Source: a virus
Taxonomy: Duplodnaviria > Caudoviricetes
Length of the DNA stretch: 64,000 nt
Virus record (IMG/VR): IMGVR_UViG_3300023283_000017
Span: 3,370 to 67,369 of that record
Strand: one strand, 5' to 3'
Below are positions 1 to 64,000 of this stretch, piece by piece. The number at the start of each line of letters is the position of its first letter. Position 1 is the first letter of the stretch. The notes beneath the pieces were generated by a model, which did no database searches, was not told the DNA's origin, and worked only from the letters and a program-made list of their open reading frames with translations. Both the position numbers and the translations under genes were made by a program.

Positions 1-136
1 GTGCCTCGCGCTGCTCCGTGGATAACTGTCTGGATAGGGTACTTCGCGTCTAGACGATCTAGCACCGCGTTTAAACGAAGGCGGCCGCGATAGTCGCGAC
101 CGCCCGTAACGAGTACCCGGATGGGTTGTCCAGGTG

Positions 137-367
137 TCACCGAACTTCGCCGCGACCCGCCGGGCTGCTGATGATGTGCTCCACGACGTCGCGGGCAATG
201 TCGTCCCATGTCAAGGTTTCGTCCTTGTCGATGATGGCCGCTTCACCGATGAGCTCCGTTAGCCACGTCCGGAGCGTCGCGTCCTCGCGCAGGACGCGCG
301 CGACAATGGCTGTGGTGCAGAAGTTGAGGACGATGCGGGTCAGGACCCGGATGAGAAGGCGCTTCAT
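137..367 (-). CDS. Hypothetical protein (76 aa) downstream of terS
   Basis: ORF track; ATG preceded by GGAG; same strand as the packaging module. Confidence 0.6.
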   Translation of the reverse strand: MKRLLIRVLTRIVLNFCTTAIVARVLREDATLRTWLTELIGEAAIIDKDETLTWDDIARDVVEHIISSPAGRGEVR

Positions 368-444
368 GGATGTCTCCTTATAGAGCTTAGGCGTGAGTGG
401 GGTGGATGGTCAGCGTGAGTGATGATGCGGCAGAAACAAGGAAC

Positions 445-480
445 CCGGTCAGAGCGTCAGCAGATTGACGCTCTGACCGG
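445..480. terminator. 15-bp perfect stem-loop (CCGGTCAGAGCGTCA / TGACGCTCTGACCGG), possible terminator
   Basis: Intergenic inverted repeat with a 6-nt loop; only a weak U-tract on the minus strand. Confidence 0.55.
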
Positions 481-485
481 TTCGC

Positions 486-569
486 TCACGGGCGCCAACG
501 CTTGGCTTCGAGCTCCGCGGCCTTGAGCGTCTGCTGCATCAGATAGACGTAGAAGTGAAGTGGGGTCAT
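486..569 (-). CDS. Small ORF, 27 aa (MTPLHFYVYLMQQTLKAAELEAKRWRP)
   Basis: Read by eye; GGAG RBS before the ATG; directly follows terS. Confidence 0.4.
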   Translation of the reverse strand: MTPLHFYVYLMQQTLKAAELEAKRWRP

Positions 570-593
570 AGGTGATCTCCTGTGTAGGTCGGT

Positions 594-1055
594 TCAGTAC
601 TCATCGCCGTCTTCCTGTTCTGCGCTCTGTTCCAGTTGCTTCGTGGGAAGCCCGAGGCTGCGAGCCATCTCGATGGCTTTCTGCCGGGCGTCGACTGCGC
701 CGTCGTTGGCAGAGGCGTCCTCGACGTCCTTCGGTCGAAGGTGCTGGTGCACGTAGGGCGCGACCTTCGCCGCGGCTGCTGTTGCGAGCGTGTAGTCGGG
801 AGGTACCATGACTTGCGTCCCGTCCTCGTTCAGCACGGGGTTACCGTTCGGGTCGGTAGCCGGGTAACCGCTGAGGGCACGCGCTGCGACCACGGCCATC
901 TGGACGACAGGATCCCAGTCCTTGATGCCGGTGTCGCGCTCGACGGCTTCCTTGATGTTCTCGAGGAGGATGGTGTGCTTGTGCTTCTTGCCGCGCTTGC
1001 TGAGCCCGCGCTTCGACCCGTCTTTCGCTACCCGCTTTTCTACCTCGTTTCCCAT
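594..1055 (-). CDS. terS: Probable terminase small subunit
   Basis: Basic N-terminus; AAAKVAPYVHQHL resembles the AxxxAPYxHxxL motif of siphoviral TerS; co-oriented with the portal at the other window end, consistent with a circular map. Confidence 0.6.
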   Translation of the reverse strand: MGNEVEKRVAKDGSKRGLSKRGKKHKHTILLENIKEAVERDTGIKDWDPVVQMAVVAARALSGYPATDPNGNPVLNEDGTQVMVPPDYTLATAAAAKVAPYVHQHLRPKDVEDASANDGAVDARQKAIEMARSLGLPTKQLEQSAEQEDGDEY

Positions 1056-1194
1056 GCGTCGCAGTACCTTCTTTCTCTTTCCTAGTTACCTAACTCGCTT
1101 ATATCCTAAAAACGGGGATTTCGTCTACCAGTAAGTAAGGTCCGCGGTTCGCGTGCAAAGGAACGTCGGACGACGCGCCGAAGAACCCAGAACG

Positions 1195-1395
1195 GCTCTT
1201 CACGCGTGCGCGTGCAGGATCCCACTAAAACACCTTCAACTGATCACCGTCTCTGGAGCAGAGAAGCTCTTCACGCGTGCGCGTGCAGGATCCCACTAAG
1301 AAACGTTCAACTGATCACCGTCTCCAGACGACCTAGAACCGAGATCTACTGAGCACCATCCCGTCGTCATCGGTGCTGTCTTTGCTGTGATGGCT
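1195..1395 (+). repeat. Non-coding element copy A: two 71-bp tandem units (starting 1195 and 1266) plus GTGCTGTCTTTGCTGTGATGGCT (1373-1395)
   Basis: GCTCTTCACGCGTGCGCGTGCAGGATCCCACTAA and TTCAACTGATCACCGTCTC each occur twice with a 71-bp period; homologous to 33575-33692. Confidence 0.9.
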
Positions 1396-1515
1396 AGGGG
1401 TAGTTTGAAAAAATAAAATGAAGTGCATGCGCGCGCATTGTGTGCGCGGCGCGCGCACGCGATAACGACTAATCGCCTCACGTCAAGACGCAGCGATGGT
1501 AGATTTTAAGGTGCA

Positions 1516-1677
1516 CTAACCGGCGTTTTCGATAACGTCGAATGCCTCACGAACCTCGGAGAAGAACTCCGAGACGTAGTGACCAGCGGTGGCGCCCACC
1601 GCAACTGCGACGACCGCCGAGATGGCGAGGCTGAGGAGCCCCGCGACGACCTGAGCCGAGAAGAATCCGTGTCGCAT
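1516..1677 (-). CDS. 53-aa membrane protein, loosely Flp-pilin-like
   Basis: MRHGFFSAQVVAGLLSLAISAVVAVAVGATAGHYVSEFFSEVREAFDVIENAG read by eye; RBS AACGGAAGGGG; directly downstream of the promoter at 1728-1756. Confidence 0.65.
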   Translation of the reverse strand: MRHGFFSAQVVAGLLSLAISAVVAVAVGATAGHYVSEFFSEVREAFDVIENAG

Positions 1678-1727
1678 CGTTCAGTCCCCTTCCGTTGCTT
1701 ACGTAGCCATTGGTGTGCCACCACAGT

Positions 1728-1756
1728 TATATAACTGAGTTATAGCGTCACGTCAA
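1728..1756 (-). promoter_or_regulatory. Sigma70-type promoter TTGACG-N17-TATATA with operator ATAACTGAGTTAT (1731-1743)
   Basis: Exact 17-bp spacing; the palindromic 13-mer lies in the spacer and -10. Confidence 0.75.
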
Positions 1757-1766
1757 TATGTAGACC

Positions 1767-2330
1767 TTATTCTTCAGACACGCCCCTATGCCTGTCCACC
1801 AGCTCGTCCCACTCGCCGCTCTCGATCATGCGACGAAGCGCCGAGTACTCGACGGCAGACAGCTTGACCGAACAACCTGGATCTACTCTATACGGCGGCG
1901 GATCTTGCTCCTGCGAGTAGTGGTGCGGGTCGGCTTGCGCGTGGCGGTCGAAGATGCCCAGGACCATCTCCTGCAGACGATCTCGCACAGCGTCCAGATC
2001 CTTCACCTTCGGCGGACGGTCGTCCACCCACCAGTCGTTCATCTGCGCGTCACGCAGGACGACGAGCGAGCAGATCGCCTTGGTGATGTGCGACAGGCCG
2101 GAATCCGGATCAATGTCCTCACCCTCGATCCACTGTTCGATGTGACCGAGCGCCGCATCCGCGTAGACGGATCCTCGCACGCCTGCCGACCGGTAGTTGT
2201 GGCGTCCGTACTTGACCGCACCTTCGAGCATGCCGACCGCAACTTCCCACATCACCTGACGCGGAACGACGAAGAACTGGCGCCACTTGCGAACGCCAAT
2301 CGCGTCTTTCGGATTCGTGTCTTTCATCAT
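1767..2330 (-). CDS. DUF5664-type dATP/dGTP diphosphohydrolase-domain protein
   Basis: NPKDAIGVRK...GMLEGAVKYGRHNYR...YADAALGH...DPDSGLSHITKA matches the family pattern; start moved to ATG 2330. Confidence 0.75.
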   Translation of the reverse strand: MMKDTNPKDAIGVRKWRQFFVVPRQVMWEVAVGMLEGAVKYGRHNYRSAGVRGSVYADAALGHIEQWIEGEDIDPDSGLSHITKAICSLVVLRDAQMNDWWVDDRPPKVKDLDAVRDRLQEMVLGIFDRHAQADPHHYSQEQDPPPYRVDPGCSVKLSAVEYSALRRMIESGEWDELVDRHRGVSEE

Positions 2331-2431
2331 GGCGTCACCACGCAAGTGAACAAGCCGACGGCGAGAAACGAAAGAAGGACCCAAGGCAAAGCAATTCGGA
2401 TCCTTTCGAAAATGATGATGAACGGGTGCAT
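2327..2431 (-). CDS. 34-aa hydrophobic peptide (MHPFIIIFERIRIALPWVLLSFLAVGLFTCVVTP)
   Basis: GGAGG RBS; stop overlaps the next ATG. Confidence 0.55.
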   Translation of the reverse strand: MHPFIIIFERIRIALPWVLLSFLAVGLFTCVVTP

Positions 2432-2441
2432 AGAACCTCCT

Positions 2442-2804
2442 TCAGATGTCACCACGGCGAGAAAACCATGTCGTTTCCCCGCCAATTTCCTCGATCATGA
2501 AGGAGCCTTTCTGTAGCTCCTCTGTTACAGCACGACCGATTTTGTAGGCGTGGGTCCACAACTCCCGGATGTCACTAGGAAATCTCGGGTAGTTACGAAG
2601 TCCAACCCGAAGCCCTTTCTCGGATCCGCCTGCATATATGTACTTCGTCTTTGTCACAGAAACGCAAAGACCGACGTGGTCAGCATATTGCTGAACCACG
2701 TTCTCTGCTAACGCGTCGTTGAATATAGACCCAGTCGAGACCCAGACGTCGATGCCGTGAGATTCCGCGACGCGGTAACGCCACTCAGAATGGCACTGAT
2801 CCAT
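2442..2804 (-). CDS. Conserved phage hypothetical protein
   Basis: VGLCVSVTKTKYIYAGGSEKGLRVGLRNYPRFP resembles a recurring phage family; start uncertain. Confidence 0.6.
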   Translation of the reverse strand: MDQCHSEWRYRVAESHGIDVWVSTGSIFNDALAENVVQQYADHVGLCVSVTKTKYIYAGGSEKGLRVGLRNYPRFPSDIRELWTHAYKIGRAVTEELQKGSFMIEEIGGETTWFSRRGDI

Positions 2805-3096
2805 CGCCGCCAAAAGGTTTCTTCGGATCGAACCCGTCTCTCTTTCTTGCATTGGCAGTGGCCTCCCGTAGCTCGCGGCGGAGTTTGTCGGGATCGTTCC
2901 ACGTGACGCGCACGAGGCCGAGTCCCAGGTTGAAGATGATGGTCGAGCCTCCGACGTCCACGCCGAACTTGAAGAACCAGCCACCGCCGAACCGCTGGTT
3001 TCCTGAACCTCGCAGACGCCACCCGAAACCTTGCCACGGCCAGCGGTCAGCTTTCATCCACAGCGAGACGAGCGGGACCTTGCGGTAGCCGCTCAT
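2785..3096 (-). CDS. Hypothetical protein, Trp/Gly-rich
   Basis: ORF track; start overlaps the upstream stop. Confidence 0.6.
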   Translation of the reverse strand: MSGYRKVPLVSLWMKADRWPWQGFGWRLRGSGNQRFGGGWFFKFGVDVGGSTIIFNLGLGLVRVTWNDPDKLRRELREATANARKRDGFDPKKPFGGDGSVPF

Positions 3097-3347
3097 GCGT
3101 CACCTCGCACGGCTTTGTAGTGGTCGACGAGATCACGACCGGCGGGAGTGAGCCGCCATTGGTAAGGTGACGTTGACTTGTCCTTGCAGCAATAGCCGAG
3201 CTCCTCTAGCCGCTTGAGCTTCGGGGCGGCCCAGAACCGAGGACGTCCGGCCTTGCGCGAGACATCCGACGCAGCGGACTCCGGCGGCGCGATGCGGTCG
3301 AACTCACCGAGCGCGAGAAGGCAGTCAACCTGCAGGCGCGTCAGCAT
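3093..3347 (-). CDS. Winged-helix DNA-binding protein (MarR-like)
   Basis: AASDVSRKAGR...KLKRLEELGY...WRLTPAGRDL; start set at MLTRLQ after a GGAG RBS. Confidence 0.6.
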   Translation of the reverse strand: MLTRLQVDCLLALGEFDRIAPPESAASDVSRKAGRPRFWAAPKLKRLEELGYCCKDKSTSPYQWRLTPAGRDLVDHYKAVRGDA

Positions 3348-3627
3348 CGGCTTCTCCTTTCTCTCTTTCGCGTAGAGTGCGGATGGCTTTGTCAGTGAGC
3401 GCATACCCGGCGCCCCTAGGCTCGCCGTCTGCTGACCACAGCCCTTTGACGTGCTCGACGATGCCGCGGTCGCGAAGACTGCGCAGGACGCCGCGCGCGA
3501 TCTCGCGAAGAATGGACTGGAAGAAGTTGAGCGAGAAAGCCCGTGCAGGTTCGTAGGTGAAGGCCCGCATGCGCTCGATTAGGCGGATCTCGACCTCGTC
3601 GAGCGGCGACCAGCAGCGACCGATCAT
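3325..3627 (-). CDS. Winged-helix-like protein
   Basis: VLRSLRDRGIVEH...GYALTDKA wing motif. Confidence 0.55.
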   Translation of the reverse strand: MIGRCWSPLDEVEIRLIERMRAFTYEPARAFSLNFFQSILREIARGVLRSLRDRGIVEHVKGLWSADGEPRGAGYALTDKAIRTLREREKGEADADAPAG

Positions 3628-3761
3628 GCAGTGCTCCCCGACTTTGGCCGACCGGCCTGCTCGTGGCGATTGACGGCTGCGAGCATGAGACTGACCAAGC
3701 AGTCTCGGGTGCGTTCGTGGGCGCCGAACTGCATGACCTGACCCTTGTAGGCGATGACCAT
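3624..3761 (-). CDS. Small hypothetical protein (45 aa)
   Basis: AAGGA RBS before MVIAYKG; stop overlaps the next start. Confidence 0.45.
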   Translation of the reverse strand: MVIAYKGQVMQFGAHERTRDCLVSLMLAAVNRHEQAGRPKSGSTA

Positions 3762-3765
3762 GGAT

Positions 3766-4044
3766 CTATCCTTTCCTTGTGTTGATGAGGACCGACCGAA
3801 CGTGCGATCCGGGTTTCTGCTCCATGACGTGCTGCGCCTCAACTGGGCACACACACGCGGTCTCGAGCCGGTCCCCTGTCATGACGCAGTAGAGGGTCGG
3901 GATCGTGGAGAATCCGAGCCACGTCACGGTTGAGAACTCGTCGGTGCCGAGTGAGACGGCGATACGATGCGCCATCCTCAAGCTGTCTATGGAAGGGAAG
4001 ACCTCTTGCATGCTGGCGGTGTGGACGACGCTGTACTTCTTCAT
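3766..4044 (-). CDS. Hypothetical protein
   Basis: GGAG RBS; downstream of the operator at 4100-4112. Confidence 0.65.
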   Translation of the reverse strand: MKKYSVVHTASMQEVFPSIDSLRMAHRIAVSLGTDEFSTVTWLGFSTIPTLYCVMTGDRLETACVCPVEAQHVMEQKPGSHVRSVLINTRKG

Positions 4045-4099
4045 GTTGTTACTCCAGTTGATTGGTCAGCCACGTTGGTAGCACAGCACCACCACGTTG

Positions 4100-4112
4100 A
4101 TAACTTAGTTAT
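4100..4112. promoter_or_regulatory. Operator ATAACTTAGTTAT
   Basis: Copy of the genome-wide 13-bp palindrome. Confidence 0.7.
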
Positions 4113-4540
4113 GAGGAAGCACCCAACTTCTCGACGATGACCTCGGCCATGCGTTTCGCCGAGCCGAGATTCTCTTGCTGATCGAGCACGGCGCGTGGTA
4201 CGCCCTCCACCAGCCAGTTGAACTTGTCCTCGAAAAGGTACCACCCGCCATCGCGAACGCGAACCCACCAGAAGCAACGCCCACCGGCCTGCTGTCGAGC
4301 CATGAGCCAGTTGCGCTGAAGGGCGAGCCGCTGCTCACCTTTCGACCCGAACCTCACCAGCGTTGTCGGTCGCGCGGGTAGCTGCTTGACGAACTTACCC
4401 TCCGCCCAGAACTCGACGCCGCTGACGCAGCCGTTGGTGTCTGGGATACCAGCGGTAAGCTTGTCCTCGATGCGCTGGACATGCACACCCATGGCTTTGA
4501 GATGCGTTCTCAAGGTTCGGGTCGCGTTGGTCTCGGACAT
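4109..4540 (-). CDS. PD-(D/E)xK nuclease, Holliday-junction resolvase/VRR-NUC-like
   Basis: GIPD...FWAEGK catalytic motif and QRNWL...AGG; start set at MSETNA. Confidence 0.75.
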   Translation of the reverse strand: MSETNATRTLRTHLKAMGVHVQRIEDKLTAGIPDTNGCVSGVEFWAEGKFVKQLPARPTTLVRFGSKGEQRLALQRNWLMARQQAGGRCFWWVRVRDGGWYLFEDKFNWLVEGVPRAVLDQQENLGSAKRMAEVIVEKLGASS

Positions 4541-4551
4541 TGCTAGTGCTT

Positions 4552-4929
4552 TCAGAAAAGTGCCGGTTGCATACAGACGAGCCGTTCCTCGTTCTCGCCG
4601 ACGTCCATGCGCGCGAGGGGCTCGCCATCGGTCGACACGAGAACCCAAATCGCGCCGCGTTGTAGCGTGACTCGCTCGTCGTCGATATAGCGCCCGTCGT
4701 CGCCTGTCGGGTTGAACTCGAGGTTGAAGTGGATCTCGCCCCAGGGGTCACCGGCGTCCATAGTGAACGGGTGGTCTTGCGCGTGGACTGGCGTGTTGTG
4801 GAAGCGAAGAGCGAGGTACTCACACTCCTCGGTCTGCTCCTCCAGCGTGAGAACGGCTGGGTCTTCTTTTGGGCCGTCACCCGTCCAGACGACCGTTGCC
4901 AGGACGACGGCTGCACCTTCGATGGTCAT
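4552..4929 (-). CDS. Hypothetical protein (125 aa), hydrophobic N-terminus
   Basis: C-terminal part of track ORF 4552..5403; GGAG RBS before ATG 4929. Confidence 0.6.
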   Translation of the reverse strand: MTIEGAAVVLATVVWTGDGPKEDPAVLTLEEQTEECEYLALRFHNTPVHAQDHPFTMDAGDPWGEIHFNLEFNPTGDDGRYIDDERVTLQRGAIWVLVSTDGEPLARMDVGENEERLVCMQPALF

Positions 4930-5041
4930 TCGAGCCACTCCTTCAAGACGCGATCTTCGATGGTCGTTGGGTCGCCGCGACGTTCGGCGAGAACGGCTTG
5001 TGCGCCCTCGAGCAGTCCCTCTGCTGGCGATAAGAACTCCA

Positions 5042-5629
5042 TCACGGGTCACCTTTGGCGAAGACGAACTCGTTGAGCCAGAACCGAACGAACTCGCCTT
5101 GCGCGATGGCGTCCGCGAGCGCGTTGTGTACCGTGATGTTGTGGTAAGCGCGGTCCTTGAGTGCACACAAGCGCCTTTCACGTGGCTCGTCGAACTCACA
5201 CAAGGTCGCCAGCACGTCCTCAAGCGTGCGTAGGTCTCGGTGCTTGCGATACGGGATAGGCGGCTCGACGCCGAACGACTCAGCGAGGCTCTCGATGATC
5301 GCGCCGTCGAACGCCGGTCCCTTCGTGTAAACGGGCGGATAGCCCTCGCTCTTGAGCCACCCGCGCAGCATCTCGATGGCGACGGCCGGAGGCACGTCCT
5401 CACCGATGAACGCGTCGAGCTGAGCTTGGCCCTCCTTGGCCATCCACCACTTGAGCGTGTCAGCTGACACGTGGCGCCCGGCGTCGATCTGCGACTGGAC
5501 GTCGAGGTTGACGGAGAAGGTTCGCTCGGAGCTGCCGTCGAGCGACACGGTGCACGCGCCGATGGAAAGGATGACCGCGTCCTTGTGAGTGGACAGGGTC
5601 TCGATGTCTAGTGAGACGGCAAGCGTCAT
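5042..5629 (-). CDS. DEDDh 3'-5' exonuclease (Rv2179c/DUF5051-like)
   Basis: LDIETL, ILSIGA, TLKWW, FDGAII, RDLRTL, HNALADA motifs. Confidence 0.8.
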   Translation of the reverse strand: MTLAVSLDIETLSTHKDAVILSIGACTVSLDGSSERTFSVNLDVQSQIDAGRHVSADTLKWWMAKEGQAQLDAFIGEDVPPAVAIEMLRGWLKSEGYPPVYTKGPAFDGAIIESLAESFGVEPPIPYRKHRDLRTLEDVLATLCEFDEPRERRLCALKDRAYHNITVHNALADAIAQGEFVRFWLNEFVFAKGDP

Positions 5630-5722
5630 ATTGGTTCTCCTACTTAAGCTGTGGTTGCTTTCCTTACAGGAAGGGTCATCAATTGCCTTCCGTAATCTCG
5701 GCTAGTATGGTCGGGTTATCGC

Positions 5723-6184
5723 TCATTTCATCCTCATCATGAGCAACAACGCCGCCAGGGGCGCAGACACGAGCCACAAGCCACCGGGCAGCGGGACGGG
5801 CGCCGTAACCGGGTCGGGCGGGCGCCGGATTAGCTCGGTGCCAGGCTCGTGAACACGGTGCCAGCGGTAGAACACCGTCGCCCACTTTTCCTGCGGCAGG
5901 TGCAGTGGGTCGTCGTAACCGTGAAGCTTGGCAAAGGCGTCGCGGTCGAGCGGCATCGGCTCGTCGGCGCAGGTCGGCGGCAGGCGCGCACCTTTCGCCC
6001 CTGCCCAGGTATCGGGAAGATCAAGTGCTCCTTCCCGGATGCACACGTCATGATAGGGGTCGCTACTCACGGCATTGTAGCTCGCTGGCCACGCGACGAA
6101 GTTGGCGCCGATTTCAGCGCCGACGTAGAACCAGATAGCGCACAGCGCCGAGATACCAAGGCACTCCGTTCGGGTCATCACCAA
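5723..6184 (-). CDS. Exported protein with a VPLPA-CTERM-type exosortase signal
   Basis: N-terminal hydrophobic signal; C-terminus APVPLPGGLWLVSAPLAALLLMMRMK. Confidence 0.7.
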   Translation of the reverse strand: MVMTRTECLGISALCAIWFYVGAEIGANFVAWPASYNAVSSDPYHDVCIREGALDLPDTWAGAKGARLPPTCADEPMPLDRDAFAKLHGYDDPLHLPQEKWATVFYRWHRVHEPGTELIRRPPDPVTAPVPLPGGLWLVSAPLAALLLMMRMK

Positions 6185-6194
6185 CTTCCTTCTA

Positions 6195-6815
6195 CTACTG
6201 AGGCGGCAGTTGCAGGCTCGCGTTGAGATCGTCCCGCTTCACCGCGAGCAGGACTGCCTTCTTCTCGCCGGCGTTGCGGTACTTGTTCGCGAACGCGGCG
6301 ACCTCGGGCCAGAACTCGATGAGCTTGTCCACGGTCGATGCGGCCTCGAGGGTCTTGACCGCAGGAGCCATGGCGCGATGGATCTCCTCCGTGAGCTTGT
6401 CGCGCGCGTGCTCGAGGGTCTCGAACTTGCGCGCGAACTTGCACCCAGCATCATAGACGGCGGCGACGTTGCCCGTGGTCATGTAGTAAGGAATCCGACG
6501 GCCGCCTTGACGGCCGGGCGTCTTCGCCTTCGCCGTTTCCCACGGTTGCGGCAGGAACCGCGTCAAGCCAGCGGACAGCGACAGCATCTTGACCTGGCCC
6601 GCGATCATGACCTTGAACTCGTCGCGCTGCGGGAAGAACCCGTCGGGCTCGGCATTGAGCATTGCCTCGTGACCTTTGAGCACGTCGTCAAGCACGAGGT
6701 TGGTGAAGTCGGTCTCCTCGGTGATCTGGCTGCGGATGCGGTCGAGGAACGCGTGCTCGAGAATATCGCTGAGGATCGCTTCCCGGACGCGGATGTTGAG
6801 GCGAGTTGATGCCAA
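6195..6815 (-). CDS. Nmad5-like protein (nucleotide-modification-associated domain 5)
   Basis: N-terminal TRLNIRVREAI and C-terminal STVDKLIEFWPEV match the family pattern; TTG start after GGAG. Confidence 0.65.
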   Translation of the reverse strand: MASTRLNIRVREAILSDILEHAFLDRIRSQITEETDFTNLVLDDVLKGHEAMLNAEPDGFFPQRDEFKVMIAGQVKMLSLSAGLTRFLPQPWETAKAKTPGRQGGRRIPYYMTTGNVAAVYDAGCKFARKFETLEHARDKLTEEIHRAMAPAVKTLEAASTVDKLIEFWPEVAAFANKYRNAGEKKAVLLAVKRDDLNASLQLPPQ

Positions 6816-6929
6816 GATGTTCTCCTTGGTGCAGCGGCTTAGCGTGCTGCGCAGCCTTTTGGGTTTCGGGGTTGTGCCGCGTCGTCATAGGGCACAGTGA
6901 ACCGCCGCCTGAGCGACGAGATGAGCGCG

Positions 6930-7382
6930 TCAGATGACGCCAGTGGCAGAAAGGGCCACGTAGATGACCGCGCACCAGAAAGCGACGACGCCGAACACTA
7001 GGGCGATGACGCCGGCTCGGATCGAGCGGATCTCAGGTTTGGTGGCCGGCGGCAGTTCAGGCTCTCGCGACGCGCTCTGCTGGAACAGGAACCCCTTGGC
7101 CATCCGCTTCGACCAGCTCGGGTCGAGCATCATCTCAACGTCATCCTGGGACGCGATGTCCAGAAGGATCTTCTCTGCTCGCTGGCACCGATGCTCGAGG
7201 CCCTGTAAGCGGGTAGCGGCCTCGGCCGCGAGCGTCTCTGCGACGTGCTCACCGATGCAGACGCCATTCTCCTCGTCCGCGCCTGGGAAGTTGCGCTGGT
7301 CATCCTTGAACCACGGGTAGCCGAGAGCTTTGCCCAGCTCCTGCTGTATTTGGTCCTCTAGATCGTAGAGATCCTTGCTCAC
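6930..7382 (-). CDS. Hypothetical protein with a C-terminal TM helix
   Basis: GTG start after GGAG at MSKDLY; C-terminal VIALVFGVVAFWCAVIYVALSATGVI. Confidence 0.6.
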   Translation of the reverse strand: MSKDLYDLEDQIQQELGKALGYPWFKDDQRNFPGADEENGVCIGEHVAETLAAEAATRLQGLEHRCQRAEKILLDIASQDDVEMMLDPSWSKRMAKGFLFQQSASREPELPPATKPEIRSIRAGVIALVFGVVAFWCAVIYVALSATGVI

Positions 7383-7383
7383 G

Positions 7384-7650
7384 TCACTTCTCCTCTGGGA
7401 AAGCCGACCGCAGTGCCCGAGACACCAGCCGCCAGACGTTGTAAGATAGCCGGGGATAGTCGCTGACCTCCCCGGTTCGTTGAGGTCTTGCCCACGTCGC
7501 GCGGATGTTGTCCGCGTCTCTCTTGTTTGCCACCTTGGCGGTGTAGTTACCGCGTTCTGCGGTGCCACCGACGTTGGCGATGATCATCTGACCCAGACGG
7601 GTCACGCCACCCGTCCGAGCCGAATAAAGGTCAATCGTCACGACCAACAT
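7384..7650 (-). CDS. Conserved phage hypothetical protein
   Basis: ORF track; AGGA RBS; NVWRLVSRAL C-terminus. Confidence 0.65.
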   Translation of the reverse strand: MLVVTIDLYSARTGGVTRLGQMIIANVGGTAERGNYTAKVANKRDADNIRATWARPQRTGEVSDYPRLSYNVWRLVSRALRSAFPEEK

Positions 7651-9256
7651 AGTCCTGCTTCTCCTCTTTCACGTCGGTGACCTCGACCAGGGTTTGCTTC
7701 GCGCGGGTCACTGCGACATAGATCAGGTTGTTCTCCTGCGCGATCTGCCAATCGAGGCGCGCCATGTCGGACGGCATGAACGCCTCACGGTCAAGCAGAT
7801 ACACGGTATCCCACTCGAGGCCCTTGGATTTGTGGCAGGAGCACAGCGTGAGCATGCCGGACTCCGACACGCCGTCTGCGAACATCTCGAGGATCATCGA
7901 CTCGAGGTCCGAAACGCGGTCGATCTTGCGCTCACGTGCGCGCTCGATCAGGACGAACAAGGTGCCGACCTCGTCGTCGATACGGTCGGCCTTGTCCTGG
8001 TTGTCCTTGTCGAGTGCCTTCTTGACTTCGCGGTCGCGATACTCCTTGAGCTTGGTCTCCAGGCCGTTGATGGTTTTCACCGACTTCCAGCGCGTCGCGA
8101 GCTTGACGAGGCCCTCGCCGATTGAGCGACCCTCGATCTTGGCCGCGATGCCTTCGCGGATCAGCTTGAAGCACAGGCCGACCAAGTACTTGTTGTAGCG
8201 GCACAGTATCGCGGTCTCGGACGGGTCCACGTTCGGGTCGTTGGCTTGCAGGTTGTCAATCAAGTCCATATAGGGCAGAGTCAGGACCGCGCCTTCAGGC
8301 GCCGTCTCGTGCGCCTCGATGTGAGAGACCCAGTTTTTCGCGTGTGCAACGATGGCCTTCGGGCACCGGTAGGTGACGGTCAGTGGCAAGCTCGTCGCTT
8401 TGAGGCGGGTCTTGATCTGCTGAAGGGAGTCGTTGTCCGCGCCCGTGAAGCCGAAGATCGCTTGGTGCGGATCACCGACGGCGACAAGGCGACCGCTGGG
8501 TTTGAGGATCTTTTCGGCGAGCGCGCGACGCGCGGGGTTGGTGTCCTGCGCCTCGTCAACGAGGACCCAGTCGTAGCCCCAGGCGCGGCACTTCGGGTCC
8601 AGAGGCATATAGATCATGTCGTCGAAGTCGATGACCGACGTTGCGCGCTTGCGCGACCGCTTCAACGCGCACTGAGCGAACTTCACCACGGTGTCCATGC
8701 TGCACCCATCAGGCAGCTTGCCGTCCAGGTCGAACTGGTAGATCATCTCGAACCACACCGACGGGTCGCGCTCGTCGATGAGGAAACCCATGCCGCGGTT
8801 CTTCGCCATGGACACGATGGCTTTGACCATGCCCGCGATCTCGCGAAGGTCCGACCGACGCTCTTGATCCGCGCCTTCACGCTCCTGGATCAACGTGTCC
8901 ACGATGCGATCCATCTTCTTGTCATCAACGTCGATCTGGTGGCCCTTGTGATTCCACAACCACACCTTCATGCCGAGTGAGTGGAACGTGCTCGTGTCGA
9001 GTTCGCGACCACGGCTGATCAGCTCTGGGAACTTGGGCTTGCCGCCGGCGTCGCGCTCTTGCACCTTGTCCTTGATCTCGTTCGCCATCTTCTTGTTATA
9101 GACGCCGAGCCAAACGCGGCCCGGCATCTTCGAGATGCCGTTGAGGATGGTCGTCGTCTTGCCCGCGCCCGCGACGGCCTCGAGGATAGCATGACCGGAG
9201 CCACCGGTGACCCAATCGTAGAACGCTTGCTGGGCGGGAGAGGGTTGGAAAGGCAT
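7631..9256 (-). CDS. SF1A UvrD/PcrA-like helicase
   Basis: AVAGAGKTT, STFHSLG, VDEAQD, GDPHQAIFGFTGA, TYRCP, HKSKGLEW, YVAVTRAK. Confidence 0.92.
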   Translation of the reverse strand: MPFQPSPAQQAFYDWVTGGSGHAILEAVAGAGKTTTILNGISKMPGRVWLGVYNKKMANEIKDKVQERDAGGKPKFPELISRGRELDTSTFHSLGMKVWLWNHKGHQIDVDDKKMDRIVDTLIQEREGADQERRSDLREIAGMVKAIVSMAKNRGMGFLIDERDPSVWFEMIYQFDLDGKLPDGCSMDTVVKFAQCALKRSRKRATSVIDFDDMIYMPLDPKCRAWGYDWVLVDEAQDTNPARRALAEKILKPSGRLVAVGDPHQAIFGFTGADNDSLQQIKTRLKATSLPLTVTYRCPKAIVAHAKNWVSHIEAHETAPEGAVLTLPYMDLIDNLQANDPNVDPSETAILCRYNKYLVGLCFKLIREGIAAKIEGRSIGEGLVKLATRWKSVKTINGLETKLKEYRDREVKKALDKDNQDKADRIDDEVGTLFVLIERARERKIDRVSDLESMILEMFADGVSESGMLTLCSCHKSKGLEWDTVYLLDREAFMPSDMARLDWQIAQENNLIYVAVTRAKQTLVEVTDVKEEKQDYVGRDD

Positions 9257-9309
9257 GTCAGTCTCCGTTGCTCGGTTGATCGGTAAAGCCGCAGCGCGAC
9301 CTTACCAAA

Positions 9310-9338
9310 CGTATAACCGAGTTATTGCCCGACCGCAA
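9310..9338 (-). promoter_or_regulatory. Promoter TTGCGG-N17-TATACG with operator ATAACCGAGTTAT (9313-9325)
   Basis: 17-bp spacing; upstream of the helicase gene. Confidence 0.7.
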
Positions 9339-9357
9339 CCGGTCGCTGTAAGCTTGC

Positions 9358-9819
9358 CTACGACTTATCCTTCGCGACCTTCGCGAGAACCTGGGTGTTA
9401 GCGTCGAGGACGCCGGCGAGTCCCTTCAGGGCGTCTTCCATCAGGAGCGGCCGCCCGACAGTGGAAGCCGCTGAGGCGATGGTTTCTGTGGCCGGGCGGC
9501 CATGCTTGAGCGCGACGCGCAGGTTCTGAGAGCTGGCCTCGAGAATGTCGTCGTCGTGCTGATCCGAACCGTTGGTGCACACCGCGAGCCACATATTAAC
9601 CGCGTACTGCGCGGCGTTGAGGATCGCATTGAGGCGCATGAGGTCTTCCGGCGACCGAGCCATCTCGGCTTGCAAGATCGCCCAGATACGCGGCGCGACG
9701 CTCTGGGTCACATCCTCCATACTCTCCGCGATGCCTTCCTGGAAGAGCTTCTTGCGCTCTTCGTCGCTCATGTTGGCGAGGCCGTTCAAAATAGAATGCA
9801 TGTCAAAGTCGTCGCTCAT
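9358..9819 (-). CDS. Hypothetical helical protein
   Basis: Start set at MSDDFD after a CGGAG RBS. Confidence 0.65.
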   Translation of the reverse strand: MSDDFDMHSILNGLANMSDEERKKLFQEGIAESMEDVTQSVAPRIWAILQAEMARSPEDLMRLNAILNAAQYAVNMWLAVCTNGSDQHDDDILEASSQNLRVALKHGRPATETIASAASTVGRPLLMEDALKGLAGVLDANTQVLAKVAKDKS

Positions 9820-9894
9820 CGTGTTACTCCGTCGGTTGGGTCGCCCTAGCATATTGCCAGGGCGACGGTCAGGCATCAAGTAATCCTTGAGGAC

Positions 9895-10479
9895 TCACCC
9901 AACTTCCATGGGCGTGGCACAGTCGGGGTTCGGACACTGGACAAACGTCACGTGCTCGATCCACTTGACGGTCGTCCGCATAACGAACTCGCACTCTGGG
10001 CACGTGCACTTGACCATGCGGGTCGTCTGCTTCTTCGCGCCGTCCTCCTGGGTCAGCTCCGCATGAGGCAGCGGGCCGAGGCTTTCGACGATGGGATCCG
10101 CTCAAGCGTGCCAATCGCTCGTCGGGACGGTCGCCGTGGCCTTCCCACCGAGACCGAGAGCCTTCATCGCCGCCTTGAACTTCGGACCATGACCTTCCTC
10201 GAGGCCGACAGCCGCGTGGATCAGTTCGTGAGTGTGGACGTCGGCGATGCGCGACGCGCACCCGAGCTTTGGTGTAATGAAGATCTCGAAGCAGCCATCA
10301 CCCGAGCACCTGGAGTCCCAGCACTCGCCGATGCGCGAAGAACGCGCGCCTTTCGACGTGAATCCGACTGAGACCCGGATTTTCTCGGGTATGGGGTAGC
10401 CGGCCCGCTTGAACACGGGCCGGGCGCGGCGGGTGAACTCGTTGAGCCAAGCCTCGCGGGTCTTGAAGTTGTGCGGCAT
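9895..10479 (-). pseudogene. SprT-like zinc metalloprotease with a C-terminal Cys-rich domain, interrupted by in-frame TGA at 10102-10104
   Basis: HELIH and GHGPKF motifs; the same frame continues 68 codons past the stop (LGPLPHAEL...KKQTTRMVKCTCPEC...CPNPDC). Confidence 0.7.
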
Positions 10480-10490
10480 GTCGTCCTCCC

Positions 10491-10793
10491 TCAGCGCAGG
10501 ACTACAAACGCGAGGCCGTTCTCGCGCTCGGCGGGTGTCACCGACAGGTTGATCTGGGCGCCGCGCTGGTCGACGAGGACGCGTCCCACATCGTTGAGCG
10601 CCTCCATGAACTTCTCGCGCGAGATCGTGATGCAGGTTCCGCCCTGGAACCCACGACCCTCTTCGTCAGGGATCGGCAAGAACGCGCAGATGTGAACCTG
10701 GAACCGGACGCGATTTTCAAGGTTGCGCACGAACTTGACGGCTTCGGCGGTCGAATTGAAGAACAGCTCTTCGTCCTTGGTGATGCGTGACAT
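10491..10793 (-). CDS. Early hypothetical protein
   Basis: AACGGAG RBS; directly downstream of the promoter at 10821-10855. Confidence 0.7.
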   Translation of the reverse strand: MSRITKDEELFFNSTAEAVKFVRNLENRVRFQVHICAFLPIPDEEGRGFQGGTCITISREKFMEALNDVGRVLVDQRGAQINLSVTPAERENGLAFVVLR

Positions 10794-10820
10794 TGTAGGT
10801 TGCTCCGTTGCTTCGTTGAT

Positions 10821-10855
10821 ATAACCAAGTTATATCCGAGGACACCGGATTGCAA
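10821..10855 (-). promoter_or_regulatory. Promoter TTGCAA-N17-TAACTT with operator ATAACCAAGTTAT (10821-10833)
   Basis: Same architecture as 61975-62009; CGTTTAAACG abuts the -35 at 10857-10866. Confidence 0.7.
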
Positions 10856-10868
10856 CCGTTTAAACGCA

Positions 10869-11138
10869 TCAGGCGGGAAAATCTTTACCTGGCACCAAGA
10901 GCCGGCCCGTGCTACCGCCCGTCGGGTTGTGGATCACCTCGGGACGCTCCATGTTGGTGACGAGCGCAGCCTCATAGTCGACGATCTCGTAGTCGATGCG
11001 CGGGTTGGCATTGACTGCGGCGACAAACCGCGCACAGCCGTCAGAGCCGCCGCCGACCTCGACGATGTCCGCCTCCTCGATACCCGCCTTAGGCGTGCCC
11101 GGTTTATAGCGCTTGACGATGCGAATCTTATTGCTCAT
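10869..11138 (-). CDS. Hypothetical protein (89 aa)
   Basis: C-terminal part of track ORF 10869..11543; GGAGG RBS before MSNKIR. Confidence 0.6.
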   Translation of the reverse strand: MSNKIRIVKRYKPGTPKAGIEEADIVEVGGGSDGCARFVAAVNANPRIDYEIVDYEAALVTNMERPEVIHNPTGGSTGRLLVPGKDFPA

Positions 11139-11574
11139 ATGGGTCCTCCATTTCCAGAATGCCGACCTTAGAGTCGCGTGCCATTGCTCTCGCGGCGGCG
11201 AAGCTGTCCTCGAACCGCTGTGCGAGCGCGTTGGGGACGGGTTTCGTGATGACCGAGGCGACACCTGCCTGGATGAGCAGCCCCATGCAGTTGGCGCACG
11301 GATGGTGCGTGACGTAGGCCGTGGCTCCTTCGGTGTTGCCGACCGCGTTAAGGACGGCATTGGCTTCCGCATGCTGCACCATGAGGTATTTGGTGTTGCG
11401 GTCGTCATAGCGCTCAGCGGAGTCCTCGACGCCACGCGGGAAGCCATTGTAGCCCATGGCGACCACGCGGCGCTTGTCGTCGACCAGAACGCAACCGACT
11501 TTCGTGGACGGATCTTTCGACCATGCAGCGACGTGTTCGGCAAGGGTGAGGAACCTAGAGTGCCATTTCAGCAT
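11128..11574 (-). CDS. dCMP deaminase
   Basis: WSKDPSTKVGC, GYNGFPRG, HAEANA, PCANC zinc motifs. Confidence 0.93.
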   Translation of the reverse strand: MLKWHSRFLTLAEHVAAWSKDPSTKVGCVLVDDKRRVVAMGYNGFPRGVEDSAERYDDRNTKYLMVQHAEANAVLNAVGNTEGATAYVTHHPCANCMGLLIQAGVASVITKPVPNALAQRFEDSFAAARAMARDSKVGILEMEDPYEQ

Positions 11575-12497
11575 CGTCTTTTCCACTTCTCTAAGGTGAT
11601 GACGCGGCACAATATGTCGCTGATGTGGTTGTAGTCATAGGACGGGCTCTCAAAAGCCATCAGAACGCCGCGTGCCCAGCGGTTGTCGGGCGCGTTGAGT
11701 ATCACCTGCGTTGCGTAAGCGCGAACTTGCTGCCGAATGGACTCCGGCGGCGTGTCGCTGAGTTGTGTCAGCACCTTGCACACCTTGGCGAAGGAGAAGT
11801 CGGGCTTGATGATGAGGCGCGCGAGGTCAACTGCTTCCTTGGCAGAAGATGCTCGGCTCAACGCGCCCTCGGCTTCGGCGCGCGACGTGGTGTGCTTGAC
11901 AGCGGTCAAGTTGACTAGGGCTTGCCGCGGCGAACCGCGCGCCTCCATGACCGCTACGTCGAGGACGTCCTCGACGAGGTCGAGCGACTCTTTCTCGGCT
12001 ACCGATGCGATGAGCCGCAAGAGCGGGCGATATGGGACCTCCTTGAGCGAGTAGCACACGCACCGAGTCTGGACCGTTTCAGGGACTTTTGCGCCTTCGG
12101 TCGTGCAGAAGAACCAGTAGACTCCGGTTGGAGGCTCCTCGATGATCTTTAGAAGCGAGTCCCAAGCCTGACGCGACAGTCGATGGGTTTCGTCAACGAT
12201 GATAGCGCGATTGCCACCATCCAGGGACGTGTAGTTGGCTCGATCTGCGACCGCGCGCATGGCATCCACGCCAGTATGGCTTGCCGCGTCGATCTCGTCT
12301 ACTGCGGTGCAGTTCAGCTCTGCTGCGGCGAGACGGGCGAGTGTGGTCTTTCCCGTACCAGAGGGCCCCTGGAACAAGAATGCCTGTTGTCTGCCTTCTG
12401 ACAGAACGCGCGCGAGGCCGTCCTTCACGTGCTCCTGACCGACGACCTCATCGAGCGAGGTAGGTCGGTACTTAGTGTGCAAGGCGTCGCCAGTCAT
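11568..12497 (-). CDS. AAA+ clamp-loader subunit (DnaX gamma/tau-like)
   Basis: KYRPTSLDEVVGQEH, GPSGTGKTT, EIDAASHTGVD, DETHRLS, LLKIIEEPP, TRC. Confidence 0.88.
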   Translation of the reverse strand: MTGDALHTKYRPTSLDEVVGQEHVKDGLARVLSEGRQQAFLFQGPSGTGKTTLARLAAAELNCTAVDEIDAASHTGVDAMRAVADRANYTSLDGGNRAIIVDETHRLSRQAWDSLLKIIEEPPTGVYWFFCTTEGAKVPETVQTRCVCYSLKEVPYRPLLRLIASVAEKESLDLVEDVLDVAVMEARGSPRQALVNLTAVKHTTSRAEAEGALSRASSAKEAVDLARLIIKPDFSFAKVCKVLTQLSDTPPESIRQQVRAYATQVILNAPDNRWARGVLMAFESPSYDYNHISDILCRVITLEKWKRRC

Positions 12498-12699
12498 CTC
12501 GTTGCTCCCATTCACCGTTGATTTTCTGCTTAACGTCTACCACACCACTCTGGGCGAGTTCAAGCACGACTTGAGAAAGCTTCCACAGCACGCGGTTGCG
12601 TTTGAGGTGATCACCGAAGATCGACACCTGCGCAGTACCGTCGAGCGACACTACGAACAGGAAGTCAGGGTCTTCGTCCGGTAGTTCTTCTTCCATCAC
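12472..12699 (-). CDS. Small hypothetical protein
   Basis: ORF track; start overlaps the polymerase stop. Confidence 0.5.
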   Translation of the reverse strand: MMEEELPDEDPDFLFVVSLDGTAQVSIFGDHLKRNRVLWKLSQVVLELAQSGVVDVKQKINGEWEQRDDWRRLAH

Positions 12700-14690
12700 T
12701 TTGCCTCATCCCAGTTGCTACCCAAGGTTCCGTCAGCTAGAACAGGCACCTCCAGCGTCACTGCCTGCTCCATGATGTGTCGAAGCTCCTCAAACGCCTC
12801 GTGCCCCTCTTTCGTGCGAGGCACTGACGAGTTCAGTTCATCATGAACTGTGAGGTGCGGCACGAGCACATTGAACACGCCGGCGTCCCACGCGTCGACC
12901 ATGGCCTTCTTCATCAGGTCGGCGGCCGAACCTTGAAGCAGGGCGTTTAGCGACTTGTGAGTGAACGACCGACGTGGGCGCTTCGTGACGCGGCGCGTGC
13001 TGAGAACGGCGTCTAGCAGCTTCTCGTCCACAAGCTCCTTGACAACCTCACCCTTGTCGCCCCGGTACTCTACCTCGAAAGTCGGGAACCGACGCTTTCG
13101 ACCGAGTATGGTGCGGATAAAGCCGCGCGACGCAGCAGCGCTCGACGCGCGCTCGAGCATGGATCGGATGAAAGGCGCGTTCGCGTGGAACTTGTCCATG
13201 ATCGCTTGCGCGTCGGACATCTCGACGCCGAGCGACGCAGCCAGCTTCGGCACCCCCATCCCGTAGACGACGCCGAAGTTCACGTTCTTCGCCTGCTTGC
13301 GAGGCACACCAGTCAGGTCAGACGCCATCTGGTGGAAGTCGGTGCTCGGGTCCTGACGGTACATGCGAACTGCTTCCGAGGCGTCGATACCTTTGGTGCT
13401 GGCCGCGTAGTGCACGAGCAGTCGGTACTCGATCTGCGACCAGTCGAGCGACCCCCATTGCATCCCCTCTTCCGGTATGAACATGGAGCGCATGAGCGGT
13501 CCGAGTTCAGGATGGCGAGCCGGGATGTTCTGCAGGTTCGGGTTAGAGCTCGAGAAACGACCGGACACGGTCCCTGACTCGTCTGACTTGAGCTGGTTGA
13601 ACATGCAGTGGATGCGGCCGCCAACGTGCCCCTGCAGGATGTAGGAGTCGATGAAGGTGCCGGCCGTTTTGTCATACTCGCGCGCCCGCATGATTAGTTG
13701 CGCGATCTCGTGGTTGCACGCCTTCAGCCAGTCTTTCTTGAATGATGGCTTGCCCGTGGCTGTCCTCTCGTACTCAAGTCCTAGCGCGTCGAAGCCAACA
13801 GAAATCGAGTCCGCCGACCAGATGTCCACCGACGTGCCCGCCATGTCGCGCAGCTTTGCCTCGATCTCGGCCTTTTCCTTGCGAAGGCGATCCGACGAGT
13901 CCTCGGCTTTCTTGACGTTGACGCGCACCCCTTGGTAGCGCATTTCCAGGAGCAGCGGCGTCAATGCGGCTTCGATACGGAAAAGCTCGAGCAGTTCGTC
14001 CTGTTCAAGCTTCGACTGCTGCTTGTCGAAGACCCGCCAAGCGAGCGTTGCGTCATCCTCGGCGTAGACAGATGCGTGCGACGGATGCACCCGGTGCATG
14101 TTCTCGATGTAGCCTTGGCCGTAGAGCTTGACCAACTCGTCGTAGGACTTGGTGAGGTTCAGGTAGTCTTTGCAAAGCGCATCGAGCTTGTAGGTTAGGC
14201 GGTTCTCGTCGATAAGGGGCTCTGCTATCTGCACGTCGCGGAACTTCGCCTTCGGGAACACGATGCCGTGACGCGTGCGCAGCCAGTCTAGGTCGTACTG
14301 CAGGTTGGCGCCGACGATCTCACCTTCGAACTTCTGAGCTTCCTCGGCAAGCCGAGCGTAGAACTTGTCCGGGTCTTCGACGTTCGGGCCGACCTCGTGC
14401 TGAGTTGGGTAGTAACACGCGTCTTGTTCAGCATAGGCTATGGACACACCGACGACCTTGCCGTCCTTACGATGCGCACCGGGCCCGAACTGGTCGATGC
14501 CCGGGTCATGCGCCTCGATGTCCAGGCCAATGCGCTTCAGGCCGTCGATAGAGCGGTACTCAGGAGGTGCGTAGTCGCGGGGGAGCTCTCGAGGCACCTC
14601 AAAGTGCTTTCGCGCTTTCGCGGGTGTCTTCTGCTGCGGTTGAACATGCGCGAGATCAAAGAGACCTCCGTCGACTAGGCCGACCATCAA
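12696..14690 (-). CDS. polA: Family A DNA polymerase with a 3'-5' exonuclease domain
   Basis: LDIEA (Exo I), ANLQYD, TVSGRFSSSNPNLQNIP, DWSQIEYR (motif A), KQAKNVNFGVVYG (B), VHDEL (C). Confidence 0.96.
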   Translation of the reverse strand: MMVGLVDGGLFDLAHVQPQQKTPAKARKHFEVPRELPRDYAPPEYRSIDGLKRIGLDIEAHDPGIDQFGPGAHRKDGKVVGVSIAYAEQDACYYPTQHEVGPNVEDPDKFYARLAEEAQKFEGEIVGANLQYDLDWLRTRHGIVFPKAKFRDVQIAEPLIDENRLTYKLDALCKDYLNLTKSYDELVKLYGQGYIENMHRVHPSHASVYAEDDATLAWRVFDKQQSKLEQDELLELFRIEAALTPLLLEMRYQGVRVNVKKAEDSSDRLRKEKAEIEAKLRDMAGTSVDIWSADSISVGFDALGLEYERTATGKPSFKKDWLKACNHEIAQLIMRAREYDKTAGTFIDSYILQGHVGGRIHCMFNQLKSDESGTVSGRFSSSNPNLQNIPARHPELGPLMRSMFIPEEGMQWGSLDWSQIEYRLLVHYAASTKGIDASEAVRMYRQDPSTDFHQMASDLTGVPRKQAKNVNFGVVYGMGVPKLAASLGVEMSDAQAIMDKFHANAPFIRSMLERASSAAASRGFIRTILGRKRRFPTFEVEYRGDKGEVVKELVDEKLLDAVLSTRRVTKRPRRSFTHKSLNALLQGSAADLMKKAMVDAWDAGVFNVLVPHLTVHDELNSSVPRTKEGHEAFEELRHIMEQAVTLEVPVLADGTLGSNWDEAK

Positions 14691-15505
14691 GCCATCCCCG
14701 CATACAGGTGAGCTTGAACCTGGAACCGCAGACCGTTCGCGACCGCGTAGCGGGCAGTGTGCTCGTGGTTCGCTTGGTTGGTAGTCAGGTCAAGCAGCCC
14801 GGGTTCCCAGAAGGAGATGACTTCCTCGACAGTCGAGCGCTGCTCCATGGACGTCGCGTTGCTCGTTCGCATGACTTTCGCTTTCCGAGGTTCGCGCGCG
14901 TAGACGTTCATAGGCGAGACGAACACGTCGCCCGGGCTACTTAGGTTCCAGTCGAGCGCCCAGTCGGGAATGGACGAGTAAGGGGACGATGGGTCCGCGC
15001 ACATCACGAACTTGAGACTGTCCGCGCGCTCGAGAACCTCATCTCGCGGCGTCAAGTAGCGCGTGGCCACGCCTCGCTTCTCCATGCACTTCGGCGACAC
15101 GACTAGGTGGACATCGTCGGGAAGCGGTTGCAGAAGCGTGCCGTTGCTCTCGATCTGGATGTTGCGCCACAGCCCAACTTGCGTCTCGAGCCACTCGCCG
15201 AGCTCTTTCTGGAGCAGCGGCTCGCCGCCGGTGATCACCAAGACGTAGTCCTTCGCTTCGAGCGGCGTCTCGAATACCAGGTCGCCCAGATGGTCGTTTA
15301 AACGGTCGAAAGTCAGCCAGTCTCCGGAGTCGAAATAAGTGTCGCAGAAAGAGCACGCCAGGTTGCACTTCGCGAGGCGCACGAAGACGGCAGGAAGGCC
15401 CGAAAATGGACCTTCCCCTTGAAGCGTGACGAAGCAGGAAGTCACGTGGAGAACGCCTTCTTCGGCAAAGTGTCGCTGACCCACTCGCTCGTTGAGGCCG
15501 AACAT
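14687..15505 (-). CDS. queE: 7-carboxy-7-deazaguanine synthase (radical SAM)
   Basis: TLQGEG...AVFVRLAKCNLACSFCDT (CxxxCxxC), ITGGEPLLQ, IESNGT, VSPK. Confidence 0.93.
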   Translation of the reverse strand: MFGLNERVGQRHFAEEGVLHVTSCFVTLQGEGPFSGLPAVFVRLAKCNLACSFCDTYFDSGDWLTFDRLNDHLGDLVFETPLEAKDYVLVITGGEPLLQKELGEWLETQVGLWRNIQIESNGTLLQPLPDDVHLVVSPKCMEKRGVATRYLTPRDEVLERADSLKFVMCADPSSPYSSIPDWALDWNLSSPGDVFVSPMNVYAREPRKAKVMRTSNATSMEQRSTVEEVISFWEPGLLDLTTNQANHEHTARYAVANGLRFQVQAHLYAGMA

Positions 15506-15895
15506 TCAGGACCTCGCCGCTAGACGCTTGGCTCGATCCTCGGCCGTCTCGCCGGAATACCAGCGGCCGTTGGCGCGCCGCTTCTGGTCGTTGAGGCGCT
15601 TTTTCCACTCCTTGGCCGAAACCCCGTAGACGTCGATCACGTCCACGTCACGCCCGCGCTTGTTCTTGCGCTTGATCACCGTCCCATCCTTGCGACGTGC
15701 GGTGTGCTCTGTTCGCGGGATCGCGACGACTTTGGGCTTGCAGCCGAGCAGGACGCTGTCCGGAATACCGCGGGTCTGAAGGTGCGGGCCGATCTGGTTG
15801 ATGCCCATGGTCGCGAGTAGGCGCCCCATCGCACCCGGGATCGCGCCGCTCTTGTCGTCGCGCATCTTCGACATGAGTTTATCGAATAGTTGCAT
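15506..15895 (-). CDS. Basic hypothetical protein
   Basis: ORF track; K/R-rich; tightly packed between neighbours. Confidence 0.6.
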   Translation of the reverse strand: MQLFDKLMSKMRDDKSGAIPGAMGRLLATMGINQIGPHLQTRGIPDSVLLGCKPKVVAIPRTEHTARRKDGTVIKRKNKRGRDVDVIDVYGVSAKEWKKRLNDQKRRANGRWYSGETAEDRAKRLAARS

Positions 15896-15898
15896 AGG

Positions 15899-16873
15899 TT
15901 ACTCCTGTCGCGTGCGGCCTGCGATGAGGCCAAGTGAGCCCCGGGCCGTGCGAAACGGAACCGGAGACGGATAGCGGTCAAACCCGATTTCTTGAGCTCG
16001 GGACATGACCGCGGTGAGATCCTTCGTGCCGAACAGGGCCGAGTTCTCGAGGTCACCGAGATTGGTGTCTAGGGACTCGCTGTGCTCGATGTGACGCAGC
16101 GTAGTGTAGATGTGGTTCGGGTTGATCTCGATGAAGCCGTCTGAGTAACCGACGGCCGACATGAAAGCACTACGGTACTGGTCACCGATGCTCTGCAACC
16201 CGGTCCAGTCGTTGACGCTGTCCACCATGTGGACAGCCTGATCTGGCATTTCAGGGTTCATGCGAGCCGCATGCGCCCAAGACCCGTCTCGGAACTCGAG
16301 CAAGACGCTGCGCTTGTCATGCCCCCACGCCTCGAGATCCGCGCGTCTGAGGCGGATGTAATCGACGACAGCCCGTGGTAGGGTGACACCGTGGAGACCC
16401 GAGCTTTGCCGCAGCTCTGAGCGCAGCAGAACGGTGCTATTCGTTGCGGTGATGCGGCAGCCATCGAACCGCGCGCTACTCGACCAAGGACGCGACGGAT
16501 GACCTTCGGTGAAAGGCCAGACGTCGTCTAGCGCGTCGCCCAGGTCTTCGGGGTCTGCAATAGGAGATGTCTCGATGTCTGGCTTGGTCACTTCGCGCTC
16601 AGCGGAAAGTCGCTTCAGCCGAGTGTTTCCGTTCTTCGACTTCAGGGTGACGTAGGACGCCCCGACTGACAGCTCAGCATCCGGGACCTTGCGGAAGGCG
16701 AAGTCGAGGTCAACTCCCGTGACAGAGAAGTCCTTGGCATCGACCGGTATGCTGACCGCCATGATCGCGTTCTTCGCTTGCAGTCGACCCTCCTTGACCG
16801 TCACAGCGGCGTCCGCATCAAGCACGGCTTGGAAATCGCACGCGTGCTTGACTAGCGCAAATTGTTCTCGCAT
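15899..16873 (-). CDS. Putative sliding clamp (DNA pol III beta-like)
   Basis: 324 aa of repeated beta/alpha character; ITATNSTVL and TLPRAVV resemble beta-clamp segments; lies among clamp-loader, polymerase and exonuclease genes. Confidence 0.5.
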   Translation of the reverse strand: MREQFALVKHACDFQAVLDADAAVTVKEGRLQAKNAIMAVSIPVDAKDFSVTGVDLDFAFRKVPDAELSVGASYVTLKSKNGNTRLKRLSAEREVTKPDIETSPIADPEDLGDALDDVWPFTEGHPSRPWSSSARFDGCRITATNSTVLLRSELRQSSGLHGVTLPRAVVDYIRLRRADLEAWGHDKRSVLLEFRDGSWAHAARMNPEMPDQAVHMVDSVNDWTGLQSIGDQYRSAFMSAVGYSDGFIEINPNHIYTTLRHIEHSESLDTNLGDLENSALFGTKDLTAVMSRAQEIGFDRYPSPVPFRTARGSLGLIAGRTRQE

Positions 16874-16884
16874 GCTCGTCTCCG

Positions 16885-17520
16885 TTACGTGCTCGGCCAG
16901 TTCTCTGGTAGGCGCCAGAGGTTGTGGCCGGCGTCCTCAATCGCCCACAGCACGGCGGCACAAGCCTCGACGTCCACCATCGCATCATGCGCCCCTTCAA
17001 AGCCCATTGGATCGACCAGCGCGCGGTATGACTCGTCTAGAGTCGGGAACTTGAAACCGTACTTGCCGGGCAACTGTAGCACCGGCTCGAGGGTCTTCAT
17101 AGTGCAGAACTTGGGTGTTTCCCAATATGCTTGTTGAGGCGCCGCGATGCGCGAGTAAGCGGCGCGCATGATCGGATCATCAAACCCCATGTTGTGCGCC
17201 ACGATGCGGTCCGCTTTCTTCACCATGTTGTTGAACGCGGCGACGCCGACCTTGTAGGTCGTCCCTGCTCGGTCGACCGTCTCTTGAGTGATCCCGGAGT
17301 CGATGAAGAACTTCTCGGTTGGTATGGTCGCAACGCCGCCGTGCGCGTCGAGCGGTTCCATGAAGTAAGAGCAGTGCGCCACGGGACGACGGCCCCAGTA
17401 AAGGATAGCGGCGATCTGCACAAGCGACGGCTCTTGAGTGAGCGGTACGTTCTTTCCTTTAGGTCGCATGCCGTTGGTCTCTGTGTCAAAGACGAGCGTG
17501 GTCACATCAGTCATGAACAC
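16885..17520 (-). CDS. DEDDh 3'-5' exonuclease (DnaQ/epsilon-like)
   Basis: FDTETNG, LVQIAA, VAHNMGFD, CTMKT, AHDAMVDV. Confidence 0.88.
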   Translation of the reverse strand: MFMTDVTTLVFDTETNGMRPKGKNVPLTQEPSLVQIAAILYWGRRPVAHCSYFMEPLDAHGGVATIPTEKFFIDSGITQETVDRAGTTYKVGVAAFNNMVKKADRIVAHNMGFDDPIMRAAYSRIAAPQQAYWETPKFCTMKTLEPVLQLPGKYGFKFPTLDESYRALVDPMGFEGAHDAMVDVEACAAVLWAIEDAGHNLWRLPENWPST

Positions 17521-17941
17521 CCTCTTTGTGCTTGGTGGCGCGCGACTCAGAGTCCTGCCGCCAGTCTCCCCACTCTCGCAACTCGTTCTTGTCGCGTTTG
17601 GTCGTGAGCACGCTCAACGCACATTGCGCGATGAAGTCGCTCGTAGGTTCGCCGTAGCGCACAACGATCACCCCATCTTTGACGAGTTTAGGCTCCTGAT
17701 CCAAACCCAAGATCCGGTAGTGCTCTCGAAGATACTCGCGGACCGAACGCAGCAGGCCGTCCTGCGCGAGTAAGACGATGTCCGCCCATTCTCCTGCGCG
17801 GTCATCATGGGTCTTGGCGGATTCAACTTCGTTAATCTCCTCCTCGATGTGTGCAAGCACGCCGGCGCGGCGCTCCCCCGGACCGAACGCCATGCGCCCC
17901 CACGCACATTGCCGTGCCAAGAAATCAAAATGGTCAGACAT
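17507..17941 (-). CDS. DUF550/MazZ-type dATP/dGTP pyrophosphohydrolase
   Basis: AFGPGERRAGVLAHIEEEINE...EWADIVLLAQDG...KRDKNELREWGDWR. Confidence 0.8.
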   Translation of the reverse strand: MSDHFDFLARQCAWGRMAFGPGERRAGVLAHIEEEINEVESAKTHDDRAGEWADIVLLAQDGLLRSVREYLREHYRILGLDQEPKLVKDGVIVVRYGEPTSDFIAQCALSVLTTKRDKNELREWGDWRQDSESRATKHKEGVHD

Positions 17942-19142
17942 AGTAGGTGAGCTCCTCTTCGGCTCTCGTCACCACGGTGTAGAGCCAGCGTCTGCGTTGT
18001 AGTCGGTCGTTTACGCGCATCCGGTCGTCCGCGATGACGACGTGGCGCCATTGAGAGCCCTGCGACTTGTGCCCGGTGATGCAGTAGCCGTAGTCGAAAG
18101 CTTGAACGCCATCAGCACGAAGGAAAATGGTGCGCTGCTCATAGTTCTCCTGGAAGAGCCCTGGGTCGCAGATGATCTGACCTTTCGTCCCATCGTAGTC
18201 GACTTCCAGGTGCAGCAAGTTGCCTTTCTTGAACGAGTCACGCGCGGCACGGCACGTCACCCCATTCAAGTATCCCTTATCATGGTCGTTGCGGCGACAG
18301 ATCAGCTTGTCGTCGGCGAGTGGGTACTTGTCGGTGAATCCGATGAACTTGCGCATGGCGCGAGTAAGGCGGTGCCTCGATTGGTTAGAGCCCGTAATGA
18401 CCTGCCCCGCGTTCAGCGCAACCTCCATATCCCACTCAGACTTGCGCTTGATCCTGACCAACCCGTCGCCGAACTCACCGAACTTCACACTGCCGCCTTG
18501 CCTGATCTCGTTCGCGAGCCAGATAATGGGGCTGTCAGCGGCTTGCCGGTGAATCTCCTCGAGGACGAAGTCGTAGTCGTTAGATGTCAGGTGCGCCTTG
18601 CCCTTGACAGGAGGAAGCTGCCCTGGGTCACCCAGATACAGGACCGGTACTCCATAGGACTCGAGGTCCTTGCCCATACGAGCATCTACCATGGAGGACT
18701 CGTCAACTATGACAAGATCAGCATCCTCGATCTCGCAGTCTGATTTTCGCTCAAAAACAGCAGACGATTCTTCCGTTGCTTTGTTGAGCTCACGTTGCCA
18801 GGTGCTCAGCTTCTGCTGGTCGGGTTGCTGCTTCTCGGCTTCCTGCTCTATCAAGCGTTGCAGCTCTTCGACCTGCTCCTGACCGACGTTTCCTTTCGGC
18901 TGGTAGATCAGCTTGTGGATCGTCGTCGCGCCAGGGCATCCTTTCTCGCGAAGAACAGAGGCGGCCTTACCGGTGAAAGCCGCGAACTTGACCTCACCGC
19001 CTAGGCTTTCCGCGATGTGACGTGCGAGCGTCGTCTTACCAGTGCCTGCGTATCCGCCTAGTGCGAAACGCGTCGTTTCCCTGTTCTTGAGCCACCTGTC
19101 GATCTCGAGTAAGGCGCGTTCCTGACCCGGTGACCAATCCAT
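17934..19142 (-). CDS. SF1B Dda/RecD2-like helicase
   Basis: GYAGTGKTT, AFTGKAA, TIHKLIY, DESSMV, GDPGQLPPV, EIHRQA, ITGHKSQGSQW; ATG overlaps the dpdA stop (TAATG). Confidence 0.9.
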   Translation of the reverse strand: MDWSPGQERALLEIDRWLKNRETTRFALGGYAGTGKTTLARHIAESLGGEVKFAAFTGKAASVLREKGCPGATTIHKLIYQPKGNVGQEQVEELQRLIEQEAEKQQPDQQKLSTWQRELNKATEESSAVFERKSDCEIEDADLVIVDESSMVDARMGKDLESYGVPVLYLGDPGQLPPVKGKAHLTSNDYDFVLEEIHRQAADSPIIWLANEIRQGGSVKFGEFGDGLVRIKRKSEWDMEVALNAGQVITGSNQSRHRLTRAMRKFIGFTDKYPLADDKLICRRNDHDKGYLNGVTCRAARDSFKKGNLLHLEVDYDGTKGQIICDPGLFQENYEQRTIFLRADGVQAFDYGYCITGHKSQGSQWRHVVIADDRMRVNDRLQRRRWLYTVVTRAEEELTYYV

Positions 19143-20443
19143 TATAGTCCTCCGAACAGGAACTGCTGTGCTGGTTCCTTCTTGTAGTCCTTCGCCCACT
19201 CAGCGAACACAACGAACTCAGCCATGCAGATCAGGTTGCGAACGCGCGAGTCCCACCGGCAGACCTCGAAGGGAAAGCCTAAGCGCTCGACGCGCTCCCG
19301 AACGTAGGCCTGCTGCTCCTCGGGTAGAGTCCAGAAGTGCTTGCCTTGGTCAGCCAAGTGTCCTCCGAACAAAGGAAGAGCGTCCTCATGAACACCGGCG
19401 CGAATGAGGGTGTCCGAAACGTCCGCGCAGGACGTATCTACGGTGCACCCGAGCTCTGCTGCGCTGACAAGCGACCCGTCACTCGTGCGCGCCCGAGCCT
19501 CGACGCTGATGCTCACCCCTTCGAGCGAGACAAAGTAGTTCATATAGTGCGGCTCTGCTTTCCGACCTCCGGTGTGCGCTTGGTCATGGAAGATGTCTAT
19601 CATACCGAAGCCGCCGTGCTGCACCCACGCCGCGGAGTCGCCCGAGTACCAAGGCACGTTGCGCACCATTCGATTACCGGTCGTCGCGAGGCCGTGGGTG
19701 ACGATGTGCGGCCAACGGTCCTTGATGATTGAGTGCGCGTCGCGTGACCAGTCGACACGCTTGCCCTCTGGTAGGTCGTTGCGCGGCGAGACACAGATGT
19801 AGTTGTGTTTGCCGTCTACCTGCTCGACGCACTCACCGAGACGGTCGAAGCTCTCCCCTTGGTGAAAGACGGGCAGGATGATGTTGCCGAACTCCTCGGT
19901 CAGGAGCTTGTAGTTGATATCTGAGATGCGGACCGCTTCCTCGATTTCTTCAGGGGTCGGATCGCGGCCACGTTCCCCTGGGATGACGTCCAGGTTGATG
20001 CCCCAGATCTCATCGAACAGGCCGTCTGCGGCTTCGATGAACCGGGAGTACTTGCGCTTCACGTCGTCGACTGTGACGGTCTCACCTTTGTTCCAAGCCG
20101 TGAAGGCGCCGCTATCAAGCAGGATGGCTCTTGGGTAGGGCTTGCCGCGCAACGTCTGGCAGACGCGCTCCAGGATCTCAGTCGTGTCCCAGTCTTCCGA
20201 GCGCGCAAACTCCTTCTGCTGTTCGCGTCGCTGCGCGTCGCGCTTCTTGATGTTATCGACGTGCTGAGGATACGCTTGCAAGTAAGCGTCCGCGTCGAGG
20301 ATCCCAGCGTGAAGGTCCTTTACCCACCGCAGGACAGCTTTCTCATAGTCCCCGTGCATCGAGAAAAGCCGGTGCGTGTTCATACGGTTCTCGACGGTCT
20401 GGTAAGGATCGTTGCGCGGCGTGCCGGACATATACAGATGCAC
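19142..20443 (-). CDS. dpdA: DpdA-type DNA-guanine transglycosylase (TGT fold)
   Basis: LDSGAFTAW, NLDVIPG, PVFHQGE, HGLA, PWYSGDSAAW motifs; context of que genes. Confidence 0.85.
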   Translation of the reverse strand: MHLYMSGTPRNDPYQTVENRMNTHRLFSMHGDYEKAVLRWVKDLHAGILDADAYLQAYPQHVDNIKKRDAQRREQQKEFARSEDWDTTEILERVCQTLRGKPYPRAILLDSGAFTAWNKGETVTVDDVKRKYSRFIEAADGLFDEIWGINLDVIPGERGRDPTPEEIEEAVRISDINYKLLTEEFGNIILPVFHQGESFDRLGECVEQVDGKHNYICVSPRNDLPEGKRVDWSRDAHSIIKDRWPHIVTHGLATTGNRMVRNVPWYSGDSAAWVQHGGFGMIDIFHDQAHTGGRKAEPHYMNYFVSLEGVSISVEARARTSDGSLVSAAELGCTVDTSCADVSDTLIRAGVHEDALPLFGGHLADQGKHFWTLPEEQQAYVRERVERLGFPFEVCRWDSRVRNLICMAEFVVFAEWAKDYKKEPAQQFLFGGL

Positions 20444-20454
20444 TGGTGCGTTCC

Positions 20455-20634
20455 TCAGCTCACCAGGTCGTCGACTTGTCGCTCGAAGTCGTCGCGCGCC
20501 TCGTCGAGGTTGTCTATGGACGTTTTGCTCATCGCGTTGCGAAAGCGAAATGTTGCCTCGATGAGTTCCCGCGGAATTTCTGCGTTGCTCGCTGTGTTAT
20601 CGAGGAACCTAGACTGGGCGTCGGTGAAATACAT
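20455..20634 (-). CDS. 59-aa acidic hypothetical protein
   Basis: Read by eye (MYFTDAQSRF...RQVDDLVS); AACGGAG RBS. Confidence 0.6.
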   Translation of the reverse strand: MYFTDAQSRFLDNTASNAEIPRELIEATFRFRNAMSKTSIDNLDEARDDFERQVDDLVS

Positions 20635-20673
20635 GGCTAGCTCCGTTACTGTGTCGTTACAGTAATTTGAGTG

Positions 20674-20703
20674 AGGCCCGCCTTCAACACCAAAAGCGGG
20701 CCT
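20674..20703 (-). terminator. Stem-loop AGGCCCGC / GCGGGCCT after queF
   Basis: 8-bp inverted repeat just after the queF stop; no clear U-tract. Confidence 0.4.
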
Positions 20704-20711
20704 TACCTGGA

Positions 20712-21185
20712 TCAGTGCGGTTCGGGCATATGCGCGTCCGAGCCGCGCTGGTACTCCATGCTAGGATTGATCGAGATGCCGCCGCGAGGAGTGAACTCGC
20801 CGGTGACGCGCATCCACTGTGGATCGAGGAGCGTCACGAGATCGCCCAGAATGCGCGCTACGCAGGCCTCGTGGAAGTCTTGGTGGTTGCGGAAGGAAGC
20901 GAGATAGAGCTTCCAGGACTTCGACTCGACGCACCACGAGAGCGGGACGTACTCGACGACGATCCGAGCGAAGTCCGGTTGACCGGTCTTCGGGCACAGC
21001 GACGTGAACTCCTTGGGGTCCTCATAGCCACCGAGCTGGATCACCGGAAGACCGTTCGCGAGAAGGTTCATCGGGTTGCGGAAACGCTCGAGAAGGTCGC
21101 TGTCGGCCGGCTTGAAGTTACCGAAGTCGGACGACCCCGACCCGAGGTGCTTGAGGCTGGTTGCGTCGGAAGACGTTTTGCTCAT
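20712..21185 (-). CDS. queF: preQ0 reductase, unimodular type
   Basis: [15 protein letters not shown] (catalytic Cys/Asp), QueF motif [18 protein letters not shown]. Confidence 0.92.
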
Positions 21186-21189
21186 GTTG

Positions 21190-21843
21190 TTACTCCAGGA
21201 ACAGAGGGTGTTGATGGGGTCCGGTCTCGACGTATTCGATGGCCGGCTCTAGTCGATGGGGCACCTCGAAGTACTCCATCCACGTTCGCAAGCGACGCAG
21301 CCGCCTTGCCGCGTCAGCCGTCGTCTCCGCGTCAGCGTCTGTCATCTCGCACAGTGCCCCACGCTCGCCGTCGATCCTGAGCATCGCCCAGCCACGACCG
21401 AAGAGCTTTTGGGTGAGATGGTTCGGCTTGTCGTCCGCCGCGAACTCGAGAAAGCGCATGAGCTCGAAGTCGCAGGAGAACGGTTGCAGGCCGTGAATGC
21501 CGCACCGACCGAACAACTCGCCTTCCTCGCGGATGACGTTTCGGCAGTGGTAGCTCTCGTGATCCGATTGCAAGTCGGACCAGATGAGGAAGCTCTTGCC
21601 ATTCACCTCGACGTAGCGCTCAACGAGGTCTAGCGGAGGCTTGTCCTCGGTAGGCAGGTAGTCGAGCGAGAAGCGAGGACAGCAACCGGCGCAGCGGGCG
21701 GGACACGTGAAGCCTCGGAAGATCTTAGGCGACACGCGGACGGCTTTCGGCGTGTAGGTCTTGCCTTTGTAGGTAAAAGGCTGCGCCGCCATGACGGCAA
21801 AGTAGGTGCCGACGACCTTGTCCAGTGTGTCGCGCTGCGGCAT
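21190..21843 (-). CDS. Cys-rich putative Fe-S protein (YkgJ/FliB CxxCxxCC-like)
   Basis: [11 protein letters not shown] and C...[11 protein letters not shown]; 8 Cys; ATG overlaps the folE stop. Confidence 0.7.
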
Positions 21844-22787
21844 CAGATTGGCGTCGTCGTCTTGGCTAGCATCAGGAACTCCTGGCGAGCATCAGGTTCC
21901 TGCTTGATGCAACCACGCAGAGCGGAGGTCGTCGTCGAGCACCCACGGTGCTGGATCCCTCGCGACTCAACACACATATGGCGTGCGCGCAACAGGACGC
22001 CTACTCCCTTCGGTTCGAGGCAGTCTTGAAGGGCGTCCGCGATCTGGTTGGTCAATCGCTCCTGCACCTGCAGGCGCCTCGCGTAGAGGTCGACCAGTCG
22101 GTTCATCTTGGAAAGTCCCAGGACCTTACCATTCGGGATATAGGCGACCGACGCGAGGCCGAAGAAAGGCGCCATATGATGCTCACAGTGCGAGTAGAAC
22201 GGGATGTCTACCTCGATGACCATCTCGTCTACGCCCTCGGCACCATCCGTGAACACCTTGAGGACTTCCTTCGGGTCGCGAGTGTAGCCGGAGAACCAGG
22301 TCTCCCATGCTTTGACGACACGCCGCGGCGTCTCGAGCAGTCCTTCACGCGTCGCGTCGTCGCCGACGACCTCGAGGGAACGCGTCACCACATCGAACGC
22401 GCTCTCGTCGTGGTCGTCGATGACTTCCCATGGGAACACGAGCCAGTCGGGGTTCATGACAAGACCGACCTTGTTCTCGTGCTGAGGGCTTTTCGCGAAC
22501 AAGGCGAAGAACGGCTTGCCGGCGGCGCGGTGCCGAGTCATTGTCGACCCCGAGTCGATCAGGTCGTCCACAATGACATCTGCCTCCGCGAGATCACTCG
22601 TCGCCATGATGTTGACCTTGGTCGACCGCTCAGCTGCGCGCTGCAAGGCGAGCAACGCGGGCACCCCACCGCGAGGCACTGGATATGCCTTGATCTCGGC
22701 AGGCGCAAGAGCGGCGCGCTCTATGCGGTTCATGAGTAGAGAGGCCGCTTGCGCGACCTCCCCATAGGTGACGATGCGCTTGGTCAC
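21843..22787 (-). CDS. folE: Fusion of an N-terminal purine phosphoribosyltransferase (Gpt-like) and a C-terminal GTP cyclohydrolase I
   Basis: PRT: [26 protein letters not shown]. FolE: [33 protein letters not shown]. Confidence 0.92.
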
Positions 22788-23629
22788 GCAGGCACCTCCT
22801 CGAGCTCTGCTTCCTGCACGAGCGAGATGTAGTCGTCGACCGTCCAGGTGTTGCGGTTGCCCGCAGGCCCACGTTCCACGACCTCGCGCGCAACGTCGTA
22901 GTTCGACGACGCGGGCAGCTCACCCAGCGACTCGCACGCCGCGCGGAGCCAGATCGGGTCCGCGACACCTGCGGCCTCGAACCCCCGCTCCCGGAGCTTA
23001 GTCGCGTGGTCGGCGCCCGTGGGCGGATACTGACCATCGTAGGCGGTATGGGAGTAGGCGAGCGCGTTCATGCACCCAGGCAGGCGACGCGCGAGGTGGA
23101 CGCTCTCCGCCTTGGTCAGATCCATCAGCGGGGTGTGGATCTTGCAGGGGCCGATGGCGCCGTCTTGACCCGTGAACGTCCCGCGATTGATAGTCTCCTC
23201 GAGCGAGTCGATGAAGGTCTGACGGCAGTCGGGATAGCCGCCGAAGTCCTCCTGGCAGACACCGGTCACCATGTTGTGGCAGCCGTTGACGTAGGCGCGG
23301 TTCGCCGCGATGGTCAGGAACAGCTGGTTCCGCATGGGAACGAAGGTCTTCTCGAGGCCGCCGGGCAGGTTGCCGTCCTCATACTGCTCGAGGGCGTTGT
23401 CCGACACGAGCGGCGAGGTGCCTTTCAGGATGGGGCCAAGTTCGATGACCTCGTGGGAGTCGGCTTTGGCGAGTTGCGCGATCTTCACCGCCGCGTCGAT
23501 CTCGGCACGGTGGCGCTGGTTGTAGTCGAAGGTGACCGCGTGAACCTCGAGGAAGTTCTGCTTTGCCCAGAAGAGGGCGGTGGTCGAGTCCTGCCCACCG
23601 GACAGGACGACGAGTGCTTTGCTAGTCAT
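22784..23629 (-). CDS. queC: 7-cyano-7-deazaguanine synthase, variant without the Zn cysteines
   Basis: [34 protein letters not shown]; start set at MTSKAL. Confidence 0.92.
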
Positions 23630-23667
23630 GAAGTGGTTTTCCTTTCCTGGTACCCACCACAGGTGAA

Positions 23668-23683
23668 GCACGTTTAAACGTGC
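23668..23683. promoter_or_regulatory. Perfect 16-bp palindrome GCACGTTTAAACGTGC upstream of queC
   Basis: Seen directly; member of the GTTTAAAC family. Confidence 0.7.
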
Positions 23684-23764
23684 GATTGAACGTGAAACGC
23701 GGCGCCACGTAAGCGCCGCGTCAGTCACGTTATGGTGCGCGCCCCGCGGGGCGCAACCGATGAG

Positions 23765-24376
23765 TTAGGACTTCCTGCCTTTTGCCTCGAGCGGCGCATC
23801 ATAGCCGTCGGGAAGGACGAGATGGTAGCGAGCCGTGTCGCCTTCCCACTCGGTGCGCACGCCGTAGCCCTTCTGCCGAACGTCATAGTACAGGGCCGAA
23901 CGGATGGAGTTGTCGTCCCACGAAACCCCATCCCGCCGGACGCAGACGGCGCGAAGGTCGTCCATCGTGGCGCCTTTCGTGAGCAGGTCGATGATGGCTT
24001 GCTGCTTCGACCCGACGCGCGCCTGGATCAGCGTGGGCATTGGATCGACGTTGATCTCGCCGGACTTGCGCGACTTGCGCTGCTCCTTGGGCTGTTCCTT
24101 CGGCTCAGGTGCCTTCTCCTCCAGGTCGGGCTGGATGATGAACCCGGTCAGCTCCTCACCGACCACGTTCTTGGCTTCCGAAGGCGTCAGATCCACGAAA
24201 ACGACGATGCCAAAGCGGCCATCAGCGGTCTCGCGCACGTCGGTGCCGGTCGCGAAAAGAACGTCGCCGTGAGCGTCCGAGTGCTTCGCCAGGTCGCGCT
24301 TGACGGCTTTCCTTGCGCCTTTTGCGTCCGAGAAAGTGCGTGGCTCGTCTGCGTGTGCGATGAATTGGGTAGCCAT
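23765..24376 (-). CDS. DNA-binding protein with a C-terminal winged helix (DUF3489-like)
   Basis: SKQQAIIDLLTKGATMDDL...WDDNSIRSAL...GYGV; AACGGAG RBS. Confidence 0.6.
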   Translation of the reverse strand: MATQFIAHADEPRTFSDAKGARKAVKRDLAKHSDAHGDVLFATGTDVRETADGRFGIVVFVDLTPSEAKNVVGEELTGFIIQPDLEEKAPEPKEQPKEQRKSRKSGEINVDPMPTLIQARVGSKQQAIIDLLTKGATMDDLRAVCVRRDGVSWDDNSIRSALYYDVRQKGYGVRTEWEGDTARYHLVLPDGYDAPLEAKGRKS

Positions 24377-24406
24377 GGTAAGTCTCCGTTGCTTGAGGTT
24401 GATGGA

Positions 24407-24619
24407 TCAGCGTGCGGTGTAGCCGCAATGAGTGGCGGCAAGTTCAGGATTGCACCGCACGAATTGCGCAAGGTCGAGTTCCTTGTGCATCTGCGCTTGG
24501 CTGTCGAAGTGCGGTGACACGCGCTCAATCAGTCGCAGACCTTCTTTCGGAGTGATCTGCTTCGCAGCCATCGCTGCGTAGACCTTGTTGGCATAGGTTG
24601 CGGCTTTGCGACTGGTCAT
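24407..24619 (-). CDS. Small early hypothetical protein
   Basis: AACGGAGG RBS; first gene after the promoter at 24638-24674. Confidence 0.65.
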   Translation of the reverse strand: MTSRKAATYANKVYAAMAAKQITPKEGLRLIERVSPHFDSQAQMHKELDLAQFVRCNPELAATHCGYTAR

Positions 24620-24637
24620 GTCGTGTCCTCCGTTGCT

Positions 24638-24674
24638 ATAACTAAGTTATATGCGACGAAGGAGGCGGGTGCAA
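24638..24674 (-). promoter_or_regulatory. Promoter TTGCAC-N17-TATAAC with operator ATAACTAAGTTAT (24638-24650)
   Basis: 17-bp spacing; the operator covers the -10 and start region. Confidence 0.75.
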
Positions 24675-24703
24675 CCGGAAGTCGCACCCGCTACCTGAAA
24701 AGT

Positions 24704-25150
24704 TTACCTTTTGAAGACGGCCGAGTTCGCTCCGTGCTCCATCACCTCGACAGAAGCCAAGCGAACGCGGTCGCCGTAGCCGGCATCCTTGAGCCAAATC
24801 TCTGTGGTCTCGAAGATGAGCTCCGCGAACGCCTCGCACCCGTTAGCGTAGGTGACTACCATGTCGATGATGCCGCGGGCGTCGGCCTCCCGGAACCAGT
24901 CGATGTGCGGGTCATCATGAGCGACCAGCGTCTTGTGGTCGAAGGTGTCCTCGAGCCGACCTTTGAGCGTCTTGAGCGACCCGAAGTCGACCACCCAGTT
25001 GCGCTCGTCGAGGCTGTCGGCCTCGAAGACAAACTTGATCGCCAGGGCGTAGCCATGAAGGAAGCGGCAGTGGGAATCCGCTCGCCACTGACGGAAAGCG
25101 GCGGAGAGGCCGAGGTTGTGCCCGTAGGTCTTCGTCGACTGGTAGGTCAT
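24704..25150 (-). CDS. queD: 6-carboxytetrahydropterin synthase
   Basis: SHCRFLHGY, WVVDFG, FDHKTL, VMEH. Confidence 0.9.
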   Translation of the reverse strand: MTYQSTKTYGHNLGLSAAFRQWRADSHCRFLHGYALAIKFVFEADSLDERNWVVDFGSLKTLKGRLEDTFDHKTLVAHDDPHIDWFREADARGIIDMVVTYANGCEAFAELIFETTEIWLKDAGYGDRVRLASVEVMEHGANSAVFKR

Positions 25151-25734
25151 CAGAGGTGCTCCTTGAGATTCAGCTCACCCCAGTGGGTGAACCAGGTGAT
25201 GCCGTTCGCACTGGCGTCTGAGCGCTGCCGGCTGTTGTGCGACGTTTGCCGCATGAAGGTTTTGTGCCCCGCACGGACCCCGATCAACGCGTTCTTGAGG
25301 TTGTCCTCAACCCAGATGCAGGGAGGGTTGAACGCGCGAAGAATCTGCTCCTTCGATTGACCGAGGTCGAGGCAGATGACGGAGTCGAAGACGTCCCCAA
25401 AGTGCTTCTGCAGGTTTGCTTTGCGCATCTGCACTGTAAACCAGTCGCTAGAGCAGGAGGTTACGACGTGCAGGCGAGCCCCTCCTTCATACAAAGAGGC
25501 GATGGCTGGTTCGGCACCCTCTACCGGTGGTAGGTCACCGAACGCGCGCGACGAGTTGAAGTCTTTGATTAGCCGGGCCGTATGTTGAGGATCCGTGCCG
25601 AGCCAGTCGTCCAGGACCCACTCCTGCGGACCACGCGGACAGATGTAGCGTTCAAGTGTGCTGCTGCAGTGGGCCTTGAACCCTTCGAGCCAGTTCAGAA
25701 GAACGTCATCGCAGTCAAGAAGAACAGTTTTCAC
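25150..25734 (-). CDS. HAD-family 5'(3')-deoxynucleotidase-like hydrolase
   Basis: LLDCDDVL (DxD), VTS, WVEDNLKN. Confidence 0.8.
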   Translation of the reverse strand: MKTVLLDCDDVLLNWLEGFKAHCSSTLERYICPRGPQEWVLDDWLGTDPQHTARLIKDFNSSRAFGDLPPVEGAEPAIASLYEGGARLHVVTSCSSDWFTVQMRKANLQKHFGDVFDSVICLDLGQSKEQILRAFNPPCIWVEDNLKNALIGVRAGHKTFMRQTSHNSRQRSDASANGITWFTHWGELNLKEHL

Positions 25735-27248
25735 ATCAGTATCCTTTCTACCCGGTAGTTGGCTCTCGCCTTTGAGTCAAGGAAAATGAGCCGGTTTCTC
25801 GCGCGCGACATGCCAACGAACAGTGCGCGGAGCTCTTCAGGGGACTGGTCGATCCACGACTGGTAAGTTCGCGCCGTCAGCTTCTGCCACAGCACGACGT
25901 TGTCTGCTTCGCCACCTTTTACCGCATGGATGGTGGAAGCTGTTATGCGAGGTGGCGCTATCAGGCTCTCGTCGCGCGCTCGCATGGCCTGGATGTATTC
26001 GCGCATACCGGCAGAGATCGAGAGAGTGTCGAGCCAAGAGGCGGACGCGTCGAAACCGGTGCAGCACAGGTCAGCGAGCGAATATGTCTCAGACGCGTCG
26101 AACACGGGCGCTGAGCTGGGGCGATTGCGGGCCGGGATGTGTTCCCAGACGTTGCGAAGCGCGTCGCCGGTGAACCGCTTACCTTTTCGAAGGTTCTCGT
26201 AGACGAGAACGGCCTTGACTGACGGAGTGTCTACCGACGACTGCATACCGTCCTTGGTAGGGGACCAATAAGGAAATCCTTCTTGGCGAAGCCACTTGGT
26301 CAGCGAGCGCACTAGCGCGTTTGTTCGCGCAAGCAGATACCACGTGCCTTCTTTCATGTCTAGTGAGTCGAGGCTGGTGGTGTAGTCGACGTCTCCGCCT
26401 TCTACACCAGGCTCCCAGTCTTTCGGGTACCGATCCTGCACAAGAGATATGACCTTCTCGCACGCACTATAGGTTGCGCGATTGAGTCGATAAGACACAG
26501 GCAAGACGCGCCGGTCGGCGTCTAGGTTCAAGAAGTGTTGTATGTCGGCTCCGGCCCACGTGTAAATAGCTTGGTCGTCGTCACCAGCGAAATATACGTC
26601 GCGCGCATTCTCCATCATCTTCTCGACCATGCGCCACTGCAACGTTGACAAGTCTTGAGCCTCGTCCACGATGAGCAGCTCAAAACTGGGAACGCTGGCC
26701 TCCTTGTCGAAACGCTCGATCATGTCGGTGAAGTCCACGACGCAAGCTTCTTCCTTGAACTCCTGAAAGTCGTCGGCGATCTTCCTGACGTAGGCAAGCT
26801 CTAGACCAAGATCGACGGTGACGTCTTCCAGTGGTTTGCGCTTGATACGCGACAGCGAGATAGCGTTTAGTGCTTCTTCGTCGGTTGTCCTTGCTGCCGG
26901 GATGACCTGGTCAAATTCGTCGATCCACTCCTCTGACAGGTTCAACCCTTCGGCCTTAGCATACTCGCGCAACTTCACGTTGTCGAGAATCTGGGACCTG
27001 TCCGCATCAATGTGTGAGAACGCGAACGAGTGCAGTGTCTTGAAGTGTGGTATTTCCTCTTGTGAGATGCCGAACTTCTCGACCATGCGAGATCGCGCCT
27101 CCTGCGCAGCTTTGCGCGTGAAGGCGACAAAAGCGATCCTGTCTGGTGGCACACCGTCCGCGAAAGCCTTCTCGACGATCTCGAGCAACGCGGTCGTTTT
27201 GCCGCACCCAGGTCCGCCCAAGATGAGTGTCGGTCTAATCCTCCCCAT
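25731..27248 (-). CDS. SF1A UvrD-like helicase
   Basis: GGPGCGKTT, FTRKAA, TLHSFA, DEAQDLS, GDDDQAIY, TIHAVKGGEADNV. Confidence 0.9.
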   Translation of the reverse strand: MGRIRPTLILGGPGCGKTTALLEIVEKAFADGVPPDRIAFVAFTRKAAQEARSRMVEKFGISQEEIPHFKTLHSFAFSHIDADRSQILDNVKLREYAKAEGLNLSEEWIDEFDQVIPAARTTDEEALNAISLSRIKRKPLEDVTVDLGLELAYVRKIADDFQEFKEEACVVDFTDMIERFDKEASVPSFELLIVDEAQDLSTLQWRMVEKMMENARDVYFAGDDDQAIYTWAGADIQHFLNLDADRRVLPVSYRLNRATYSACEKVISLVQDRYPKDWEPGVEGGDVDYTTSLDSLDMKEGTWYLLARTNALVRSLTKWLRQEGFPYWSPTKDGMQSSVDTPSVKAVLVYENLRKGKRFTGDALRNVWEHIPARNRPSSAPVFDASETYSLADLCCTGFDASASWLDTLSISAGMREYIQAMRARDESLIAPPRITASTIHAVKGGEADNVVLWQKLTARTYQSWIDQSPEELRALFVGMSRARNRLIFLDSKARANYRVERILM

Positions 27249-28989
27249 CTTCGTCGGTATCTTCGCGTTCGACCGCCATGAGAGACTCGAGGTCTTGTAG
27301 CCAGACGATATAGGGTTCAATCTGCTTGTTGCCTCGGTGGGTGTTCTTACCTACTTTCACACCGAAGTCGCTTCTCAGGATGTCGGAGATGATGGACTTC
27401 TGGACGTTGATTCCGTTAGCCCTGACGAGATCCGTGAAAGACCCTAACTTGAACTCGAAGTAGGTGCCGTCGGGCGTGTCAACGCGCAGTGCGCGCCCGG
27501 CGTGGATGCCCGCGTCGTTCTTGCCTTTCTCAATACCTTTATTGGTCACGAAGTCGTAGAGAAGGTTGAGCAGATCAGACCTCAAGTCGGTCCCCGGCGC
27601 AGGTTCAACCGTGTCTGCTTTCGCCAGTAACCGACCGATCATGTCTCGGAACTTCTGTTCCTGCATTGTTGGCCACATCTCGTCTGTGTCGTTGATCACC
27701 TTCCTCGCAAAAGCGGATTGCGAGTACAGCGTCTCGACGTCCGGGATATGCACTCGCTTCCCGTTCACGTTAAGGTAGTATTGTTTGTCCTTAGACTGGA
27801 CGATAGTGAACCCGGAGATCTCGGACTCGTCGTTTTGCCCAGTTCCAACGCCAAAGCGACGCTTGAGGCACAGCTTACGATTGCAGAAGGACTTAAGTGG
27901 GTCTTTTGTGCACTGGTACCCCCACTTGCCTTTCGCCCCTTGGTTTGCCAGTCGCTGCATAGCGGCGTCACCGAGACCCTTAGTCTCTGAGTCCCAGTCA
28001 GAACCGTGCAATAGCATGCCCCAGTGACCTTGGGCCTCGCTGAGCTTCGCGTAGAGGTGCGTTGCGTCAACGTTAGCGTCTGCATCGTTCTTGGACATGC
28101 GTCGCCTAAGATACAGGGCGACGTTGAAGAACGTCACATCACGCGCGCCTTCACGCAATTGCGGATATGTCAACTCCATCTTCTTGCGGTATTGATCTTC
28201 GTTAATCACTCCTTCGCGAAACTCCTTCTCGATCCTCTCACGCTGCTCGGGACGGTCTGAGCAAAGCGTCTGCAGGCAAGGAGGTCCGTCCTTGAAAAGG
28301 GCTGTCTGGTCTCCGTCGGCCCTTTGGTCCTTAGCTCCCGGGTTCGTGTTCTCGCGAAGATAGTCGTCCGTGACCAGAGCAGCTTGCGCCTCTGCAAGGT
28401 CGAGGAACTGCTCAAACTCGATTTCCAGGAACTCATAAACGGATCCCTTACGGTTCGGAACGACCGCGCGTCGCGTGTCGCCGAAGTAGGGCAGGTTGAT
28501 CCAGTTGCCGGTATCGCCTTCGCTGTGACGTTCGGTCTGCTTTGGAAAAATCTCGGAGCTCGACACACCCAGCATGGCTGCATGAGACTTGAGGTAGTTC
28601 GCTGCAAGCTTGGCCGACACGCCCTCGGCCGAGAACAACCATACGTGGATGCCGCCAGACTTGGAACGAGTCAAGATCAGTGGGGTGTCGAATAATGCGA
28701 GTGCGACGTCTTCATGGGTCAGCTTCTTCTGTTCTTTTTCGGCCTGACCGTAGACGTCGATGTCTATCGCCGCGAAATTGACGCGGTCGTCTTCCTTCAA
28801 CGGGATGACGCCAATACCGACCCGTCCTTCGACGTGCGACGTATAGACCTCCTGCGTGATGGCCTCGTCTGCCGTTCTCGCACGGCCCGCGACTTTCTCT
28901 CCGGGTTCCACGGATCCCGTTATGTCATAGCGCCCATAGCGCTTTGAGTACCCTTGGAAAAGGCGTGCGAAACGTTCGGCGTTTGTCAA
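27235..28989 (-). CDS. AEP-superfamily primase(-polymerase)
   Basis: IDID, RSKSGGIHVW, EIFPKQ, GNWINLPYF, PPCL; TTG start after GGGAG. Confidence 0.8.
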   Translation of the reverse strand: MTNAERFARLFQGYSKRYGRYDITGSVEPGEKVAGRARTADEAITQEVYTSHVEGRVGIGVIPLKEDDRVNFAAIDIDVYGQAEKEQKKLTHEDVALALFDTPLILTRSKSGGIHVWLFSAEGVSAKLAANYLKSHAAMLGVSSSEIFPKQTERHSEGDTGNWINLPYFGDTRRAVVPNRKGSVYEFLEIEFEQFLDLAEAQAALVTDDYLRENTNPGAKDQRADGDQTALFKDGPPCLQTLCSDRPEQRERIEKEFREGVINEDQYRKKMELTYPQLREGARDVTFFNVALYLRRRMSKNDADANVDATHLYAKLSEAQGHWGMLLHGSDWDSETKGLGDAAMQRLANQGAKGKWGYQCTKDPLKSFCNRKLCLKRRFGVGTGQNDESEISGFTIVQSKDKQYYLNVNGKRVHIPDVETLYSQSAFARKVINDTDEMWPTMQEQKFRDMIGRLLAKADTVEPAPGTDLRSDLLNLLYDFVTNKGIEKGKNDAGIHAGRALRVDTPDGTYFEFKLGSFTDLVRANGINVQKSIISDILRSDFGVKVGKNTHRGNKQIEPYIVWLQDLESLMAVEREDTDEDGED

Positions 28990-29053
28990 GACGTTCTCCC
29001 AGTTGCTAAACGTCACGGGCGACACGTTTAAACGTGCCGCCCGAAGTGCTCGA

Positions 29054-29929
29054 TCAGAATGGTACTTCGCCGCTGTCGTCGGTGTCGGCCGACGAGGGGT
29101 CGACCGGGTTCTGCTCGCCCTCGGCTTTCGAGAAGTCGACCTGGTGCTCGCCGGCCTTGACGCCTTCCAAGAACGACTTGGCTTCGTGGAACAGGTCCAT
29201 CCGGCCTTCGGTGACCACGTCCGAATACTTCTCGAACTTCCAGACGTACCACGACCCCTGGTCGTTGGTGCGCTGCTGCGTCGTCACGTTCCAAAGAGCG
29301 AAGAAACGCGGTGGCTTGCGCCCGTCAGGGAGACGCTGCTTGTCGATCATCGCATTGAAGTCCTTGGACGGCTTGATCTGGGTCGAGGCCATGGTCAAGA
29401 CCGCCGGCCAGAACGAGCCATCGGACTCGATGACGAACACGAAATGGGTGTGTGTATCGTTGAGCTGGTTGCCCGGCGTGCCGACGGGGCTGCCTTCCTG
29501 GATGATGTCCAAGTTGGACTCGTTGCGTCGCGTGATCGCGCCGAGGCCGGCCTCGACGGGATGCTCCTGAATGAAACCGCCGCCTTGCGAACGAGGAACC
29601 CACTCGATGAAGGACCGCTTGTAGTGGATCGGCAGGATCCGCACGCCGGTCGTCGGGTTGTCGTCATCGTCGCGCGTCTTCCAGAGCTCTTGCGTGACCG
29701 TGTTGAACAGGTCGGAAGGCTCGGCGCCCTTGATGAACTCGGGCTTGCCCTTCGTGCACTGCGGCGAAAGCTGCTGCAAGATCTGCAGGAAGGGAATGGA
29801 CATATCGTCCTTGCTCATCGTCTCCTGGTGCTGTTCGCCGGCGCTGGCGAGCTCATCCAGAAATTCGGCAGGGAGTTGGGTTTCCTTGGGCTTCGACACC
29901 GCAGTGCCTGCCTTCTTCGCTTCGGCCAT
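29054..29929 (-). CDS. Probable single-stranded DNA-binding protein
   Basis: IPFLQILQQLSPQ, FIEWVPR, MASTQIKPSK, NDQGSWY; acidic tail ending in F; next to the primase. Confidence 0.7.
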   Translation of the reverse strand: MAEAKKAGTAVSKPKETQLPAEFLDELASAGEQHQETMSKDDMSIPFLQILQQLSPQCTKGKPEFIKGAEPSDLFNTVTQELWKTRDDDDNPTTGVRILPIHYKRSFIEWVPRSQGGGFIQEHPVEAGLGAITRRNESNLDIIQEGSPVGTPGNQLNDTHTHFVFVIESDGSFWPAVLTMASTQIKPSKDFNAMIDKQRLPDGRKPPRFFALWNVTTQQRTNDQGSWYVWKFEKYSDVVTEGRMDLFHEAKSFLEGVKAGEHQVDFSKAEGEQNPVDPSSADTDDSGEVPF

Positions 29930-29954
29930 CAGAAATCTCCTTCTTGGACCTTCG

Positions 29955-30497
29955 TTACTTCACCGTTGCTTTGGTGAATTGGAACGCACCGAAGATAGAC
30001 AAGTCGTCGGACTTGCCTTGCGCGATGCGCGTGCGGAGCGCCTTCTTCACAGTGGCCGTTGGTATGTCTTCCTCCACCGATGCCTTGACGCCCATCTCCT
30101 CCGCAGCAGACAGAAGCGCTTTCGCTGCGTTGTCGTTGCCGCGGCCTAAGTCGGCGGTGAGCTTGTTGCTGACCGCCGCATCATAGCCCCAGGACCGCAT
30201 GATCGAGATGACCGAGGTCTTGTGCTTCCGCGGAACCGAAACCTTGAGATCTTCTTCATAGGAAACGGTCATCCCGTTGTCGAGCTTGAAGCTACCAATG
30301 CCGGCGGCTTTCAACGCCGCGGGCAGTTCGTTCTCTTGCACGCGGCGCAGTTGCTCTTTCGCGTCCTTCAGCGAGGACTCGATCTTCGAGACCTCAGCCT
30401 CCAGTTCGAGTTGCTTGGTCGCGAGAGCGCGAACGTCGGCAAGATCGGTAGAAGGCTGCTGACCAGCCTCTGCGAGTTCGTCCAGGTCGTGGTGCAT
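29955..30497 (-). CDS. Conserved coiled-coil replication-region protein
   Basis: LEAEVSKIE...ELPAAL...SFKLDNG; start set at MHHDLD after AACGGAG. Confidence 0.65.
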   Translation of the reverse strand: MHHDLDELAEAGQQPSTDLADVRALATKQLELEAEVSKIESSLKDAKEQLRRVQENELPAALKAAGIGSFKLDNGMTVSYEEDLKVSVPRKHKTSVISIMRSWGYDAAVSNKLTADLGRGNDNAAKALLSAAEEMGVKASVEEDIPTATVKKALRTRIAQGKSDDLSIFGAFQFTKATVK

Positions 30498-30511
30498 GTT
30501 GTCTCCGTTTG

Positions 30512-30859
30512 TCAGTGGTCGAACAGTTGAATAGACACCGGTGCGTAGGCGCGCACAGCGCGATCCCACATCAGGTAGTTGAACTTTCCGTCGGTGTAGT
30601 CGGCAAGGATGCTGGCTGCGATAACCATACCGAGAGGATCACCACCGGCCCAGACGATAAAGTCACCGCTGTTTGCTTCGGAAAGGACGCGATGAGCCCT
30701 GTCGATGGCTCGCTCACGATCTCGAACTGGAGGCGGATTGTCCGCGGTGAAGATGTAGACGACTTCTCCAAACATAGAAGCCGGGCTTACGTCGTAGGTT
30801 GCGCGACCTTCAGGCACGCGACTCTCATCGGGCTCGTTGACGATAAATACTTTTGTCAT
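30512..30859 (-). CDS. Conserved phage hypothetical protein
   Basis: DVSPASMFGE, GGDP, LMWDR...Y pattern; AACGGAGG RBS. Confidence 0.7.
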   Translation of the reverse strand: MTKVFIVNEPDESRVPEGRATYDVSPASMFGEVVYIFTADNPPPVRDRERAIDRAHRVLSEANSGDFIVWAGGDPLGMVIAASILADYTDGKFNYLMWDRAVRAYAPVSIQLFDH

Positions 30860-30894
30860 CCGTTGTGCCTCCGTTGTGTTGCTGTTCTACGTAC

Positions 30895-32664
30895 TCAAAC
30901 GCTTTCGGTCAACCACGACTTCAGAACGTCACCTGAAACTGCGGCGGACACGTCGCGCTTGTCCTTGAGTGCGCGCAACTGCGGCCTGTCTATCGTCCCT
31001 AGGCACTCGAGGTCGGTGATGGTGCAAGTACCGTTCTGACCGATGCGGTGAAAACGATCCTCGGACTGAAGGCGCAATCCTAGGTTGAAGGAGTTGTCAA
31101 AGTAGATCATATCCTGAGCTTGAACCAGGTCGATGCCAGTGCCGGCCGACATTGGGTTGCCTAGGAAGAACTTACAGTTGCCTTCTTGGAACTTCTGCAG
31201 GTTTCGTGCTTTCTGGTCGGCGGAAACGCCACCATGGTATTCGACAACCGACGCCTCGCCATATGCCTCGCGCACAGCAGCCGCGATCTCACGCAGACAG
31301 TAGCGCTTGTGTGACCAGATGATGCCCATGCCGCTGATCTTCTCCAGCTCCTGCATCAGTGCACTGATGCGTGGGTTGCTGTCGTCAAGCGGTATCCCCG
31401 GAACGTCCTCAGCCATCGGGTCTGCATCGTCAGGAACAACGAACCCGCAAGCGATCTGCTGCAACCTGACCAGCTTCGTCATCGCCATGGTCGCCGTCAT
31501 CGTTTGACCACTCTCGAGCTCGACGAGAAACTCCTCGCTCATCGACTTGTAGGCTTTGCGCATCGCTTCGGTCATCTCGAAGGAGCGCATCCGGTAGGTC
31601 TTATCCGGTAGGTCCAAGCAGTCGGCTTTAACAAGCCTTGACCTGAATGGGTCAAGCATCTTCCTGAGCTCTTCCTCGTTCTTGAACCCGGTGACCGTGG
31701 TGACAGGTTTCTCAACCTTCCGCGACTTCTTCGTCGTCTTGTCGTACTCCCACGTCTCATAGGTCTTGTCGCCGACTTGCTCTTCGACCGCAAAGTGTGC
31801 CTTGAACGCATGGTAAGGCATATTCTGCACGATCTTCGCATCCAGGAACGTGTACTGGGACCATGCGTCGAGCGTCGAGCCGGTGGACAGTGTGCCGGTG
31901 GTGATGTAGCGGCGCTCCGCCATCTTTCCGAGTTTCATGACCGTTTTGGTGACGGCCGCTCCCGGTGTCTTTATGTGGTGGGACTCATCGACGACGATGG
32001 CAGCTTTGCGCGAGCGAAGGAAACGCTCGCAGAACTTCTTTCCTTTGGCGCGGTGCACAGACTCGAAGTTGATGGTCGCCACAGCGAAGCGGTCGCTCTT
32101 GTCGATAGCAGTCCGGCTGCGCGTGTTAGATCCATACCACATGCCAGCGTCAACGCGATCCGGGTTCCAGAAGGCCGCGTGCCATTTGCGTTTAGGAAAG
32201 TGAGTCGGAACCTCGTTTTCCACCCATTTGCGGTGAACACCTTTCAGCGTGATGACTAGAAGAGCATCAATCTCTCCTTTCGCGTAGAGCCATTGACACA
32301 CATCTAGAATCGTCTTCGATTTACCTAAGCCCATCTCCCACTCGAGCGCAAAGTAAGGTAGATCTTTGATATTTGACCACCACTCACGCTGGTGGTCGTA
32401 GGGCTCGGTCACGAACTCGAACTCGACGGGCTCCTTTTTCTGCGGCTTGTAGAAGTGTGCCCACGCGAAACGGCACCCAGAGTGGAAAGCATCCTTCCCT
32501 AGCTCCTCAACCAAGGTGTCGAGCGCGTACCGAGTGGGAACGAACAGGAGCCGATTACCATGGTACTCAACGGTTGTGTTTAAACGATCACCGACGCGTC
32601 GGGACTCATCGTAGTCGAGCCCCTCGACGACGCCACGCGAGTTCTCAACCAGAACCTCAGGCAT
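30895..32664 (-). CDS. SF2 SNF2-like helicase
   Basis: PYDHQ, EMGLGKS, DESHHIK, TGT, GTGIDL, QSEDRFHRIGQ. Confidence 0.92.
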   Translation of the reverse strand: MPEVLVENSRGVVEGLDYDESRRVGDRLNTTVEYHGNRLLFVPTRYALDTLVEELGKDAFHSGCRFAWAHFYKPQKKEPVEFEFVTEPYDHQREWWSNIKDLPYFALEWEMGLGKSKTILDVCQWLYAKGEIDALLVITLKGVHRKWVENEVPTHFPKRKWHAAFWNPDRVDAGMWYGSNTRSRTAIDKSDRFAVATINFESVHRAKGKKFCERFLRSRKAAIVVDESHHIKTPGAAVTKTVMKLGKMAERRYITTGTLSTGSTLDAWSQYTFLDAKIVQNMPYHAFKAHFAVEEQVGDKTYETWEYDKTTKKSRKVEKPVTTVTGFKNEEELRKMLDPFRSRLVKADCLDLPDKTYRMRSFEMTEAMRKAYKSMSEEFLVELESGQTMTATMAMTKLVRLQQIACGFVVPDDADPMAEDVPGIPLDDSNPRISALMQELEKISGMGIIWSHKRYCLREIAAAVREAYGEASVVEYHGGVSADQKARNLQKFQEGNCKFFLGNPMSAGTGIDLVQAQDMIYFDNSFNLGLRLQSEDRFHRIGQNGTCTITDLECLGTIDRPQLRALKDKRDVSAAVSGDVLKSWLTESV

Positions 32665-33502
32665 GCTCGTTGCACACCACAACAGGAACGCCGAAGTCCC
32701 CGGGCTTGGTGGTCATATCGTAGAAAGCAGTAGGCGCATAAGCTTGGACGATGTCCAGGATCTCGCACGCAAGGCGCCGAATCTCGAGGTCTGCGCCGGC
32801 GCCTCCACGAAGCCAAAGGAAGTGACGAAGAAGTCGCAGGTTCGGCGTCCACAGGAGCCGCGTCTCGGCCGCGTTCGGCAGGTGGGATCGAGCCGCTTCG
32901 TTCGCGCGCTTCCTGATGGTGGTAATCGACGTGACGCCTGGCGAGTTTTCCTTCATCGCGCGGGCGAGGTCGTTGTGCAGCTCCTGGTAGTTCTTGCGCG
33001 ACTCCTCGCACTGAGAAGCAAATTCGACCATGAGCGGATGTTTCGCGTGAGCGCCGCCGCAGATATGAGCGAGAAGCGGTGGGACCACGAAGTTCATGGA
33101 TTTGGACGGGACGTAGCGCTGCGACTCCTGAGAGATAGCGACGCCGACACGGTGGCGCACCAGCTCGTGGGTCAGGCTGCGCGACACGCCCTGGATGGTC
33201 AGGTTGATGCTGGAATGCTCGAGCACCGAACCGTGCCCCATCTCGATGATGTTCTTGATGTAGTCCTCGCGAGTGCGCCCCGCGTCCCAACTGCGGTAGC
33301 AGTGACGGCCGCCGAACTCGGCCATACGCTCGAGGGCGAAGTCATCGTCGGCGTCCTCCCACAGCTTGGCGAGCGGCGTTTGCGCGTCGGGCAGCATGTG
33401 CAGATCAAGCGCGTTGTGGTGCATCCACTCCATGAGTCCCGTCTCGTTGAACTTGGTCTGACCGATGACAGTGACGTGCGGGCTCCAGATCAGGTCAGTC
33501 AT
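32657..33502 (-). CDS. thyX: FAD-dependent thymidylate synthase
   Basis: GHGSVLEH, VSRSLTHELVRHR, SQESQRY, RSHLPNA, NLR; start set after AACGGAGG. Confidence 0.95.
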   Translation of the reverse strand: MTDLIWSPHVTVIGQTKFNETGLMEWMHHNALDLHMLPDAQTPLAKLWEDADDDFALERMAEFGGRHCYRSWDAGRTREDYIKNIIEMGHGSVLEHSSINLTIQGVSRSLTHELVRHRVGVAISQESQRYVPSKSMNFVVPPLLAHICGGAHAKHPLMVEFASQCEESRKNYQELHNDLARAMKENSPGVTSITTIRKRANEAARSHLPNAAETRLLWTPNLRLLRHFLWLRGGAGADLEIRRLACEILDIVQAYAPTAFYDMTTKPGDFGVPVVVCNEHA

Positions 33503-33574
33503 GTATCCTCCGTTAGTATCGTCCCAGTTCGTAACCGTTCGCGTGAGCGCGTGCAAGTTGTTTCCGAGAAACGC

Positions 33575-33692
33575 TCAACTGATCACCGTCTCCAGAGCAG
33601 CTCTTACGCGCGCGCGTGCAGGATCACCCTAACTGACCTTCAACTGATCACCGTCTCTGAAACTGGGAAGTGCTGTTTTTGCTGTGATGGCT
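33575..33692 (+). repeat. Non-coding element copy B, homologous to 1195-1395
   Basis: TCAACTGATCACCGTCTC twice (33575, 33640), GCGTGCAGGATC, GTGCTGTTTTTGCTGTGATGGCT (33670-33692). Confidence 0.9.
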
Positions 33693-33797
33693 GACCGTCT
33701 CTACGATTACCCCAAAACGGTTCGCGCGCGTGTGATGCGCGCGTGCGTGACGCGCGTGAGATCAACCAACTGGTACCTTACTTACTGCTCGCAAATT

Positions 33798-33810
33798 ATA
33801 ACTCGCTTAT
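33798..33810. promoter_or_regulatory. Operator variant ATAACTCGCTTAT between the divergent thyX and HTH genes
   Basis: One mismatch from the palindrome; overlaps a minus-strand TATAAT (33795-33800). Confidence 0.65.
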
Positions 33811-33843
33811 GCTAGTTGGGTTCGTGATGCGCAAGGAAGAAGT

Positions 33844-34047
33844 ATGACTCCAGAGGACTTCAAACGCAAGCAGTCAGCCCTCAAATGGACCAACACCAAG
33901 ATGGCTCGACACTTGCGCAAGACACCTCAGTCGATCTCCAACTACCGCACTGGGCGGCAGCAGATCCCCGAGCATGTTGAGTTCCTTCTAGAGGCCGCGA
34001 TGAAAAGCCTCAGAGACGCGTCAACTAAGTCGACCCCGTCGTCATAG
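33844..34047 (+). CDS. Cro/XRE-like HTH regulator
   Basis: WTNTKMARHLRKTPQSISNYRTGRQQIP HTH signature; one of few plus-strand genes. Confidence 0.85.
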   Translation: MTPEDFKRKQSALKWTNTKMARHLRKTPQSISNYRTGRQQIPEHVEFLLEAAMKSLRDASTKSTPSS

Positions 34048-34054
34048 GCTCCAC

Positions 34055-34372
34055 TCAAGGATCCCCATTCTCTGACGCGCTCTGACGCGCTCTACCGGCA
34101 ACGCGACCATCACGCTCGACGTAGTACTCTTCGAGCGCGTCTTTGAGGTCGCCACACTCGATCAACGAGCCTCTGTCTCGAAGCCAGAACGTCTCGACCT
34201 CTGCTTGTGTGAGGTCGCGCTCTGGAAGTACCACCGGTCCGACGCAACCGACGCGCAGCTCTGCGGGTGCAGGTTCAAGCACAGGTGCCGCATCACTCGA
34301 CGGCATTGAGTCGCCGCACGCTACCAGCAGAGATAGCACGGCGATCAGCGTCAGGGTCAGCTTGCGCTTCAT
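34055..34372 (-). CDS. o-spanin (Rz1-like lipoprotein)
   Basis: Signal peptide with lipobox LVAC; Pro-rich; overlaps the i-spanin 3' end. Confidence 0.75.
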   Translation of the reverse strand: MKRKLTLTLIAVLSLLVACGDSMPSSDAAPVLEPAPAELRVGCVGPVVLPERDLTQAEVETFWLRDRGSLIECGDLKDALEEYYVERDGRVAGRARQSASENGDP

Positions 34373-34640
34373 CAACGAGTTCAGAAATCTTCGCATCTCG
34401 TTCTTCCTTCTGTTGCTCGAGCGATTTGATCCGATCACGCGCGGCGCTTAGCGCTGCCTCGTTTGCGCGTTTCTGGCGACTTACTTCTTGCTCGACCTTT
34501 TCTTCCCATACGGCTTTGGTGTGCTCGACACCTCGGTGGTAGGCTTGATGATCAAGATACCATGCCGCAGCAGCTATAACCGTCATCAGCGCACCGGCTA
34601 CTAACATTTCTTTAGGCACGAAGTTTAGCAACTGGCTCAC
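34293..34640 (-). CDS. i-spanin (Rz-like)
   Basis: N-terminal TM, coiled coil, C-terminal DPDADRRAISAGSVRRLN. Confidence 0.75.
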   Translation of the reverse strand: MSQLLNFVPKEMLVAGALMTVIAAAAWYLDHQAYHRGVEHTKAVWEEKVEQEVSRQKRANEAALSAARDRIKSLEQQKEERDAKISELVDEAQADPDADRRAISAGSVRRLNAVE

Positions 34641-34868
34641 CTATGACACGATGACCGTTTGAAAAGATCCGGCCCTGAGCGACGGGCCAAGGTCCACGGT
34701 GCTCAGCACTTCTATAATGACCCGAGACGCCCGGACGGCGTCCTGGCCTCCTCCGCCAGTGCGGAGGGCCTCTATCGTGCTCCTGGAAACTCGGACGGCG
34801 TCCTGGCCTCCTCCGCCAGTGCGGAGGGCCTCTATCGTGCTCCTGGAAACTCGGACGGCGTCTGCCAT
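34641..34868 (-). CDS. 75-aa tail-associated protein made of 20-aa repeats
   Basis: DAVRVSRSTIEALRTGGGGQ twice plus a degenerate third unit. Confidence 0.65.
   Translation of the reverse strand: MADAVRVSRSTIEALRTGGGGQDAVRVSRSTIEALRTGGGGQDAVRASRVIIEVLSTVDLGPSLRAGSFQTVIVS
34732..34862. repeat. Perfect 60-bp tandem repeat, about 2.2 copies
   Basis: Positions 34741-34800 and 34801-34860 are identical. Confidence 0.97.
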
Positions 34869-35926
34869 TAGTCCACCTCAAACCCAAACTCGGCGGAGTT
34901 TATGCCGGACTGCGTCCACGCTGCACCGGTGTCCGGGTCAGTGCCGAAGAACTCGCCGTGTAGCGCGTATGCTTGCTGAGCCGTGATCGACTCGCCGACC
35001 GTCTCGCTCGTGCCTGACTTAGCCACGGGCGAGAAGGAGATGGTGCCTGTGTCGGGGTTCTTTGCGTGGACTCTTAACTGGACGCCCTTAATCGTGCTCC
35101 AGCCGGTCGTCGAAAAGTTCGGGAACGTGTAAAGATCCCGGTCCCCACTAGTCCCGCTTTCCACGTAGGTCGTATCCTTGTCGAGATCCTGCTCGTCCAC
35201 CTCCACGTAGTTGCTGCCCCCGCCTTGAGGCACGAAGTCGCTACTGGCCCCATCACCGTCCGGGAGCGCCGCGTCTATGCGGTGAGGCCCTAGCTTTCCG
35301 GTGAGGCCCGTTCCGGTGTCGTCCCATATAACTATATCATCCCAGTATGTAAAACCCGTTGTGAAAGACTTACCTTGCATCCCTACCCTCTTAAGGAACT
35401 GCATGTTGCTAGGTCCTCCAGGATCTGAGTTAGTATCCCCAGAAAAGTCGAGCTCTAGGTTGTCGTTTATCCACACCTTCAGGACGCCGCTGGCGTCGTC
35501 GGACGTAACCTCAAACTCTAAGTGGATCCACTCATCGGTCGGCACGACGTAGCCCGTGCTGTTGTCGCTACTCAGGAAGATACTGTCGTCGAAGACCGAG
35601 AAGTAGATCACGTTGTCGGTGCCAACGTATAGCCCGAGGCTATAATCGTCACCTGAGTCACTGCCGTAAATTCGCAGGATTGGCTCCGCGGACGGCACGT
35701 CGGAGGTCTTAAACCACATTGCGGCGCGCAGCGTTGTGGTCGTCGGCGAGCTAGCCAACGGCGCTGAGAGGACGTCATCATCGAATACGCCGAAAGTATC
35801 TCCCCCAAAACGTCCTCCACCTGCGTTGTAAGTCAGGTCGGAGGAGGACCCCTCCCAGGTCCAGCGCTTTAGGAAAGCGTCTTTGCTTCCGTAGGTGTCG
35901 AAGCTTTCCATAAAAAGTACCGCCAT
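34868..35926 (-). CDS. Tail or receptor-binding protein with a LamG/ConA-like domain
   Basis: MAVLFMESFDTY start, EWIHLEFEV...LKVWIND, WDDIVIWD. Confidence 0.65.
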   Translation of the reverse strand: MAVLFMESFDTYGSKDAFLKRWTWEGSSSDLTYNAGGGRFGGDTFGVFDDDVLSAPLASSPTTTTLRAAMWFKTSDVPSAEPILRIYGSDSGDDYSLGLYVGTDNVIYFSVFDDSIFLSSDNSTGYVVPTDEWIHLEFEVTSDDASGVLKVWINDNLELDFSGDTNSDPGGPSNMQFLKRVGMQGKSFTTGFTYWDDIVIWDDTGTGLTGKLGPHRIDAALPDGDGASSDFVPQGGGSNYVEVDEQDLDKDTTYVESGTSGDRDLYTFPNFSTTGWSTIKGVQLRVHAKNPDTGTISFSPVAKSGTSETVGESITAQQAYALHGEFFGTDPDTGAAWTQSGINSAEFGFEVD

Positions 35927-36648
35927 CAGATAGCACCTCCAATTGTGTAGGACACGTCCGCGATGCCGTTAACGGTCCCCGGCGACACCACGTCGAGCCG
36001 GTCCCCAGCAGACACCGCCTGCTGCGACGATAGCGTAAAGCTCGCGGCCGAGGAGCCACTGAGGAAGGTCATCGTTCCAACGGAAGTCCCGTTTAGCTGG
36101 ATGTCGAAGTCGGTGTCGGCGCTCGGCGCCGTCCCGGCATGTCCGGACGCATCCGGAAGGCCCGAAGGAAGCGTGAAAGCCCTGTTGGCCAGGAACCTCA
36201 GGAGGATCGTATTCGTTGGCACCGCTCCGCCGGTGAAGCCTCCAACGTCCACGGTGCCGCCTCCGCCTCCGCCTCCGCCTCCGCCAACCGAGTAGAGGCC
36301 GTCGGCGGTGCCGTCAGTGTAGATCACGATGCCGCTACCAGGGTTGACCGTGACGGTCGTGGACCCTAGGGCGAGGTCGAAGTCCTCCGTATTCGACGAC
36401 GGTGCGCGAATGACGCTAAGTTTCTTCACCGCCTGCAGTGTCAAGGTGCGACCGCTGGTCGTCGTGGACACTTCAAAGGCGAGATGCCTTCGGTAGTCCG
36501 CCGCCGTTACGGTGACGTCCGACGCGTCGAGGTCTATCGTCTCTAGCTCCGTGATAGCGGCGTCTAGCTGGCCCGAGGCGTCGTTGATAGTCACCTCCTT
36601 CTGCTGCTGGCCCGCAGCGACCTGGGAGATGTTTAGGTTGTTACTCAT
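35926..36648 (-). CDS. Tail fibre-like protein with a DUF2793-like N-terminus
   Basis: GQQQKEVTINDA...LD N-terminus; poly-Gly linker. Confidence 0.65.
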   Translation of the reverse strand: MSNNLNISQVAAGQQQKEVTINDASGQLDAAITELETIDLDASDVTVTAADYRRHLAFEVSTTTSGRTLTLQAVKKLSVIRAPSSNTEDFDLALGSTTVTVNPGSGIVIYTDGTADGLYSVGGGGGGGGGGTVDVGGFTGGAVPTNTILLRFLANRAFTLPSGLPDASGHAGTAPSADTDFDIQLNGTSVGTMTFLSGSSAASFTLSSQQAVSAGDRLDVVSPGTVNGIADVSYTIGGAI

Positions 36649-36651
36649 GGT

Positions 36652-39600
36652 CTAGACCTCTATTTCCGCAACTTTGCTCGGGAAACCTCGGTCCACTTGG
36701 GCGCTGACCTGGTAGACCCGAAAGCGGAGCCGCCAAATGTCTTCTTTCACCTCTACGCTTGCGCTGTCAACCGACACGTTGACCGACGAACCTGACTCAC
36801 GATTACCGACCACTCTCATCCTGCACGTGCGAGCGCCAATCGGGGGCTTCGCCTCCAAAGTCACTTGGGTCCAGGAGCCATCGTCCGCGGGATCTAGAGG
36901 CGTTGTGGAGTCTGTGCTCATCACGTTGCCCACAGCGTCCCTCCATTCCGCGTGCACTGTCACCGTGTCAGTATCTCCGAGAGAAGACGCCACGTAGACG
37001 CCGAGACGGAGCGTCACGTTGCGGTCCCTTATACCTGCCGCCATGGCTGAAAGATCGAGGTCTTGACTTACCTCAACTCTCTCCATGGAGGTTTCCTCCA
37101 TGGAGAGCCAGTTAGACCCGGCTTGTGCACCGGCGATGTTACCATCCGTTCCGGTTCGGACCTGTAGAGCATCGCCACCTTCTCGCGTCGTCCAGCCGGG
37201 TACCGTTTCCCCTGCGCTGGTGGTTGCGCTTTCGAAGCCCGAGTTAGAAAGGAATGAACCAGTCAGATCAACGAACCCCGTCGTTGTCGGAAAATCGCTA
37301 CTCTGGTCCACTGAGGTATAGGTATAGGACTTCGAAGTCAACCCATCTACCGTCCTGACGACAACGCCCGCAGCATCGACGATTTCCAGGTCGTATTCCT
37401 CAGAGTCTTCCGCCAACGCCACCTCACCTGTAAAGTCCCGCAGGGCACCGTTCACGCGAGCACGGCGTTCCCAGCTCAAGTCTATGTCCGACCCGAGCGA
37501 CCCGGACGCTGCTAGTTGCACAGGCGCGTATGGCTTAAGGTCGTCACCGTCACCAATACGAGCGAAGGTGCGGCTCTGCTCGAACGATTGGCCCTCGCCC
37601 ACCGCCGAATAAAACCGCTCCTGTCCTACCTCGTCTAGAGACAGAAGTAGCCGGTCAAGTGCTTCTGGCTCGATCAGCATAAAAAGCTCACCAGACGGAT
37701 GTGCGTCTCGCCCCTCAGTCCCGCGCCGACCTCGTAGGAGGCCGGTCAGGGAGTAGGAACCGTCTGAATTTTCCACAGCGTCTCGAAACTGCACTACCTC
37801 TAGATTAGAGCCGTCGCGCTTAAACACAAGCGCAGCATTTGCGCTGTTCAACATTTCCAACTGGCTCACGCCGCTCAATCCAATATCCTGGTTGGTCGTG
37901 AGTATAACTTGAAGTTCATTGTCCTCGTCTGTGGCAAACGGCGAAACGGATGGGGCTAGGGGCTTGGCTAGGACGCCCCACGTGGCCTCTGCCACGGAAG
38001 AGCCGACCTGGGAGAAGTTGGCGTTGTCGGCCGACTTGAACAGCGTACCGGCATTCCATCCAGGTTGACCGAGGCCGGCGAGGGCGTAGTACACCGTCGA
38101 GAACTGCCTTGCTGTGTCGTCTCCATCCCGCAGCAGGACCGTCGGCAAAACGAACCCTCTGGTAATGGCCGAAGTGTTAAAGTCTTGCTTCAACGGGCCG
38201 TCACCATTGTCCGCCGTTGCGTCCGAGTTGTACTGGGCCGGTTGTTGGCTCAGGGCGCTCATTTCCATCACCAAGTCAGCGCCGATCTCAACCTGGGTCA
38301 GGCGTGTCCGGAAGATTGACCCGTTGTCGAGGCTGACGTCTACCAGGTCCCCGGGATCTAGGTCTAGGAACGTCCACGGTAGGCGGAAGCTGTAAGAAGT
38401 GCGCTCCTGCCATGCGCTGATCAAAGCCTTCTCGGCCGACTGCTTCGCGGTTTCCGAACTGACAGCCAAAGGAAGTCCTGTGTTGACCTCTGAGCGAGAT
38501 GACACGGTCTCAACGGGCGCGCGCAATCGTCTTGCTGAATGGGCCTGCTGCTGGTAGTCGAGGGCCGGATCCATATAGGTAAGGGTCACTCGCATAGGAA
38601 GCTCTACTTCCTGTATGCGGCTTTCTCGGAAGAATTCCCCTGACTCGTCGTCTAGGGGTGCTAGCTGATCCTCCAGGATGGTTCTATCGGCAGAGGACCC
38701 TTGTCGAAGGACGAACTTGAGAACGTCGTCGCTTTCAATGGCATCGAAGAAGAACATCTGAGCGAGCTGTTCTAGGCTCGCACGAGCTGTCGATTGACGA
38801 CCTATCACGTAACCAGGCAGATCTATACCATTCAAGTCGCTCACATCTACGTCTGACGACGCTAGTCCCGATTGAAGACACAAATCTTCCACCACGGCGT
38901 CGAGCTGTCCTCCGTCGCCCGACCCGCGGAAAAGCTTGTATTTCCTGCTAACGTCGTAGACTATTCCCGTGCGACTGTCCCAGTACTGAAAGTGCGTACT
39001 CAAGTGGTCGTCAGGGATCCACACACTGTCTTCTTCCTCCAGGATGATCGAGCCGTCGGACAATCTCATGACGTAAGTCTTGGCACCGCCAATCAGAGCC
39101 CACAGCCCCGCCGTGACGTCTGAATGACTAAGACCGTTCTTTTCATTCCTGACGTCCGGCACCGCAGTTTTCCAGATGATCGAGCCGTCGGACGAGTCAA
39201 CTTTGAATACGTAGGAGTTATTGCTTGGAGCAACAGTTTGTTGAAGTATCACACTATCGTCGGTCGGATCGTAAAGAGGAGGTAGTACGGCGGTGAATTC
39301 TGTTGCGCCGGCTTCTAAATCTGTTGCAGAGTAAGAGCCAATTTGCTCGAACTCGAAGCTCGTAGCTTGACGGAATCCTCGAAAAGTGCCTTTATATAGG
39401 TTGAAGTCAGGGCCTCCCGCTAACGACGAGCCAGTCGTTACATAGCACTCGCCAGCAGAATCTGTAACTGCTCCTTGGCACGCGCCATGCGTCCGACTAT
39501 CTGCGATTGGTTGGAAGGTGTCACTATCCCAGACGTACTCGAGTACCCCGCCTGTGGTACGCAAGACAGACACGCTATTGAAGAATGCGCACAAGACCAC

Positions 39601-40674
39601 GGCTGACTCGCCATAGCCCGTGAGCACGGGCGCAGATTGCCCAGTGGGTGTGAATGGTACCTGTGTTTCGCTAGAAAAAATAGAATTTCCTGTTTGGCCG
39701 AAAGTGGCTTGGACTTCAAGCGCGTCCGGGTCTAGCAGCGCCAGTTTGACGCTGTTAGAGATGCCGCTTTGGAGGAGGATGTCGCCTTCCGGCGTCACCA
39801 CGAGCGGGTTAGCCGCTATATCTGGTTCCTCTATAAGCTTCTGCCGAACCTCTCGACCCGCGCGGAGGTCGATGATGCGCAAAACCTCGTCGTTAGCGGG
39901 AGTCTTTCCCCGAGCGTAGAGTCTCGACCGGGCGTCATCGACGTAACCGTGGTCCTTATCGAATTCGTTGGCGATACCTCCCTCGGCAGTCGTTATCAAG
40001 TCGTAGTCTTCTGTCGGGTATTCGTCGGACGCCGCGTCGGTCAGCTCCGCCGTTATGCTCGGGACCCTGTTGCCGAAGTCCTTTAGCGGGAGCCGGTCGA
40101 AGACGATATAGCAGAGCCCTCGATAAGCCGGAGTGTTTGACTCACCTTTGTCCTGAACTATGATGCTGTCAGGCTGTTGGCTTTCGTCCCCGGAATAGAA
40201 GCGGAAGCTCAAACCTACCTTCGCTATGTCGTCGGAGTCCGACGTCTTGTCATAGATCAGCTTCCCGTCGGCCCACATCCGCAGGACGTCCGCCTTCGGG
40301 CCCTCACCGAACGCCAGCGCGAAGGAGGCGAAGTACTCGTAGGTAACGCTGGTCTGCTTTGCCCCACCGCCGCCCTTGCCACCGACCTTGCGAGACTGGA
40401 CGTTCTTCGTCTCCTGTATGCCCGTGCTCCATATCATGTTGCCGCTCAGGCGGATGCGACCGAATGATCGAGGCACTACGGCGCCGTAGGCCGAGGAGGA
40501 TACGGTAAGGTCTCCAAGCCGAGGTCCTTCGGTGCGACTGTCTGGAGCTTCTGGCGAGAACAGAGCAGCGCCAAGCGCCGAGCCAAGTAGCCAGCCAGCC
40601 TGCGGTGACCCGAACAGTCCTCCTACCGCCGCCCCAGCACCGGCGACTATTAGCTGACCAACGCTACCCGACAT
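36652..40674 (-). CDS. GTA-like host-specificity/central tail-tip protein
   Basis: EGPRLGDL...SSAYGAVVPRSFG, PAYRGLCYIVF, ELPMRV...DYQ, LLRGRRGTE; C-terminal beta-sandwich. Confidence 0.88.
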   Translation of the reverse strand: MSGSVGQLIVAGAGAAVGGLFGSPQAGWLLGSALGAALFSPEAPDSRTEGPRLGDLTVSSSAYGAVVPRSFGRIRLSGNMIWSTGIQETKNVQSRKVGGKGGGGAKQTSVTYEYFASFALAFGEGPKADVLRMWADGKLIYDKTSDSDDIAKVGLSFRFYSGDESQQPDSIIVQDKGESNTPAYRGLCYIVFDRLPLKDFGNRVPSITAELTDAASDEYPTEDYDLITTAEGGIANEFDKDHGYVDDARSRLYARGKTPANDEVLRIIDLRAGREVRQKLIEEPDIAANPLVVTPEGDILLQSGISNSVKLALLDPDALEVQATFGQTGNSIFSSETQVPFTPTGQSAPVLTGYGESAVVLCAFFNSVSVLRTTGGVLEYVWDSDTFQPIADSRTHGACQGAVTDSAGECYVTTGSSLAGGPDFNLYKGTFRGFRQATSFEFEQIGSYSATDLEAGATEFTAVLPPLYDPTDDSVILQQTVAPSNNSYVFKVDSSDGSIIWKTAVPDVRNEKNGLSHSDVTAGLWALIGGAKTYVMRLSDGSIILEEEDSVWIPDDHLSTHFQYWDSRTGIVYDVSRKYKLFRGSGDGGQLDAVVEDLCLQSGLASSDVDVSDLNGIDLPGYVIGRQSTARASLEQLAQMFFFDAIESDDVLKFVLRQGSSADRTILEDQLAPLDDESGEFFRESRIQEVELPMRVTLTYMDPALDYQQQAHSARRLRAPVETVSSRSEVNTGLPLAVSSETAKQSAEKALISAWQERTSYSFRLPWTFLDLDPGDLVDVSLDNGSIFRTRLTQVEIGADLVMEMSALSQQPAQYNSDATADNGDGPLKQDFNTSAITRGFVLPTVLLRDGDDTARQFSTVYYALAGLGQPGWNAGTLFKSADNANFSQVGSSVAEATWGVLAKPLAPSVSPFATDEDNELQVILTTNQDIGLSGVSQLEMLNSANAALVFKRDGSNLEVVQFRDAVENSDGSYSLTGLLRGRRGTEGRDAHPSGELFMLIEPEALDRLLLSLDEVGQERFYSAVGEGQSFEQSRTFARIGDGDDLKPYAPVQLAASGSLGSDIDLSWERRARVNGALRDFTGEVALAEDSEEYDLEIVDAAGVVVRTVDGLTSKSYTYTSVDQSSDFPTTTGFVDLTGSFLSNSGFESATTSAGETVPGWTTREGGDALQVRTGTDGNIAGAQAGSNWLSMEETSMERVEVSQDLDLSAMAAGIRDRNVTLRLGVYVASSLGDTDTVTVHAEWRDAVGNVMSTDSTTPLDPADDGSWTQVTLEAKPPIGARTCRMRVVGNRESGSSVNVSVDSASVEVKEDIWRLRFRVYQVSAQVDRGFPSKVAEIEV

Positions 40675-41098
40675 GGTCGATCCCCTTAAAAGCGAAGCAC
40701 GCCGTCAGTTTGTTCATCCACTCTCCTTGGTCGAGGCGTTCCTCCACTACCTTGCGGGCGTGCGCGTAAGCGTGCACTATGCTCAGGTCTCCAGGTGCGC
40801 CGGCCGTGATCGCGGAATGGCACGGGAAGACGTTGTCTCGGAACAGTAACACGTCTCCTGGTTGGACGTTAACCGGAGATTTCTGGTCCATGTTGGCTTT
40901 GAAGTGCGAGAGGAAACGATGACCTACGGTGTGGCGCTGGTAATCGCGGGTATCGTAGTCCGCTAGTCCCATCTCACGAGCCACTACGATGACGAGGCCG
41001 GCGCAGTCGATTCCGTTGCGGCTACGTCCTTGGTGCCGCCATGGCACCTCTAAGAAGGATCGAGCGTGCTCGACGACCTGCTCTCGCTTACTTAGCAT
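40664..41098 (-). CDS. NlpC/P60 tail peptidase (GTA g14-like)
   Basis: VPWRHQGRSRNGIDCAGL, PGDVLLF, HSAI. Confidence 0.9.
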   Translation of the reverse strand: MLSKREQVVEHARSFLEVPWRHQGRSRNGIDCAGLVIVVAREMGLADYDTRDYQRHTVGHRFLSHFKANMDQKSPVNVQPGDVLLFRDNVFPCHSAITAGAPGDLSIVHAYAHARKVVEERLDQGEWMNKLTACFAFKGIDHVG

Positions 41099-42191
41099 CC
41101 GGGTACCGAGTCAGGTCATCAGGGCCAGGCACGTGAGGCTCTCCACGAAAGTTCCAAATGTTACCGCGGCTAGACGGGAAGTCTCGGGAGCCGGGAATAG
41201 CGAACTTACTCGAGCACGTGCTCGTCCTCTTGTCGCATCCTGGAAACAAGCGCACCTTGTCTCCTGAAGCTGGTAGGAATGGGGCAGCGAAGAACAACGT
41301 GATCCTCTGAGCGGACGAGTCCCAGGCTCTTATCTCGATTGAAAGCCCCTGGTTGGGGCCCGTCTCAAAGGTGAGCGCTCCACCGTTGAACCAGTTGTCC
41401 GATGCTCGAGGCTCTGATAGACCGGCAAGATCCAAGGTGAACTCGTCCACGACCGTATCAACAGCCGCGTTCCTCGTCCATGCCTCCCGTGCAGTCCACA
41501 CCACGGTACCGTCCGACGTGGTGTTACCGACTGTCGTGTCGAAGGTCGGCTCGGACGTCGCGCTCGTTCCCTCCGTTGTGCACTCGTAGATGCGATTTTC
41601 GTAGGTTTCCTGGCCAGAACCCGCTGCGGTGGGCACCTTTACGAATGTCCCCAGCGAGTAGTCAGTATCATTCGCACGTTCGGGTGGTTGCACCGGAACT
41701 TTGCACCTAGAGTCGCCAAGGTCTGCCCGACACTCAGGTTGATACATCTCACCGAGCTTCTGGTCGAGGGCCTGGGCCAAGCCGCGCAGCTCCGCTCGAA
41801 AGACTCCTTGCTCGGTGAGCGTGACCTCGCCAATCCAGCCGCGGCGCATCTTGAGTGCGCCATCAGAAATCGACGCCCAGTTGACCAGAAAAATGCGGAC
41901 TTCCGCGTAGTCGAAAAGCCCGGCCCGCAAGTCAGTGATGCTGATCTGATCGCTAGACAGCACTCCTTCTAAGTCGACGTTGTCCACGGAAAATGAAGCC
42001 GAGCTAGTGACGGCCGTTCGAAGATAAGAGGCCTCGGCTAAGTAAGTGTTGCCCTCAAACAGGATGTCGCGGTCGTGATCAGTGAAGTAGAATTCCTGAC
42101 CGTCCTTACGTATGACGCGCCAGCACGTTGCTAAGCTCGTGGTCTCTTCGTCAAGGTGGTTGCGAAGAGCGGAAGAAATGTTCTTGACCAT
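41088..42191 (-). CDS. DUF2163/BR0599 baseplate hub protein (GTA g13-like)
   Basis: TCWRVIRKDG...FTDHD, CRADLGDSRC, GCDKR...C, NFRGEPHVPG. Confidence 0.9.
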   Translation of the reverse strand: MVKNISSALRNHLDEETTSLATCWRVIRKDGQEFYFTDHDRDILFEGNTYLAEASYLRTAVTSSASFSVDNVDLEGVLSSDQISITDLRAGLFDYAEVRIFLVNWASISDGALKMRRGWIGEVTLTEQGVFRAELRGLAQALDQKLGEMYQPECRADLGDSRCKVPVQPPERANDTDYSLGTFVKVPTAAGSGQETYENRIYECTTEGTSATSEPTFDTTVGNTTSDGTVVWTAREAWTRNAAVDTVVDEFTLDLAGLSEPRASDNWFNGGALTFETGPNQGLSIEIRAWDSSAQRITLFFAAPFLPASGDKVRLFPGCDKRTSTCSSKFAIPGSRDFPSSRGNIWNFRGEPHVPGPDDLTRYPDAK

Positions 42192-42817
42192 CAGATGCTC
42201 ACCAATGTTTCGCGGACCTCTATCAGGTCGATTGAAGGAAGGGTCACCGCTCCAGCGAAAAAGGCTCGCAGATCTAGTTTATCTGTATCAAAGCGCACCG
42301 GAACGTCGAACTCGGTCACAAGGCCGACTTGCACACCGTTAGCAGGCGCGGTCGTGAAATCCACGACTCCCGTTGATGTATCTACGGTGAAGCCAGAAGT
42401 TTGCTTCGTTCCGTCGAGGTAGACGTCAACAGAGCCGGTGACCAATCGTGTTAGCGGTCGACTATAAGTCTGTGAACCTGACGAGTACTTGCGCACAGCT
42501 TGAAACTTGTCCTTCGCCCCGTCGCCTATACCGATTATCTCTGGCGACGACGAACTGCCAGCCTTGAAGTCCGTCCAGTCCTTGAACCGGAAAGAGTGTG
42601 CGCGACCCTGACGTGAGTAGAAGAAAGCTAGGACGTCCTCAGCATCCTCCTGCGATTGGATGCCATAGGAGATATCCCATTCACCGCGCGACCGCTCCCA
42701 GTTGATGTTGCGCTTCTCGAAGCCAGAGGAAAGCGTCAGGATGGACGTCTTAAAACGTGGCCCTCCCTGGGCGCCGCTCTCGATGTAGTCGGGGAGTCTT
42801 ACGTCATGAAACGCCAT
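42191..42817 (-). CDS. DUF2460 distal tail protein (GTA g12-like)
   Basis: FHDVRLP, SGFEKRNINW, FRFKDWTD, FDVPVRFDTD. Confidence 0.92.
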   Translation of the reverse strand: MAFHDVRLPDYIESGAQGGPRFKTSILTLSSGFEKRNINWERSRGEWDISYGIQSQEDAEDVLAFFYSRQGRAHSFRFKDWTDFKAGSSSSPEIIGIGDGAKDKFQAVRKYSSGSQTYSRPLTRLVTGSVDVYLDGTKQTSGFTVDTSTGVVDFTTAPANGVQVGLVTEFDVPVRFDTDKLDLRAFFAGAVTLPSIDLIEVRETLVSI

Positions 42818-45429
42818 TAGTTGTTCCTCCGGCGTGCCCGATTGAGCTGAGATGCGCCTCGGGCCATGATCTGACCTTGTGAGCGCTGGAAGCTATCAGC
42901 GTCAGGGGTCTGAATATAGAAGTTCTGAACGATGGTGGTACTACCACCCGCGTCCTCGCCGTTGTTGATGGCCTCGAGCGTTGAACGGTTGCGCTTGGTC
43001 GCAGCCGCGTTGACAACGAACTCGCCATCAGAGACCGCAGCCAACCCAGCGTCTGACCGGGGACCTCCAGGCGCGCGCACCATTCCCCCATCAGCGAAAG
43101 CCCCCAGCGTCTGACCCGCTATGGCTGCGAGAGGGTTGGAACCAAAACCGCCTCCGAAACCACCGAAGCCGCCTCCAATGATCGCGGTCAAGGCTTGGTC
43201 CGTCAGGATCTTGATGCTGAGCTCGGTCAGAGACGCAATGAGGTCGCCTATCGCCTGGCTCGCTACCTTCTTGATTGAGTCACCGAAGCTCTCGGTTCCC
43301 GTGATCGCGTCGGAAATGGCTTGCGAGTAGCCCCGAGACAGTGTGTTGAACACCTGACCGAACGCGGCGCCCGCCTCGACTTCAAACGAGCGCACGCCGT
43401 CGGTCATCCGGCCTAGTTCAACAAGAAAGCCGTCTGCAAAGCCGCCACCGCCCGCTTCGGTCTTGAGTTCCATCATGCGGAGCCGCGTATCGACGAGCTC
43501 TCGGTTGAACACACGAGCACCGATGGCGCCTTTCTGGTACAACGCGGTGAGGTCGTTTAAACGCGTTTGCAGCTCTGCGGTCGGGTTTGTAAGTTCCTGC
43601 AATAGCTGCTTCTGCCGCTTGAGGTCCTCGTTCAGATCTTTGTTCTTTTTCGACGCGCGTCCGGCAGCCTTACCGGCCTCGTCGACCGCGTCGCCCGCAC
43701 TGTTAGACCCTGTCTGAACGTCGCTGAAGGTTCGGTTGAGCAGCTCGTTGGCGTTCGCCGCTTCCTTTGCGTCCTCCTTTACCTCCTCAAGGTTCTTCGA
43801 GAACTCGTCTTTCAAAGACGAGGCCGCACCCGAAACAGCTTCACCGAACTCACCCACAAAGTCACGCTGCTGGTTGCTAAATGCGGTAGTGATGGCGTCC
43901 CCTGCAGTGGCCAAGTCAGCGACGAGGCCGCGCGTGTCTGCTCGCAGACCGTCGAGATCAACCGTAAGCGCGTTTCGGATTGATGCGCCGACATCTTCCG
44001 ACACGCCGGGAATGAAGCCAAGGGCGTCTCCTAACGCCCCGAGACCCTTGACCAGCGCGTTGATGATGCCCTCGACGGCACTCACCACGACGTTGCGAGC
44101 ACCTGCCATCGCAGCACGAAACACAGCGGGGATGCCTTTCGTGATGGCGGGGCGAATAGCAGCTACCAGACCGACGAAGAGGCCGATATTGATGTTGATC
44201 GCTTTCTTCACGAAGCCGACGATTCCGTCCAACGTGATACCCCAGTCGTCGAGGAACCCGCTGAGCCCGGTGCGGATGCGCTCGAAGAACGCGCCACCAG
44301 CGTCAACCATGGTGCTGAAAGCGGCGCTTGCAATCTCGGTCAATCCACTCAGAACGCCTGCGACTGTCATGATACCGGCTTTGACCATCTGCCAGACGCT
44401 AGCCGTCTCGCCGCCTACTGCTACCGTGGTGTCCCCGAACGCGCCTATTGCTGCTGTCGCACCCGCGATGGCGACGGTCAGAAGTCCAATAGGGTTGGAG
44501 GCTAGGGCAAGCGTCAGAGAGGCAACGCTGCGGACAAGAACTGTTCCGATGATGATGGCTAGGCCGGCCGCCGCTCCTGCGACGGCCTCGAAATTGTCGG
44601 CGATCTTCAGTATGCCTCGTGCGAACACTTCGCCAATCGCGCCCGCATTGTTGAGGTTGCGCGTGAAGTCCAGCACCTTGTTGTTGAGGACGGTGAAAGC
44701 GTTGCTGATAGTCGGCGTGATCTGGGCGAACTCTTCATCCAGGTTTGAGTTCTGGAAAGCCGACACGATCAGGTCCGCTGTCAGCTTGCCTTCCGACGCG
44801 AGATCCCGAAGATCACCGCGCGTGACGCGCGCGCCTTTCGACGTCCGGTTCAGCTCTTGGACGACGACGTCTAGCAGCTTCGGGATGTTCTCGGACACTG
44901 ACACGAACTCGTCGCCTCGAAGAGCACCCGCGGCAAGACCCTGCGCAAGCTGCCGGAGTGCGGCGGCACCCTGCTGCGCATTAGTACCCGAGATGATCAA
45001 GGTCTGGTTCAGCTTTTCAACCAAGCCGAGCTGCTCTCGATAGGTAAGGTTGAGCCCCTTGGTAGCGACACCCAGCTTCTTGAACACTTCCGCGTTGTCC
45101 GCGATGCTCGTGCGCGTGCGCTGCGAAATCTTGAAGAGCTCATCGTAGACAGCGTTGAGTTCACCCGTCGTGTTAGTGACCAAGCGGAGCTGGTTGTCTA
45201 TCTGAGTTGTCACATCCAGCAGCCTCGAGAATTCTCGGACAGCTAGACCGACGCCGACAGCGGCAAAGGCGGCTTGAAGGCCGCCGATGCCGTTCTGAAG
45301 ACGCTCGAACTGCGATTCCGTGCGCTTGGCTTTGCGACCCGAGCGGTCGAGCGCACCATCAAAGTCCCGGAGGCCCTTAACGCCCGGTCGAGAATCGACC
45401 CCTACGCGTAGAGTGCTTTCCTGGACCAT
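42817..45429 (-). CDS. Tape measure protein
   Basis: 870 aa, Ala/Gly-rich helical; QLAQGLAAGALRGDEF tape-measure motif; C-terminal FADGG...GGPRSD. Confidence 0.93.
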   Translation of the reverse strand: MVQESTLRVGVDSRPGVKGLRDFDGALDRSGRKAKRTESQFERLQNGIGGLQAAFAAVGVGLAVREFSRLLDVTTQIDNQLRLVTNTTGELNAVYDELFKISQRTRTSIADNAEVFKKLGVATKGLNLTYREQLGLVEKLNQTLIISGTNAQQGAAALRQLAQGLAAGALRGDEFVSVSENIPKLLDVVVQELNRTSKGARVTRGDLRDLASEGKLTADLIVSAFQNSNLDEEFAQITPTISNAFTVLNNKVLDFTRNLNNAGAIGEVFARGILKIADNFEAVAGAAAGLAIIIGTVLVRSVASLTLALASNPIGLLTVAIAGATAAIGAFGDTTVAVGGETASVWQMVKAGIMTVAGVLSGLTEIASAAFSTMVDAGGAFFERIRTGLSGFLDDWGITLDGIVGFVKKAININIGLFVGLVAAIRPAITKGIPAVFRAAMAGARNVVVSAVEGIINALVKGLGALGDALGFIPGVSEDVGASIRNALTVDLDGLRADTRGLVADLATAGDAITTAFSNQQRDFVGEFGEAVSGAASSLKDEFSKNLEEVKEDAKEAANANELLNRTFSDVQTGSNSAGDAVDEAGKAAGRASKKNKDLNEDLKRQKQLLQELTNPTAELQTRLNDLTALYQKGAIGARVFNRELVDTRLRMMELKTEAGGGGFADGFLVELGRMTDGVRSFEVEAGAAFGQVFNTLSRGYSQAISDAITGTESFGDSIKKVASQAIGDLIASLTELSIKILTDQALTAIIGGGFGGFGGGFGSNPLAAIAGQTLGAFADGGMVRAPGGPRSDAGLAAVSDGEFVVNAAATKRNRSTLEAINNGEDAGGSTTIVQNFYIQTPDADSFQRSQGQIMARGASQLNRARRRNN

Positions 45430-45763
45430 CCTTAGGCTGCTTCTTCCTCATGGCTTCGATGTAGGCCACATCGCAGATTTGCACGTAGTAGAGCAGATCT
45501 TCTCGGTCTTCGATGCGGTCGAACCCCATGAGTTCGGCGTAAGCTAGCACCTCAGAAACCGGGATCGCTCCGAGTCCTTCAGTAAACACACTACGCGAAG
45601 TGCTCAGGTGGTGAAAAGCATAGAGGTAGGTACTTGCGTGAAGTGTTGGGGTAGGACGCGATTGCAGTGCTTTCGGCGTCTCACCCCGAGCTGTCATCTT
45701 CTGGAGAGTGGCGACCTTGTCACCCCACTCCACTTGCCACTTCACGCAGTCGCGGAGTTTCCC
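45377..45763 (-). CDS. Tail assembly chaperone GT extension, reached by -1 frameshift
   Basis: Slippery G GGA AAC at 45763-45757; the -1 frame reads KLRDCVKWQVEWG into track ORF 45377..45745. Confidence 0.75.
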   Translation of the reverse strand, partial: GKLRDCVKWQVEWGDKVATLQKMTARGETPKALQSRPTPTLHASTYLYAFHHLSTSRSVFTEGLGAIPVSEVLAYAELMGFDRIEDREDLLYYVQICDVAYIEAMRKKQPKDGPGKHSTRRGRFSTGR

Positions 45764-46149
45764 GAGGTCTTCTCCCGCTGCTCAGCCTTGAAGTTCGCGA
45801 TCTTGCGTGCCTCGGCGATGACGCGGTCACGCAGCCACTTGATCTCAGTGACGAGGCGAAGCGCGTTCTCGTAGGAGTACGAGAGCTCCTCCTCATCGTC
45901 ATAGACGTTCTTCCAGTCCAGGATGATGTGCTGCGCCATGAGGCGCACCATGATGTCTTCCTGGTCGTCCTCGGGTACTTCGCGGCCGAGATCGGTGTAG
46001 GGCTTCGTCTCACGACGGAACGCCTCGACGAACTCGGGGTTCTCGAGAGACGCGATCTTGAACGCGGCGCCTGCACCGAAGTCGACCCAGACCCCGTGGA
46101 TCTGCTTGTCTTCGTCGGTGCGGAAGTCGTTGATGTTGAACTTGGTCAT
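45742..46149 (-). CDS. Tail assembly chaperone (G)
   Basis: Between tail tube and tape measure; GVWVDF, IILDWKNV. Confidence 0.85.
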   Translation of the reverse strand: MTKFNINDFRTDEDKQIHGVWVDFGAGAAFKIASLENPEFVEAFRRETKPYTDLGREVPEDDQEDIMVRLMAQHIILDWKNVYDDEEELSYSYENALRLVTEIKWLRDRVIAEARKIANFKAEQREKTSGNSATA

Positions 46150-46173
46150 GATGTTCTCCTAGTCGGGTTAGGT

Positions 46174-46202
46174 GGGAGGAGGTGACCCGACCACCTCCTC
46201 CC
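46174..46202 (-). terminator. 11-bp stem-loop after the major tail gene
   Basis: GGGAGGAGGTG / CACCTCCTCCC; no U-tract. Confidence 0.5.
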
Positions 46203-46223
46203 TGCAGTGCGCACTACGTCGGG

Positions 46224-47429
46224 TTATGCGGCGAGACGGCTCACTTGGTACTGGTAGGTGCCGGTCGAGTCGATGAGCCCTTCGAACTCGGCAGAAGCAA
46301 AGATGTCCTGATCGCTGCCACCGGCGACGATCTCCATCTGGGTGTACTTCGCGCGCGGGATCGTGACGACGTAGACGTTGCCGTCGGCGTCCTTCGCTAG
46401 GAAGGACAGCGAGAACGTGGTAGCTGCACGGAACTTGTCGAACAGAGCCGAGTTCTCGAAGTAGAGCTCGATGCTGCCAGTGAGAGACAGGCGACCCGCC
46501 TCGACACCGACGAACCCGAGTTGCCCGACGGCTTCCTGACCACGGAGCTGGTTGTCGAGGCTGACCGACAGCTCGTTGAAGAAGAAGGTGCTGTTGCCGG
46601 GATCACCGTCGAAGACGATGGACGCGATGTTGTCGACTGCGTTGAGCACCTTGTTGGTGTTCGCGCTGTTGACCGTCGCGCCAGAGAACTGCGACTCGCC
46701 CATCTGCGCGTCCTTCGCGAGCACAGAGAACGTGGTCGTCAGGATCGACCCGGTGGACAACTCGAGCTCCCACGTCGCGATGCGCGCGCCCGTGAAATTC
46801 CAGAATTCCGGCGTCGCAAGGTCGGTAAACGCCTTCTGGATCGTGAAGGACTTCTTGGTCGTCCCATTCTGGACGTACTCGAGCGGCGTGAGAGTGATGG
46901 AGTCGCCAGCGCTTTCGGTTGCGAAGTCGGTCATGGGCAGGACGGTGATCTTCGATGCGGAGTCGATGGACTCGATCTGCGCGTAGAAGGTTCCGGCCGT
47001 GGTGAAGCCTTCGACCTTGAGAAATTGGCCGACGCTCCAGGATTGCGCTGTGAAGTCGGTGCTAGTCGACTCGATTTCGTAAACGTTCGGCGTCCCGGCC
47101 GTTTTCGTGAGCGAGATGTCGGTGGCCGCGGACACGGTCGTTCCGGTCGTGACCCAGTCTGAGAACATGGCTCCCGCGATGAACGAGTCGAAGGTTCCGT
47201 AGGACCATTCCGCGTTGATTTCCCCACCCGCAGACGAGGACACCTGAATGGTGTCTGCCGTCATACGGTCCGCGCGGATCTCATCGGACGTCGTAAAGTC
47301 GGCGTTGTAGTTCAGGGATTCCGACGTGAACCGAACGGGCTCAAGCGTCGGCGTGGACGGCGTGGCGCCCCAAGTCGTCTCTTCGACCTGACGGACCGCC
47401 ACCCGATTGGAAGTGCCAAACTCAGGCAT
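46224..47429 (-). CDS. Major tail tube protein
   Basis: EETTWGATP, VRFTSESL, SDEIRADR, LTGSIELYF; position in the tail module. Confidence 0.88.
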   Translation of the reverse strand: MPEFGTSNRVAVRQVEETTWGATPSTPTLEPVRFTSESLNYNADFTTSDEIRADRMTADTIQVSSSAGGEINAEWSYGTFDSFIAGAMFSDWVTTGTTVSAATDISLTKTAGTPNVYEIESTSTDFTAQSWSVGQFLKVEGFTTAGTFYAQIESIDSASKITVLPMTDFATESAGDSITLTPLEYVQNGTTKKSFTIQKAFTDLATPEFWNFTGARIATWELELSTGSILTTTFSVLAKDAQMGESQFSGATVNSANTNKVLNAVDNIASIVFDGDPGNSTFFFNELSVSLDNQLRGQEAVGQLGFVGVEAGRLSLTGSIELYFENSALFDKFRAATTFSLSFLAKDADGNVYVVTIPRAKYTQMEIVAGGSDQDIFASAEFEGLIDSTGTYQYQVSRLAA

Positions 47430-47447
47430 TTCAGCTCTCCTTGCTTC

Positions 47448-47858
47448 CTAGGTGAAGTCGTCGAACCTGAAGGGCGCAACGACGTTGACTTGGTACCATT
47501 TGTCTTCCACACCAACCTGCCGAGCATACGGAGGCACCAAGAACCGCACGCCCGAACTTGCATCGCTCCAAGACCGGAATACCGCTTTCGCGGTATCAGC
47601 GAGCTCGAGAGCTTTACCTTCTCCAGTGCCCGACGGCGTGAAGATCTGCACCGTGACCTGACCTTGGTTGCGCTCGACATTGTTTCCAGGATCGCCGAAC
47701 GACGCCCAACTAGCGGACGCGTCTTCTACGGTCAGGCGCACCCAAGGTGTTTCACGAGGCTGCTTGAAAGCGACGTTCGGGTACTGGACGTCTGTCAGAG
47801 CGCCCCATTCGTCGCTGAAGCGTTGCCGGATGGCTTTATGCGCGTCGGCGAAGCTCAT
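47448..47858 (-). CDS. Tail terminator protein
   Basis: VQYPNVAF...PWVRL...GQVTVQIFTPSGTG; synteny. Confidence 0.75.
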   Translation of the reverse strand: MSFADAHKAIRQRFSDEWGALTDVQYPNVAFKQPRETPWVRLTVEDASASWASFGDPGNNVERNQGQVTVQIFTPSGTGEGKALELADTAKAVFRSWSDASSGVRFLVPPYARQVGVEDKWYQVNVVAPFRFDDFT

Positions 47859-48271
47859 CGCGTGATGCTCCCGCCAAACTGCGCGGCAACAGCGTTCAGG
47901 TTCAGGTCAACCATGCCTTGAGGCGCTTGCTGCGACGACCCATTCTCAAGCGGTAGGATGTAGGGCAGGTTGTTGGTGAACCAGACGACAGAGCCGTATT
48001 TCGCACCTGCAACCACCGAGTTCAAGCGACCAGAGGCTTCGGCTCCGGTTTTATCCGCGGCGTCCAAGTCGATCTCGTTTGACGGTGTGTTGATTGAGGG
48101 AAACCAGTTACCGCGAGCTCGACCGGTGTCGACCGGCGTTCCTAGAACGATCCGGGTATCCAAGTCGAGTGTGATCTTTCGGAAGATCAGCTCGGCTTGC
48201 TCACGCGTCACGTCGCCGAACTTGCGCAAGTCGATGGCGAATTCTCGTGCTGACTTACCTCTAGGCATCAC
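47855..48271 (-). CDS. HK97 gp10-like neck/tail completion protein
   Basis: TPVDTGRARGNW, NNLPY...LENG.S.QAP.GM. Confidence 0.82.
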   Translation of the reverse strand: MMPRGKSAREFAIDLRKFGDVTREQAELIFRKITLDLDTRIVLGTPVDTGRARGNWFPSINTPSNEIDLDAADKTGAEASGRLNSVVAGAKYGSVVWFTNNLPYILPLENGSSQQAPQGMVDLNLNAVAAQFGGSITR

Positions 48272-48657
48272 TGCACCGCCATCTTGTAGACGAGAGCGAC
48301 GCCTGCAGGTGCGACCGGATTGATAGCCAGGATCCTGTACTCGTTACCTCCCACCACCACGAAGTTGTCAACCGCGGGGGTGACGTCTGCAGCAGCAAGG
48401 TTCTTGGCTTCGAGCAAGAACACGGCGTTGGTCGACGCGAGCACTTCCTCCGAGAACTCGCGCGCCTTGCTTCGCACGCTGGTTTTGATGGGTAGGTCCA
48501 GCAGCTTCACCGCGGTGTCGGTAGGCGTTCCTTGCGTCGTCTTGCCGGTTTCGTTGTCATAAGTCTCCGCGGCATACACGCGGTAGATGCCCGACTGGCC
48601 GAACTCGTCAATCAACGGTGCCACTGTGTCGTCGCGCAGGTCAGTGTAGAAGGTCAT
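48268..48657 (-). CDS. Head closure (stopper) protein
   Basis: Size, synteny and beta-rich C-terminus (EYRILAINPVAPAGVALVY). Confidence 0.65.
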   Translation of the reverse strand: MTFYTDLRDDTVAPLIDEFGQSGIYRVYAAETYDNETGKTTQGTPTDTAVKLLDLPIKTSVRSKAREFSEEVLASTNAVFLLEAKNLAAADVTPAVDNFVVVGGNEYRILAINPVAPAGVALVYKMAVQ

Positions 48658-49142
48658 GCTCGTGACAGACCTCCGGTTTTAGAGCGGATCAGCGGCGATA
48701 GCAGCTCGATGACGTGCGACGCGATGTCTCCGCCTTGCAAGCGCCGCTTTGTATCGAACTCGAGCTCGACAGCGCCTTCCACTTTCTGACGCTTGATCGC
48801 AGCATTGCTGTCGGTCAAGACGCCCTCTACATCGAAGGTGCCTTGACGGATCAAGTCGGCGACGATGGCGGTGGCTTCTTCAACCTGCCAGGGGATCGAC
48901 TCGTCGTCGAGCTGAAACTCCTCGACGTAGGCGTACTTTCGCGGCCACTTGAGGCGCTGCGCTGCGGTTGCTTTGTCGCCGATGTAGGACCACTTTCGGT
49001 CGACGTAGTCGGTGGCTTTCCGGATGTAGACTTCACGGTCGGAACTCGTCTCAGCCGCCCACGCGGTGTTACCGCGAGCGCTGTGGTAAGCGTTCACGGT
49101 GGCGAGATCAACATAAGCATCTGTTCCGACGGTTAGGGCCAC
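48654..49142 (-). CDS. Head-tail adaptor (DnaT-like family)
   Basis: AYVDLA...YHSARG, ATDYVD, Q.L.WPR. Confidence 0.75.
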   Translation of the reverse strand: MALTVGTDAYVDLATVNAYHSARGNTAWAAETSSDREVYIRKATDYVDRKWSYIGDKATAAQRLKWPRKYAYVEEFQLDDESIPWQVEEATAIVADLIRQGTFDVEGVLTDSNAAIKRQKVEGAVELEFDTKRRLQGGDIASHVIELLSPLIRSKTGGLSRA

Positions 49143-49213
49143 GCGCGCAAGCCTCCTGTTTGCGGGATCCTAACCAGTGGCTCGTATCACCGCAACCCGA
49201 GATGGCTTGACGA

Positions 49214-49226
49214 ATAACTTAGTTAT
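49214..49226. promoter_or_regulatory. Operator ATAACTTAGTTAT inside the late operon
   Basis: Exact copy; intergenic between the A1-like gene and the adaptor gene. Confidence 0.7.
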
Positions 49227-49234
49227 TGGAATTC

Positions 49235-50878
49235 TTAGGTGCCGGCCCGCCACTTTCCATTGTAGCAAGTGACGATGGCTCGCTTGCCGTTCGCGTAGGT
49301 AACGACGAAGGAGTGAGACCACGCAGAAGGCCCCTTGTTGTACTCAAGACGCAGCTTCGTGAAGGTGCCTGCGACGTAGAGACCATCCACGATCTTTGCC
49401 GCGTGAGTGTGCCCCGTGTTGGCTTTGCGTCCCATCTTAGACAGGTTCAGGGGCGAGCCTCGCGACCCGTTCGGCCCGAGGTGACCGTGCATACCGCATT
49501 CTATGCCGCCAGAGCCGTCGTCACACAGGACAAATGAGTCATCAGGGCCCAGGAACAAGACGTCTCTAGATAGCCCCTCACGCCTCAGCGCTTCGCGCAT
49601 GACGTGGTGCGTATCGTCGCCTTCCTGTATCGCGCGATACTTGTCGAGCTGGCATTCCAGGAAGAAAATGGCGTTCTGAGGATCGCACCGGTAGTCGCTT
49701 TCGCGAAGCCATCGTTCCAAGGCGTTGTCGTGGTTCGAGTCGACCACAACCGTGGTGCACCACGGCCTCGAGATATCTTCGAGAAGGAGTTTCACTCGAC
49801 GTATCTCAGCGCGCACGTCGTCCTGACGTTGCTGCCACCGTTTAAACATCTGGTGTGGGTCATCGCGCTCGTGGTGGTTGCGAGAGCGGAAGTCGAGCAC
49901 ATCATGCGCGAATTGGTGGCGAGGTTGCAGCGTGTCGAGAATGCCGCCCTTCGAGAATGCGAGGTCGTAGATCTCTTGGTCGATGACCTCGCAGTGAAGG
50001 TCGCCCCAGTTGACTCCTTCAACGCTGCCTTCTTGGATTTCGCCTTCAGCAACGCAAACGACTCCTTGCGGGGTCACATCGTAGAAAGACCCATCGTTGT
50101 TCGCGTTCAGTTGCCGAACGAACCAGTCACCATCGTGGTCGATCTCGACGATGACAGCCCCGTAGGAGTGGTGAAATTCAGCTTGCAGACCGGACTTCTT
50201 CTGGATGTAGTTCATCAGCGTTGCTGTGCCGGTCGTGTAATTGAACTTCGCGCCGTCTTCAGCCGTCCCAGGGATGCTCTCAAGGGCAAAGCGAGCGTGA
50301 GGGAAAATCGCGGAGCTGCGCCCTGCGTATGTCTCGAAACCCGACAGAGGGCGCTTCGCGGTCGGGAGGATGTTTACCTCACCACAGAACATGAGCATGG
50401 GGGCGAGCTCGAGACGGTCGTCGCAGACGAAGTCGTCGAAGACGGGGTCGAACCACAGCTCTTCGGTGTCGTCCTCGTTCGGACCTTTCTCGGGCTTGAC
50501 GGCTTTCGCGCCGTAGGACGAGCGGTTGTAGGAGTAGCGAGACACCTTCAAGTCGGCGCCAACGTGGTCGGCGTATGTGACGAGGTTCTCAAAGAACGGA
50601 ACGTGAGCGTCAGTGTTGTTCTGGATCGAGGTCAAGATGTAGCGCTTCACACTGCCTTTCTTAGGCAGCGGCATCTTGACCGTCTGGTAAGCGTGCACTT
50701 TGCCGCCAGAGATGGGCTTGTCATACTTCAAGCCGAGCTCGCGGGACGCGCGCTCAAGTCGGTATTTCACTGCGCCGCGGCTGATGCCTAGCTCTCGAGC
50801 CGTCGCGCGCATTGATCCCCGGAACCTGCTGTAGGTCTCAAACACAAGCTCCGGGGCCAAGTCGAGCTTCTTCGCCAT
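49235..50878 (-). CDS. T5 A1-like metallophosphoesterase/nuclease with an N-terminal HTH
   Basis: GDLH, HD, SNHD, MHGH, GHTH calcineurin-like motifs; C-terminal YNKGPSAWSHS...YANGKR; N-terminal MRATARELGISRGAV. Confidence 0.7.
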   Translation of the reverse strand: MAKKLDLAPELVFETYSRFRGSMRATARELGISRGAVKYRLERASRELGLKYDKPISGGKVHAYQTVKMPLPKKGSVKRYILTSIQNNTDAHVPFFENLVTYADHVGADLKVSRYSYNRSSYGAKAVKPEKGPNEDDTEELWFDPVFDDFVCDDRLELAPMLMFCGEVNILPTAKRPLSGFETYAGRSSAIFPHARFALESIPGTAEDGAKFNYTTGTATLMNYIQKKSGLQAEFHHSYGAVIVEIDHDGDWFVRQLNANNDGSFYDVTPQGVVCVAEGEIQEGSVEGVNWGDLHCEVIDQEIYDLAFSKGGILDTLQPRHQFAHDVLDFRSRNHHERDDPHQMFKRWQQRQDDVRAEIRRVKLLLEDISRPWCTTVVVDSNHDNALERWLRESDYRCDPQNAIFFLECQLDKYRAIQEGDDTHHVMREALRREGLSRDVLFLGPDDSFVLCDDGSGGIECGMHGHLGPNGSRGSPLNLSKMGRKANTGHTHAAKIVDGLYVAGTFTKLRLEYNKGPSAWSHSFVVTYANGKRAIVTCYNGKWRAGT

Positions 50879-50882
50879 TAGG

Positions 50883-51152
50883 TCAGCTCGTGACCATCGT
50901 CTTGAACCCGATCCACAACGCCGCAGCACAGCCAGAAATGAGGAGGGCCAACATCGTGAGCACGCCGCGTGTCCGAAACGTTGCAACAGCCATCCGCCAT
51001 TCTCGCAGGTGCTGAAAGTCCTTCTGCATTTCAATCGGGTCGTCTGAGTCGACACCTATCTTCAGGAAGGCGTCCTGCACGGCTTCTTGCATCAGGGTGC
51101 GAAGCTCGCCGCGAGTTAGATGAATGGCTCGGTTGTCGTCTGGATCACGCAT
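50883..51152 (-). CDS. Small membrane protein, possible holin
   Basis: Single C-terminal TM; KDFQHLREWR motif. Confidence 0.5.
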   Translation of the reverse strand: MRDPDDNRAIHLTRGELRTLMQEAVQDAFLKIGVDSDDPIEMQKDFQHLREWRMAVATFRTRGVLTMLALLISGCAAALWIGFKTMVTS

Positions 51153-51207
51153 AAGCGGCTCCCGTTGCTATTTGAGGAGCGCGATTTTGCACGCCCGAGG
51201 TCGTCGA

Positions 51208-51456
51208 TTACTGGCTGGCTGCGCCCTTCTTGACCTGAGCGGGGTCGGCGCCGGCCTGCTTCGCGGTGTCCAGCGAGCGCTGCTTCTTTTCGTGATCCTG
51301 CTTCGCGGCCTCGACCTGGCGCTCTGCTTCGGCGGCCTCGGCCTTGCGCTCGTCGTAGATCGCAAGCGACGGGTTTGCCGCGATCTGGTCGGCATCGGCG
51401 TAGCCGATGAACTTTCCGTTCTTGGTCACGGGAAAGGTGTTGAGATTCTTCGCCAT
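51208..51456 (-). CDS. 82-aa protein after the capsid gene
   Basis: AACGGAG RBS before MAKNLN. Confidence 0.6.
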   Translation of the reverse strand: MAKNLNTFPVTKNGKFIGYADADQIAANPSLAIYDERKAEAAEAERQVEAAKQDHEKKQRSLDTAKQAGADPAQVKKGAASQ

Positions 51457-51491
51457 GGAGGTACTCCGTTTTGGGTTGGTGAAGACGTTGG

Positions 51492-51517
51492 AGGCGAGGC
51501 TCCTAGGAGCCTCGCCT
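51492..51517. terminator. Perfect 26-bp palindrome after the capsid gene
   Basis: AGGCGAGGCTCCT|AGGAGCCTCGCCT. Confidence 0.6.
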
Positions 51518-51526
51518 TTCAGGTTG

Positions 51527-52756
51527 TTACACCGGTGCGACCGTGGTCGCGCGCTTGACGGCGACACCGAGCATCGGGTCGAGGACCTGCGTGCCGTAGA
51601 GCGCGTCCAGGGCAACGAAGTTCGAACCCGTGCCACCCTCGTACCACATACGAGCGCGGACGGACAGCCCGGACACCGGATCGGTGACGGTCGCCATTTC
51701 GGCGCCGCGGCCGTCGCCCGTCATAGGCAGCGGTGCAAACGCGAGAGCGAACGCATTGCGATGGAACATGAGGTTCCGGAGGTGAGTCGACTCCTCGATG
51801 CTGTCGAGCAGGTTGAACGTGATGACCGCGTCATTCTCTGTGTTTCGACGCAGTGCCGGATAGAACGTGATCGAACCCGCACCGGTCGAGAGCGTCGTGT
51901 TCTGCGTCAGCGTGTAGACCGTCGGGTCGCCGCCGATGGAGAACGTATCACCGATGGACAGGGTCTGGGACCCGGTCATGCCGTCGATTGCCATGGTCGA
52001 CGTGTTCGCGCTGTAGCCACCCGTGTTGTTGACAGCACCGACGACATCGCCGGATCCGTCGGACTTAGTCGCGGTCGAGTCGAGAGCCGCCACTTCCTCG
52101 TCGGCGTTCTGCGAGGCGAAGACCTCGACGCCGAAGCGCTGGCCGAGCGAGCCGTTCATGAGAGCTTGCTCGTTCTCGCCTTGGCCGGTGATCCGCGCCT
52201 CGTGGAAGATGCCCAGGTCGAGGAACGCGGCTTCCATGCCGGCGTCGACCAGGTAGTGGATCATCCCGCTGTCCATTGGGACCTCGTTGTTCCGCAGAAC
52301 CTTGCGAGGACCGGTGATGAAGGACGAGTTCACGGTGCCCGAGACGAAGGACTTAGGGCCGACGCGGGCGCCGAGCGCGTGAAGGTCCTGGTCGATCTTG
52401 TCCGCAAGCGCGTAGGCGGCGGGCGTGATGTGATCATTGATGATCTGGGTGGTCGTGTAAGCCAGCTCCCGGTCGGTGAGCTTGTACTTGACCTCCTGAT
52501 GGTTGTTCAGCGTGATCGCGACGTTCTCGCCGACCACGTCCTGAGCGCTGGTGCCGGTGCCCGCGACGTGCTCTTGCGCCGAGAACTTGGTCGGGCGCTT
52601 GAGATTGATCACGTCGCCCTTCTGGTTGCCGGCGCCGTCACGTTCCTGCTCTGCGCCGCGGTGAACGCGGCCGGCCATGCCCAGCGCTTTCCAGAGCTGC
52701 ATGAGGGCCTCTTGAGCGTAGAACTCCGGGTTGTAGTTCCCAAGAGTGTTTGCCAT
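51527..52756 (-). CDS. Major capsid protein (P22-coat-like)
   Basis: 409 aa; GDVINLKRP, FHRNAFALA, LDALYG; follows the scaffold gene. Confidence 0.9.
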   Translation of the reverse strand: MANTLGNYNPEFYAQEALMQLWKALGMAGRVHRGAEQERDGAGNQKGDVINLKRPTKFSAQEHVAGTGTSAQDVVGENVAITLNNHQEVKYKLTDRELAYTTTQIINDHITPAAYALADKIDQDLHALGARVGPKSFVSGTVNSSFITGPRKVLRNNEVPMDSGMIHYLVDAGMEAAFLDLGIFHEARITGQGENEQALMNGSLGQRFGVEVFASQNADEEVAALDSTATKSDGSGDVVGAVNNTGGYSANTSTMAIDGMTGSQTLSIGDTFSIGGDPTVYTLTQNTTLSTGAGSITFYPALRRNTENDAVITFNLLDSIEESTHLRNLMFHRNAFALAFAPLPMTGDGRGAEMATVTDPVSGLSVRARMWYEGGTGSNFVALDALYGTQVLDPMLGVAVKRATTVAPV

Positions 52757-52840
52757 CTGTCGGTTCCTTTCCTTCGACTGACGTTGCGCGTGAACGCGAT
52801 TCCGAGTTTGGTGTCGCGCTCAACGCGCGACGGTTCGAGG

Positions 52841-53626
52841 TCAGCCCACGATCTGCAAATTGACGCCGGCCTTGTCGGCGGCTTCCTTCGCCTTCCGATA
52901 AGTCTGGACGTCCCGTGCTTGCTCGCGGGTGATGCTGTGGCTGCCGCCACGACCGTTGCCGCCCCCAGCACCGCCGCCACTCGGAGCAGGGAACCAGTGT
53001 GGCGCCTTCTCCTTCATGTCGGCCAGCCACTCGGCGGGCGTCATCGGGTTCTTGCCGTCCTTGCCGTAGACCGTCGATCCATCTTCGTCCTGAGCGACGA
53101 GGTTGCCCTTGTTATCAATCGTGAACACGCCCATGGCGCGGGTTAGAGCATCCTCGACGGCGGAAGGCACGAGACCCAGCTCACTTGCGGCCTGACGGAG
53201 ACTCCCCTCGACCTTGAGCTGCTTGACTTGGGTTTGCGCTTGCTCGAGCTTTTGGTCGCGCTCCTGGATCTGACCCTGAGCTTGCTCGAGGCGCTTCTCG
53301 TAGTCGGTCTTGAGCTTGCTGGTGCGCCGCTCGATGACCTCGTCTGTCTTGCCTTCGGCGAGGAGCTTCGTCTCCTCGTCGTTCTCCATGCGCTGCATGA
53401 TGTTGCGCACAGCTTCCGGGTCGAGCCCTTCCCACTGCTTGCTCACTTCATCCAGCTTCGTCTGGAGGTCCTTCTTTTCCTTGAGGATCTCGTCCTTGTT
53501 CGCAGCGAGCCCGGAGGTGGCCTCCTTGACGGCTTGCTCGATAAGGGGTTTCACCTTCGGATCATCCGGGGTGAGGTCTGTGCCGGCACCGCCGCCGGCG
53601 TTCGGATCGTTCGGTTCTTCGGGCAT
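52841..53626 (-). CDS. Capsid scaffolding protein
   Basis: Coiled coil; GLAANKDEILKEKK, APHWFPAPSGGGAGG. Confidence 0.85.
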   Translation of the reverse strand: MPEEPNDPNAGGGAGTDLTPDDPKVKPLIEQAVKEATSGLAANKDEILKEKKDLQTKLDEVSKQWEGLDPEAVRNIMQRMENDEETKLLAEGKTDEVIERRTSKLKTDYEKRLEQAQGQIQERDQKLEQAQTQVKQLKVEGSLRQAASELGLVPSAVEDALTRAMGVFTIDNKGNLVAQDEDGSTVYGKDGKNPMTPAEWLADMKEKAPHWFPAPSGGGAGGGNGRGGSHSITREQARDVQTYRKAKEAADKAGVNLQIVG

Positions 53627-53745
53627 GATAGCTCCTTAACACTAGCCTCTGGCTTTCGGTTGACCACTCTCGAGGCCCTCGAGGTTACGGTCACTGAGAC
53701 CCTAGTGGGTGTCGCTGCGAGGTGCAAGCAGAACCTAGCAGGTGT

Positions 53746-53802
53746 ATAAGCGAGTTATCCGAAAAAGAAGGTGTTGACAACCACGTGCACCTCGTGTAGT
53801 GT
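53746..53802 (+). promoter_or_regulatory. Operator ATAAGCGAGTTAT (53746-53758) and promoter TTGACA-N17-TAGTGT (53774-53802)
   Basis: Consensus -35; would drive the plus-strand island. Confidence 0.8.
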
Positions 53803-53835
53803 GTAAACATCAACAGCACGCAACGGAGCATCGCC

Positions 53836-54345
53836 ATGACCAACTTCTCGACCATCAAAGCCGCTTTCGACCCGATCCGCGCGGAAGCCAAGCAGTGCTT
53901 CATCGACCGCGTTAACTCGAAGATCGACGCGCTGCGCGACGACGAGGGCACGATCCGCCGCTACCACTTCAAGGACTACTCGAAGCACGCGCTCGCGTCG
54001 CGGTTCATCACCTGGGAAGACAATCGCATGGCGCCTGGCGCGGCGGGTGTCGTCAACAGCGAGTGGCTCGAGAAGAACGCCCAGCAGTTCGCGGACGACC
54101 AAGTCGAGTCGTTCATCGCCAAGCTCGAGGGCAAGATCGGTCACCTCACCGACGTTTCGCTCCAGATGCTCGGCAACGCGGCCTTCACGATCCGCGGCAT
54201 GCACGGCGACGAGCAAGTCACGGTCGAGCAGCAGGTCGTCTTCAAGACGTCGTCGAAAGGCACCTTCTTCCTGCAGTGGCCCGCCCGGATCTACGTCAAC
54301 GGCAAGTTCACCTCGGAAAAGGAGTTCAAGCAGAACTACTCGTGA
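53836..54345 (+). CDS. Hypothetical protein in a plus-strand island, probably early
   Basis: AACGGAG RBS; host-type promoter upstream; strong coding bias. Confidence 0.75.
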   Translation: MTNFSTIKAAFDPIRAEAKQCFIDRVNSKIDALRDDEGTIRRYHFKDYSKHALASRFITWEDNRMAPGAAGVVNSEWLEKNAQQFADDQVESFIAKLEGKIGHLTDVSLQMLGNAAFTIRGMHGDEQVTVEQQVVFKTSSKGTFFLQWPARIYVNGKFTSEKEFKQNYS

Positions 54346-54394
54346 TCAACCCGGGCGCGTCGCGAGGCGCGCCCACCACCAACGGAGACTTACT

Positions 54395-54655
54395 ATGCAC
54401 ATGACTCGTCCCCGCTGGGTCGTTGACGCCCAGCCCCCGCTCACCATGAAGCAGCGCGAGGCCACGACGCGCGAAGCACGGATTGAGCGTTTGCGGCTGA
54501 TCCGCGAGGCCTGCAAGACGGCCGGTATTAAGACCAGGACCTATTTCAACACTGAGCAAGCGGCTCGGGAGTACGCGGAACGGGTCGTCGCACCCATGAT
54601 CGACCGCCTTGGCGAAGAGCCTTATGTCGGTGAGTCAACCGGCCTGAGCTTCTGA
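54395..54655 (+). CDS. Hypothetical protein (86 aa) in the plus-strand island
   Basis: AACGGAG RBS before MHMTRP. Confidence 0.7.
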   Translation: MHMTRPRWVVDAQPPLTMKQREATTREARIERLRLIREACKTAGIKTRTYFNTEQAAREYAERVVAPMIDRLGEEPYVGESTGLSF

Positions 54656-54721
54656 TAGCACCTCGATCACTCAAGTGAGGCCGGACGCCAAGGTGTTCCG
54701 GCCCCACCCGCGCCTCCAACG

Positions 54722-55462
54722 TCACATAAGCCGTGGGCCGGGAAGGGCGCGCCGCAAGAACGCAGGCGCGTCCTCTTGTGCGTCGGCTTCGTTTTCGAGC
54801 CAGTCGAAAGCTTCTCCCCATGCGCGGCACAGATCAGACCTGACGGTGTCTGCGTGGTGGAACTCGAGCGCGCCGACCTGCGGTACCAGACCGGCGTCTA
54901 CCGCCTTCAGCGCCCAAGACAGTCCGTTGTCTGCACGGTTCAAGTCGCTTTGCGACGCGTCGCCCGAGATGACGACTTTCGACCGTTCACCAATACGGGT
55001 TAAGAACGCCTTCATCTCGCCGGGCGTTGTGTTCTGCGCCTCGTCTATTACCATGATCGCGTCATCAAAGGTCAACCCGCGGATGTGCTCGAGAGCCTCG
55101 ATCTTGATTGACCCGTCGTTGAGTGCCTGCTCGTAGCGCTTTGCACTCATCTGGCGCTTGAACGCCTCGACAAGCGGACGAGCCCAAGGCGCCATTTTAC
55201 GCGCAGCATCGCCGGGTAGGAAACCCATGGTGCGACCGACAGCAACGGTTGGTCGCGTCAGGACGAGGTTGTGGTACTGCTTGTTAAAGAGCTGCTGACC
55301 TGCCCACGCGCACGCGAGGTAGGTTTTACCCGTGCCAGCGGGACCCACCGCGATGATACACTCGCGCGTGTTGAGAAGGTCTAGATAGGTAGCTTGCTTG
55401 CTCGTGAGTGGCTGAATCTGCGGCGGTGTCCAGTTTCGCTCTTCCTGTCTTTGCTTCCGCAT
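54722..55462 (-). CDS. phoH: PhoH-family ATPase
   Basis: GPAGTGKTYLA, LTRP, GFLPG, RGLTF, DEAQN, GDASQSDL. Confidence 0.93.
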   Translation of the reverse strand: MRKQRQEERNWTPPQIQPLTSKQATYLDLLNTRECIIAVGPAGTGKTYLACAWAGQQLFNKQYHNLVLTRPTVAVGRTMGFLPGDAARKMAPWARPLVEAFKRQMSAKRYEQALNDGSIKIEALEHIRGLTFDDAIMVIDEAQNTTPGEMKAFLTRIGERSKVVISGDASQSDLNRADNGLSWALKAVDAGLVPQVGALEFHHADTVRSDLCRAWGEAFDWLENEADAQEDAPAFLRRALPGPRLM

Positions 55463-55575
55463 CGAGTTACCACCCATAAGCCGCACCTCCTATCCAGACA
55501 CGTGAACGATACGGCGATCTCGGCGACACGTCGAGCAAACTTCGTGCTTGACGTATCACCAAGTGATAGCAGAAG

Positions 55576-56562
55576 TCAGGACCACCGGTTGATGAGGTAG
55601 ATTGTTGCGAGGCCGAACCCGCCTAGAACAGCAGCGCCGATCACCAGGTTCTGAGCCATGGGATCGAGCGAAGTGAGCAGACCAGTTATACCGCCCGACC
55701 CGAGAACGGCCGTTCCACGGCTGAGGATCTTGTCGATCTGATTCTTCTGGTTTGTGCGCTGCTGCTCGTCTTTGGGTGGGTTGACGCGCAGCGACGTGAC
55801 CTCCTCAAGCTTGCGCTGAGTGGAGCCGCCGACGATACCATCCACCTTCAGCTGGTGACTTTCCTGGAACTCGCGAACGGCCTCGAGCGTCTCACGGCCG
55901 AACACACCATCCACTGTGATCTCGTGGCCGGCGTCAACGAGTAGCTCTTGAACCTTCTCGACAGAGCGACCCGAGCGACCGACGCGAAGGAGCGAAGACG
56001 ACGGGTTGCCTCCCGAGTGGCGTCTGTAAGCGCTTTCGATCAGGCCGGCATAGTGGTCGGGTTGGCCCGAGCCATTGTAACCTCGCGCGAACGAGTACCA
56101 GTCCTGCGAGCGAAGATGGGTGTCCAGACCAGAATTAACCACGAAGGCGACGAAGCCGCGCACTTGAGCATCGGCCGACTTCTCGTAGCCACGAACCATA
56201 TTGGTCGCTGACTCGTAGCCCGCAAGCTCGTGGTTGAAACCCATGGTCTGAGGCGCGCCCCAAGACGATGCTTGATAAGCGGCCTCGGCATCCAGGTTCT
56301 CTGCCATCTTGAACATTCGCGCGCGCCGACGCGCGGTCAAGCTCTTTGACGCGCGCCATGGAGCTTGCTTCTCGCGTGGGCTAAACCCGAGCCGATCCCA
56401 ATGCTGCTCCGGGAAGTGGTGCGGCTCGAAGCGCCGAGGAAGGGAGCCGTCTGACTCGTAAAACTTGCCCGCCGCCTCGACTTCGAAAACGGCCTTGATT
56501 GTCGGTATGTCGCAGCCGAGCTGGTCGGCCACTTCTCTCCAGATTGTCGTGCTAGGCGTCAT
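55576..56562 (-). CDS. Endolysin: DUF3380 muramidase, PG-binding domain and C-terminal hydrophobic tail
   Basis: FEVEAAG, RFEPH, SSWGAPQTMGFNH, YNG; DGVFGRET...FQ...DGIVG. Confidence 0.88.
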   Translation of the reverse strand: MTPSTTIWREVADQLGCDIPTIKAVFEVEAAGKFYESDGSLPRRFEPHHFPEQHWDRLGFSPREKQAPWRASKSLTARRRARMFKMAENLDAEAAYQASSWGAPQTMGFNHELAGYESATNMVRGYEKSADAQVRGFVAFVVNSGLDTHLRSQDWYSFARGYNGSGQPDHYAGLIESAYRRHSGGNPSSSLLRVGRSGRSVEKVQELLVDAGHEITVDGVFGRETLEAVREFQESHQLKVDGIVGGSTQRKLEEVTSLRVNPPKDEQQRTNQKNQIDKILSRGTAVLGSGGITGLLTSLDPMAQNLVIGAAVLGGFGLATIYLINRWS

Positions 56563-56565
56563 GGT

Positions 56566-56841
56566 TCACTCCTCGATGATCTCGACTGTGAGGTCACGCT
56601 CTCTTGCCATATTGAGCACAGCTTGCATGAGCTCGAACTCGTTTCTAGCAGGTCGCGTGACTATCTCGGGTTGCACTGTTCGGCTGGGTTCGGCTCTGCG
56701 AGCCTTAGGGAACGAGAAGTCACCTTCGAGCTTCTTCAGCCACGAAGCCGCGTTCGGTGACCCGCCTGACACCAGCACGCCGCCGTTCTTCCATTCCACT
56801 TCTGTCAGGTGGTCGTCTTCAACGATGACTGCGAACGTCAT
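56566..56841 (-). CDS. 91-aa protein after MuF, possible immunity protein
   Basis: ATG overlaps the MuF stop; small. Confidence 0.55.
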   Translation of the reverse strand: MTFAVIVEDDHLTEVEWKNGGVLVSGGSPNAASWLKKLEGDFSFPKARRAEPSRTVQPEIVTRPARNEFELMQAVLNMARERDLTVEIIEE

Positions 56842-59663
56842 GAGCCACTCCCGTCATAGAATCCTTTGGGACGCTCAACGCCCCAAATGTAGTCCATCAG
56901 TTCGAGCATGGCGGGTTGCCGCTTCTTCCACGCGGACAGGAAAAGATCTTGCTCTTCCTCGCTCTTGCCTACCGCTTCACTGAAGTAGTTCTCTGCGCTC
57001 ATGGTGATATATTCGGAGCTGACTTGACCGTCGTCAAATCCATAAAGTCGACCTTCGTAGTTGTTGAACCAGTCACCCAGGAGATAGTCGCCGTCGCCAT
57101 TTGAGTAGCGACCAGTTCCCTTAGCGTCTCGCTTGATGAACTCGTCGCGCGCAGCGGCTGCGAGCCGGTTCAACTTCGGGTCGTCGGTGTTCCAATCCAG
57201 CGAACCTTTGGGACGTGTAGAGCCGCCGGGCTTTGCACCGGGCTTGAAGCGGAATTTGAAATCCAGGGCGTGGAAGATCTCATGCGCGACGATTGAGGAC
57301 GCATCGTTGGGACTGAACACCAGGTTGCCACGAGTGAAGTCGTAGTAGGCTCGCTCGTTCTTCAGCGTGACGTGCTGGACGACGTCCGACACTTCGGAAA
57401 GCACCCAATCGGGTAGCTTCTTCTGGGCACGAACCAGGTTTCTCTCGCCACGAGGGACGGCCTCTGGTCTAACGTCGTCACCTTTGCGCAGCTTGCCATC
57501 CAGCGTGGCACCTGTTTTCCGCTTCAGCTTGTGCTGCGTCGAGGACCTCAGAACGCGCGTCTCAGCTTCGCGGGCTTGCTCTTTCGTGATCAGCCCGCGA
57601 CGGCGCGCGTCCCAGATGGCGTCGAGCGTAGACAGATCGGGTTGATCGCGTGGTCCGGGCTTGGGCGTCGGCGCTGGCTTGGGCGTCGGTGCAGGTTGCG
57701 GCTCGTCAACAAGGTTGTTCTTGGCCAGCTTCTTCTTGAGCGCCGTCATGTATCGCTTGGGCTTGCCACCATCGACCTGGTTGATGGCGACCATCTTCAT
57801 GTCGTTGAGGATCTTGCTGAGCTCTTGACGCGGAACGCGCTTCATGCTCTCCAGGTCGGGCCACTCGTCGAGGCCGAAGTCGCGAGGATCCAATTTCTCG
57901 ACGTTGTTCACATCAGAGAAGAAGTCGTCCGCCGTCTTGCGCGCCGTGCTGAAGTTGGTCAAGTCGAACTCAGGACTGTCGATTATGCGAACAGGGCCTG
58001 CCTGCTTCTCGACGATCTCTGCCTTGACCACGTGCGGCTTGCGCGGGTCCGTCGACTTGATGATGTTCTTGATCTGCAATTTGGTGTTGCGCGGCAGGAC
58101 AATCTCACCCTCGCGCGCACTCTCGCCCAGTTTCCAGCGATGAAGAGCTTTGGTGCCTTTCGGCGCCGTGATCTCGACAAGGATTGACTCGTCGCCGCGC
58201 GTGAAGTCTTCGGCGACCTCGCGTAGCGCACTTGTGGACATGAACCCCTTGTCTGTGATCGAGTCACCCAGCTTGTCGAGCCCCTCTGACACGTCGCGGG
58301 TCCCGACAAAGTCGTCGCCGAACTTGATTCCGCGGTACAGGATGGTGTCCTGATCAAAGGTGAACGTCTTGGCGAGCTCGTCTAGTTGAGCAAGCTCGTC
58401 CGGGCGTCGTCCGTCGCGCAGCGTGCGGTTGATCGACTCGAATTCCATGCCGGTGTAGCGTTGCAGGGCCTTGTCCTGCTCCGGTGCGAGCTCCATCTGC
58501 CGGCCAGCCAGCGACTTGTACTCGTCCAGCGAGGTTATGCGCTGAGGTTCGAGGTTCAAGTGTGGGTCGATGCTCGACTTCTTGCGCAGTTCATCGAGTG
58601 TGAGCAGCTCACCTTTGTCGTTGGTGAACTTGGTGGGCGTGACGCCTTTGTTCTGCCACATATCGTAGCGCGTCGGTCCGAGCACCTCTATCTGGACGTC
58701 TTTCGGCTGGCGCTTAAGCCAGTCGTAGTAGCTCATGTCTGCTGGAACCTGACCGTCCATCGAGGCGCGCGTCGCGGCGGGCAGGTCGTCAACATCGAAC
58801 CCGAGCTCTCGCCACGACTTTGTGACGGCCACCGTTGTCGAGCGGCAATTCGCATGGGCCGGAGGCCGAGCCAAAGGCGGATCTAGCGCCTCTGATCCTT
58901 CCGGTGGTGTCCAGTCGGCATCCGCCGTCACCGGGCCCACACGCGCGTCTCTCTCGCGGCAAATCGGTGTGGTGCGCGTGTCGAGCGTCGCGACCCAGCG
59001 CACGCCCTTGATGATGTCTTGGTTCGCTTCCCAAACACCTTGCCGTCCCTGGTTGGTCGCGTGGTTGATAGACGTCCGAACGAGCGCTTCTGTGCCTCGA
59101 CGTGATACCTGCCGGACGCCGTCCGTGTAGTTCAAGGCTGAACTACCAACGATCTCACGGATAAGGTCGTCGGTCGTCTCACCTGCGGTGATACCATCGA
59201 CGATACGTCTCCAGGTGCGATCTAGGTCGTTGTTGCGGAGCTGAGCGATCCAGTCGTCGAGTCCGGCGCCGTTGAACGGCTTGAGCTGAGCTGTATTCTG
59301 AAGCACGCCTAGGTTGGGCGTCGTCACGTCGAGGCCGGCTGGCATAATGCGACGGAACGCGTCGCTCTCTAGTTCAGCCGCAGCGCCAGCAGCCTCGCTA
59401 ACCGCTGACCTTACGGCAGGACCAAGCTCTTGGTTGTGGATGGAGGTGATGAGCTCACCGACCTGGGTTCGTAGCGCTGACAGCCTCGCTTCTGTGAACC
59501 TACCCGACCCAATGTCGGCGTTTCGCAGCGTTTCTGCCAACCGTCGATCCACGCGGTTGAGTATGCGCAGAGCTTCGCGAGCTTCCCGGTTCTGAAGGCG
59601 TATCCACCGCACCTGCTGCGCGACCTGGAAGTCCATGAACCGCTCGTTGATACTTTGCGCCAT
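56838..59663 (-). CDS. MuF/SPP1-gp7 head morphogenesis protein fused to ADP-ribosyltransferase and HExxH domains
   Basis: WVATLDTRTTPIC, PPAHANCRST (MuF); YRG, STS, EGE (ART); AHEIFH. Confidence 0.88.
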   Translation of the reverse strand: MAQSINERFMDFQVAQQVRWIRLQNREAREALRILNRVDRRLAETLRNADIGSGRFTEARLSALRTQVGELITSIHNQELGPAVRSAVSEAAGAAAELESDAFRRIMPAGLDVTTPNLGVLQNTAQLKPFNGAGLDDWIAQLRNNDLDRTWRRIVDGITAGETTDDLIREIVGSSALNYTDGVRQVSRRGTEALVRTSINHATNQGRQGVWEANQDIIKGVRWVATLDTRTTPICRERDARVGPVTADADWTPPEGSEALDPPLARPPAHANCRSTTVAVTKSWRELGFDVDDLPAATRASMDGQVPADMSYYDWLKRQPKDVQIEVLGPTRYDMWQNKGVTPTKFTNDKGELLTLDELRKKSSIDPHLNLEPQRITSLDEYKSLAGRQMELAPEQDKALQRYTGMEFESINRTLRDGRRPDELAQLDELAKTFTFDQDTILYRGIKFGDDFVGTRDVSEGLDKLGDSITDKGFMSTSALREVAEDFTRGDESILVEITAPKGTKALHRWKLGESAREGEIVLPRNTKLQIKNIIKSTDPRKPHVVKAEIVEKQAGPVRIIDSPEFDLTNFSTARKTADDFFSDVNNVEKLDPRDFGLDEWPDLESMKRVPRQELSKILNDMKMVAINQVDGGKPKRYMTALKKKLAKNNLVDEPQPAPTPKPAPTPKPGPRDQPDLSTLDAIWDARRRGLITKEQAREAETRVLRSSTQHKLKRKTGATLDGKLRKGDDVRPEAVPRGERNLVRAQKKLPDWVLSEVSDVVQHVTLKNERAYYDFTRGNLVFSPNDASSIVAHEIFHALDFKFRFKPGAKPGGSTRPKGSLDWNTDDPKLNRLAAAARDEFIKRDAKGTGRYSNGDGDYLLGDWFNNYEGRLYGFDDGQVSSEYITMSAENYFSEAVGKSEEEQDLFLSAWKKRQPAMLELMDYIWGVERPKGFYDGSGS

Positions 59664-59861
59664 ATTTCTCAGCTTGCTTCTTGCAGTGGTCGATTTCCCG
59701 GCATACCAAGAACATCATAACATCTAGGATGGCGATGACTAGGCGCTTTTCGAGGAGATACATTTCGGCGCAGAGCGTAAGATCGGGTCTTCCACCTAAC
59801 TTTGCGTTTAAACGCATGGACGCCCACGCAAGTCTTGACGGTGCGCGGGCGTCCTTCGTAA

Positions 59862-59903
59862 TCACTTCTTCTTGCCGCCTTTGCGGCCCTTCCTCATCGG
59901 CAT
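59862..59903 (-). CDS. 13-aa basic micro-ORF MPMRKGRKGGKKK
   Basis: AAAGGAG RBS directly after the nrdJ stop. Confidence 0.4.
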   Translation of the reverse strand: MPMRKGRKGGKKK

Positions 59904-59914
59904 GTGCGCTCCTT

Positions 59915-61804
59915 TCACTCGTCGCACGAGCGAGTGCCCGTGCTAGGGTCATAGTAACACGCGCCAGCCTCCACGTCCACTTGTTCTTTTTCGGCTTCGG
60001 GGACCACGTCGTCGAGAGACCGCATGATCCCGAACCGCTTGCCGTCGAGTCGGAAGGTGGTGCAGCCTTTCGCGCCTGACTTCCAGGCCGACAAGTAGAC
60101 ATCCTTGAACTCCTCGAACCCAACCGCGCTGCCGACGTTGATGGTTTTCGAGATCGACGAGTCAACAAACTGCTGCGCCGCGGCATAGACGCGGATATGA
60201 TCTTGGACGGACAGGTCGTCGGCTCGACGACCGCGGACTCCAAATTCACGGACGCCGTAGTCGTCTATCTCGAAGTAGGACTTGCTGACACCGTCCTCGT
60301 TGATGATCTCACGCACCGTCGAGTAGGAGAAAACCGGCTCGATACCCGACGACATATTGTCCGCGGTCAAGGAGATCGTCCCGGTCGGAGCGATAGAAGT
60401 CAAGTGGCTGTTGCGAATGCCGTGGGCACGGATCAGCTTGATCACGTCATCGTCTAGCACACCCGAGTTGACGAACTGGCTGTCCAGGAACCGGCTGTCG
60501 TAAAGCGGAAACGGACCTTTCTCTGCCGCCAGCTTCGCCGACGCTCGGTAGCACTCGTTGACGAGCACGCGGAGGATCTCCGACTGCTTCTTCAGGTATG
60601 CGCCCGAGCCATATGGAAAGCCCATCGCCTCGATGGCGTTCGCCATCCCCGTCACGCCAAGTCCCATACGGCGCTTGTCCTTCGCCTCTTGTTCCTGCTG
60701 CGCGAGAGGATAGACGGCATCGTCGATAACATTGTCCATCATGCGCACAACGCCTGGGATGTCGGCCTTAAACGCCTCGTAGTCGAAGTGGTACTCTCCG
60801 CCCCACTTGCGGATGTACTTCGGAGGCGCGAAGGAGCCGAGAAGGCACGCGCCATAGGGAGGCAGGGGCTGCTCGCCGCAGGGGTTGGTGGCTGCGATAT
60901 GCTCGCAGTAATGGAGATTGTTCATCTGGTTGATCCGGTCGATGAACAGGACGCCGGGTTCGGCCCAGTCCCACGTCGCCGACATGAGCTTGTCCCATAG
61001 GTGCCGCGCCTCGACGCGACGCACCACCTGTCCATCAAAGACGAGGTCGAAGCAGTCGCCATTCTCTACGGCCTCGAGGAACTTGTCGGTAACAGCGACC
61101 GACACGTTGAACGCCGACAGGCGGTTCTGGATCGACACCTTCTGCGCTAGATCGACGATGAAGTCCTCGAGCTCTGAGAATACCGCCAGGCGCGTCCGAC
61201 CTTCCTCGCTTTCGTCCTTCTCGAGTTCGGCGCGCTTCATGGCGAGAAGCATCTTCGCCTTGCCGGTGTCTTCTTCGAGGGCGGTCGTCTTTGCGTCGAT
61301 AAACTCCTCGATGTCTGGATGGTCGACGCGCAGCACAGCCATCTGAGCACCGCGGCGACCGCCGGCAGACCTTACCGTCCTGCAGGACGCGTCATAGATC
61401 TGCATGAAAGAAACAGCGCCCGAGGCCGTCGACCGCAGGCTCTCGATGAAGGCGCCACGCCACCGCAGCGTCGAGAAATCGTAGCCGATGCCTCCACCCA
61501 TGCGCATGGTGAGAAACGCTTCCTTGACCTTGTCGAGGATGCTGCTCGAGTCGTCTTGGATCGTGCCAGAGACGAAGCAGTTGTGCGCGCAGATGTGCAT
61601 GGGCGAGCCGACTGCGCGTTGCACGCGGCCGGCCGGTATGAACAGTTGATGGAGCAGCGTTAGGTAGACGTCGCGACGGTGGTCCTCGCTGTCGGCAAGG
61701 GTGTCCGCTATGCGGGCACACATCGCCTCGAAGGGTTCGTCTGGAGACACCCTATATTTCTGGACGTGCTGATCAATAGAGACAGGGTGGCTCGGGCCAT
61801 ACAT
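59915..61804 (-). CDS. nrdJ: Class II (B12-dependent) ribonucleotide reductase
   Basis: PAGR, NCFV, GGGIG, RRGA, TNPCGEQ, RRMGLG, IAPTGT, C-terminal C...C; no beta-subunit gene seen. Confidence 0.92.
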   Translation of the reverse strand: MYGPSHPVSIDQHVQKYRVSPDEPFEAMCARIADTLADSEDHRRDVYLTLLHQLFIPAGRVQRAVGSPMHICAHNCFVSGTIQDDSSSILDKVKEAFLTMRMGGGIGYDFSTLRWRGAFIESLRSTASGAVSFMQIYDASCRTVRSAGGRRGAQMAVLRVDHPDIEEFIDAKTTALEEDTGKAKMLLAMKRAELEKDESEEGRTRLAVFSELEDFIVDLAQKVSIQNRLSAFNVSVAVTDKFLEAVENGDCFDLVFDGQVVRRVEARHLWDKLMSATWDWAEPGVLFIDRINQMNNLHYCEHIAATNPCGEQPLPPYGACLLGSFAPPKYIRKWGGEYHFDYEAFKADIPGVVRMMDNVIDDAVYPLAQQEQEAKDKRRMGLGVTGMANAIEAMGFPYGSGAYLKKQSEILRVLVNECYRASAKLAAEKGPFPLYDSRFLDSQFVNSGVLDDDVIKLIRAHGIRNSHLTSIAPTGTISLTADNMSSGIEPVFSYSTVREIINEDGVSKSYFEIDDYGVREFGVRGRRADDLSVQDHIRVYAAAQQFVDSSISKTINVGSAVGFEEFKDVYLSAWKSGAKGCTTFRLDGKRFGIMRSLDDVVPEAEKEQVDVEAGACYYDPSTGTRSCDE

Positions 61805-61850
61805 CGACGATTTCTCCTCATTATCTGAAAGCGGTCGAACCGCGTGCCCG

Positions 61851-61884
61851 ACCCATCATGCGCATCCGTGGACAGTAGTGCAAG
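61851..61884 (-). promoter_or_regulatory. Possible nrdJ promoter TTGCAC-N17-CATGAT
   Basis: 17-bp spacing; operator variant CCAACTCGCTTAT nearby at 61903-61915. Confidence 0.45.
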
Positions 61885-61974
61885 CGCTAGTTCAAGGATA
61901 ACCCAACTCGCTTATACTAGAAAAAAGGTCCGGGACTAAGTAAAATTCTACCTAAAGTCTAGCGAAAGAAGGTC

Positions 61975-62009
61975 TTGCAATCTAACCGCGCATGTTATAA
62001 CTTGGTTAT
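61975..62009 (+). promoter_or_regulatory. Promoter TTGCAA-N17-TAACTT with operator ATAACTTGGTTAT (61997-62009)
   Basis: A-rich upstream tract; same architecture as 10821-10855. Confidence 0.75.
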
Positions 62010-62036
62010 ACCAACCAAACAACTGAGATTGAAACA

Positions 62037-62330
62037 ATGACCCATCCCAACGATACGAGCGTCCGCGTCACCGCCATTATCATGGAAGTGAACTCGACGT
62101 GCCACCGGCCCAATCCCAATCCGCTGATGTACTCGGTCCGCGTACCAGGCCACTCGACGCCTGACACACTGGTCGCCAGTGACGTGCTAATCGAAGTGGC
62201 GTTACAGCGCGCCAGTGAACTCGACGTGCCGGCTTGCAAGATCGTCAGCCGCCTGCGCCTAGCGATGGCGTGGGTTGGTGACGACAGCCGCGGCCGATTG
62301 CACCACATTGAGCAATCCGTCTCGCTGTGA
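62037..62330 (+). CDS. Hypothetical protein in a plus-strand island
   Basis: First ORF after the promoter. Confidence 0.6.
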   Translation: MTHPNDTSVRVTAIIMEVNSTCHRPNPNPLMYSVRVPGHSTPDTLVASDVLIEVALQRASELDVPACKIVSRLRLAMAWVGDDSRGRLHHIEQSVSL

Positions 62331-62437
62331 CGATCACTAGGCAGCCTAGCGAGGCTGCCTCGACAACCTCCCGAAGTCTCGCTAAGATGCCTCAAAGAGC
62401 TACCTGCACTTTTACAGCAAGCAAGAGGAACCTGCTT

Positions 62438-62680
62438 ATGTCCATCTCCCCTATCTCGGTGCAAATCTTCAACCGCGACGGAAGCCACGTCGGCGTGGTG
62501 TCGGTCAGCGCGCAAGAGCCCCTTGCGCCTTTGCCCGTCATCGCACGCGCGGCTTACGAGGCGGCTAACGTCAAGGCCGATGAGCACTTCGCCATCTTCC
62601 CTCACGGCGAGCGACTCATTCGCATTGACGGTGTGTCGCCGCGTCCTACCCGCAACCACCAGGCCCGGAGCGAACCGTGA
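62438..62680 (+). CDS. Hypothetical protein (80 aa)
   Basis: GAGG RBS before MSISPI. Confidence 0.55.
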   Translation: MSISPISVQIFNRDGSHVGVVSVSAQEPLAPLPVIARAAYEAANVKADEHFAIFPHGERLIRIDGVSPRPTRNHQARSEP

Positions 62681-62725
62681 ACTTCATTCTACACCTGAGC
62701 CGGGACACGGGTGCCACGAACTAGC

Positions 62726-62971
62726 ATGCGCGTCGTCCACTACATCGGTTTCCGGGGCGATGAATACCCGAGGGCCCGTCGAGTGTTCGGCGGGCCTGCT
62801 TTCATTCACCGAGTGCATGACCTTCGGGCTTACAGGGAAATCGACTGGGATCAAGACCTGGTCGTGTTCGCGAACAAGGAACGCGAGGACGTGGTGCGCG
62901 ACATTAATACGCCGGATGTCGTTGGGTTCGGGTATACCCCAGACGGGTCAGACAGGACAGACGACGTTTAA
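62726..62971 (+). CDS. Hypothetical protein (81 aa)
   Basis: MRVVHYIGFRGDEY...FGGPAFIHR; its stop lies inside CGTTTAAACG. Confidence 0.6.
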   Translation: MRVVHYIGFRGDEYPRARRVFGGPAFIHRVHDLRAYREIDWDQDLVVFANKEREDVVRDINTPDVVGFGYTPDGSDRTDDV

Positions 62972-63073
62972 ACGACCCACAATGTGCTCGGTTGTGAGTG
63001 GGGTGGTTAAAGCAGCCCTGCCGTCACGCCTGAACACAGGACGACCTCAGCGAGCACCGAGCACGCCTAGGCG

Positions 63074-64000
63074 CTACTGGGACTGCTGACCCGGAGGCGT
63101 CTGCGCTGCTGTGAGGGCCGACGCCATGATGCCCATGGACAGGTCACCGCCCTCTTCCTCGATCAGGTCTTTCTCTTCCTCGTAGTCACGATCCACAGGA
63201 GCGATCTCGCCGCGCTGAAGGTTCTCCCAAAGCGTGCGATGCGAGATCGCTCCAGACTGCCACGCCTTGATGTAGGCGGTCAGCGCTTGCGGCTCGAGGC
63301 GCGTCTCGACCCAGTCCCGATTGAGCGAGACCTTGACCTGATCGGGATCGCCGCCCGTCCATATCGCAGCCGTGCGAAGGGCACGCTCGAGACCCGCCTC
63401 AACCATGTTGACGACGTTGGTCAGCAAGGAAAGCTCGGAGCGACCGCGCATCCGTGCGGTGTCCGACGCCTCGTTACGATTGCGGCCTTCATGGATCATG
63501 CGCGCACCGAGCGCTGCCATGCGGTCCTCTTTGTCGAGCATGGCTTGGCGCTGCGCCTCGATGCCTACACCTGAGAACTCGAGCATCCCGGCCTGCGCAC
63601 CTTCGGGCAGGACCCAGAAGGCGCCGCTGCCAATGGTCGTGGGCTTGCTGTTCTCGCTTATGGCGCCGGTGACGTAGGGAGTGGGCTGCGCGGTCAAGAA
63701 AAGCGCGTGTTCGTAGTCGGCCGAGTTGCGATAGTGGCCGAGGTTGACGTCCACGAGGTCGAGGAACGGTGGCTTCTCGACGTCCGGGCGCAGGTCGTAG
63801 GGGTTGATGAAGACGAAGGGAATGGACTTCAACGGCGCGCCGTTGACCGTCGGGATTGTCCGGTCCTTCATGACCCACTGCGCGCCGTCCTTGTCCTGCT
63901 TCGTCGAGCCGAGCGCAACCCAACGGCGCACCTCGTAGTTGAGATCCTCGTTGAGGACCAGTTCGAGGCGCTGCTCTGCCAGATCGTTCACGTCGTCGTC
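63074..64000 (-). CDS. Portal protein (DUF4055-type), 5' end outside the window
   Basis: NLGHYRNSADYEH...AQPTPY, GSGAFW, MLEFSG, LGARM, EASDTARMR. Confidence 0.88.
   Translation of the reverse strand, partial: DDDVNDLAEQRLELVLNEDLNYEVRRWVALGSTKQDKDGAQWVMKDRTIPTVNGAPLKSIPFVFINPYDLRPDVEKPPFLDLVDVNLGHYRNSADYEHALFLTAQPTPYVTGAISENSKPTTIGSGAFWVLPEGAQAGMLEFSGVGIEAQRQAMLDKEDRMAALGARMIHEGRNRNEASDTARMRGRSELSLLTNVVNMVEAGLERALRTAAIWTGGDPDQVKVSLNRDWVETRLEPQALTAYIKAWQSGAISHRTLWENLQRGEIAPVDRDYEEEKDLIEEEGGDLSMGIMASALTAAQTPPGQQSQ

Follow-up and report, generated by a model that had tools for sequence, protein, structure and literature searches.

What is the role of GTTTAAAC, a short palindrome that recurs ten times in the 64,000-nucleotide stretch of phage DNA (Caudoviricetes) analysed here as the window, and which protein, if any, reads it? 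The window covers bases 3370-67369 of a 67,369-bp contig, whose 127-bp terminal overlap indicates a complete genome, circular in assembly; the rest of the contig contains no further copies of GTTTAAAC. The original prediction, made from the sequence of the window, held that the copies are a selected cis-acting site for a dimeric protein.

The word array in this phage and its relatives

All ten copies of GTTTAAAC were found where the original prediction had located them, and every one of the ten occurrences of TTTAAA lies within the word, as had been noticed by eye. The copies, which carry no strand assignment, are as follows.

69-76: copy 1, CGTTTAAACG, intergenic, right after a GC-rich hairpin and upstream of a 94-aa ORF and TerL
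10858-10865: copy 2, CGTTTAAACG, intergenic, adjoining the promoter-like palindrome ATAAC-N4-GTTAT
15296-15303: copy 3, within queE, read as CGT-TTA-AAC, absent at this position in relatives
23672-23679: copy 4, in the 16-bp palindrome GCACGTTTAAACGTGC, intergenic, with a terminator-like hairpin on one side and queC on the other
29026-29033: copy 5, at the top of a hairpin in the intergenic region upstream of the primase gene
32578-32585: copy 6, codons 27-30 of the SF2 helicase gene
43555-43562: copy 7, within the tape measure gene, read as CGT-TTA-AAC
49840-49847: copy 8, within the gene for a 547-aa 'DNA transfer protein', common to Pan1 and R5C
59806-59813: copy 9, in a 14-bp palindrome, intergenic, 4 nt past a GC-rich hairpin and downstream of the ribonucleotide reductase gene
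62966-62973: copy 10, at the convergent junction of the portal gene and a reverse-strand cassette, common to Pan1 (5531)

Eight of the ten copies are the full CGTTTAAACG; the copy at 32578 is instead preceded by T, and that at 49840 is followed by A. Also in agreement with what had been described are the longer palindromes (23668-23683, 29023-29036 and 59803-59816) and the gaps of 3.2-11.0 kb between copies. The same holds for the reading CGT-TTA-AAC in the three coding copies in the QueE, SF2 helicase and tape measure genes, and TTA is the rarest leucine codon (28 of 1666). The fourth coding copy, at 49840, is read in another frame as ATG-TTT-AAA-CGG, and the TAA of copy 10 is the stop codon of ORF 62783-62971.

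The GC content of 59.4% is lower than the 62% that had been estimated. The claim that only about 0.3 copies should be expected proved sound, with 10 copies of GTTTAAAC seen against 0.15-0.4 expected. The expected number was 0.26 by dinucleotide shuffles (largest 2) and 0.41, 0.28, 0.12 and 0.15 for Markov models of orders 0-3, respectively, and the enrichment in this genome is 25-65 fold. Under the third-order model of the whole genome GTTTAAAC is the top 8-mer and CGTTTAAACG is the top 10-mer. The enrichment persisted in the codon-preserving shuffle that had been suggested as a check, with 0.15 coding copies on average and never more than 2 in 1000 shuffles, compared to the 4 observed. Additionally, non-coding DNA makes up 9.3% of the genome, yet it holds six of the ten copies (P 1e-4).

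Conservation in related phages had been suggested as a second check, and the array of GTTTAAAC is a clade trait, with 16 copies in Pan1, 17 in R5C and 20 in R26L (genus Nanhaivirus). The word is among the two top-ranked 8-mers in each of the three, the other being the overlapping CGTTTAAA, and its density in the phage analysed here is the lowest of the clade. Several copies occupy the same positions in relatives at ~70% DNA identity, and homologous positions contain either the exact word or unrelated sequence. Copies 4 and 6 are kept in all four phages, the latter also in the IMG/VR loci L009-L011, and copy 2 has counterparts at 56443 in Pan1 by alignment and at 68769 in R5C and 21473 in R26L by gene order. 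The consensus of the 63 sites in the four phages, (G)C-GTTTAAAC-G(C), is a perfect palindrome, and about 27 of these sites (~40%, P 1e-11) are intergenic. Spacing is more even than random placement in all four genomes (gap CV 0.36-0.59; P = 0.006, 0.003, 0.016 and <5e-5). The Vibrio phage SSP002, a distant capsid relative in which an SprT-like gene is unannotated (judged by annotation only), has 0 copies of GTTTAAAC and serves as an informal negative. The enrichment under every model, the conserved positions, the all-or-none occurrence and the even spacing support GTTTAAAC as a selected cis-acting site, so this part of the original prediction stood; the part that called for a dimeric protein was not established.

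The SprT-like gene and its association with the word

The candidate readers named earlier (23765-24376, 3093-3627 and TerS) gained no support from Pfam scans of two products from these regions, that of 23765-24376 having only a sub-threshold DUF3489 match and that of 3325-3627 matching no Pfam family. The best candidate is an SprT-like zinc metalloprotease encoded by the following features.

9898-10479, reverse strand: whole SprT-like zinc metalloprotease gene, interrupted by an in-frame TGA
10102-10479, reverse strand: SprT-like N-terminal part of 125 codons (HELIH...H; Pfam PF10263), stopping at the in-frame TGA
10102-10104, reverse strand: the in-frame TGA, at a codon that is Trp (TGG) in all homologs
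9898-10101, reverse strand: intact in-frame continuation past the TGA, with a conserved linker, a KKQTTRMVK arm and a four-Cys zinc ribbon

The HExxH motif and third His that mark the SprT family are present, the motif being HELIH in this phage's protein; the zinc ligands H84, H88 and H97 show no variation in alignments A1 and A3, and E85 reaches at least 90% conservation. The PF10263 match of the 125-aa N-terminal product is marginal (E 9.5e-6; 25.9 bits against a cut-off of 25.6), and many of the full-length homologs (~195 aa) have a precomputed match to this family. The AF2 model of the SprT-like protein has a pLDDT of 92. Its top Foldseek match is 6MDX/6MDW, the SprT domain of human SPRTN, with a probability of 0.99 but an E-value of 2.4e-3, a TM-score of 0.36 and an rmsd of 12 A over 192 columns, followed by minigluzincins, CapP and IrrE. 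The arm and the four-Cys ribbon are the putative DNA-reading part of the protein.

The TGA is also found in an independently built Logan contig at a depth of 71. It is the commonest stop codon of this genome, in which no tRNA genes were found, and full-length protein would be produced only by read-through as the stop is premature. Against the pairing, the truncated gene coexists in this genome with ten intact words.

The association of the word with this gene was determined in two sets of sequences. Among 80 polA-related IMG/VR loci, a word of the family is enriched (p<1e-4) in eight of the nine with an SprT-like gene and in none of the 71 without (Fisher 3e-10), a test that is inflated by shared ancestry because the loci without the gene are more distant polA relatives. 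Counts of GTTTAAAC were 11 in 1.30 Mb without the gene compared to 379 in 0.97 Mb of SprT-selected loci. The second set consists of 94 SprT-bearing sequences from 34 lineages with a GC content of 36-67%. The family word, which is either GTTTAAAC or one of the variants GTGTAAAC, GTGTACAC and CTTTAAAG, is present in 79 of the 94 (64 with GTTTAAAC, 10 with GTGTAAAC, 3 with GTGTACAC and 1 with CTTTAAAG). The 15 of the 94 that lack it are mostly short loci, some with an intact arm. In about 15 of the 34 lineages, a word precedes the SprT gene by <100 bp. It heads the SprT operon in this phage and its three relatives, copy 2 at 10858 being followed here by ORF 10491-10793 and then the SprT-like gene. 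The SprT-like family is the sole protein family common to the Nanhaivirus group, the Arthrobacter phage Amyev and the myoviruses Arya and Persinger.

Changes in the word are accompanied by changes in the arm in some lineages. Phages with GTGTACAC or CTTTAAAG have an altered KKQxTRMxK arm, and Quenya has a degenerate arm and ribbon and no word; no obvious arm change is seen in the GTGTAAAC group. Amyev, whose candidate reader is orthologous, carries 23 copies of the asymmetric GTTTACAC and 0 copies of GTTTAAAC or GTGTACAC. A symmetric homodimer is therefore not required, as phages of this type use only the asymmetric word. A homodimer prediction for the SprT-like protein (alignment A1, two copies) scored 0.09 against a mark of 0.42 and is informative neither way. 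Because the word tracks the SprT-like gene, it is most likely the landing site of that protein, on evidence that is correlative.

Proposed mechanism and competing explanations

We propose that YGTTTAAACR is probably a docking word, kept at roughly even intervals and read by the phage-encoded SprT-like zinc metalloprotease. The reader would consist of an N-terminal HExxH protease module followed by the basic KKQxTRMxK arm and a C-terminal four-Cys zinc ribbon, and the word would be bound directly through the C-terminal arm and ribbon. By analogy to the DNA-dependent proteases SPRTN and Wss1, docking may station a DNA-activated protease every few kb, where it could cut proteins sitting on or moving along the phage DNA. 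The copies located between genes, at convergent junctions and at the protease's own promoter might also be local roadblocks or autoregulatory sites. It is possible, but rather doubtful, that the SprT-like protein is a sequence-addressed, DNA-activated protease that destroys host proteins on phage DNA, and that this is a widespread counter-defence or genome-maintenance principle in thousands of unrelated phages, with the word (GTTTAAAC, GTGTAAAC, GTGTACAC or CTTTAAAG) and the specificity coevolving. Conceivable host targets of a docked protease would include silencers, restriction or other translocating defence complexes, and stalled adducts.

The words could be the sites of a different sequence-specific phage or host protein that acts as a roadblock, insulator or operator in the manner of a stoperator, with the SprT-like gene a fellow traveller or one regulated target. 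The intergenic share of about 40% fits this explanation, as does the presence of the word at six of about nine convergent gene junctions in the four phages (annotation tables and site list), and three to four of the six intergenic copies here adjoin GC-rich hairpins at the position of a terminator U-tract. A conserved 67-aa protein encoded at 33844-34047 with a weak HTH_19 match could be such a reader. We nevertheless consider this unlikely, as the three unrelated word-bearing phage groups have no other protein family in common and other real gene families within 10 kb of the SprT gene reach at most about 12 of the 34 lineages. Over half of the copies fall within essential genes, in which a roadblock that is always active would do damage, and the separate palindrome ATAAC-N4-GTTAT already suits the role of an HTH operator. 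The word also spans phages of hosts from Actinobacteria to Gammaproteobacteria, so any host factor would need to be universal. A stoperator-type array in particular was rejected given the perfect palindrome, the weak match of the 67-aa ORF being the only HTH match among the 20 proteins scanned, and R5C, which is reported to be lytic, is described without integrase and repressor genes (PMC5454422). A terminator role would suit four copies: those at 69 and 59806 immediately follow a GC-rich hairpin, that at 29026 lies at the top of one, and that at 23672 lies 20 nt after one. The four coding copies and the copy at 10858 do not match this pattern. Hairpins or cruciforms were rejected as a general explanation, since complementarity of the flanks is only modestly raised (0.32-0.41 compared to a background of 0.25-0.30). 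Only a few intergenic copies have clear stems with covarying sequence, above all the one upstream of the primase gene, where the stem varies in sequence and keeps its complementarity in four of five relatives (R26L only partly). A core-promoter reading was also rejected because the distance from word to start codon ranges from 4 to 143 nt and a consistent -35 element at a suitable spacing is absent.

Programmed single-strand nicks or other cleavage of virion or replicating DNA, as in T5 and the Pseudomonas phages tf and LUZ24, would account for sites that are dispersed fairly evenly on a linear packaged genome, and nuclease-like genes are present, such as that for an Rv2179c-like exonuclease at 5042-5629 and a Pan1 gene annotated as a nuclease. 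This explanation is very improbable, because known nick motifs are asymmetric and strand-specific whereas the word is palindromic, a cut of both strands would break the genome, and no nicking enzyme is common to the word-bearing groups. An origin as a host-derived or modification signal, whether a host motif (Chi-like, uptake or HIP1-like), a target of the 7-deazaguanine transglycosylase DpdA or a restriction-modification site, appears barely plausible. In its favour, the phage carries a full queCDEF, folE and dpdA set, GTTTAAAC is the PmeI site, and HIP1 provides a precedent for iterated palindromes in bacterial chromosomes (PMC5861425). Five Rhodobacteraceae genomes of 1.9-4.0 Mb, which are proxy hosts only, hold 0, 31, 2, 8 and 21 copies of GTTTAAAC, 3-10 times fewer than of the reversed control word, while the phages hold 150-250 copies per Mb; a host chromosomal motif was rejected for these proxies. 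Amyev, Arya and Persinger have arrays and no annotated que or dpdA gene, and the DpdA reading is unlikely. A restriction-modification target was rejected as the site is enriched rather than avoided, restriction pressure being expected to deplete sites and not to add them, and the Pfam scan of 20 proteins (of 85 ORFs) revealed no methyltransferase or REase family.

Comparison with known systems and significance

The docking of an SprT-like protease at a defined word would set it apart from SPRTN and Wss1, which are activated by DNA structure and are not known to be sequence-specific; nor is any member of the SprT family known to have a cognate word across a genome. The phage protein resembles these proteases in its match to PF10263, in its zincin core of HExxH and a third His, adjoined by a putative zinc-binding DNA module, and in having the DNA-bound SprT domain of SPRTN (6MDX) as its best solved structural match. 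It differs in being only about 195 aa long and in its distinct KKQxTRMxK arm.

Dispersed palindromes, from about ten to several tens per replicon, are known for KorB (12 OB palindromes on plasmid RK2), ParB-parS, Noc-NBS, SlmA-SBS and MatP-matS, where each set loads or binds one protein with effects at a distance. The array analysed here is similar in consisting of short palindromes dispersed on one replicon. The palindromes of those systems are 13-16 bp and their readers are HTH dimers, whereas no ParB-family protein (HTH and CTPase) was found among the 20 proteins scanned against Pfam or is annotated in Pan1, R5C or R26L.

The stoperators of Cluster A mycobacteriophages, bound by an immunity repressor of the L5 gp71 type (PMC9283540, PMC6550527), likewise consist of one short exact word in tens of copies genome-wide, many in short intergenic gaps, with one phage-encoded reader (a candidate here) and a word that differs between related phages. 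They also show that an asymmetric site can be read by a monomer (PMC9283540), in agreement with the GTTTACAC variant. Unlike the word described here, stoperators are 13-14-mers without symmetry that follow the direction of transcription, and their reader is the HTH repressor that keeps the phage lysogenic. The present word is an 8-10-bp palindrome, half of its copies are intragenic, its candidate reader is a zinc protease, and it turns up in unrelated groups of phages across several bacterial phyla. In cyanobacterial chromosomes, HIP1 (GCGATCGC) is, like GTTTAAAC, an exact 8-bp palindrome strongly over-represented within and between genes (PMC5861425). It is a property of the host chromosome, with more than one copy per gene in some cyanobacteria, whereas the word discussed here is limited to the phages, has few copies in the candidate host genomes and can be assigned a candidate reader.

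Open-access text yielded no paper in which SprT-like proteins or Nanhaivirus are linked to GTTTAAAC or to a word array of any kind. If the pairing is true, a gene that is very common in phages and is labelled only 'SprT-like protease' or, in error, 'transcription elongation protein' would gain a defined DNA address, the unexplained word arrays of many phage genomes would gain a reader, and recognition of a specific sequence would be known for the first time in an SprT-family protease. The pairing would also offer a tractable system for the study of a DNA-tethered protease during infection, as R5C and R26L grow on Dinoroseobacter shibae and Arthrobacter cluster AZ phages have been cultured. The switches of word between lineages would lend themselves to swaps of specificity, and the genome analysed here, in which the candidate reader gene is interrupted by a stop codon, represents a natural near-knockout. 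Additionally, the arrays predict regular PmeI fragments for these phages and could aid their recognition in metagenomes.

The dispersed word in the window phage and its relatives

The original prediction held that GTTTAAAC occurs ten times in the window and that the hexamer TTTAAA is confined to it. Exactly ten copies were found at the predicted positions, and 10 of 10 TTTAAA hexamers lie inside them. Dinucleotide-preserving shuffles yielded 0.26 copies (largest 2), and 0.41, 0.28, 0.12, and 0.15 copies are expected under Markov models of order 0, 1, 2, and 3, respectively. Ranking every word of the genome against the Markov-3 model put GTTTAAAC, together with CGTTTAAA, which overlaps it, first among over-represented 8-mers and CGTTTAAACG first among 10-mers. 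Against the 4 coding copies observed, 1000 permutations of synonymous codons inside each called gene averaged 0.15 and never exceeded 2. Three of these four copies do read CGT-TTA-AAC, as had been proposed, with TTA being the rarest Leu codon (28/1666), and the fourth lies in a different reading frame; this use of more than one frame and of the rarest Leu codon places the constraint on the DNA and not on the peptide. The source contig (67,369 bp, of which the window is bases 3370-67369) has ends that overlap by 127 bp and represents the complete genome of the phage, with a GC content of 59.5%; the part outside the window holds no GTTTAAAC. Non-coding DNA makes up 9.3% of the genome, yet it holds 6 of the 10 copies (P 1e-4).

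Among cultured phages, the closest relatives belong to Nanhaivirus: Pan1, vB_DshS-R5C (R5C), and vB_DshS_R26L (R26L). They carry 16, 17, and 20 copies, and the word is a trait of the clade. GTTTAAAC is one of the two most over-represented 8-mers in each (the other being CGTTTAAA) and is also present in three IMG/VR relatives of only 52-55% GC. From 63 sites the consensus reads (G)C-GTTTAAAC-G(C), and 85% of half-sites have C at position -1. At homologous positions the four phages have either the exact word or unrelated sequence, and a decayed copy was never seen in this comparison. Two sites are common to all four genomes, one in the SF2 helicase gene at about codon 27 and one in the gap upstream of queC, and the remaining shared sites are common to two or three. 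Pooled over the four phages, about 27 of the 63 copies fall between genes (P about 1e-11). Reading the annotation tables against the site list placed the word at six of about nine junctions between convergent genes, and several of these copies provide the reverse-strand gene with its TAA stop codon. Additionally, the gaps between copies are more regular than random placement would give in each of the four genomes (CV 0.36-0.59; P = 0.006, 0.003, 0.016, and <5e-5). These genomes share ancestry, so the tests are not fully independent.

A SprT-like protease as candidate reader

All four Nanhaivirus genomes encode a small SprT-like zinc protease; the R5C and Pan1 annotations wrongly call it 'transcription elongation protein'. 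In the window the gene is:

10102-10479, minus strand: SprT-like protease gene (Pfam PF10263; score 25.9 bits, cut-off 25.6)

Two sets of IMG/VR loci were compared. In 80 loci with a SprT-like gene (GC 36-67%), retrieved with an alignment of 20 homologs, GTTTAAAC or CGTTTAAA is the single top 8-mer in about half and is clearly enriched in most; the top word in others is GTGTAAAC, GTGTACAC, or CTTTAAAG. In a further 80 loci, related through DNA polymerase A and not selected for the SprT-like gene, a word of the xTxTAxAx family reached p<1e-4 in 8 of 9 gene-bearing loci and in 0 of the 71 that lack the gene (Fisher 3e-10), a contrast that taken alone is confounded by ancestry, as the nine are the closest relatives by polymerase. 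GTTTAAAC occurs 11 times in 1.30 Mb without the gene versus 379 times in 0.97 Mb of SprT-selected loci. The pooled 94 SprT-bearing sequences, which form 34 lineages at 70% protein identity, comprise 64 with GTTTAAAC, 10 with GTGTAAAC, 3 with GTGTACAC, 1 with CTTTAAAG, and 15 with no word. An all-against-all BLASTP of six-frame ORFs determined that the SprT-like protein is the sole family common to Nanhaivirus, Arthrobacter phage Amyev, and the myoviruses Arya and Persinger. In about 15 of the 34 lineages, <100 bp separates the SprT gene from a word upstream of it; in the window phage, Pan1, R5C, and R26L, a word heads the operon containing the gene. The open-access literature yielded no paper on the word array or on a connection between it and SprT-like proteins; a preprint on Arthrobacter phages of cluster AZ covers the protease and mentions no motif.

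The protein ends in a basic arm (KKQxTRMxK) followed by a four-Cys zinc ribbon, and the arm is nearly constant among GTTTAAAC phages. In GTGTACAC phages the arm is KKTQTTRYLK or RKADTNRHIK, and the GTGTAAAC group has no obvious arm change; this comparison of arm and word involves small numbers throughout. The IMG/VR locus L036 (IMGVR_UViG_3300012232_000059) has KKKTYLLK instead of KKQTTRMLK, and carries CTTTAAAG 23 times in 16.9 kb versus 0.19 expected, with GTTTAAAC absent. In Microbacterium phage Quenya (NC_073428.1) both arm and ribbon are degenerate, and a GTTTAAAC-family word is absent despite the SprT-like gene; Quenya has GTCGCGGA 24 times and GTCCGCGA 21 times versus about 4 expected.

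In the window phage, an in-frame TGA is found at 10102-10104, where every homolog has Trp (TGG). The reading frame continues for 68 codons past it, and these codons, which include arm and ribbon, are fully conserved, so the reader was either recently inactivated or is made only by read-through. The TGA was confirmed in an independently built Logan contig (depth 71) from the only run containing the phage, which is probably the source sample. TGA is the commonest stop codon of this genome, which has no tRNA gene. The word density is the lowest of the clade (0.15 per kb versus 0.22-0.25 per kb), and its coincidence with a broken reader gene is a suggestive single data point.

AlphaFold2, given the read-through protein and 29 homologs, produced a model with a pLDDT of 92. 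Its best solved match is the DNA-bound SprT domain of human SPRTN (6MDX; probability 0.99, TM only 0.36), followed by minigluzincins and the DNA-activated proteases CapP and IrrE. The proposal of a dimeric reader is weakened by Amyev, which uses the asymmetric GTTTACAC 23 times, in both orientations, with zero copies of either palindromic form; thus the reader need not be a symmetric dimer.

Proposed role and alternative explanations

By analogy with SPRTN and Wss1, the SprT-like protease would be tethered to DNA, stationed every few kb by the words, and may also autoregulate its own operon; we infer the purpose of this docking from that analogy only. That the word is instead a host chromosomal motif is not supported, as five Rhodobacteraceae genomes, which are proxy hosts only, have 0-31 copies each, below the reversed control CAAATTTG (0/6, 31/84, 2/12, 8/86, and 21/123; 3-10 times rarer). 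These counts suggest that the palindrome is avoided in these five genomes. It is also unlikely that the word is the target of DpdA or of 7-deazaguanine modification since Amyev, Arya, and Persinger have arrays without an annotated que or dpdA gene. A terminator or roadblock would suit the copies at convergent gene junctions and the several intergenic copies next to GC-rich hairpins but not the conserved copies inside genes, and such an activity may be a secondary effect of the bound protein.

The word upstream of the primase gene is located at the top of a hairpin (29017-29053), and homologous gaps are found in Pan1 (38649), R26L (38938), and two IMG/VR loci, L009 (13631) and L010 (8504). The window stem is GGGCGGCAC/GTGTCGCCC; the sequence differs but complementarity is kept in Pan1 (GGCGGGCC/GGCCCGCC), L009 (GGTGGGC/GCCCACC), and L010 (GGCGGGC/GCCCGCC), and is only partial in R26L. 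This structured element is particular to the primase-upstream word.

Other repeats and neighboring genes

The window also contains another palindrome, ATAAC-N4-GTTAT(A). It and its variants, for example TATAAGCGAGTTA, are found in about 11 intergenic regions, just upstream of the ribosome-binding motif AACGGAG. The regions include:

1056-1515
1678-1766
9257-9357
10794-10868
24620-24703
33503-33843
49143-49234
53627-53835
61805-62036

In some copies the 3' half is a -10 box, with a -35 of the TTGACG or TTGCGG type at a distance of 17 bp, and the palindrome also ranks among the top k-mers in Pan1, R5C, and R26L. The set looks like phage promoters or operators. The long non-coding regions 1056-1515 and 33503-33843 share GAGACGGTGATCAGTTGAA blocks (two copies each) with CACGCGCGC-rich flanks and lie on either side of the half of the genome devoted to replication and modification; they could be origin- or iteron-like. 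In the non-coding gap 34641-34867, a unit of about 60 bp, GACGCCGTCCGAGTTTCCAGGAGCACGATAGAGGCCCTCCGCACTGGCGGAGGAGGCCAG, is repeated in tandem, in about 2.3 copies.

Vibrio phage SSP002 (NC_041910.1), a distant capsid relative without an annotated SprT-like gene, has a far denser array of a different word: TTACTAAA occurs 131 times and TTAGTAAA 128 times in 76 kb versus about 9 expected, the two being readings of a 9-bp quasi-palindrome, TTTA[C/G]TAAA.

Window genes at 1767-2330, 17507-17941, and 6195-6815 encode two dATP/dGTP pyrophosphohydrolase-domain proteins (PF18909, PF04447) and one Nmad5-domain protein. They adjoin the queCDEF/folE/dpdA set, which suggests dGTP-pool manipulation tied to 7-deazaguanine DNA modification.

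Follow-up and report, generated by a model that had tools for sequence, protein, structure and literature searches.

Virus-specific non-coding sequences that are repeated at the heads of transcription units are familiar from T7-type phage promoters, and class I activator-dependent sigma70 promoters carry an upstream site near -61.5, as with CRP at lac. The intergenic repeats of halovirus HF2 have been shown to carry promoters (PMC8707807). In the siphovirus SPP1, oriL and oriR are two similar direct-repeat non-coding regions located far apart in one genome, one of them being intergenic, bracketed by transcription signals and adjoining late genes (PMC6316719), and the pair of loci described below is alike in each of these respects. 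Hardly any work has addressed how roseophages and their relatives regulate their genes, and the published accounts of the three relatives in culture, R5C, R26L and Pan1, make no mention of promoters, intergenic regions or intergenic repeats. The present analysis yields a concrete, testable regulatory map for this group.

The window, a stretch of 64,000 nucleotides, covers the greater part of a marine, Nanhaivirus-like phage of 67.2 kb whose assembly is circular, and together with R5C, R26L and Pan1 gives the four genomes referred to below (296 kb in total). Locus A heads the packaging and structural block, and locus B heads a block containing thyX together with the replication and 7-deazaguanine modification genes. 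The first-pass annotation had placed one copy of a repeated element upstream of thyX and the other upstream of terS. The first placement is correct, with locus B directly upstream of thyX (32657..33502, minus strand; Pfam Thy1, E=1.4e-48), which opens the nucleotide-metabolism and replication block. The second holds for position, locus A being upstream of a 153-aa ORF, but the name terS found no support in any search. This conserved protein (594..1055, minus strand) is encoded by the first gene after locus A and is a homologue of R5C gp015 (alignments A4 and A5). Sequence and profile searches of Pfam, PHROGs, NCBIfam and the PDB gave no match, nor did a Foldseek search with an AF2 model built from 9 sequences (pLDDT 64). 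The terL gene lies approximately 2.3 kb beyond the 153-aa gene (L001:1711-3153).

The repeats described for the two loci were all recovered. The 18-mer TCAACTGATCACCGTCTC, reported twice per locus in direct orientation, is present as four exact copies at 1236, 1307, 33575 and 33640, all on the plus strand, and 0/100 shuffles reached four copies. Allowing up to 3 mismatches revealed no further matches beyond these four (expectation 0.08). The reported 23-mer with one mismatch was found at 1373-1395 and 33670-33692, the CG-rich DNA said to follow each locus corresponds to alternating CG tracts at 1423-1461 and 33723-33759 in plus-strand order, and the operator near each locus was recognised as a palindromic site of the TATAAC-N3-GTTATA type, present at 1089-1103, 1730-1744 and 33797-33811. 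A further shared sequence, GCGTGCAGGATC, occurs twice in locus A (1210, 1281) and once in locus B (33614). Alignment of the loci (alignment A2) gave a tandem repeat unit of approximately 66-71 nt with two copies per locus, the 18-mers being spaced by 65 and 71 bp. The genome contains five alternating purine-pyrimidine runs of at least 15 nt, every one inside loci A or B. The identity between the loci is confined to short patches of at most 24 nt with diverged spacers between them, as would be seen in binding sites under selection and not in a copy made recently.

That the element is a functionless product of neutral duplication, mobility or faulty assembly would account for the sequence being repeated and for nothing beyond this, and is given next to no probability. 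Three isolates and numerous metagenomic relatives have orthologous pairs. An assembly artefact was ruled out by a separate 28.7-kb Logan contig across locus B, which differs at 0 positions and has uniform depth without joints, and by the twin arrangement in the three isolated phages. Among the sequencing runs listed, the phage occurs only in the probable source sample, as contigs, and in no RNA run. A MITE- or REP-like mobile element, which should have numerous copies with terminal inverted repeats and turn up in the host or in unrelated genomes as well, was rejected because each genome has exactly two loci and these are orthologous in position. A DNA search of both loci against the phage collection gave no match, and neither did an exact scan of IMG/VR for the 18-mer. 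Bacterial genomes totalling 596 Gb contained seven single 18-mer matches, all without the surrounding cassette, which are taken here as chance given our own estimate of approximately 17 expected.

The loci are best explained as a pair of promoter-control cassettes to which lineage-specific factors encoded by the phage would bind, a reading in which we place roughly even confidence. They would be paralogous cassettes heading both main co-directional gene blocks. Each contains, in the direction of the genes, a distal alternating-CG tract, short lineage-specific iterons (here ACAGCA twice) and then one or two units. A unit comprises an extended GATC box (here the 18-mer), an AT-richer stretch of 21-25 bp and an alternating-CG tract of 16-18 bp. 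The parts of both cassettes lie on the minus strand. In locus A the distal alternating CG/CA tract (block 1, 1423..1461), which has an equivalent in relatives, is followed by the 23-mer AGCCATCACAGCAAAGACAGCAC in minus-strand reading (1373..1395), with two ACAGCA iterons at 9-nt spacing in the place occupied in relatives by TGCAGGG iteron pairs of 7-9 nt spacing. Unit A2 (1259..1329; nhmmer E=1e-10) consists of the 18-mer with its TGATCA box (1307-1324), 24 nt of AT-richer sequence and a CG tract (1272-1287), and unit A1 (1188..1258; E=7e-10) repeats this order with the 18-mer at 1236-1253, 24 AT-richer nucleotides and a CG tract at 1201-1216. Locus B contains the distal alternating CG tract (block 1, 33723..33759), the 23-mer with the ACAGCA pair (33670..33692, one mismatch to the locus A copy), unit B2 (33592..33662; E=1e-8) with the 18-mer at 33640-33657, 24 nt and a CG tract at 33605-33620, and unit B1 (33528..33592), the predicted thyX promoter, in which the 18-mer (33575-33592) includes TGATCA at 33580-33585. 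Unit B1 was recovered by the nhmmer profile (E=1.6e-4) despite being absent from the training set.

Promoter geometry was examined using a sigma70-type layout, in which a gene is preceded in its own orientation by a -35-like hexamer, a spacer of 16-18 bp and a TAnnnT-type -10 element. Unit B1 has this type of layout, TTGCAC-17-TACGAA, with the -35 at 33551-33556, a 17-nt CG spacer at 33534-33550 and the -10 at 33528-33533, 25 nt before the ATG. The proximal unit at locus B would thus itself be a host sigma70-type promoter, and the use of an alternating-CG tract as promoter spacer is unusual. The arrangement [A/T]GATC[A/T]-N21-24-TTGCnn-N17/18-TAnnnn was found in 10/13 B loci, ending 25-44 nt before the thyX ATG, and in 0/11 A loci; in those 10 thyX-side loci the second CG tract forms the 17-18 bp promoter spacer. 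The -10 elements vary (TACGTT, TAATTT, TAAGTT, TACAAC, TAACTT, TATAAC, TATTGT, TAAGTA) with the leading TA constant. If transcription is assumed to start approximately 7 nt after the -10 element, the GATC box is centred at about -61.5, the classic place of an upstream activator, with the stretch between box and -35 resembling an UP element. Consensus promoter and terminator scanners called nothing useful inside the cassettes, B1 being missed because its hexamers are weak matches.

Unit B1 is similar to the class I promoter of CRP at lac in its -35, 17-bp spacer, -10, UP-like stretch and box approximately 61.5 bp upstream of the predicted start. It differs in the alternating-CG spacer, in an upstream box that is asymmetric, 18 bp long and lineage-specific, in the extra iterons and second CG tract further upstream, and in the duplication of the region at a second locus that is without good hexamers. 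Both the T7-type promoters and the HF2 class I/II repeats (PMC8707807) are likewise virus-specific non-coding repeats at the heads of transcription units. The present case differs in having two loci per genome rather than many and a composite cassette of approximately 250-300 bp, and the host-type hexamers suggest use of the host RNA polymerase.

Units A1, A2 and B2 lack such hexamers at this spacing, as CTGCAC is followed after 17 nt by CGTTCT, TTCTCT or GCTCTG and only weak xAAxxx elements occur after the CG tract. Their CG tract and spacing are conserved despite the absence of a usable -35 and -10, which suggests a role beyond the core promoter. A separate packaging-block promoter is predicted at 1089..1127 (minus strand), with the -35 TAGACG (1122-1127), an 18-nt spacer and the -10 TATAAG (1098-1103), the last lying inside the operator-like TATAAGCGAGTTAGG (1089-1103). 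All of the A loci (11/11) contain a TTGACG-like-N17/18-TATAAG(CGAGTTAGG) arrangement 25-87 nt before the start codon. The packaging-side copies are located approximately 100-130 bp upstream of their own TATAAG promoter, the two units in the window being approximately 150 and 220 bp upstream of theirs, and the locus A 18-mers are at a distance too great for simple activation by contact. Just upstream of the packaging -35 is the 13-mer ACCTTACTTACTG (1129..1141, minus strand), which has an inverted copy at 33775-33787; relatives have a related GGwCCTT..CTGG segment at this place.

Comparison with relatives, which had been proposed as a check, revealed an equivalent pair at both places in R5C, R26L and Pan1, upstream of thyX and of the 153-aa packaging-block gene, with the same twin placement and different repeat sequences. 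The longest strings shared between loci A and B within a genome were 24, 19, 17 and 23 nt for the four genomes, strings shared between genomes reached at most 13 nt, and shuffles gave at most 11-13 nt. Recognition sequences that co-vary between the two sites of a genome and differ between lineages point to a phage-encoded specificity factor. In the promoter-control reading, at least one phage-encoded, lineage-specific DNA-binding protein would bind the 18-mers and iterons at both loci, and we infer that both blocks would be switched together, by activation or by repression. A search for the binder by comparing all ORFs of the four genomes with one another gave too much noise and no candidate. 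R5C and R26L share the host Dinoroseobacter shibae and their cassettes differ, so that swap experiments are possible.

A common block order of alternating-CG tract, short iterons, GATC box, 21-25 bp AT-richer stretch and second CG tract was found in 7 further A and 10 further B loci, about 20 metagenomic loci. Across the 296 kb, the nhmmer profile of the proximal unit matched at these loci only, four times in the window and twice each in R26L and Pan1, and the R5C cassette is a diverged version without the GATC-N-CG pattern. The contig of one relative, L002, was without thyX.

R26L combines an R5C-like structural block (90% DNA identity) and HTH gene (89%) with Pan1-like cassettes at both loci, a mosaic indicating that the cassette type travels with the replication and packaging segment. 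Locus B is the exact mosaic junction between R26L and R5C, where the 90%-identical block ends and homology resumes at 72%. This junction, together with the location of locus A upstream of the packaging block, would be in keeping with the repeats being pac or recombination sites, bound by a small terminase or a recombinase and able as direct repeats to delete or exchange the 32-kb module. The pac site of P1 uses TGATCA/G hexamers, which counts for this reading as well. The reading is nonetheless very unlikely. At its other end the high-identity block shared by R26L and R5C does not stop at locus A, and the excision of the module suggested by the first-pass annotation finds no support, the contigs being of even depth with no joints or sub-genomic forms and the identical patches measuring no more than 24 nt, a poor substrate for homologous exchange. 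A pac or cos site would be expected once only, among the terminase genes or beside them, and read ends would pile up there, the material examined here being contigs only; the two copies are half a genome apart, the second at thyX far from the packaging genes, the 153-aa protein is without a terminase signature, and no Dam-type methylase is encoded. A GATC methylation switch found no support either, as the genome encodes no methylase of the Dam, D12 or N6/N4 families.

Paired elements at the starts of operons are also known from lambda (nutL/nutR) and HK022 (putL/putR), where they coordinate expression and act as RNA hairpins. Transcribed leader RNA elements of this antitermination-like kind, acting on RNA polymerase at the heads of two operons, would match the pairing, in which each of two long co-directional blocks is headed by one copy, and a GC hairpin with a U-run is present upstream of the units in locus A. 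Such a mechanism is very improbable. Predicted folding was no better than in shuffles (z = -0.9 and -0.2), Rfam gave no match at E up to 1, and the predicted locus B promoter is downstream of most of the cassette. Some phages have direct iteron clusters and others inverted ones, as suits sites in DNA and not stems in RNA; the nut and put elements differ in this respect, there being here neither a conserved fold nor a constant repeat orientation. The T-run after block 1 of locus A (1403-1423, minus strand) is not conserved in relatives, and it is in this phage alone that block 1 with its T-run resembles a terminator.

The short lineage-specific iterons and AT-richer stretch of the cassette also resemble an origin. 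Both loci could be twin origin-like sites, their iterons and 18-mers being recognised by a phage initiator such as the AEP primase or a partner protein; one locus would fire and the other would either fire too or, once bound, act as a roadblock of the kind proposed for SPP1 oriL/oriR. This main alternative is unlikely, though it carries appreciable weight. The cassettes contain iteron pairs or triplets of 7-9 nt spacing besides the 18-mers at 65 and 71 bp, lineage-specific direct repeats occur together with an AT-richer stretch that has GC-rich tracts on both sides, inheritance of the cassette type follows the replication segment, the non-promoter copies are conserved nonetheless, and the phage AEP primase is present with a very variable C-terminal part. 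Iteron-like origins had been one of three options in the first-pass annotation, and the iterons do exist; a consistent AT-rich unwinding element, a skew switch and clean co-variation with the primase were not found. Cumulative GC and AT skew extremes were away from A and B in 4/4 genomes, and the most AT-rich windows fell in cassettes only for locus A of the window and for R5C, not for Pan1 or R26L. The primase C-terminus did not track iteron class cleanly in 11 phages, Pan1 and L049 being 51% identical with different iterons and Pan1 and R26L 53% identical with the same iterons. The repeats are few and not in helical phase, and a pure origin would not be expected to show the -35/-10 geometry that is conserved at locus B. 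The present loci differ from those of SPP1 in that neither a consistent AT-rich unwinding element nor an origin-binding protein, DnaB-type helicase or loader was found, and in that the units have promoter geometry. Phage-specific promoter or enhancer arrays are the best supported of the three options, with a sigma70-type proximal unit, a CG spacer and a box near -62.

In T4-type origins promoter and origin are one, and the cassette could similarly be both at once. A tentative and rather improbable extension would have bifunctional cassettes form a two-site replication system in which a lineage-specific initiator on the iterons at both borders, in the manner of SPP1 oriL/oriR, couples replication with the replication-to-packaging switch. 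As guanine is replaced in the phage DNA, the CG spacers raise the question of modification feeding back on transcription or replication. Reading of the G-rich iterons and Z-DNA-prone CG spacers could also differ between incoming DNA, which carries the 7-deazaguanine modification, and newly made DNA without it, and the phage would then possess a modification-sensing timer.

The palindromic operator/promoter box TATAACTCGCTTATG (33797..33811) is located between locus B and a divergent Cro-like HTH gene (33844..34047, plus strand; weak HTH_19 and PHROG regulator matches). The Cro-like protein probably binds this box and not the lineage-specific repeats, since its copies in R26L and R5C are 89% identical and the repeats of these phages differ. 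The box is kept in R5C, R26L, Pan1 and IMG/VR relatives, and the TATAAC-N3-GTTATA box represents a promoter class used many times per genome, whereas the elaborate cassette occurs exactly twice.

The source contig, of which the window covers bases 3370–67369, was 67,369 bp in length and its ends shared a 127-bp overlap, indicating a circular assembly of approximately 67.2 kb. The closest relatives were Nanhaivirus-type siphoviruses, namely the Dinoroseobacter phages R5C and R26L and the Pseudanabaena phage Pan1, with a DNA identity of approximately 73% across the replication genes. Nearly all genes were carried by the minus strand, on which the non-coding cassette around 1195–1395 (locus A) is followed by a 153-aa gene, small genes, terL, the structural, tail and lysis genes, a divergent HTH gene and the second cassette around 33575–33692 (locus B). 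Beyond locus B lie thyX, the SNF2 helicase, the AEP primase, the 7-deazaguanine genes and the DNA polymerase, then a MazZ-like pyrophosphohydrolase and a small membrane ORF, after which locus A is reached again. In full, locus A is taken as 1056–1515 and locus B as 33503–33843. The 153-aa gene (594–1055, minus strand) belongs to a conserved family that is invariably first after locus A; no homologue of known function was detectable for this family and its AF2 model was of low confidence.

The first-pass annotation had described a duplicated repeat-rich element at these two loci, and every sequence detail of that description was borne out. An 18-mer containing TGATCA was present in four copies, all on the plus strand, with no further site at up to three mismatches, and none of 100 shuffled sequences reached four copies. 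The 23-mer, the 12-mer and the adjoining CG tracts were likewise located at the positions reported. The 18-mer is part of a 66–71 nt unit that occurs as two tandem copies per locus, the 23-mer is a local iteron pair containing two ACAGCA elements at 9 nt spacing, and all five of the alternating purine-pyrimidine runs of at least 15 nt in the whole genome fall within loci A and B. An origin of the 18-mer as a host motif or mobile element is opposed by searches of bacterial genomes, which gave only single, chance-level matches. Assembly error was excluded, as a separate 28.7-kb Logan contig spans locus B with no differences and even depth, and the same twin arrangement is present in isolated relatives. 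A reading of the cassettes as packaging or excision sites is opposed by the presence of two sites, by the lack of a terminase signature adjoining locus A, by the lack of joints in the contigs and, for a P1-like GATC switch, by the lack of a Dam-type methylase in the genome.

The central finding came from comparison with the relatives. When the 153-aa-gene homologues of R5C, R26L and Pan1 were placed by alignment, the regions upstream of this gene and of thyX were found to have repeats in common in each phage, and these repeats differed from phage to phage: TATAGATCATAGACAAAAT in R5C; TGCAGGGCGTGCAGGGT, CTTCGGGAGTGATCA and GTCGCGCGTGCGCA in R26L; and a 23-mer, TGCAGGGTGCAGGGT, TGGATGATCA and GTGCGCACGCG in Pan1. 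The longest string shared by A and B within one genome was 24, 19, 17 or 23 nt in the four genomes, compared with no more than 13 nt between genomes and at most 11–13 nt in shuffles. The identity between A and B consists of short patches separated by diverged spacers, a pattern suggestive of selection acting at several sites and not of a recent copy.

Comparison with seven further packaging-side and ten further thyX-side loci from IMG/VR and metagenomes revealed a single block order, read in the direction of the genes: an alternating CG/CA tract (block 1), two to three short iterons at 7–9 nt spacing (block 2), an AT-richer spacer (block 3), a second iteron cluster whose orientation, direct or inverted, depends on the phage (block 4), a GATC box, [A/T]GATC[A/T], with a lineage-specific extension (block 5), 21–25 AT-richer bases (block 6) and a second alternating CG tract of 16–23 nt (block 7). 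The 71-nt unit of the window corresponds to blocks 5–7, tandemly doubled. Iteron types varied by lineage (TGCAGGG, TGCAGCAGC, GCATCACC, TTGGTGC and GCATGCCG) and agreed between A and B wherever both were known, including three contig pairs matched by sample only. A search of the four complete genomes with a profile of blocks 5–7 gave matches at these loci alone, with four in the window, two each in R26L and Pan1 and none in R5C; unit B1, the locus B copy at the predicted thyX promoter, was outside the training set of the profile yet was among the four. Overall, the cassettes are considered real and functional, with an architecture conserved across a phage group, and no reference to it was found in the papers on R5C, R26L and Pan1. 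A reading of the cassettes as an RNA element is opposed by folding no better than that of shuffles, by the lack of an Rfam match and by repeat orientations that flip between phages.

At 10 of the 13 thyX-side loci the GATC box is followed by N21–24, TTGCnn, N17/18 and TAnnnn, ending 25–44 nt before the ATG, a layout in which the second CG tract is the spacer of a predicted sigma70-type promoter. The -10 element is variable, with the leading TA kept; the predicted -10 of R26L thyX is TACGTT. In locus B the predicted promoter consists of TTGCAC (33551–33556), a 17-nt spacer and TACGAA (33528–33533); if transcription starts approximately 7 nt downstream of the -10, the TGATCA of the 18-mer would be centred at about -61.5. 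This pattern was found at none of the 11 packaging-side loci, where the geometry is kept with poor hexamers and a separate conserved predicted promoter lies 100–130 bp further on, with a TTGACG-like -35, N17/18 and TATAAG within TATAAGCGAGTTAGG. The cassettes are most likely paired promoter-control elements through which phage-encoded, lineage-specific factors would coordinate both principal gene blocks; beyond the promoter geometry, the mechanism is one that we infer. A role as replication origins, dual or alternative, is rather unlikely and is retained because the non-promoter copies are conserved as well; against it, in each of the four genomes the skew extremes fall at other positions, the AT-rich minimum is not consistently at the cassettes and iteron class is not cleanly tracked by the AEP primase in its variable C-terminus. 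The availability of cultured relatives, R5C and R26L, on one host (Dinoroseobacter shibae DFL12) makes the mechanism directly testable.

The palindrome TATAAC-N3-GTTATA, of which TATAAGCGAGTTAGG is a variant form, was found 9–17 times per genome in the window phage, R5C, R26L and Pan1. The sites in the window include 1089–1103, 1730–1744, 9312–9326, 10820–10834, 24637–24651, 33797–33811, 53745–53759 and 61996–62010. The palindrome often appears as TTGACG-N17-TATAAs, and so has the look of an operator joined to a promoter -10. Its probable binder is the Cro-like HTH protein (33844–34047), which is conserved. This protein was rejected as the reader of the lineage-specific repeats, since the R26L and R5C HTH proteins are 89% identical and yet the R26L cassettes are Pan1-like. 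A 13-mer, ACCTTACTTACTG, occurs once per locus in opposite orientations, at 1129–1141 just upstream of the packaging-block promoter -35 and at 33775–33787 adjoining the operator on the HTH side.

R26L is a mosaic, with replication and packaging genes nearer to those of Pan1. R26L and R5C have in common a 16-kb structural block of 90% identity, one boundary of which falls precisely on the HTH/operator side of locus B; homology restarts at thyX with 72% identity, making locus B also a mosaic junction. The other end of the block is not at locus A. Both cassettes in R26L belong to the Pan1-like TGCAGGG class, and the cassette type is passed on together with the replication/packaging segment.

Directly upstream of locus A is a 53-aa predicted membrane protein (1516–1677, minus strand), found in the same place in Pan1 (gp94), with its own strong predicted promoter, TTGACG-17-TATATA, over the operator at 1730–1744. 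The adjacent MazZ-like dATP/dGTP diphosphohydrolase domain protein (1767–2384, minus strand; Pfam PF18909) has a best PHROG labelled 'endolysin; inhibits RNA polymerase', a label also given to its R5C homologue, where it is probably a misannotation. The AEP primase (27235–29025, minus strand) contains an AEP-TOTE domain at residues 50–185; its N-terminal domain is conserved, at 53–74% identity among relatives, and its middle part and C-terminal tail are very variable, at 18–35% for the window phage. Between a 352-aa tail-region gene and the spanin-like genes there are three tandem 60-nt units (34699–34878), each predicted to be able to form a GC-rich hairpin, at which the Logan contigs break.

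Follow-up and report, generated by a model that had tools for sequence, protein, structure and literature searches.

A predicted phiSM-type 7-deazaguanine DNA-modification system with a purine phosphoribosyltransferase-like domain on FolE in a Nanhaivirus-like phage

The closest described system by gene content is that of Cellulophaga phage phiSM (Cui et al. 2023, NAR, PMC10516641), whose DNA contains dPreQ1 (PMC10516641 Table 1) and which encodes FolE, a QueD with CxxxHGY motif, QueE, QueC, a unimodular QueF, a DpdA1-type transglycosylase and DpdM, named as preQ1 methyltransferase in that study. DpdM of Vibrio phage VH7D together with DpdA2 gives mdPreQ1 in E. coli. The DNA of phage Dp-1 likewise contains dPreQ1 (PMC6884629 Table 2). 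Since phiSM DpdA1 expressed in E. coli was inactive (PMC10516641), the specificity of DpdA1 for preQ1 rests on correlation. By lineage, the nearest relatives of the locus described here are the Nanhaivirus phages, namely Pseudanabaena phage Pan1 and the Dinoroseobacter phages vB_DshS-R5C and R26L. R5C, the closest cultured lineage, is already catalogued as a DpdA/QueF phage (Hutinet 2019). In the accessible literature we found no report on the DNA chemistry of Pan1, R5C or R26L. Here, we analysed a window of 64,000 nucleotides (IMGVR_UViG_3300023283_000017:3370-67369) from a complete 67-kb genome of an uncultivated, marine-type, Nanhaivirus-like phage known as a metagenomic contig, with a GC content of about 60%. 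Its parts list is identical to that of phiSM. The phage differs from phiSM in its Nanhaivirus-like lineage, in an extra phosphoribosyltransferase (PRT) domain on FolE and in having its modification genes interspersed among replication genes. The block from PolA to primase is syntenic with that of the Nanhaivirus phages, and the Pan1 proteins are 46-87% identical. The system is of a known anti-restriction type, and its only under-studied part is the purine-salvage-like domain on FolE.

Gene set and preQ0 enzymes

An earlier note had listed folE, queD, queE, queC, queF and a dpdA-type gene, and all six were found by Pfam, NCBIfam and PHROG matches. They lie on the minus strand together with the gene of a Cys-rich protein:

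14687..15505, minus strand: QueE, radical-SAM 7-carboxy-7-deazaguanine synthase (phrog_2076 1.2e-46; PF04055)
19142..20443, minus strand: DpdA-type guanine transglycosylase, 433 aa, DpdA1-like (phrog_887 5.7e-55)
20712..21185, minus strand: unimodular QueF, NADPH-dependent preQ0 reductase (PF14489 1.8e-32)
21190..21843, minus strand: DpdM homolog, CxxxCxxCC, predicted dPreQ1 N-methyltransferase (homology to phiSM CEPG_00054)
21843..22787, minus strand: PRT-FolE fusion, whole ORF (PF01227 3e-69 in the FolE part)
22784..23629 (ORF to 23728), minus strand: QueC, preQ0 synthase (PF06508 3e-52)
24704..25150, minus strand: QueD, 6-carboxytetrahydropterin synthase, CxxxHGY variant (PF01242 3.5e-17; phrog_2389 4e-41)

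The que and dpd genes share one strand, with junctions that overlap or leave 4 nt, and direct reading of the sequence agrees with the gene order and spacing first described. The TGA of queC and the GTG of folE share GTGA (4-nt overlap), the TGA of folE and the ATG of the Cys-rich ORF share TGATG (1-nt overlap), and the TAA of the latter is followed by caac and the ATG of queF (4-nt gap).

The FolE, QueD, QueE and QueC set is complete, with caveats for two of its members. QueE carries its CxxxCxxC motif as CNLACSFC and gives weak matches to several QueE NCBIfam models. QueC scores 170 bits against TIGR00364 (cut-off 150); however, alignment to 3bl5 and 2pg3 shows that its four zinc cysteines are replaced, and it carries a C-terminal extension of roughly 60 aa. 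The cysteines are missing in Pan1 and R26L as well, whereas QueC of phiSM, of Knocker and of bacteria keeps them. The queC ORF as listed opens at GTG 23728, while the Pan1 and R26L homologs open at the internal ATG 23629, upstream of which lies the stretch AGGAAAGGAAAA. The ATG at 23629 is the likely start by this comparison, and the apparent N-terminal extension of QueC is, judged from sequence, an artefact of ORF calling. QueC has no GATase domain, so that a route to archaeosine (dG+) via Gat-QueC was rejected. In QueD, Tyr replaces the last His of CxxxHGH. Assignment of this protein as DpdL, the QueD-like protein with LxxxHRHxF of the dDG route, was rejected because the motif Cys is kept (CRFLHGY). 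The loss of the zinc cysteines from QueC and the Tyr in QueD could alter the activity of either enzyme.

Transglycosylase, QueF and the predicted base

The transglycosylase matches DpdA of phiSM, Dp-1, 9g and Iggy by tblastn, with 5.6e-16 against phiSM DpdA1, and finds no match at E<=10 in the genome of VH7D, which encodes DpdA2. It is longer than the 240-aa phiSM protein and contains two insertions specific to its lineage (roughly residues 45-100 and 305-370), which short DpdA1 proteins lack; the Nanhaivirus phages have the same long DpdA. The aspartates of LDSGAF and DSAAW are invariant. The AF2 model (pLDDT 91.7) has its best structural match in the DNA preQ0 insertase DpdA, 7ui4 (Z 18.5, 291 residues aligned); five chains of the TGT superfamily score Z 15.5-18.5 and the next TIM barrel 12.5. 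Because DpdA (18.5), arcTGT (17.8) and TGT (17.8) are tied, structure does not separate DNA from tRNA specificity. Another candidate transglycosylase, the 324-aa ORF at 15899-16873, was rejected as it is a sliding-clamp homolog.

For Pan1, homologous genes have been seen as completing the queuosine pathway of host tRNA (PMC9837993), and the scores against tRNA TGTs, at most one Z unit from the DpdA score, would suit genes that are auxiliary metabolic genes raising host tRNA queuosine while the phage DNA is left unmodified. We consider this highly improbable for the present phage. The transglycosylase groups by sequence with DpdA of phages that have modified DNA, and it lacks any Pfam TGT match: across the entire genome PF01702 gave none at E<=1, while 14 of 14 control genomes match, and hmmscan gave none at E<=10. 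Moreover, DpdM is tied experimentally to mdPreQ1 in DNA, and the complete genome yielded no tRNA gene. The analysis argues for correcting the tRNA-queuosine reading given for Pan1.

QueF exceeds the TIGR03139 cut-off (137.5 bits against 86.9). As the earlier note had stated, its motif ESKSWKLY is intact; the catalytic Cys is C64 in CPKTGQPD, and an FHE motif is also present. The protein hence combines the catalytic Cys with the E(S/L)K(S/A)hK(L/Y)(Y/F/W) motif of nitrile reductases, and with this motif intact a QueF-like amidinotransferase (QueF-L, dG+ route) was rejected. The earlier prediction of preQ1 rather than archaeosine as the base is supported by the complete FolE-QueD-QueE-QueC-QueF-DpdA set. 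A formyltransferase (PF00551; DpdN, fdPreQ1 route) is absent from the whole phage genome.

The Cys-rich protein is, on sequence grounds, a homolog of the preQ1 methyltransferase DpdM. In tblastn it matches phiSM CEPG_00054 (1e-30, 42% identity), the proteins of VH7D, phi-Grn1 and phi-ST2 (about 3e-26 to 5e-26; VH7D DpdM about 39% identity) and Pan1_55 (65%). C47, C51, C54, C55, C100, C114, C124 and C165 are invariant across the window protein, CEPG_00054, Knocker gp4 and Pan1_55, so that CxxxCxxCC is joined by four further conserved Cys, as expected for two metal sites, and the spacing fits the C42/C92/C102/C112/C150 pattern of phiSM. Many other residues are likewise shared with the phiSM protein without variation. 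A DpdM homolog occurs in 33 viral contigs, of which 29 have preQ0 genes at most 10 kb away and 21 have QueF, and the order FolE-DpdM-QueF-DpdA recurs among many viral contigs. Among the Nanhaivirus relatives, R26L lacks DpdM, and in Pan1 it lies elsewhere, adjoining dpdA.

This homology bears on the suggestion that extra enzymes at the locus produce a new G derivative, for which we find no support: as a homolog of DpdM, a protein described before, the Cys-rich protein would be expected to yield mdPreQ1, a known decoration. It seems improbable that the protein decorates differently, or works together with a QueC devoid of zinc cysteines and a variant QueD, to yield an undescribed 7-deazaguanine derivative. 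In favour of this, the literature has not settled which methyl donor and chemistry DpdM uses, phiSM and the Vibrio phages contain mdPreQ1 only as a minor species (PMC10516641), and the QueC and QueD motifs are non-canonical. Against this, the eight Cys and many further DpdM residues do not differ from phiSM, and phiSM makes dPreQ1 and mdPreQ1 with the same HGY variant of QueD. Besides, the cluster holds no other tailoring candidate, its small ORFs having no match to a catalytic family and a formyltransferase being absent. Because the parts list equals that of phiSM, partial dPreQ1 and some mdPreQ1 are predicted, and no new base.

We regard it as likely that this is a phiSM-type system, in which the phage would replace some of the guanines of its own DNA with dPreQ1 and methylate part of this to mdPreQ1. 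The phage carries every gene required to swap some guanines for preQ1, and probably also those for methyl-preQ1. Judged by homology to enzymes tested in other phages, FolE, QueD, QueE and QueC would turn GTP into free preQ0, which QueF would reduce to preQ1. The DpdA1-like transglycosylase would then exchange guanine for preQ1 in double-stranded DNA after replication, and DpdM may N-methylate the aminomethyl group to give mdPreQ1. DNA modified in this way would be shielded from guanine-dependent restriction. Nanhaivirus-like phages of Rhodobacterales and cyanobacteria would join the Cellulophaga and Vibrio phages in which the DpdM/mdPreQ1 pathway has been demonstrated to date, and cultured relatives offer a natural comparison between Pan1 with DpdM and R26L without it.

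The phosphoribosyltransferase-like domain on FolE

Fusion to FolE and the two peripheral nucleotide enzymes concern the following features:

21843..22418, minus strand: FolE domain, GTP cyclohydrolase I (PF01227 3e-69)
22419..22787, minus strand: 6-oxopurine phosphoribosyltransferase-like N-terminal domain, residues 1-123 (fold and motifs)
17507..17941, minus strand: MazZ-like dATP/dGTP pyrophosphohydrolase, peripheral (PF04447 1e-8, above cut-off)
25150..25734, minus strand: NT5C/HAD-type nucleotidase, peripheral (PF06941 2.3e-8, above cut-off)

The FolE domain resembles FolE of M. tuberculosis, human and T. thermophilus in Foldseek (E 1e-22, TM 0.9), and its zinc ligands CEHH and C272 are invariant in 24 fusions. 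The N-terminal domain has a predicted type I 6-oxopurine PRT fold, and its active-site motifs are conserved. VIA-align places it next to HGXPRT 4z1o (Z 12.4) and XGPRT 6kp5 (Z 12.1), followed by 5vog, 1vdm, 1pzm and 7kl6 at Z 11-12. Across the 24 fusions PRGG, DDLIDSGxT, W115 and FPWE are invariant and K99 nearly so, and the conserved positions are the PRPP, PPi and aromatic-stacking residues plus the 6-oxo lysine. The domain shares the type I PRT fold with Gpt of E. coli and Yersinia (PDB 1a95, 6kp5), and also its PPi loop RGG, PRPP loop DDL(I/V)D(S/T)G, FAK lysine and W..PW aromatic. However, similarity to Gpt is weak (phmmer against PDB XGPRT, 5e-3), and the alignment shows the domain to be about 18 residues shorter than XGPRT at the flexible loop past the second strand. 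A Gpt ortholog was rejected, as the match to NF006613 (2e-5) reaches 24 bits where the equivalog cut-off is 138. Clustering at 50% identity gives 239 clusters for the separate, small family of the domain, which has stand-alone and fused forms.

Other phages share the fusion: 34 records of isolate phages contain it, as do about 19 of 80 viral contigs with FolE, 18 of those 19 also having DpdA. Siphoviruses with DpdA and the same two-domain fusion are Pseudomonas phages NP1, PaMx25, JG054 and Quinobequin-P09, Vibrio phage VpKK5 and Sphingomonas phage MMDA13; their PRT part is 38-48% identical and their fusion always adjoins dpdA and que genes. GATase-QueC is found in NP1 and Quinobequin-P09, both Nipunavirus phages, and MMDA13 has a QueF-like amidotransferase instead. 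By tblastn, just one of the viral contigs with PRT-FolE has QueF and none has DpdM; fusion, QueF and DpdM come together only in the window and in contig L087. FolE of Pan1, R5C and R26L is without the PRT domain in all three. We found no discussion of a role for the domain on FolE in the literature searched.

Most likely, in our own view, the Gpt-like domain would use PRPP to turn the guanine released by DpdA into GMP. We infer that this salvage may feed guanine back to the GTP pool used by FolE and may clear guanine, a competing product of the exchange reaction. Alternatively, the domain might phosphoribosylate preQ0, preQ1 or CDG and open, beside DpdA, a pre-replicative, nucleotide-level route to modified dGTP that the phage polymerase incorporates, with the MazZ-like enzyme and the nucleotidase clearing competing nucleotides; this we hold to be decidedly improbable. 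The aspartate of DDLID, which contacts purine N7 in 6-oxopurine PRTs, is invariant, though 7-deazaguanines have no N7. Moreover, the domain is fused to FolE, which consumes GTP in the first step, and not to QueC or QueF, and a conserved DpdA is present. A modified-dGTP route has been raised by Hutinet et al. for Campylobacter phages, and in tubercidin clusters CDG is the substrate of a phosphoribosyltransferase (PF00156) and a haloacid dehalogenase (bioRxiv 10.64898/2026.04.15.718813), whereas Cui et al. hold all known 7-deazaguanine DNA modifications to be post-replicative (PMC10516641). One gene block of the window does combine a PolA of the phage's own with the PF04447 pyrophosphohydrolase and the NT5C-type nucleotidase, and the nucleotidase gene is directly upstream of queD, one base being common to both. 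However, the MazZ-like gene is kept in Pan1, R26L, L086 and L091 and a homolog of the nucleotidase in Pan1; since Pan1 and R26L (for the nucleotidase, Pan1) keep these genes without a PRT domain, neither is tied to it.

The salvage of released guanine, if true, would explain in a simple and testable way how such phages keep the exchange of bases in their DNA going and drive it forward. The most useful lead from this locus is the conserved purine-PRT-like domain on FolE, which many DpdA phages carry, among them well-studied phages of Pseudomonas and Vibrio.

One small conserved ORF lies upstream of dpdA:

20455..20634, minus strand: conserved ORF of 59 aa (syntenic homologs Pan1_54, R26L_59)

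A family search with its product gave no match; identity to Pan1_54 and R26L_59 is 27-31%, with EA.F..RNA invariant.

Deazaguanine genes of the window

The source record is a 67,369-bp IMG/VR virus with direct terminal repeats that was judged complete, and the window covers nearly all of it. Megablast and annotation point to the Nanhaivirus siphoviruses Pan1 (a Pseudanabaena phage), vB_DshS-R5C and R26L (both Dinoroseobacter phages) as the nearest phages, and the minus-strand block from DNA polymerase I to the primase is syntenic among all four. GC content is about 0.59-0.63 over the region. The earlier note had described folE, queD, queE, queC, queF and a dpdA-type gene, and all of them are indeed present on the minus strand, with matches in Pfam, NCBIfam and PHROG:

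14687-15505, minus strand, QueE (phrog_2076, 1e-46; CxxxCxxC)
19142-20443, minus strand, DpdA-type transglycosylase (phrog_887, 6e-55)
20712-21185, minus strand, QueF (PF14489, 2e-32; TIGR03139 above cut-off)
21190-21843, minus strand, Cys-rich ORF, DpdM homolog (tblastn matches, eight invariant Cys)
21843-22787, minus strand, PRT-FolE (PF01227, 3e-69)
22784-23728 as the ORF was listed, minus strand, QueC (PF06508, 3e-52; TIGR00364 above cut-off)
24704-25150, minus strand, QueD (PF01242; phrog_2389, 4e-41)

The tight packing that had been proposed can be read directly from the sequence: the queC stop and the folE start overlap within GTGA, the folE stop and the start of the Cys-rich gene within TGATG, and 4 nt separate the stop of the Cys-rich gene from the queF ATG. 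The QueF motif ESKSWKLY is likewise intact, and QueF also has the nucleophile Cys in CPKTGQPD and the FHE pair. Between queE and dpdA lie replication genes for a clamp, an epsilon-like exonuclease and a RecD-like helicase together with a PF04447 dATP/dGTP pyrophosphohydrolase. A 324-aa ORF (15899-16873) was ruled out as a transglycosylase; it is a sliding-clamp homolog (phrog_947).

Judged by its genes, the system appears to be a further instance of the known dPreQ1/mdPreQ1 pathway of the type found in the Cellulophaga phage phiSM. The lineage that hosts it is already catalogued for DpdA and QueF; R5C is tabulated beside phiSM and Dp-1 as a phage with DpdA and que genes, apparently also QueF (Hutinet et al. 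2019, PMC6884629). Among the extras, DpdM is known, the fusion of a phosphoribosyltransferase (PRT) domain to FolE is recurrent but unstudied, and QueC and QueD show lineage quirks. Overall interest is moderate and lies chiefly in what the PRT domain does, which can be tested.

Transglycosylase and predicted preQ1 methyltransferase

The transglycosylase has no Pfam match even at E<=10 and no NCBIfam match, the Pfam TGT model matches nothing in the whole phage genome, and a PDB sequence search returned chance matches only. With a confident AlphaFold2 model (27 homologs, pLDDT 91.7), Foldseek ranked TGT and DpdA first, at marginal E-values. Comparison of the model by VIA-align with 48,161 PDB representatives gave five top chains that all belong to the TGT superfamily, namely the DNA preQ0 insertase DpdA (7ui4, Z 18.5), archaeosine TGT (1iq8, Z 17.8), bacterial TGT (3unt, Z 17.8), QTRT2 (6fv5, Z 16.0) and Cap10 (9ntn, Z 15.5); the next best chain is another TIM barrel (Z 12.5). 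Since the scores of 7ui4, 1iq8 and 3unt are tied, fold alone cannot decide between DNA and tRNA as the substrate, and the Pan1 genes have been published as serving tRNA queuosine (PMC9837993). The sequence, unlike the fold, does help here. The protein matches phiSM DpdA1 at 5.6e-16 as well as the DpdA of Dp-1, 9g and Iggy, and has zero matches in the genome of VH7D, which encodes DpdA2. The DNA of Dp-1 and phiSM contains dPreQ1 (PMC6884629; PMC10516641), and the phage genome carries no tRNA gene. We therefore consider a role of the Pan1 genes in tRNA queuosine unlikely.

The aspartates of LDSGAF and DSAAW are invariant in 27 family members. Compared with family members of ~320 aa, the Nanhaivirus-type DpdA has two insertions, one at about residues 45-100 that is helical and charged, and a strand-rich one at about residues 305-370. 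The first is shared by close homologs in the Paracoccus tegillarcae and Sulfitobacter sp. JL08 genomes (P0164, P0171), a hint of Rhodobacterales as hosts or as carriers of prophages.

The Cys-rich ORF has no Pfam match even at E<=10 and no NCBIfam match either. In tblastn searches of phage genomes it is 65% identical to Pan1_55, annotated as a YkgJ-family cysteine cluster protein, and 46% identical to gp4 of Mycobacterium phage Knocker, and its phiSM match is exactly CEPG_00054, which has been named DpdM, a preQ1 methyltransferase (Cui et al. 2023, PMC10516641). Eight cysteines (C47, C51, C54, C55, C100, C114, C124 and C165) are invariant, 8/8, across the window, Pan1, Knocker and phiSM proteins, and they match the pair of metal sites reported in phiSM DpdM. 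We read the ORF as a DpdM homolog and predicted preQ1 methyltransferase. Homologs were found in 33 IMG/VR contigs, with preQ0 genes within 10 kb in 29 of them, QueF in 21/33 and a window-type DpdA in 16/33; many repeat the window's gene order FolE-DpdM-QueF-DpdA.

The earlier note had gone further and suggested that the extra enzymes might produce a new G derivative. This part found no support: as the ORF is a DpdM homolog, the further decoration to be expected is the known N-methylation rather than a new base. A formyltransferase of the DpdN type is absent from the phage genome, the QueD homolog is not DpdL because its Cys is kept, and no evidence points towards a new base.

On another viral contig, L087 (IMGVR_UViG_3300032272_000006, 83.7 kb), PRT-FolE, QueF, DpdM and DpdA occur together at 7354-11955, in the order QueC, PRT-FolE, QueF, DpdM, DpdA; therefore, the window's combination is not unique. 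Knocker (L085, 1310-5550) encodes QueF, DpdA, the DpdM homolog, QueC, QueD, QueE and FolE. Its annotation labels QueF as GTP cyclohydrolase I and the DpdM homolog as hypothetical. We predict mdPreQ1 in the DNA of this cultured phage.

The PRT-FolE fusion

FolE of Pan1 and R26L differs from the window protein in being without its residues 1-123, while the FolE part is 87% (Pan1) and 79% (R26L) identical. In a confident AF2 model of the fusion (pLDDT 90.4) the C-terminal domain can be superposed on structures of FolE, and Foldseek with the whole model listed FolE chains only. A wide VIA-align comparison of the N-terminal domain gave 6-oxopurine PRTs as best structural matches (HGXPRT 4z1o, Z 12.4; XGPRT 6kp5, Z 12.1; and the 6-oxopurine PRTs 5vog, Z 12.1, 1vdm, Z 11.7, 1pzm, Z 11.2, and 7kl6, Z 11.1), with PyrR, APRT, UPRT and OPRT ranking below. 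By sequence the match is weak (XGPRT, E 5e-3; NF006613, 2e-5, far under cut-off), Pfam detects only the PRPP loop, and the domain lacks ~18 residues of the flexible loop of XGPRT. Across 24 fused homologs the PPi loop PRGG, the PRPP loop DDLIDSGxT, K99, W115 and FPWE are invariant or nearly so, a conservation that speaks for selection on an active site.

The fusion, which is not rare, forms 53 protein clusters (276-326 aa) and is found in 34 isolate phage records, including NP1, PaMx25, JG054, Quinobequin-P09, VpKK5 and MMDA13, and in 19 of 80 IMG/VR FolE loci, 18 of which (18/19) also have DpdA. At 50% identity the PRT domain family, counting stand-alone and fused members, falls into 239 clusters. 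No phosphoribosyltransferase is mentioned in Hutinet 2019, Cui 2023 or the MMDA13 paper, and a full-text literature search for DpdA with phosphoribosyltransferase returned solely a 2026 preprint on secondary-metabolite clusters.

For the function of the domain we favour guanine salvage, as an inference, because its fusion partner FolE is the GTP-consuming first enzyme, because each DpdA exchange frees one guanine, and because the fused homologs all keep the PRPP-loop Asp with which 6-oxopurine PRTs contact purine N7. Alternatively, the domain might act on a 7-deazaguanine base, by analogy to tubercidin clusters, in which a PF00156 PRT and a HAD enzyme act on CDG (bioRxiv 10.64898/2026.04.15.718813). 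DpdA is present in most FolE-bearing viral contigs, with or without a PRT domain on FolE, so that co-occurrence cannot test the salvage idea.

QueC, QueD and neighbouring ORFs

B. subtilis, phiSM and Knocker QueC keep four zinc cysteines; in contrast, the QueC of the window (C-terminal part, 22784-23060), Pan1 and R26L has A, T, D and T at these positions. The same three proteins share a conserved C-terminal extension of ~60 aa with zero family matches. The apparently zinc-less QueC remains a caveat for the predicted preQ0 synthesis. In QueD, CxxxHGY replaces the CxxxHGH signature; the Tyr is common to Pan1, R26L and phiSM, whereas Knocker has His. This variant is presumably functional, because phiSM, with the same variant, makes dPreQ1. 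Both departures are lineage traits.

The true start of queC is probably ATG 23629 and not GTG 23728 of the listed ORF, because the Pan1 and R26L homologs start at this ATG, which has a purine-rich stretch ahead of it. The 100 bases upstream of this ATG (window 23629-23760) contain a GC-rich hairpin-like stretch (gcgccccgcggggcgcgc) and a CGTTTAAACG palindrome, with which the region looks like an intergenic regulatory region.

Small ORFs were ruled out as tailoring enzymes, with zero catalytic family matches in any, and those of 59, 68 and 70 aa are too small for such a role. The 203-aa ORF between queC and queD (23765-24376) is also conserved in both Pan1 and R26L; its C-terminal part weakly resembles DUF3489 (E 2e-3), and its product probably binds DNA and is not an enzyme. 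A very basic 129-aa protein encoded between queE and the clamp gene (15506-15895), without a match in a family search, is kept in Pan1, R26L and the viral contigs L086 and L091 and is possibly DNA-binding as well. Pan1 and R26L both keep the PF04447 (MazZ-type) pyrophosphohydrolase inside the cluster (17507-17941), and Pan1 also an NT5C/HAD nucleotidase that adjoins the cluster (25150-25734); both of these phages are without the PRT domain. Directly upstream of dpdA, a 59-aa ORF (20455-20634) is syntenic and weakly conserved in Pan1 and R26L, with EA.F..RNA invariant.
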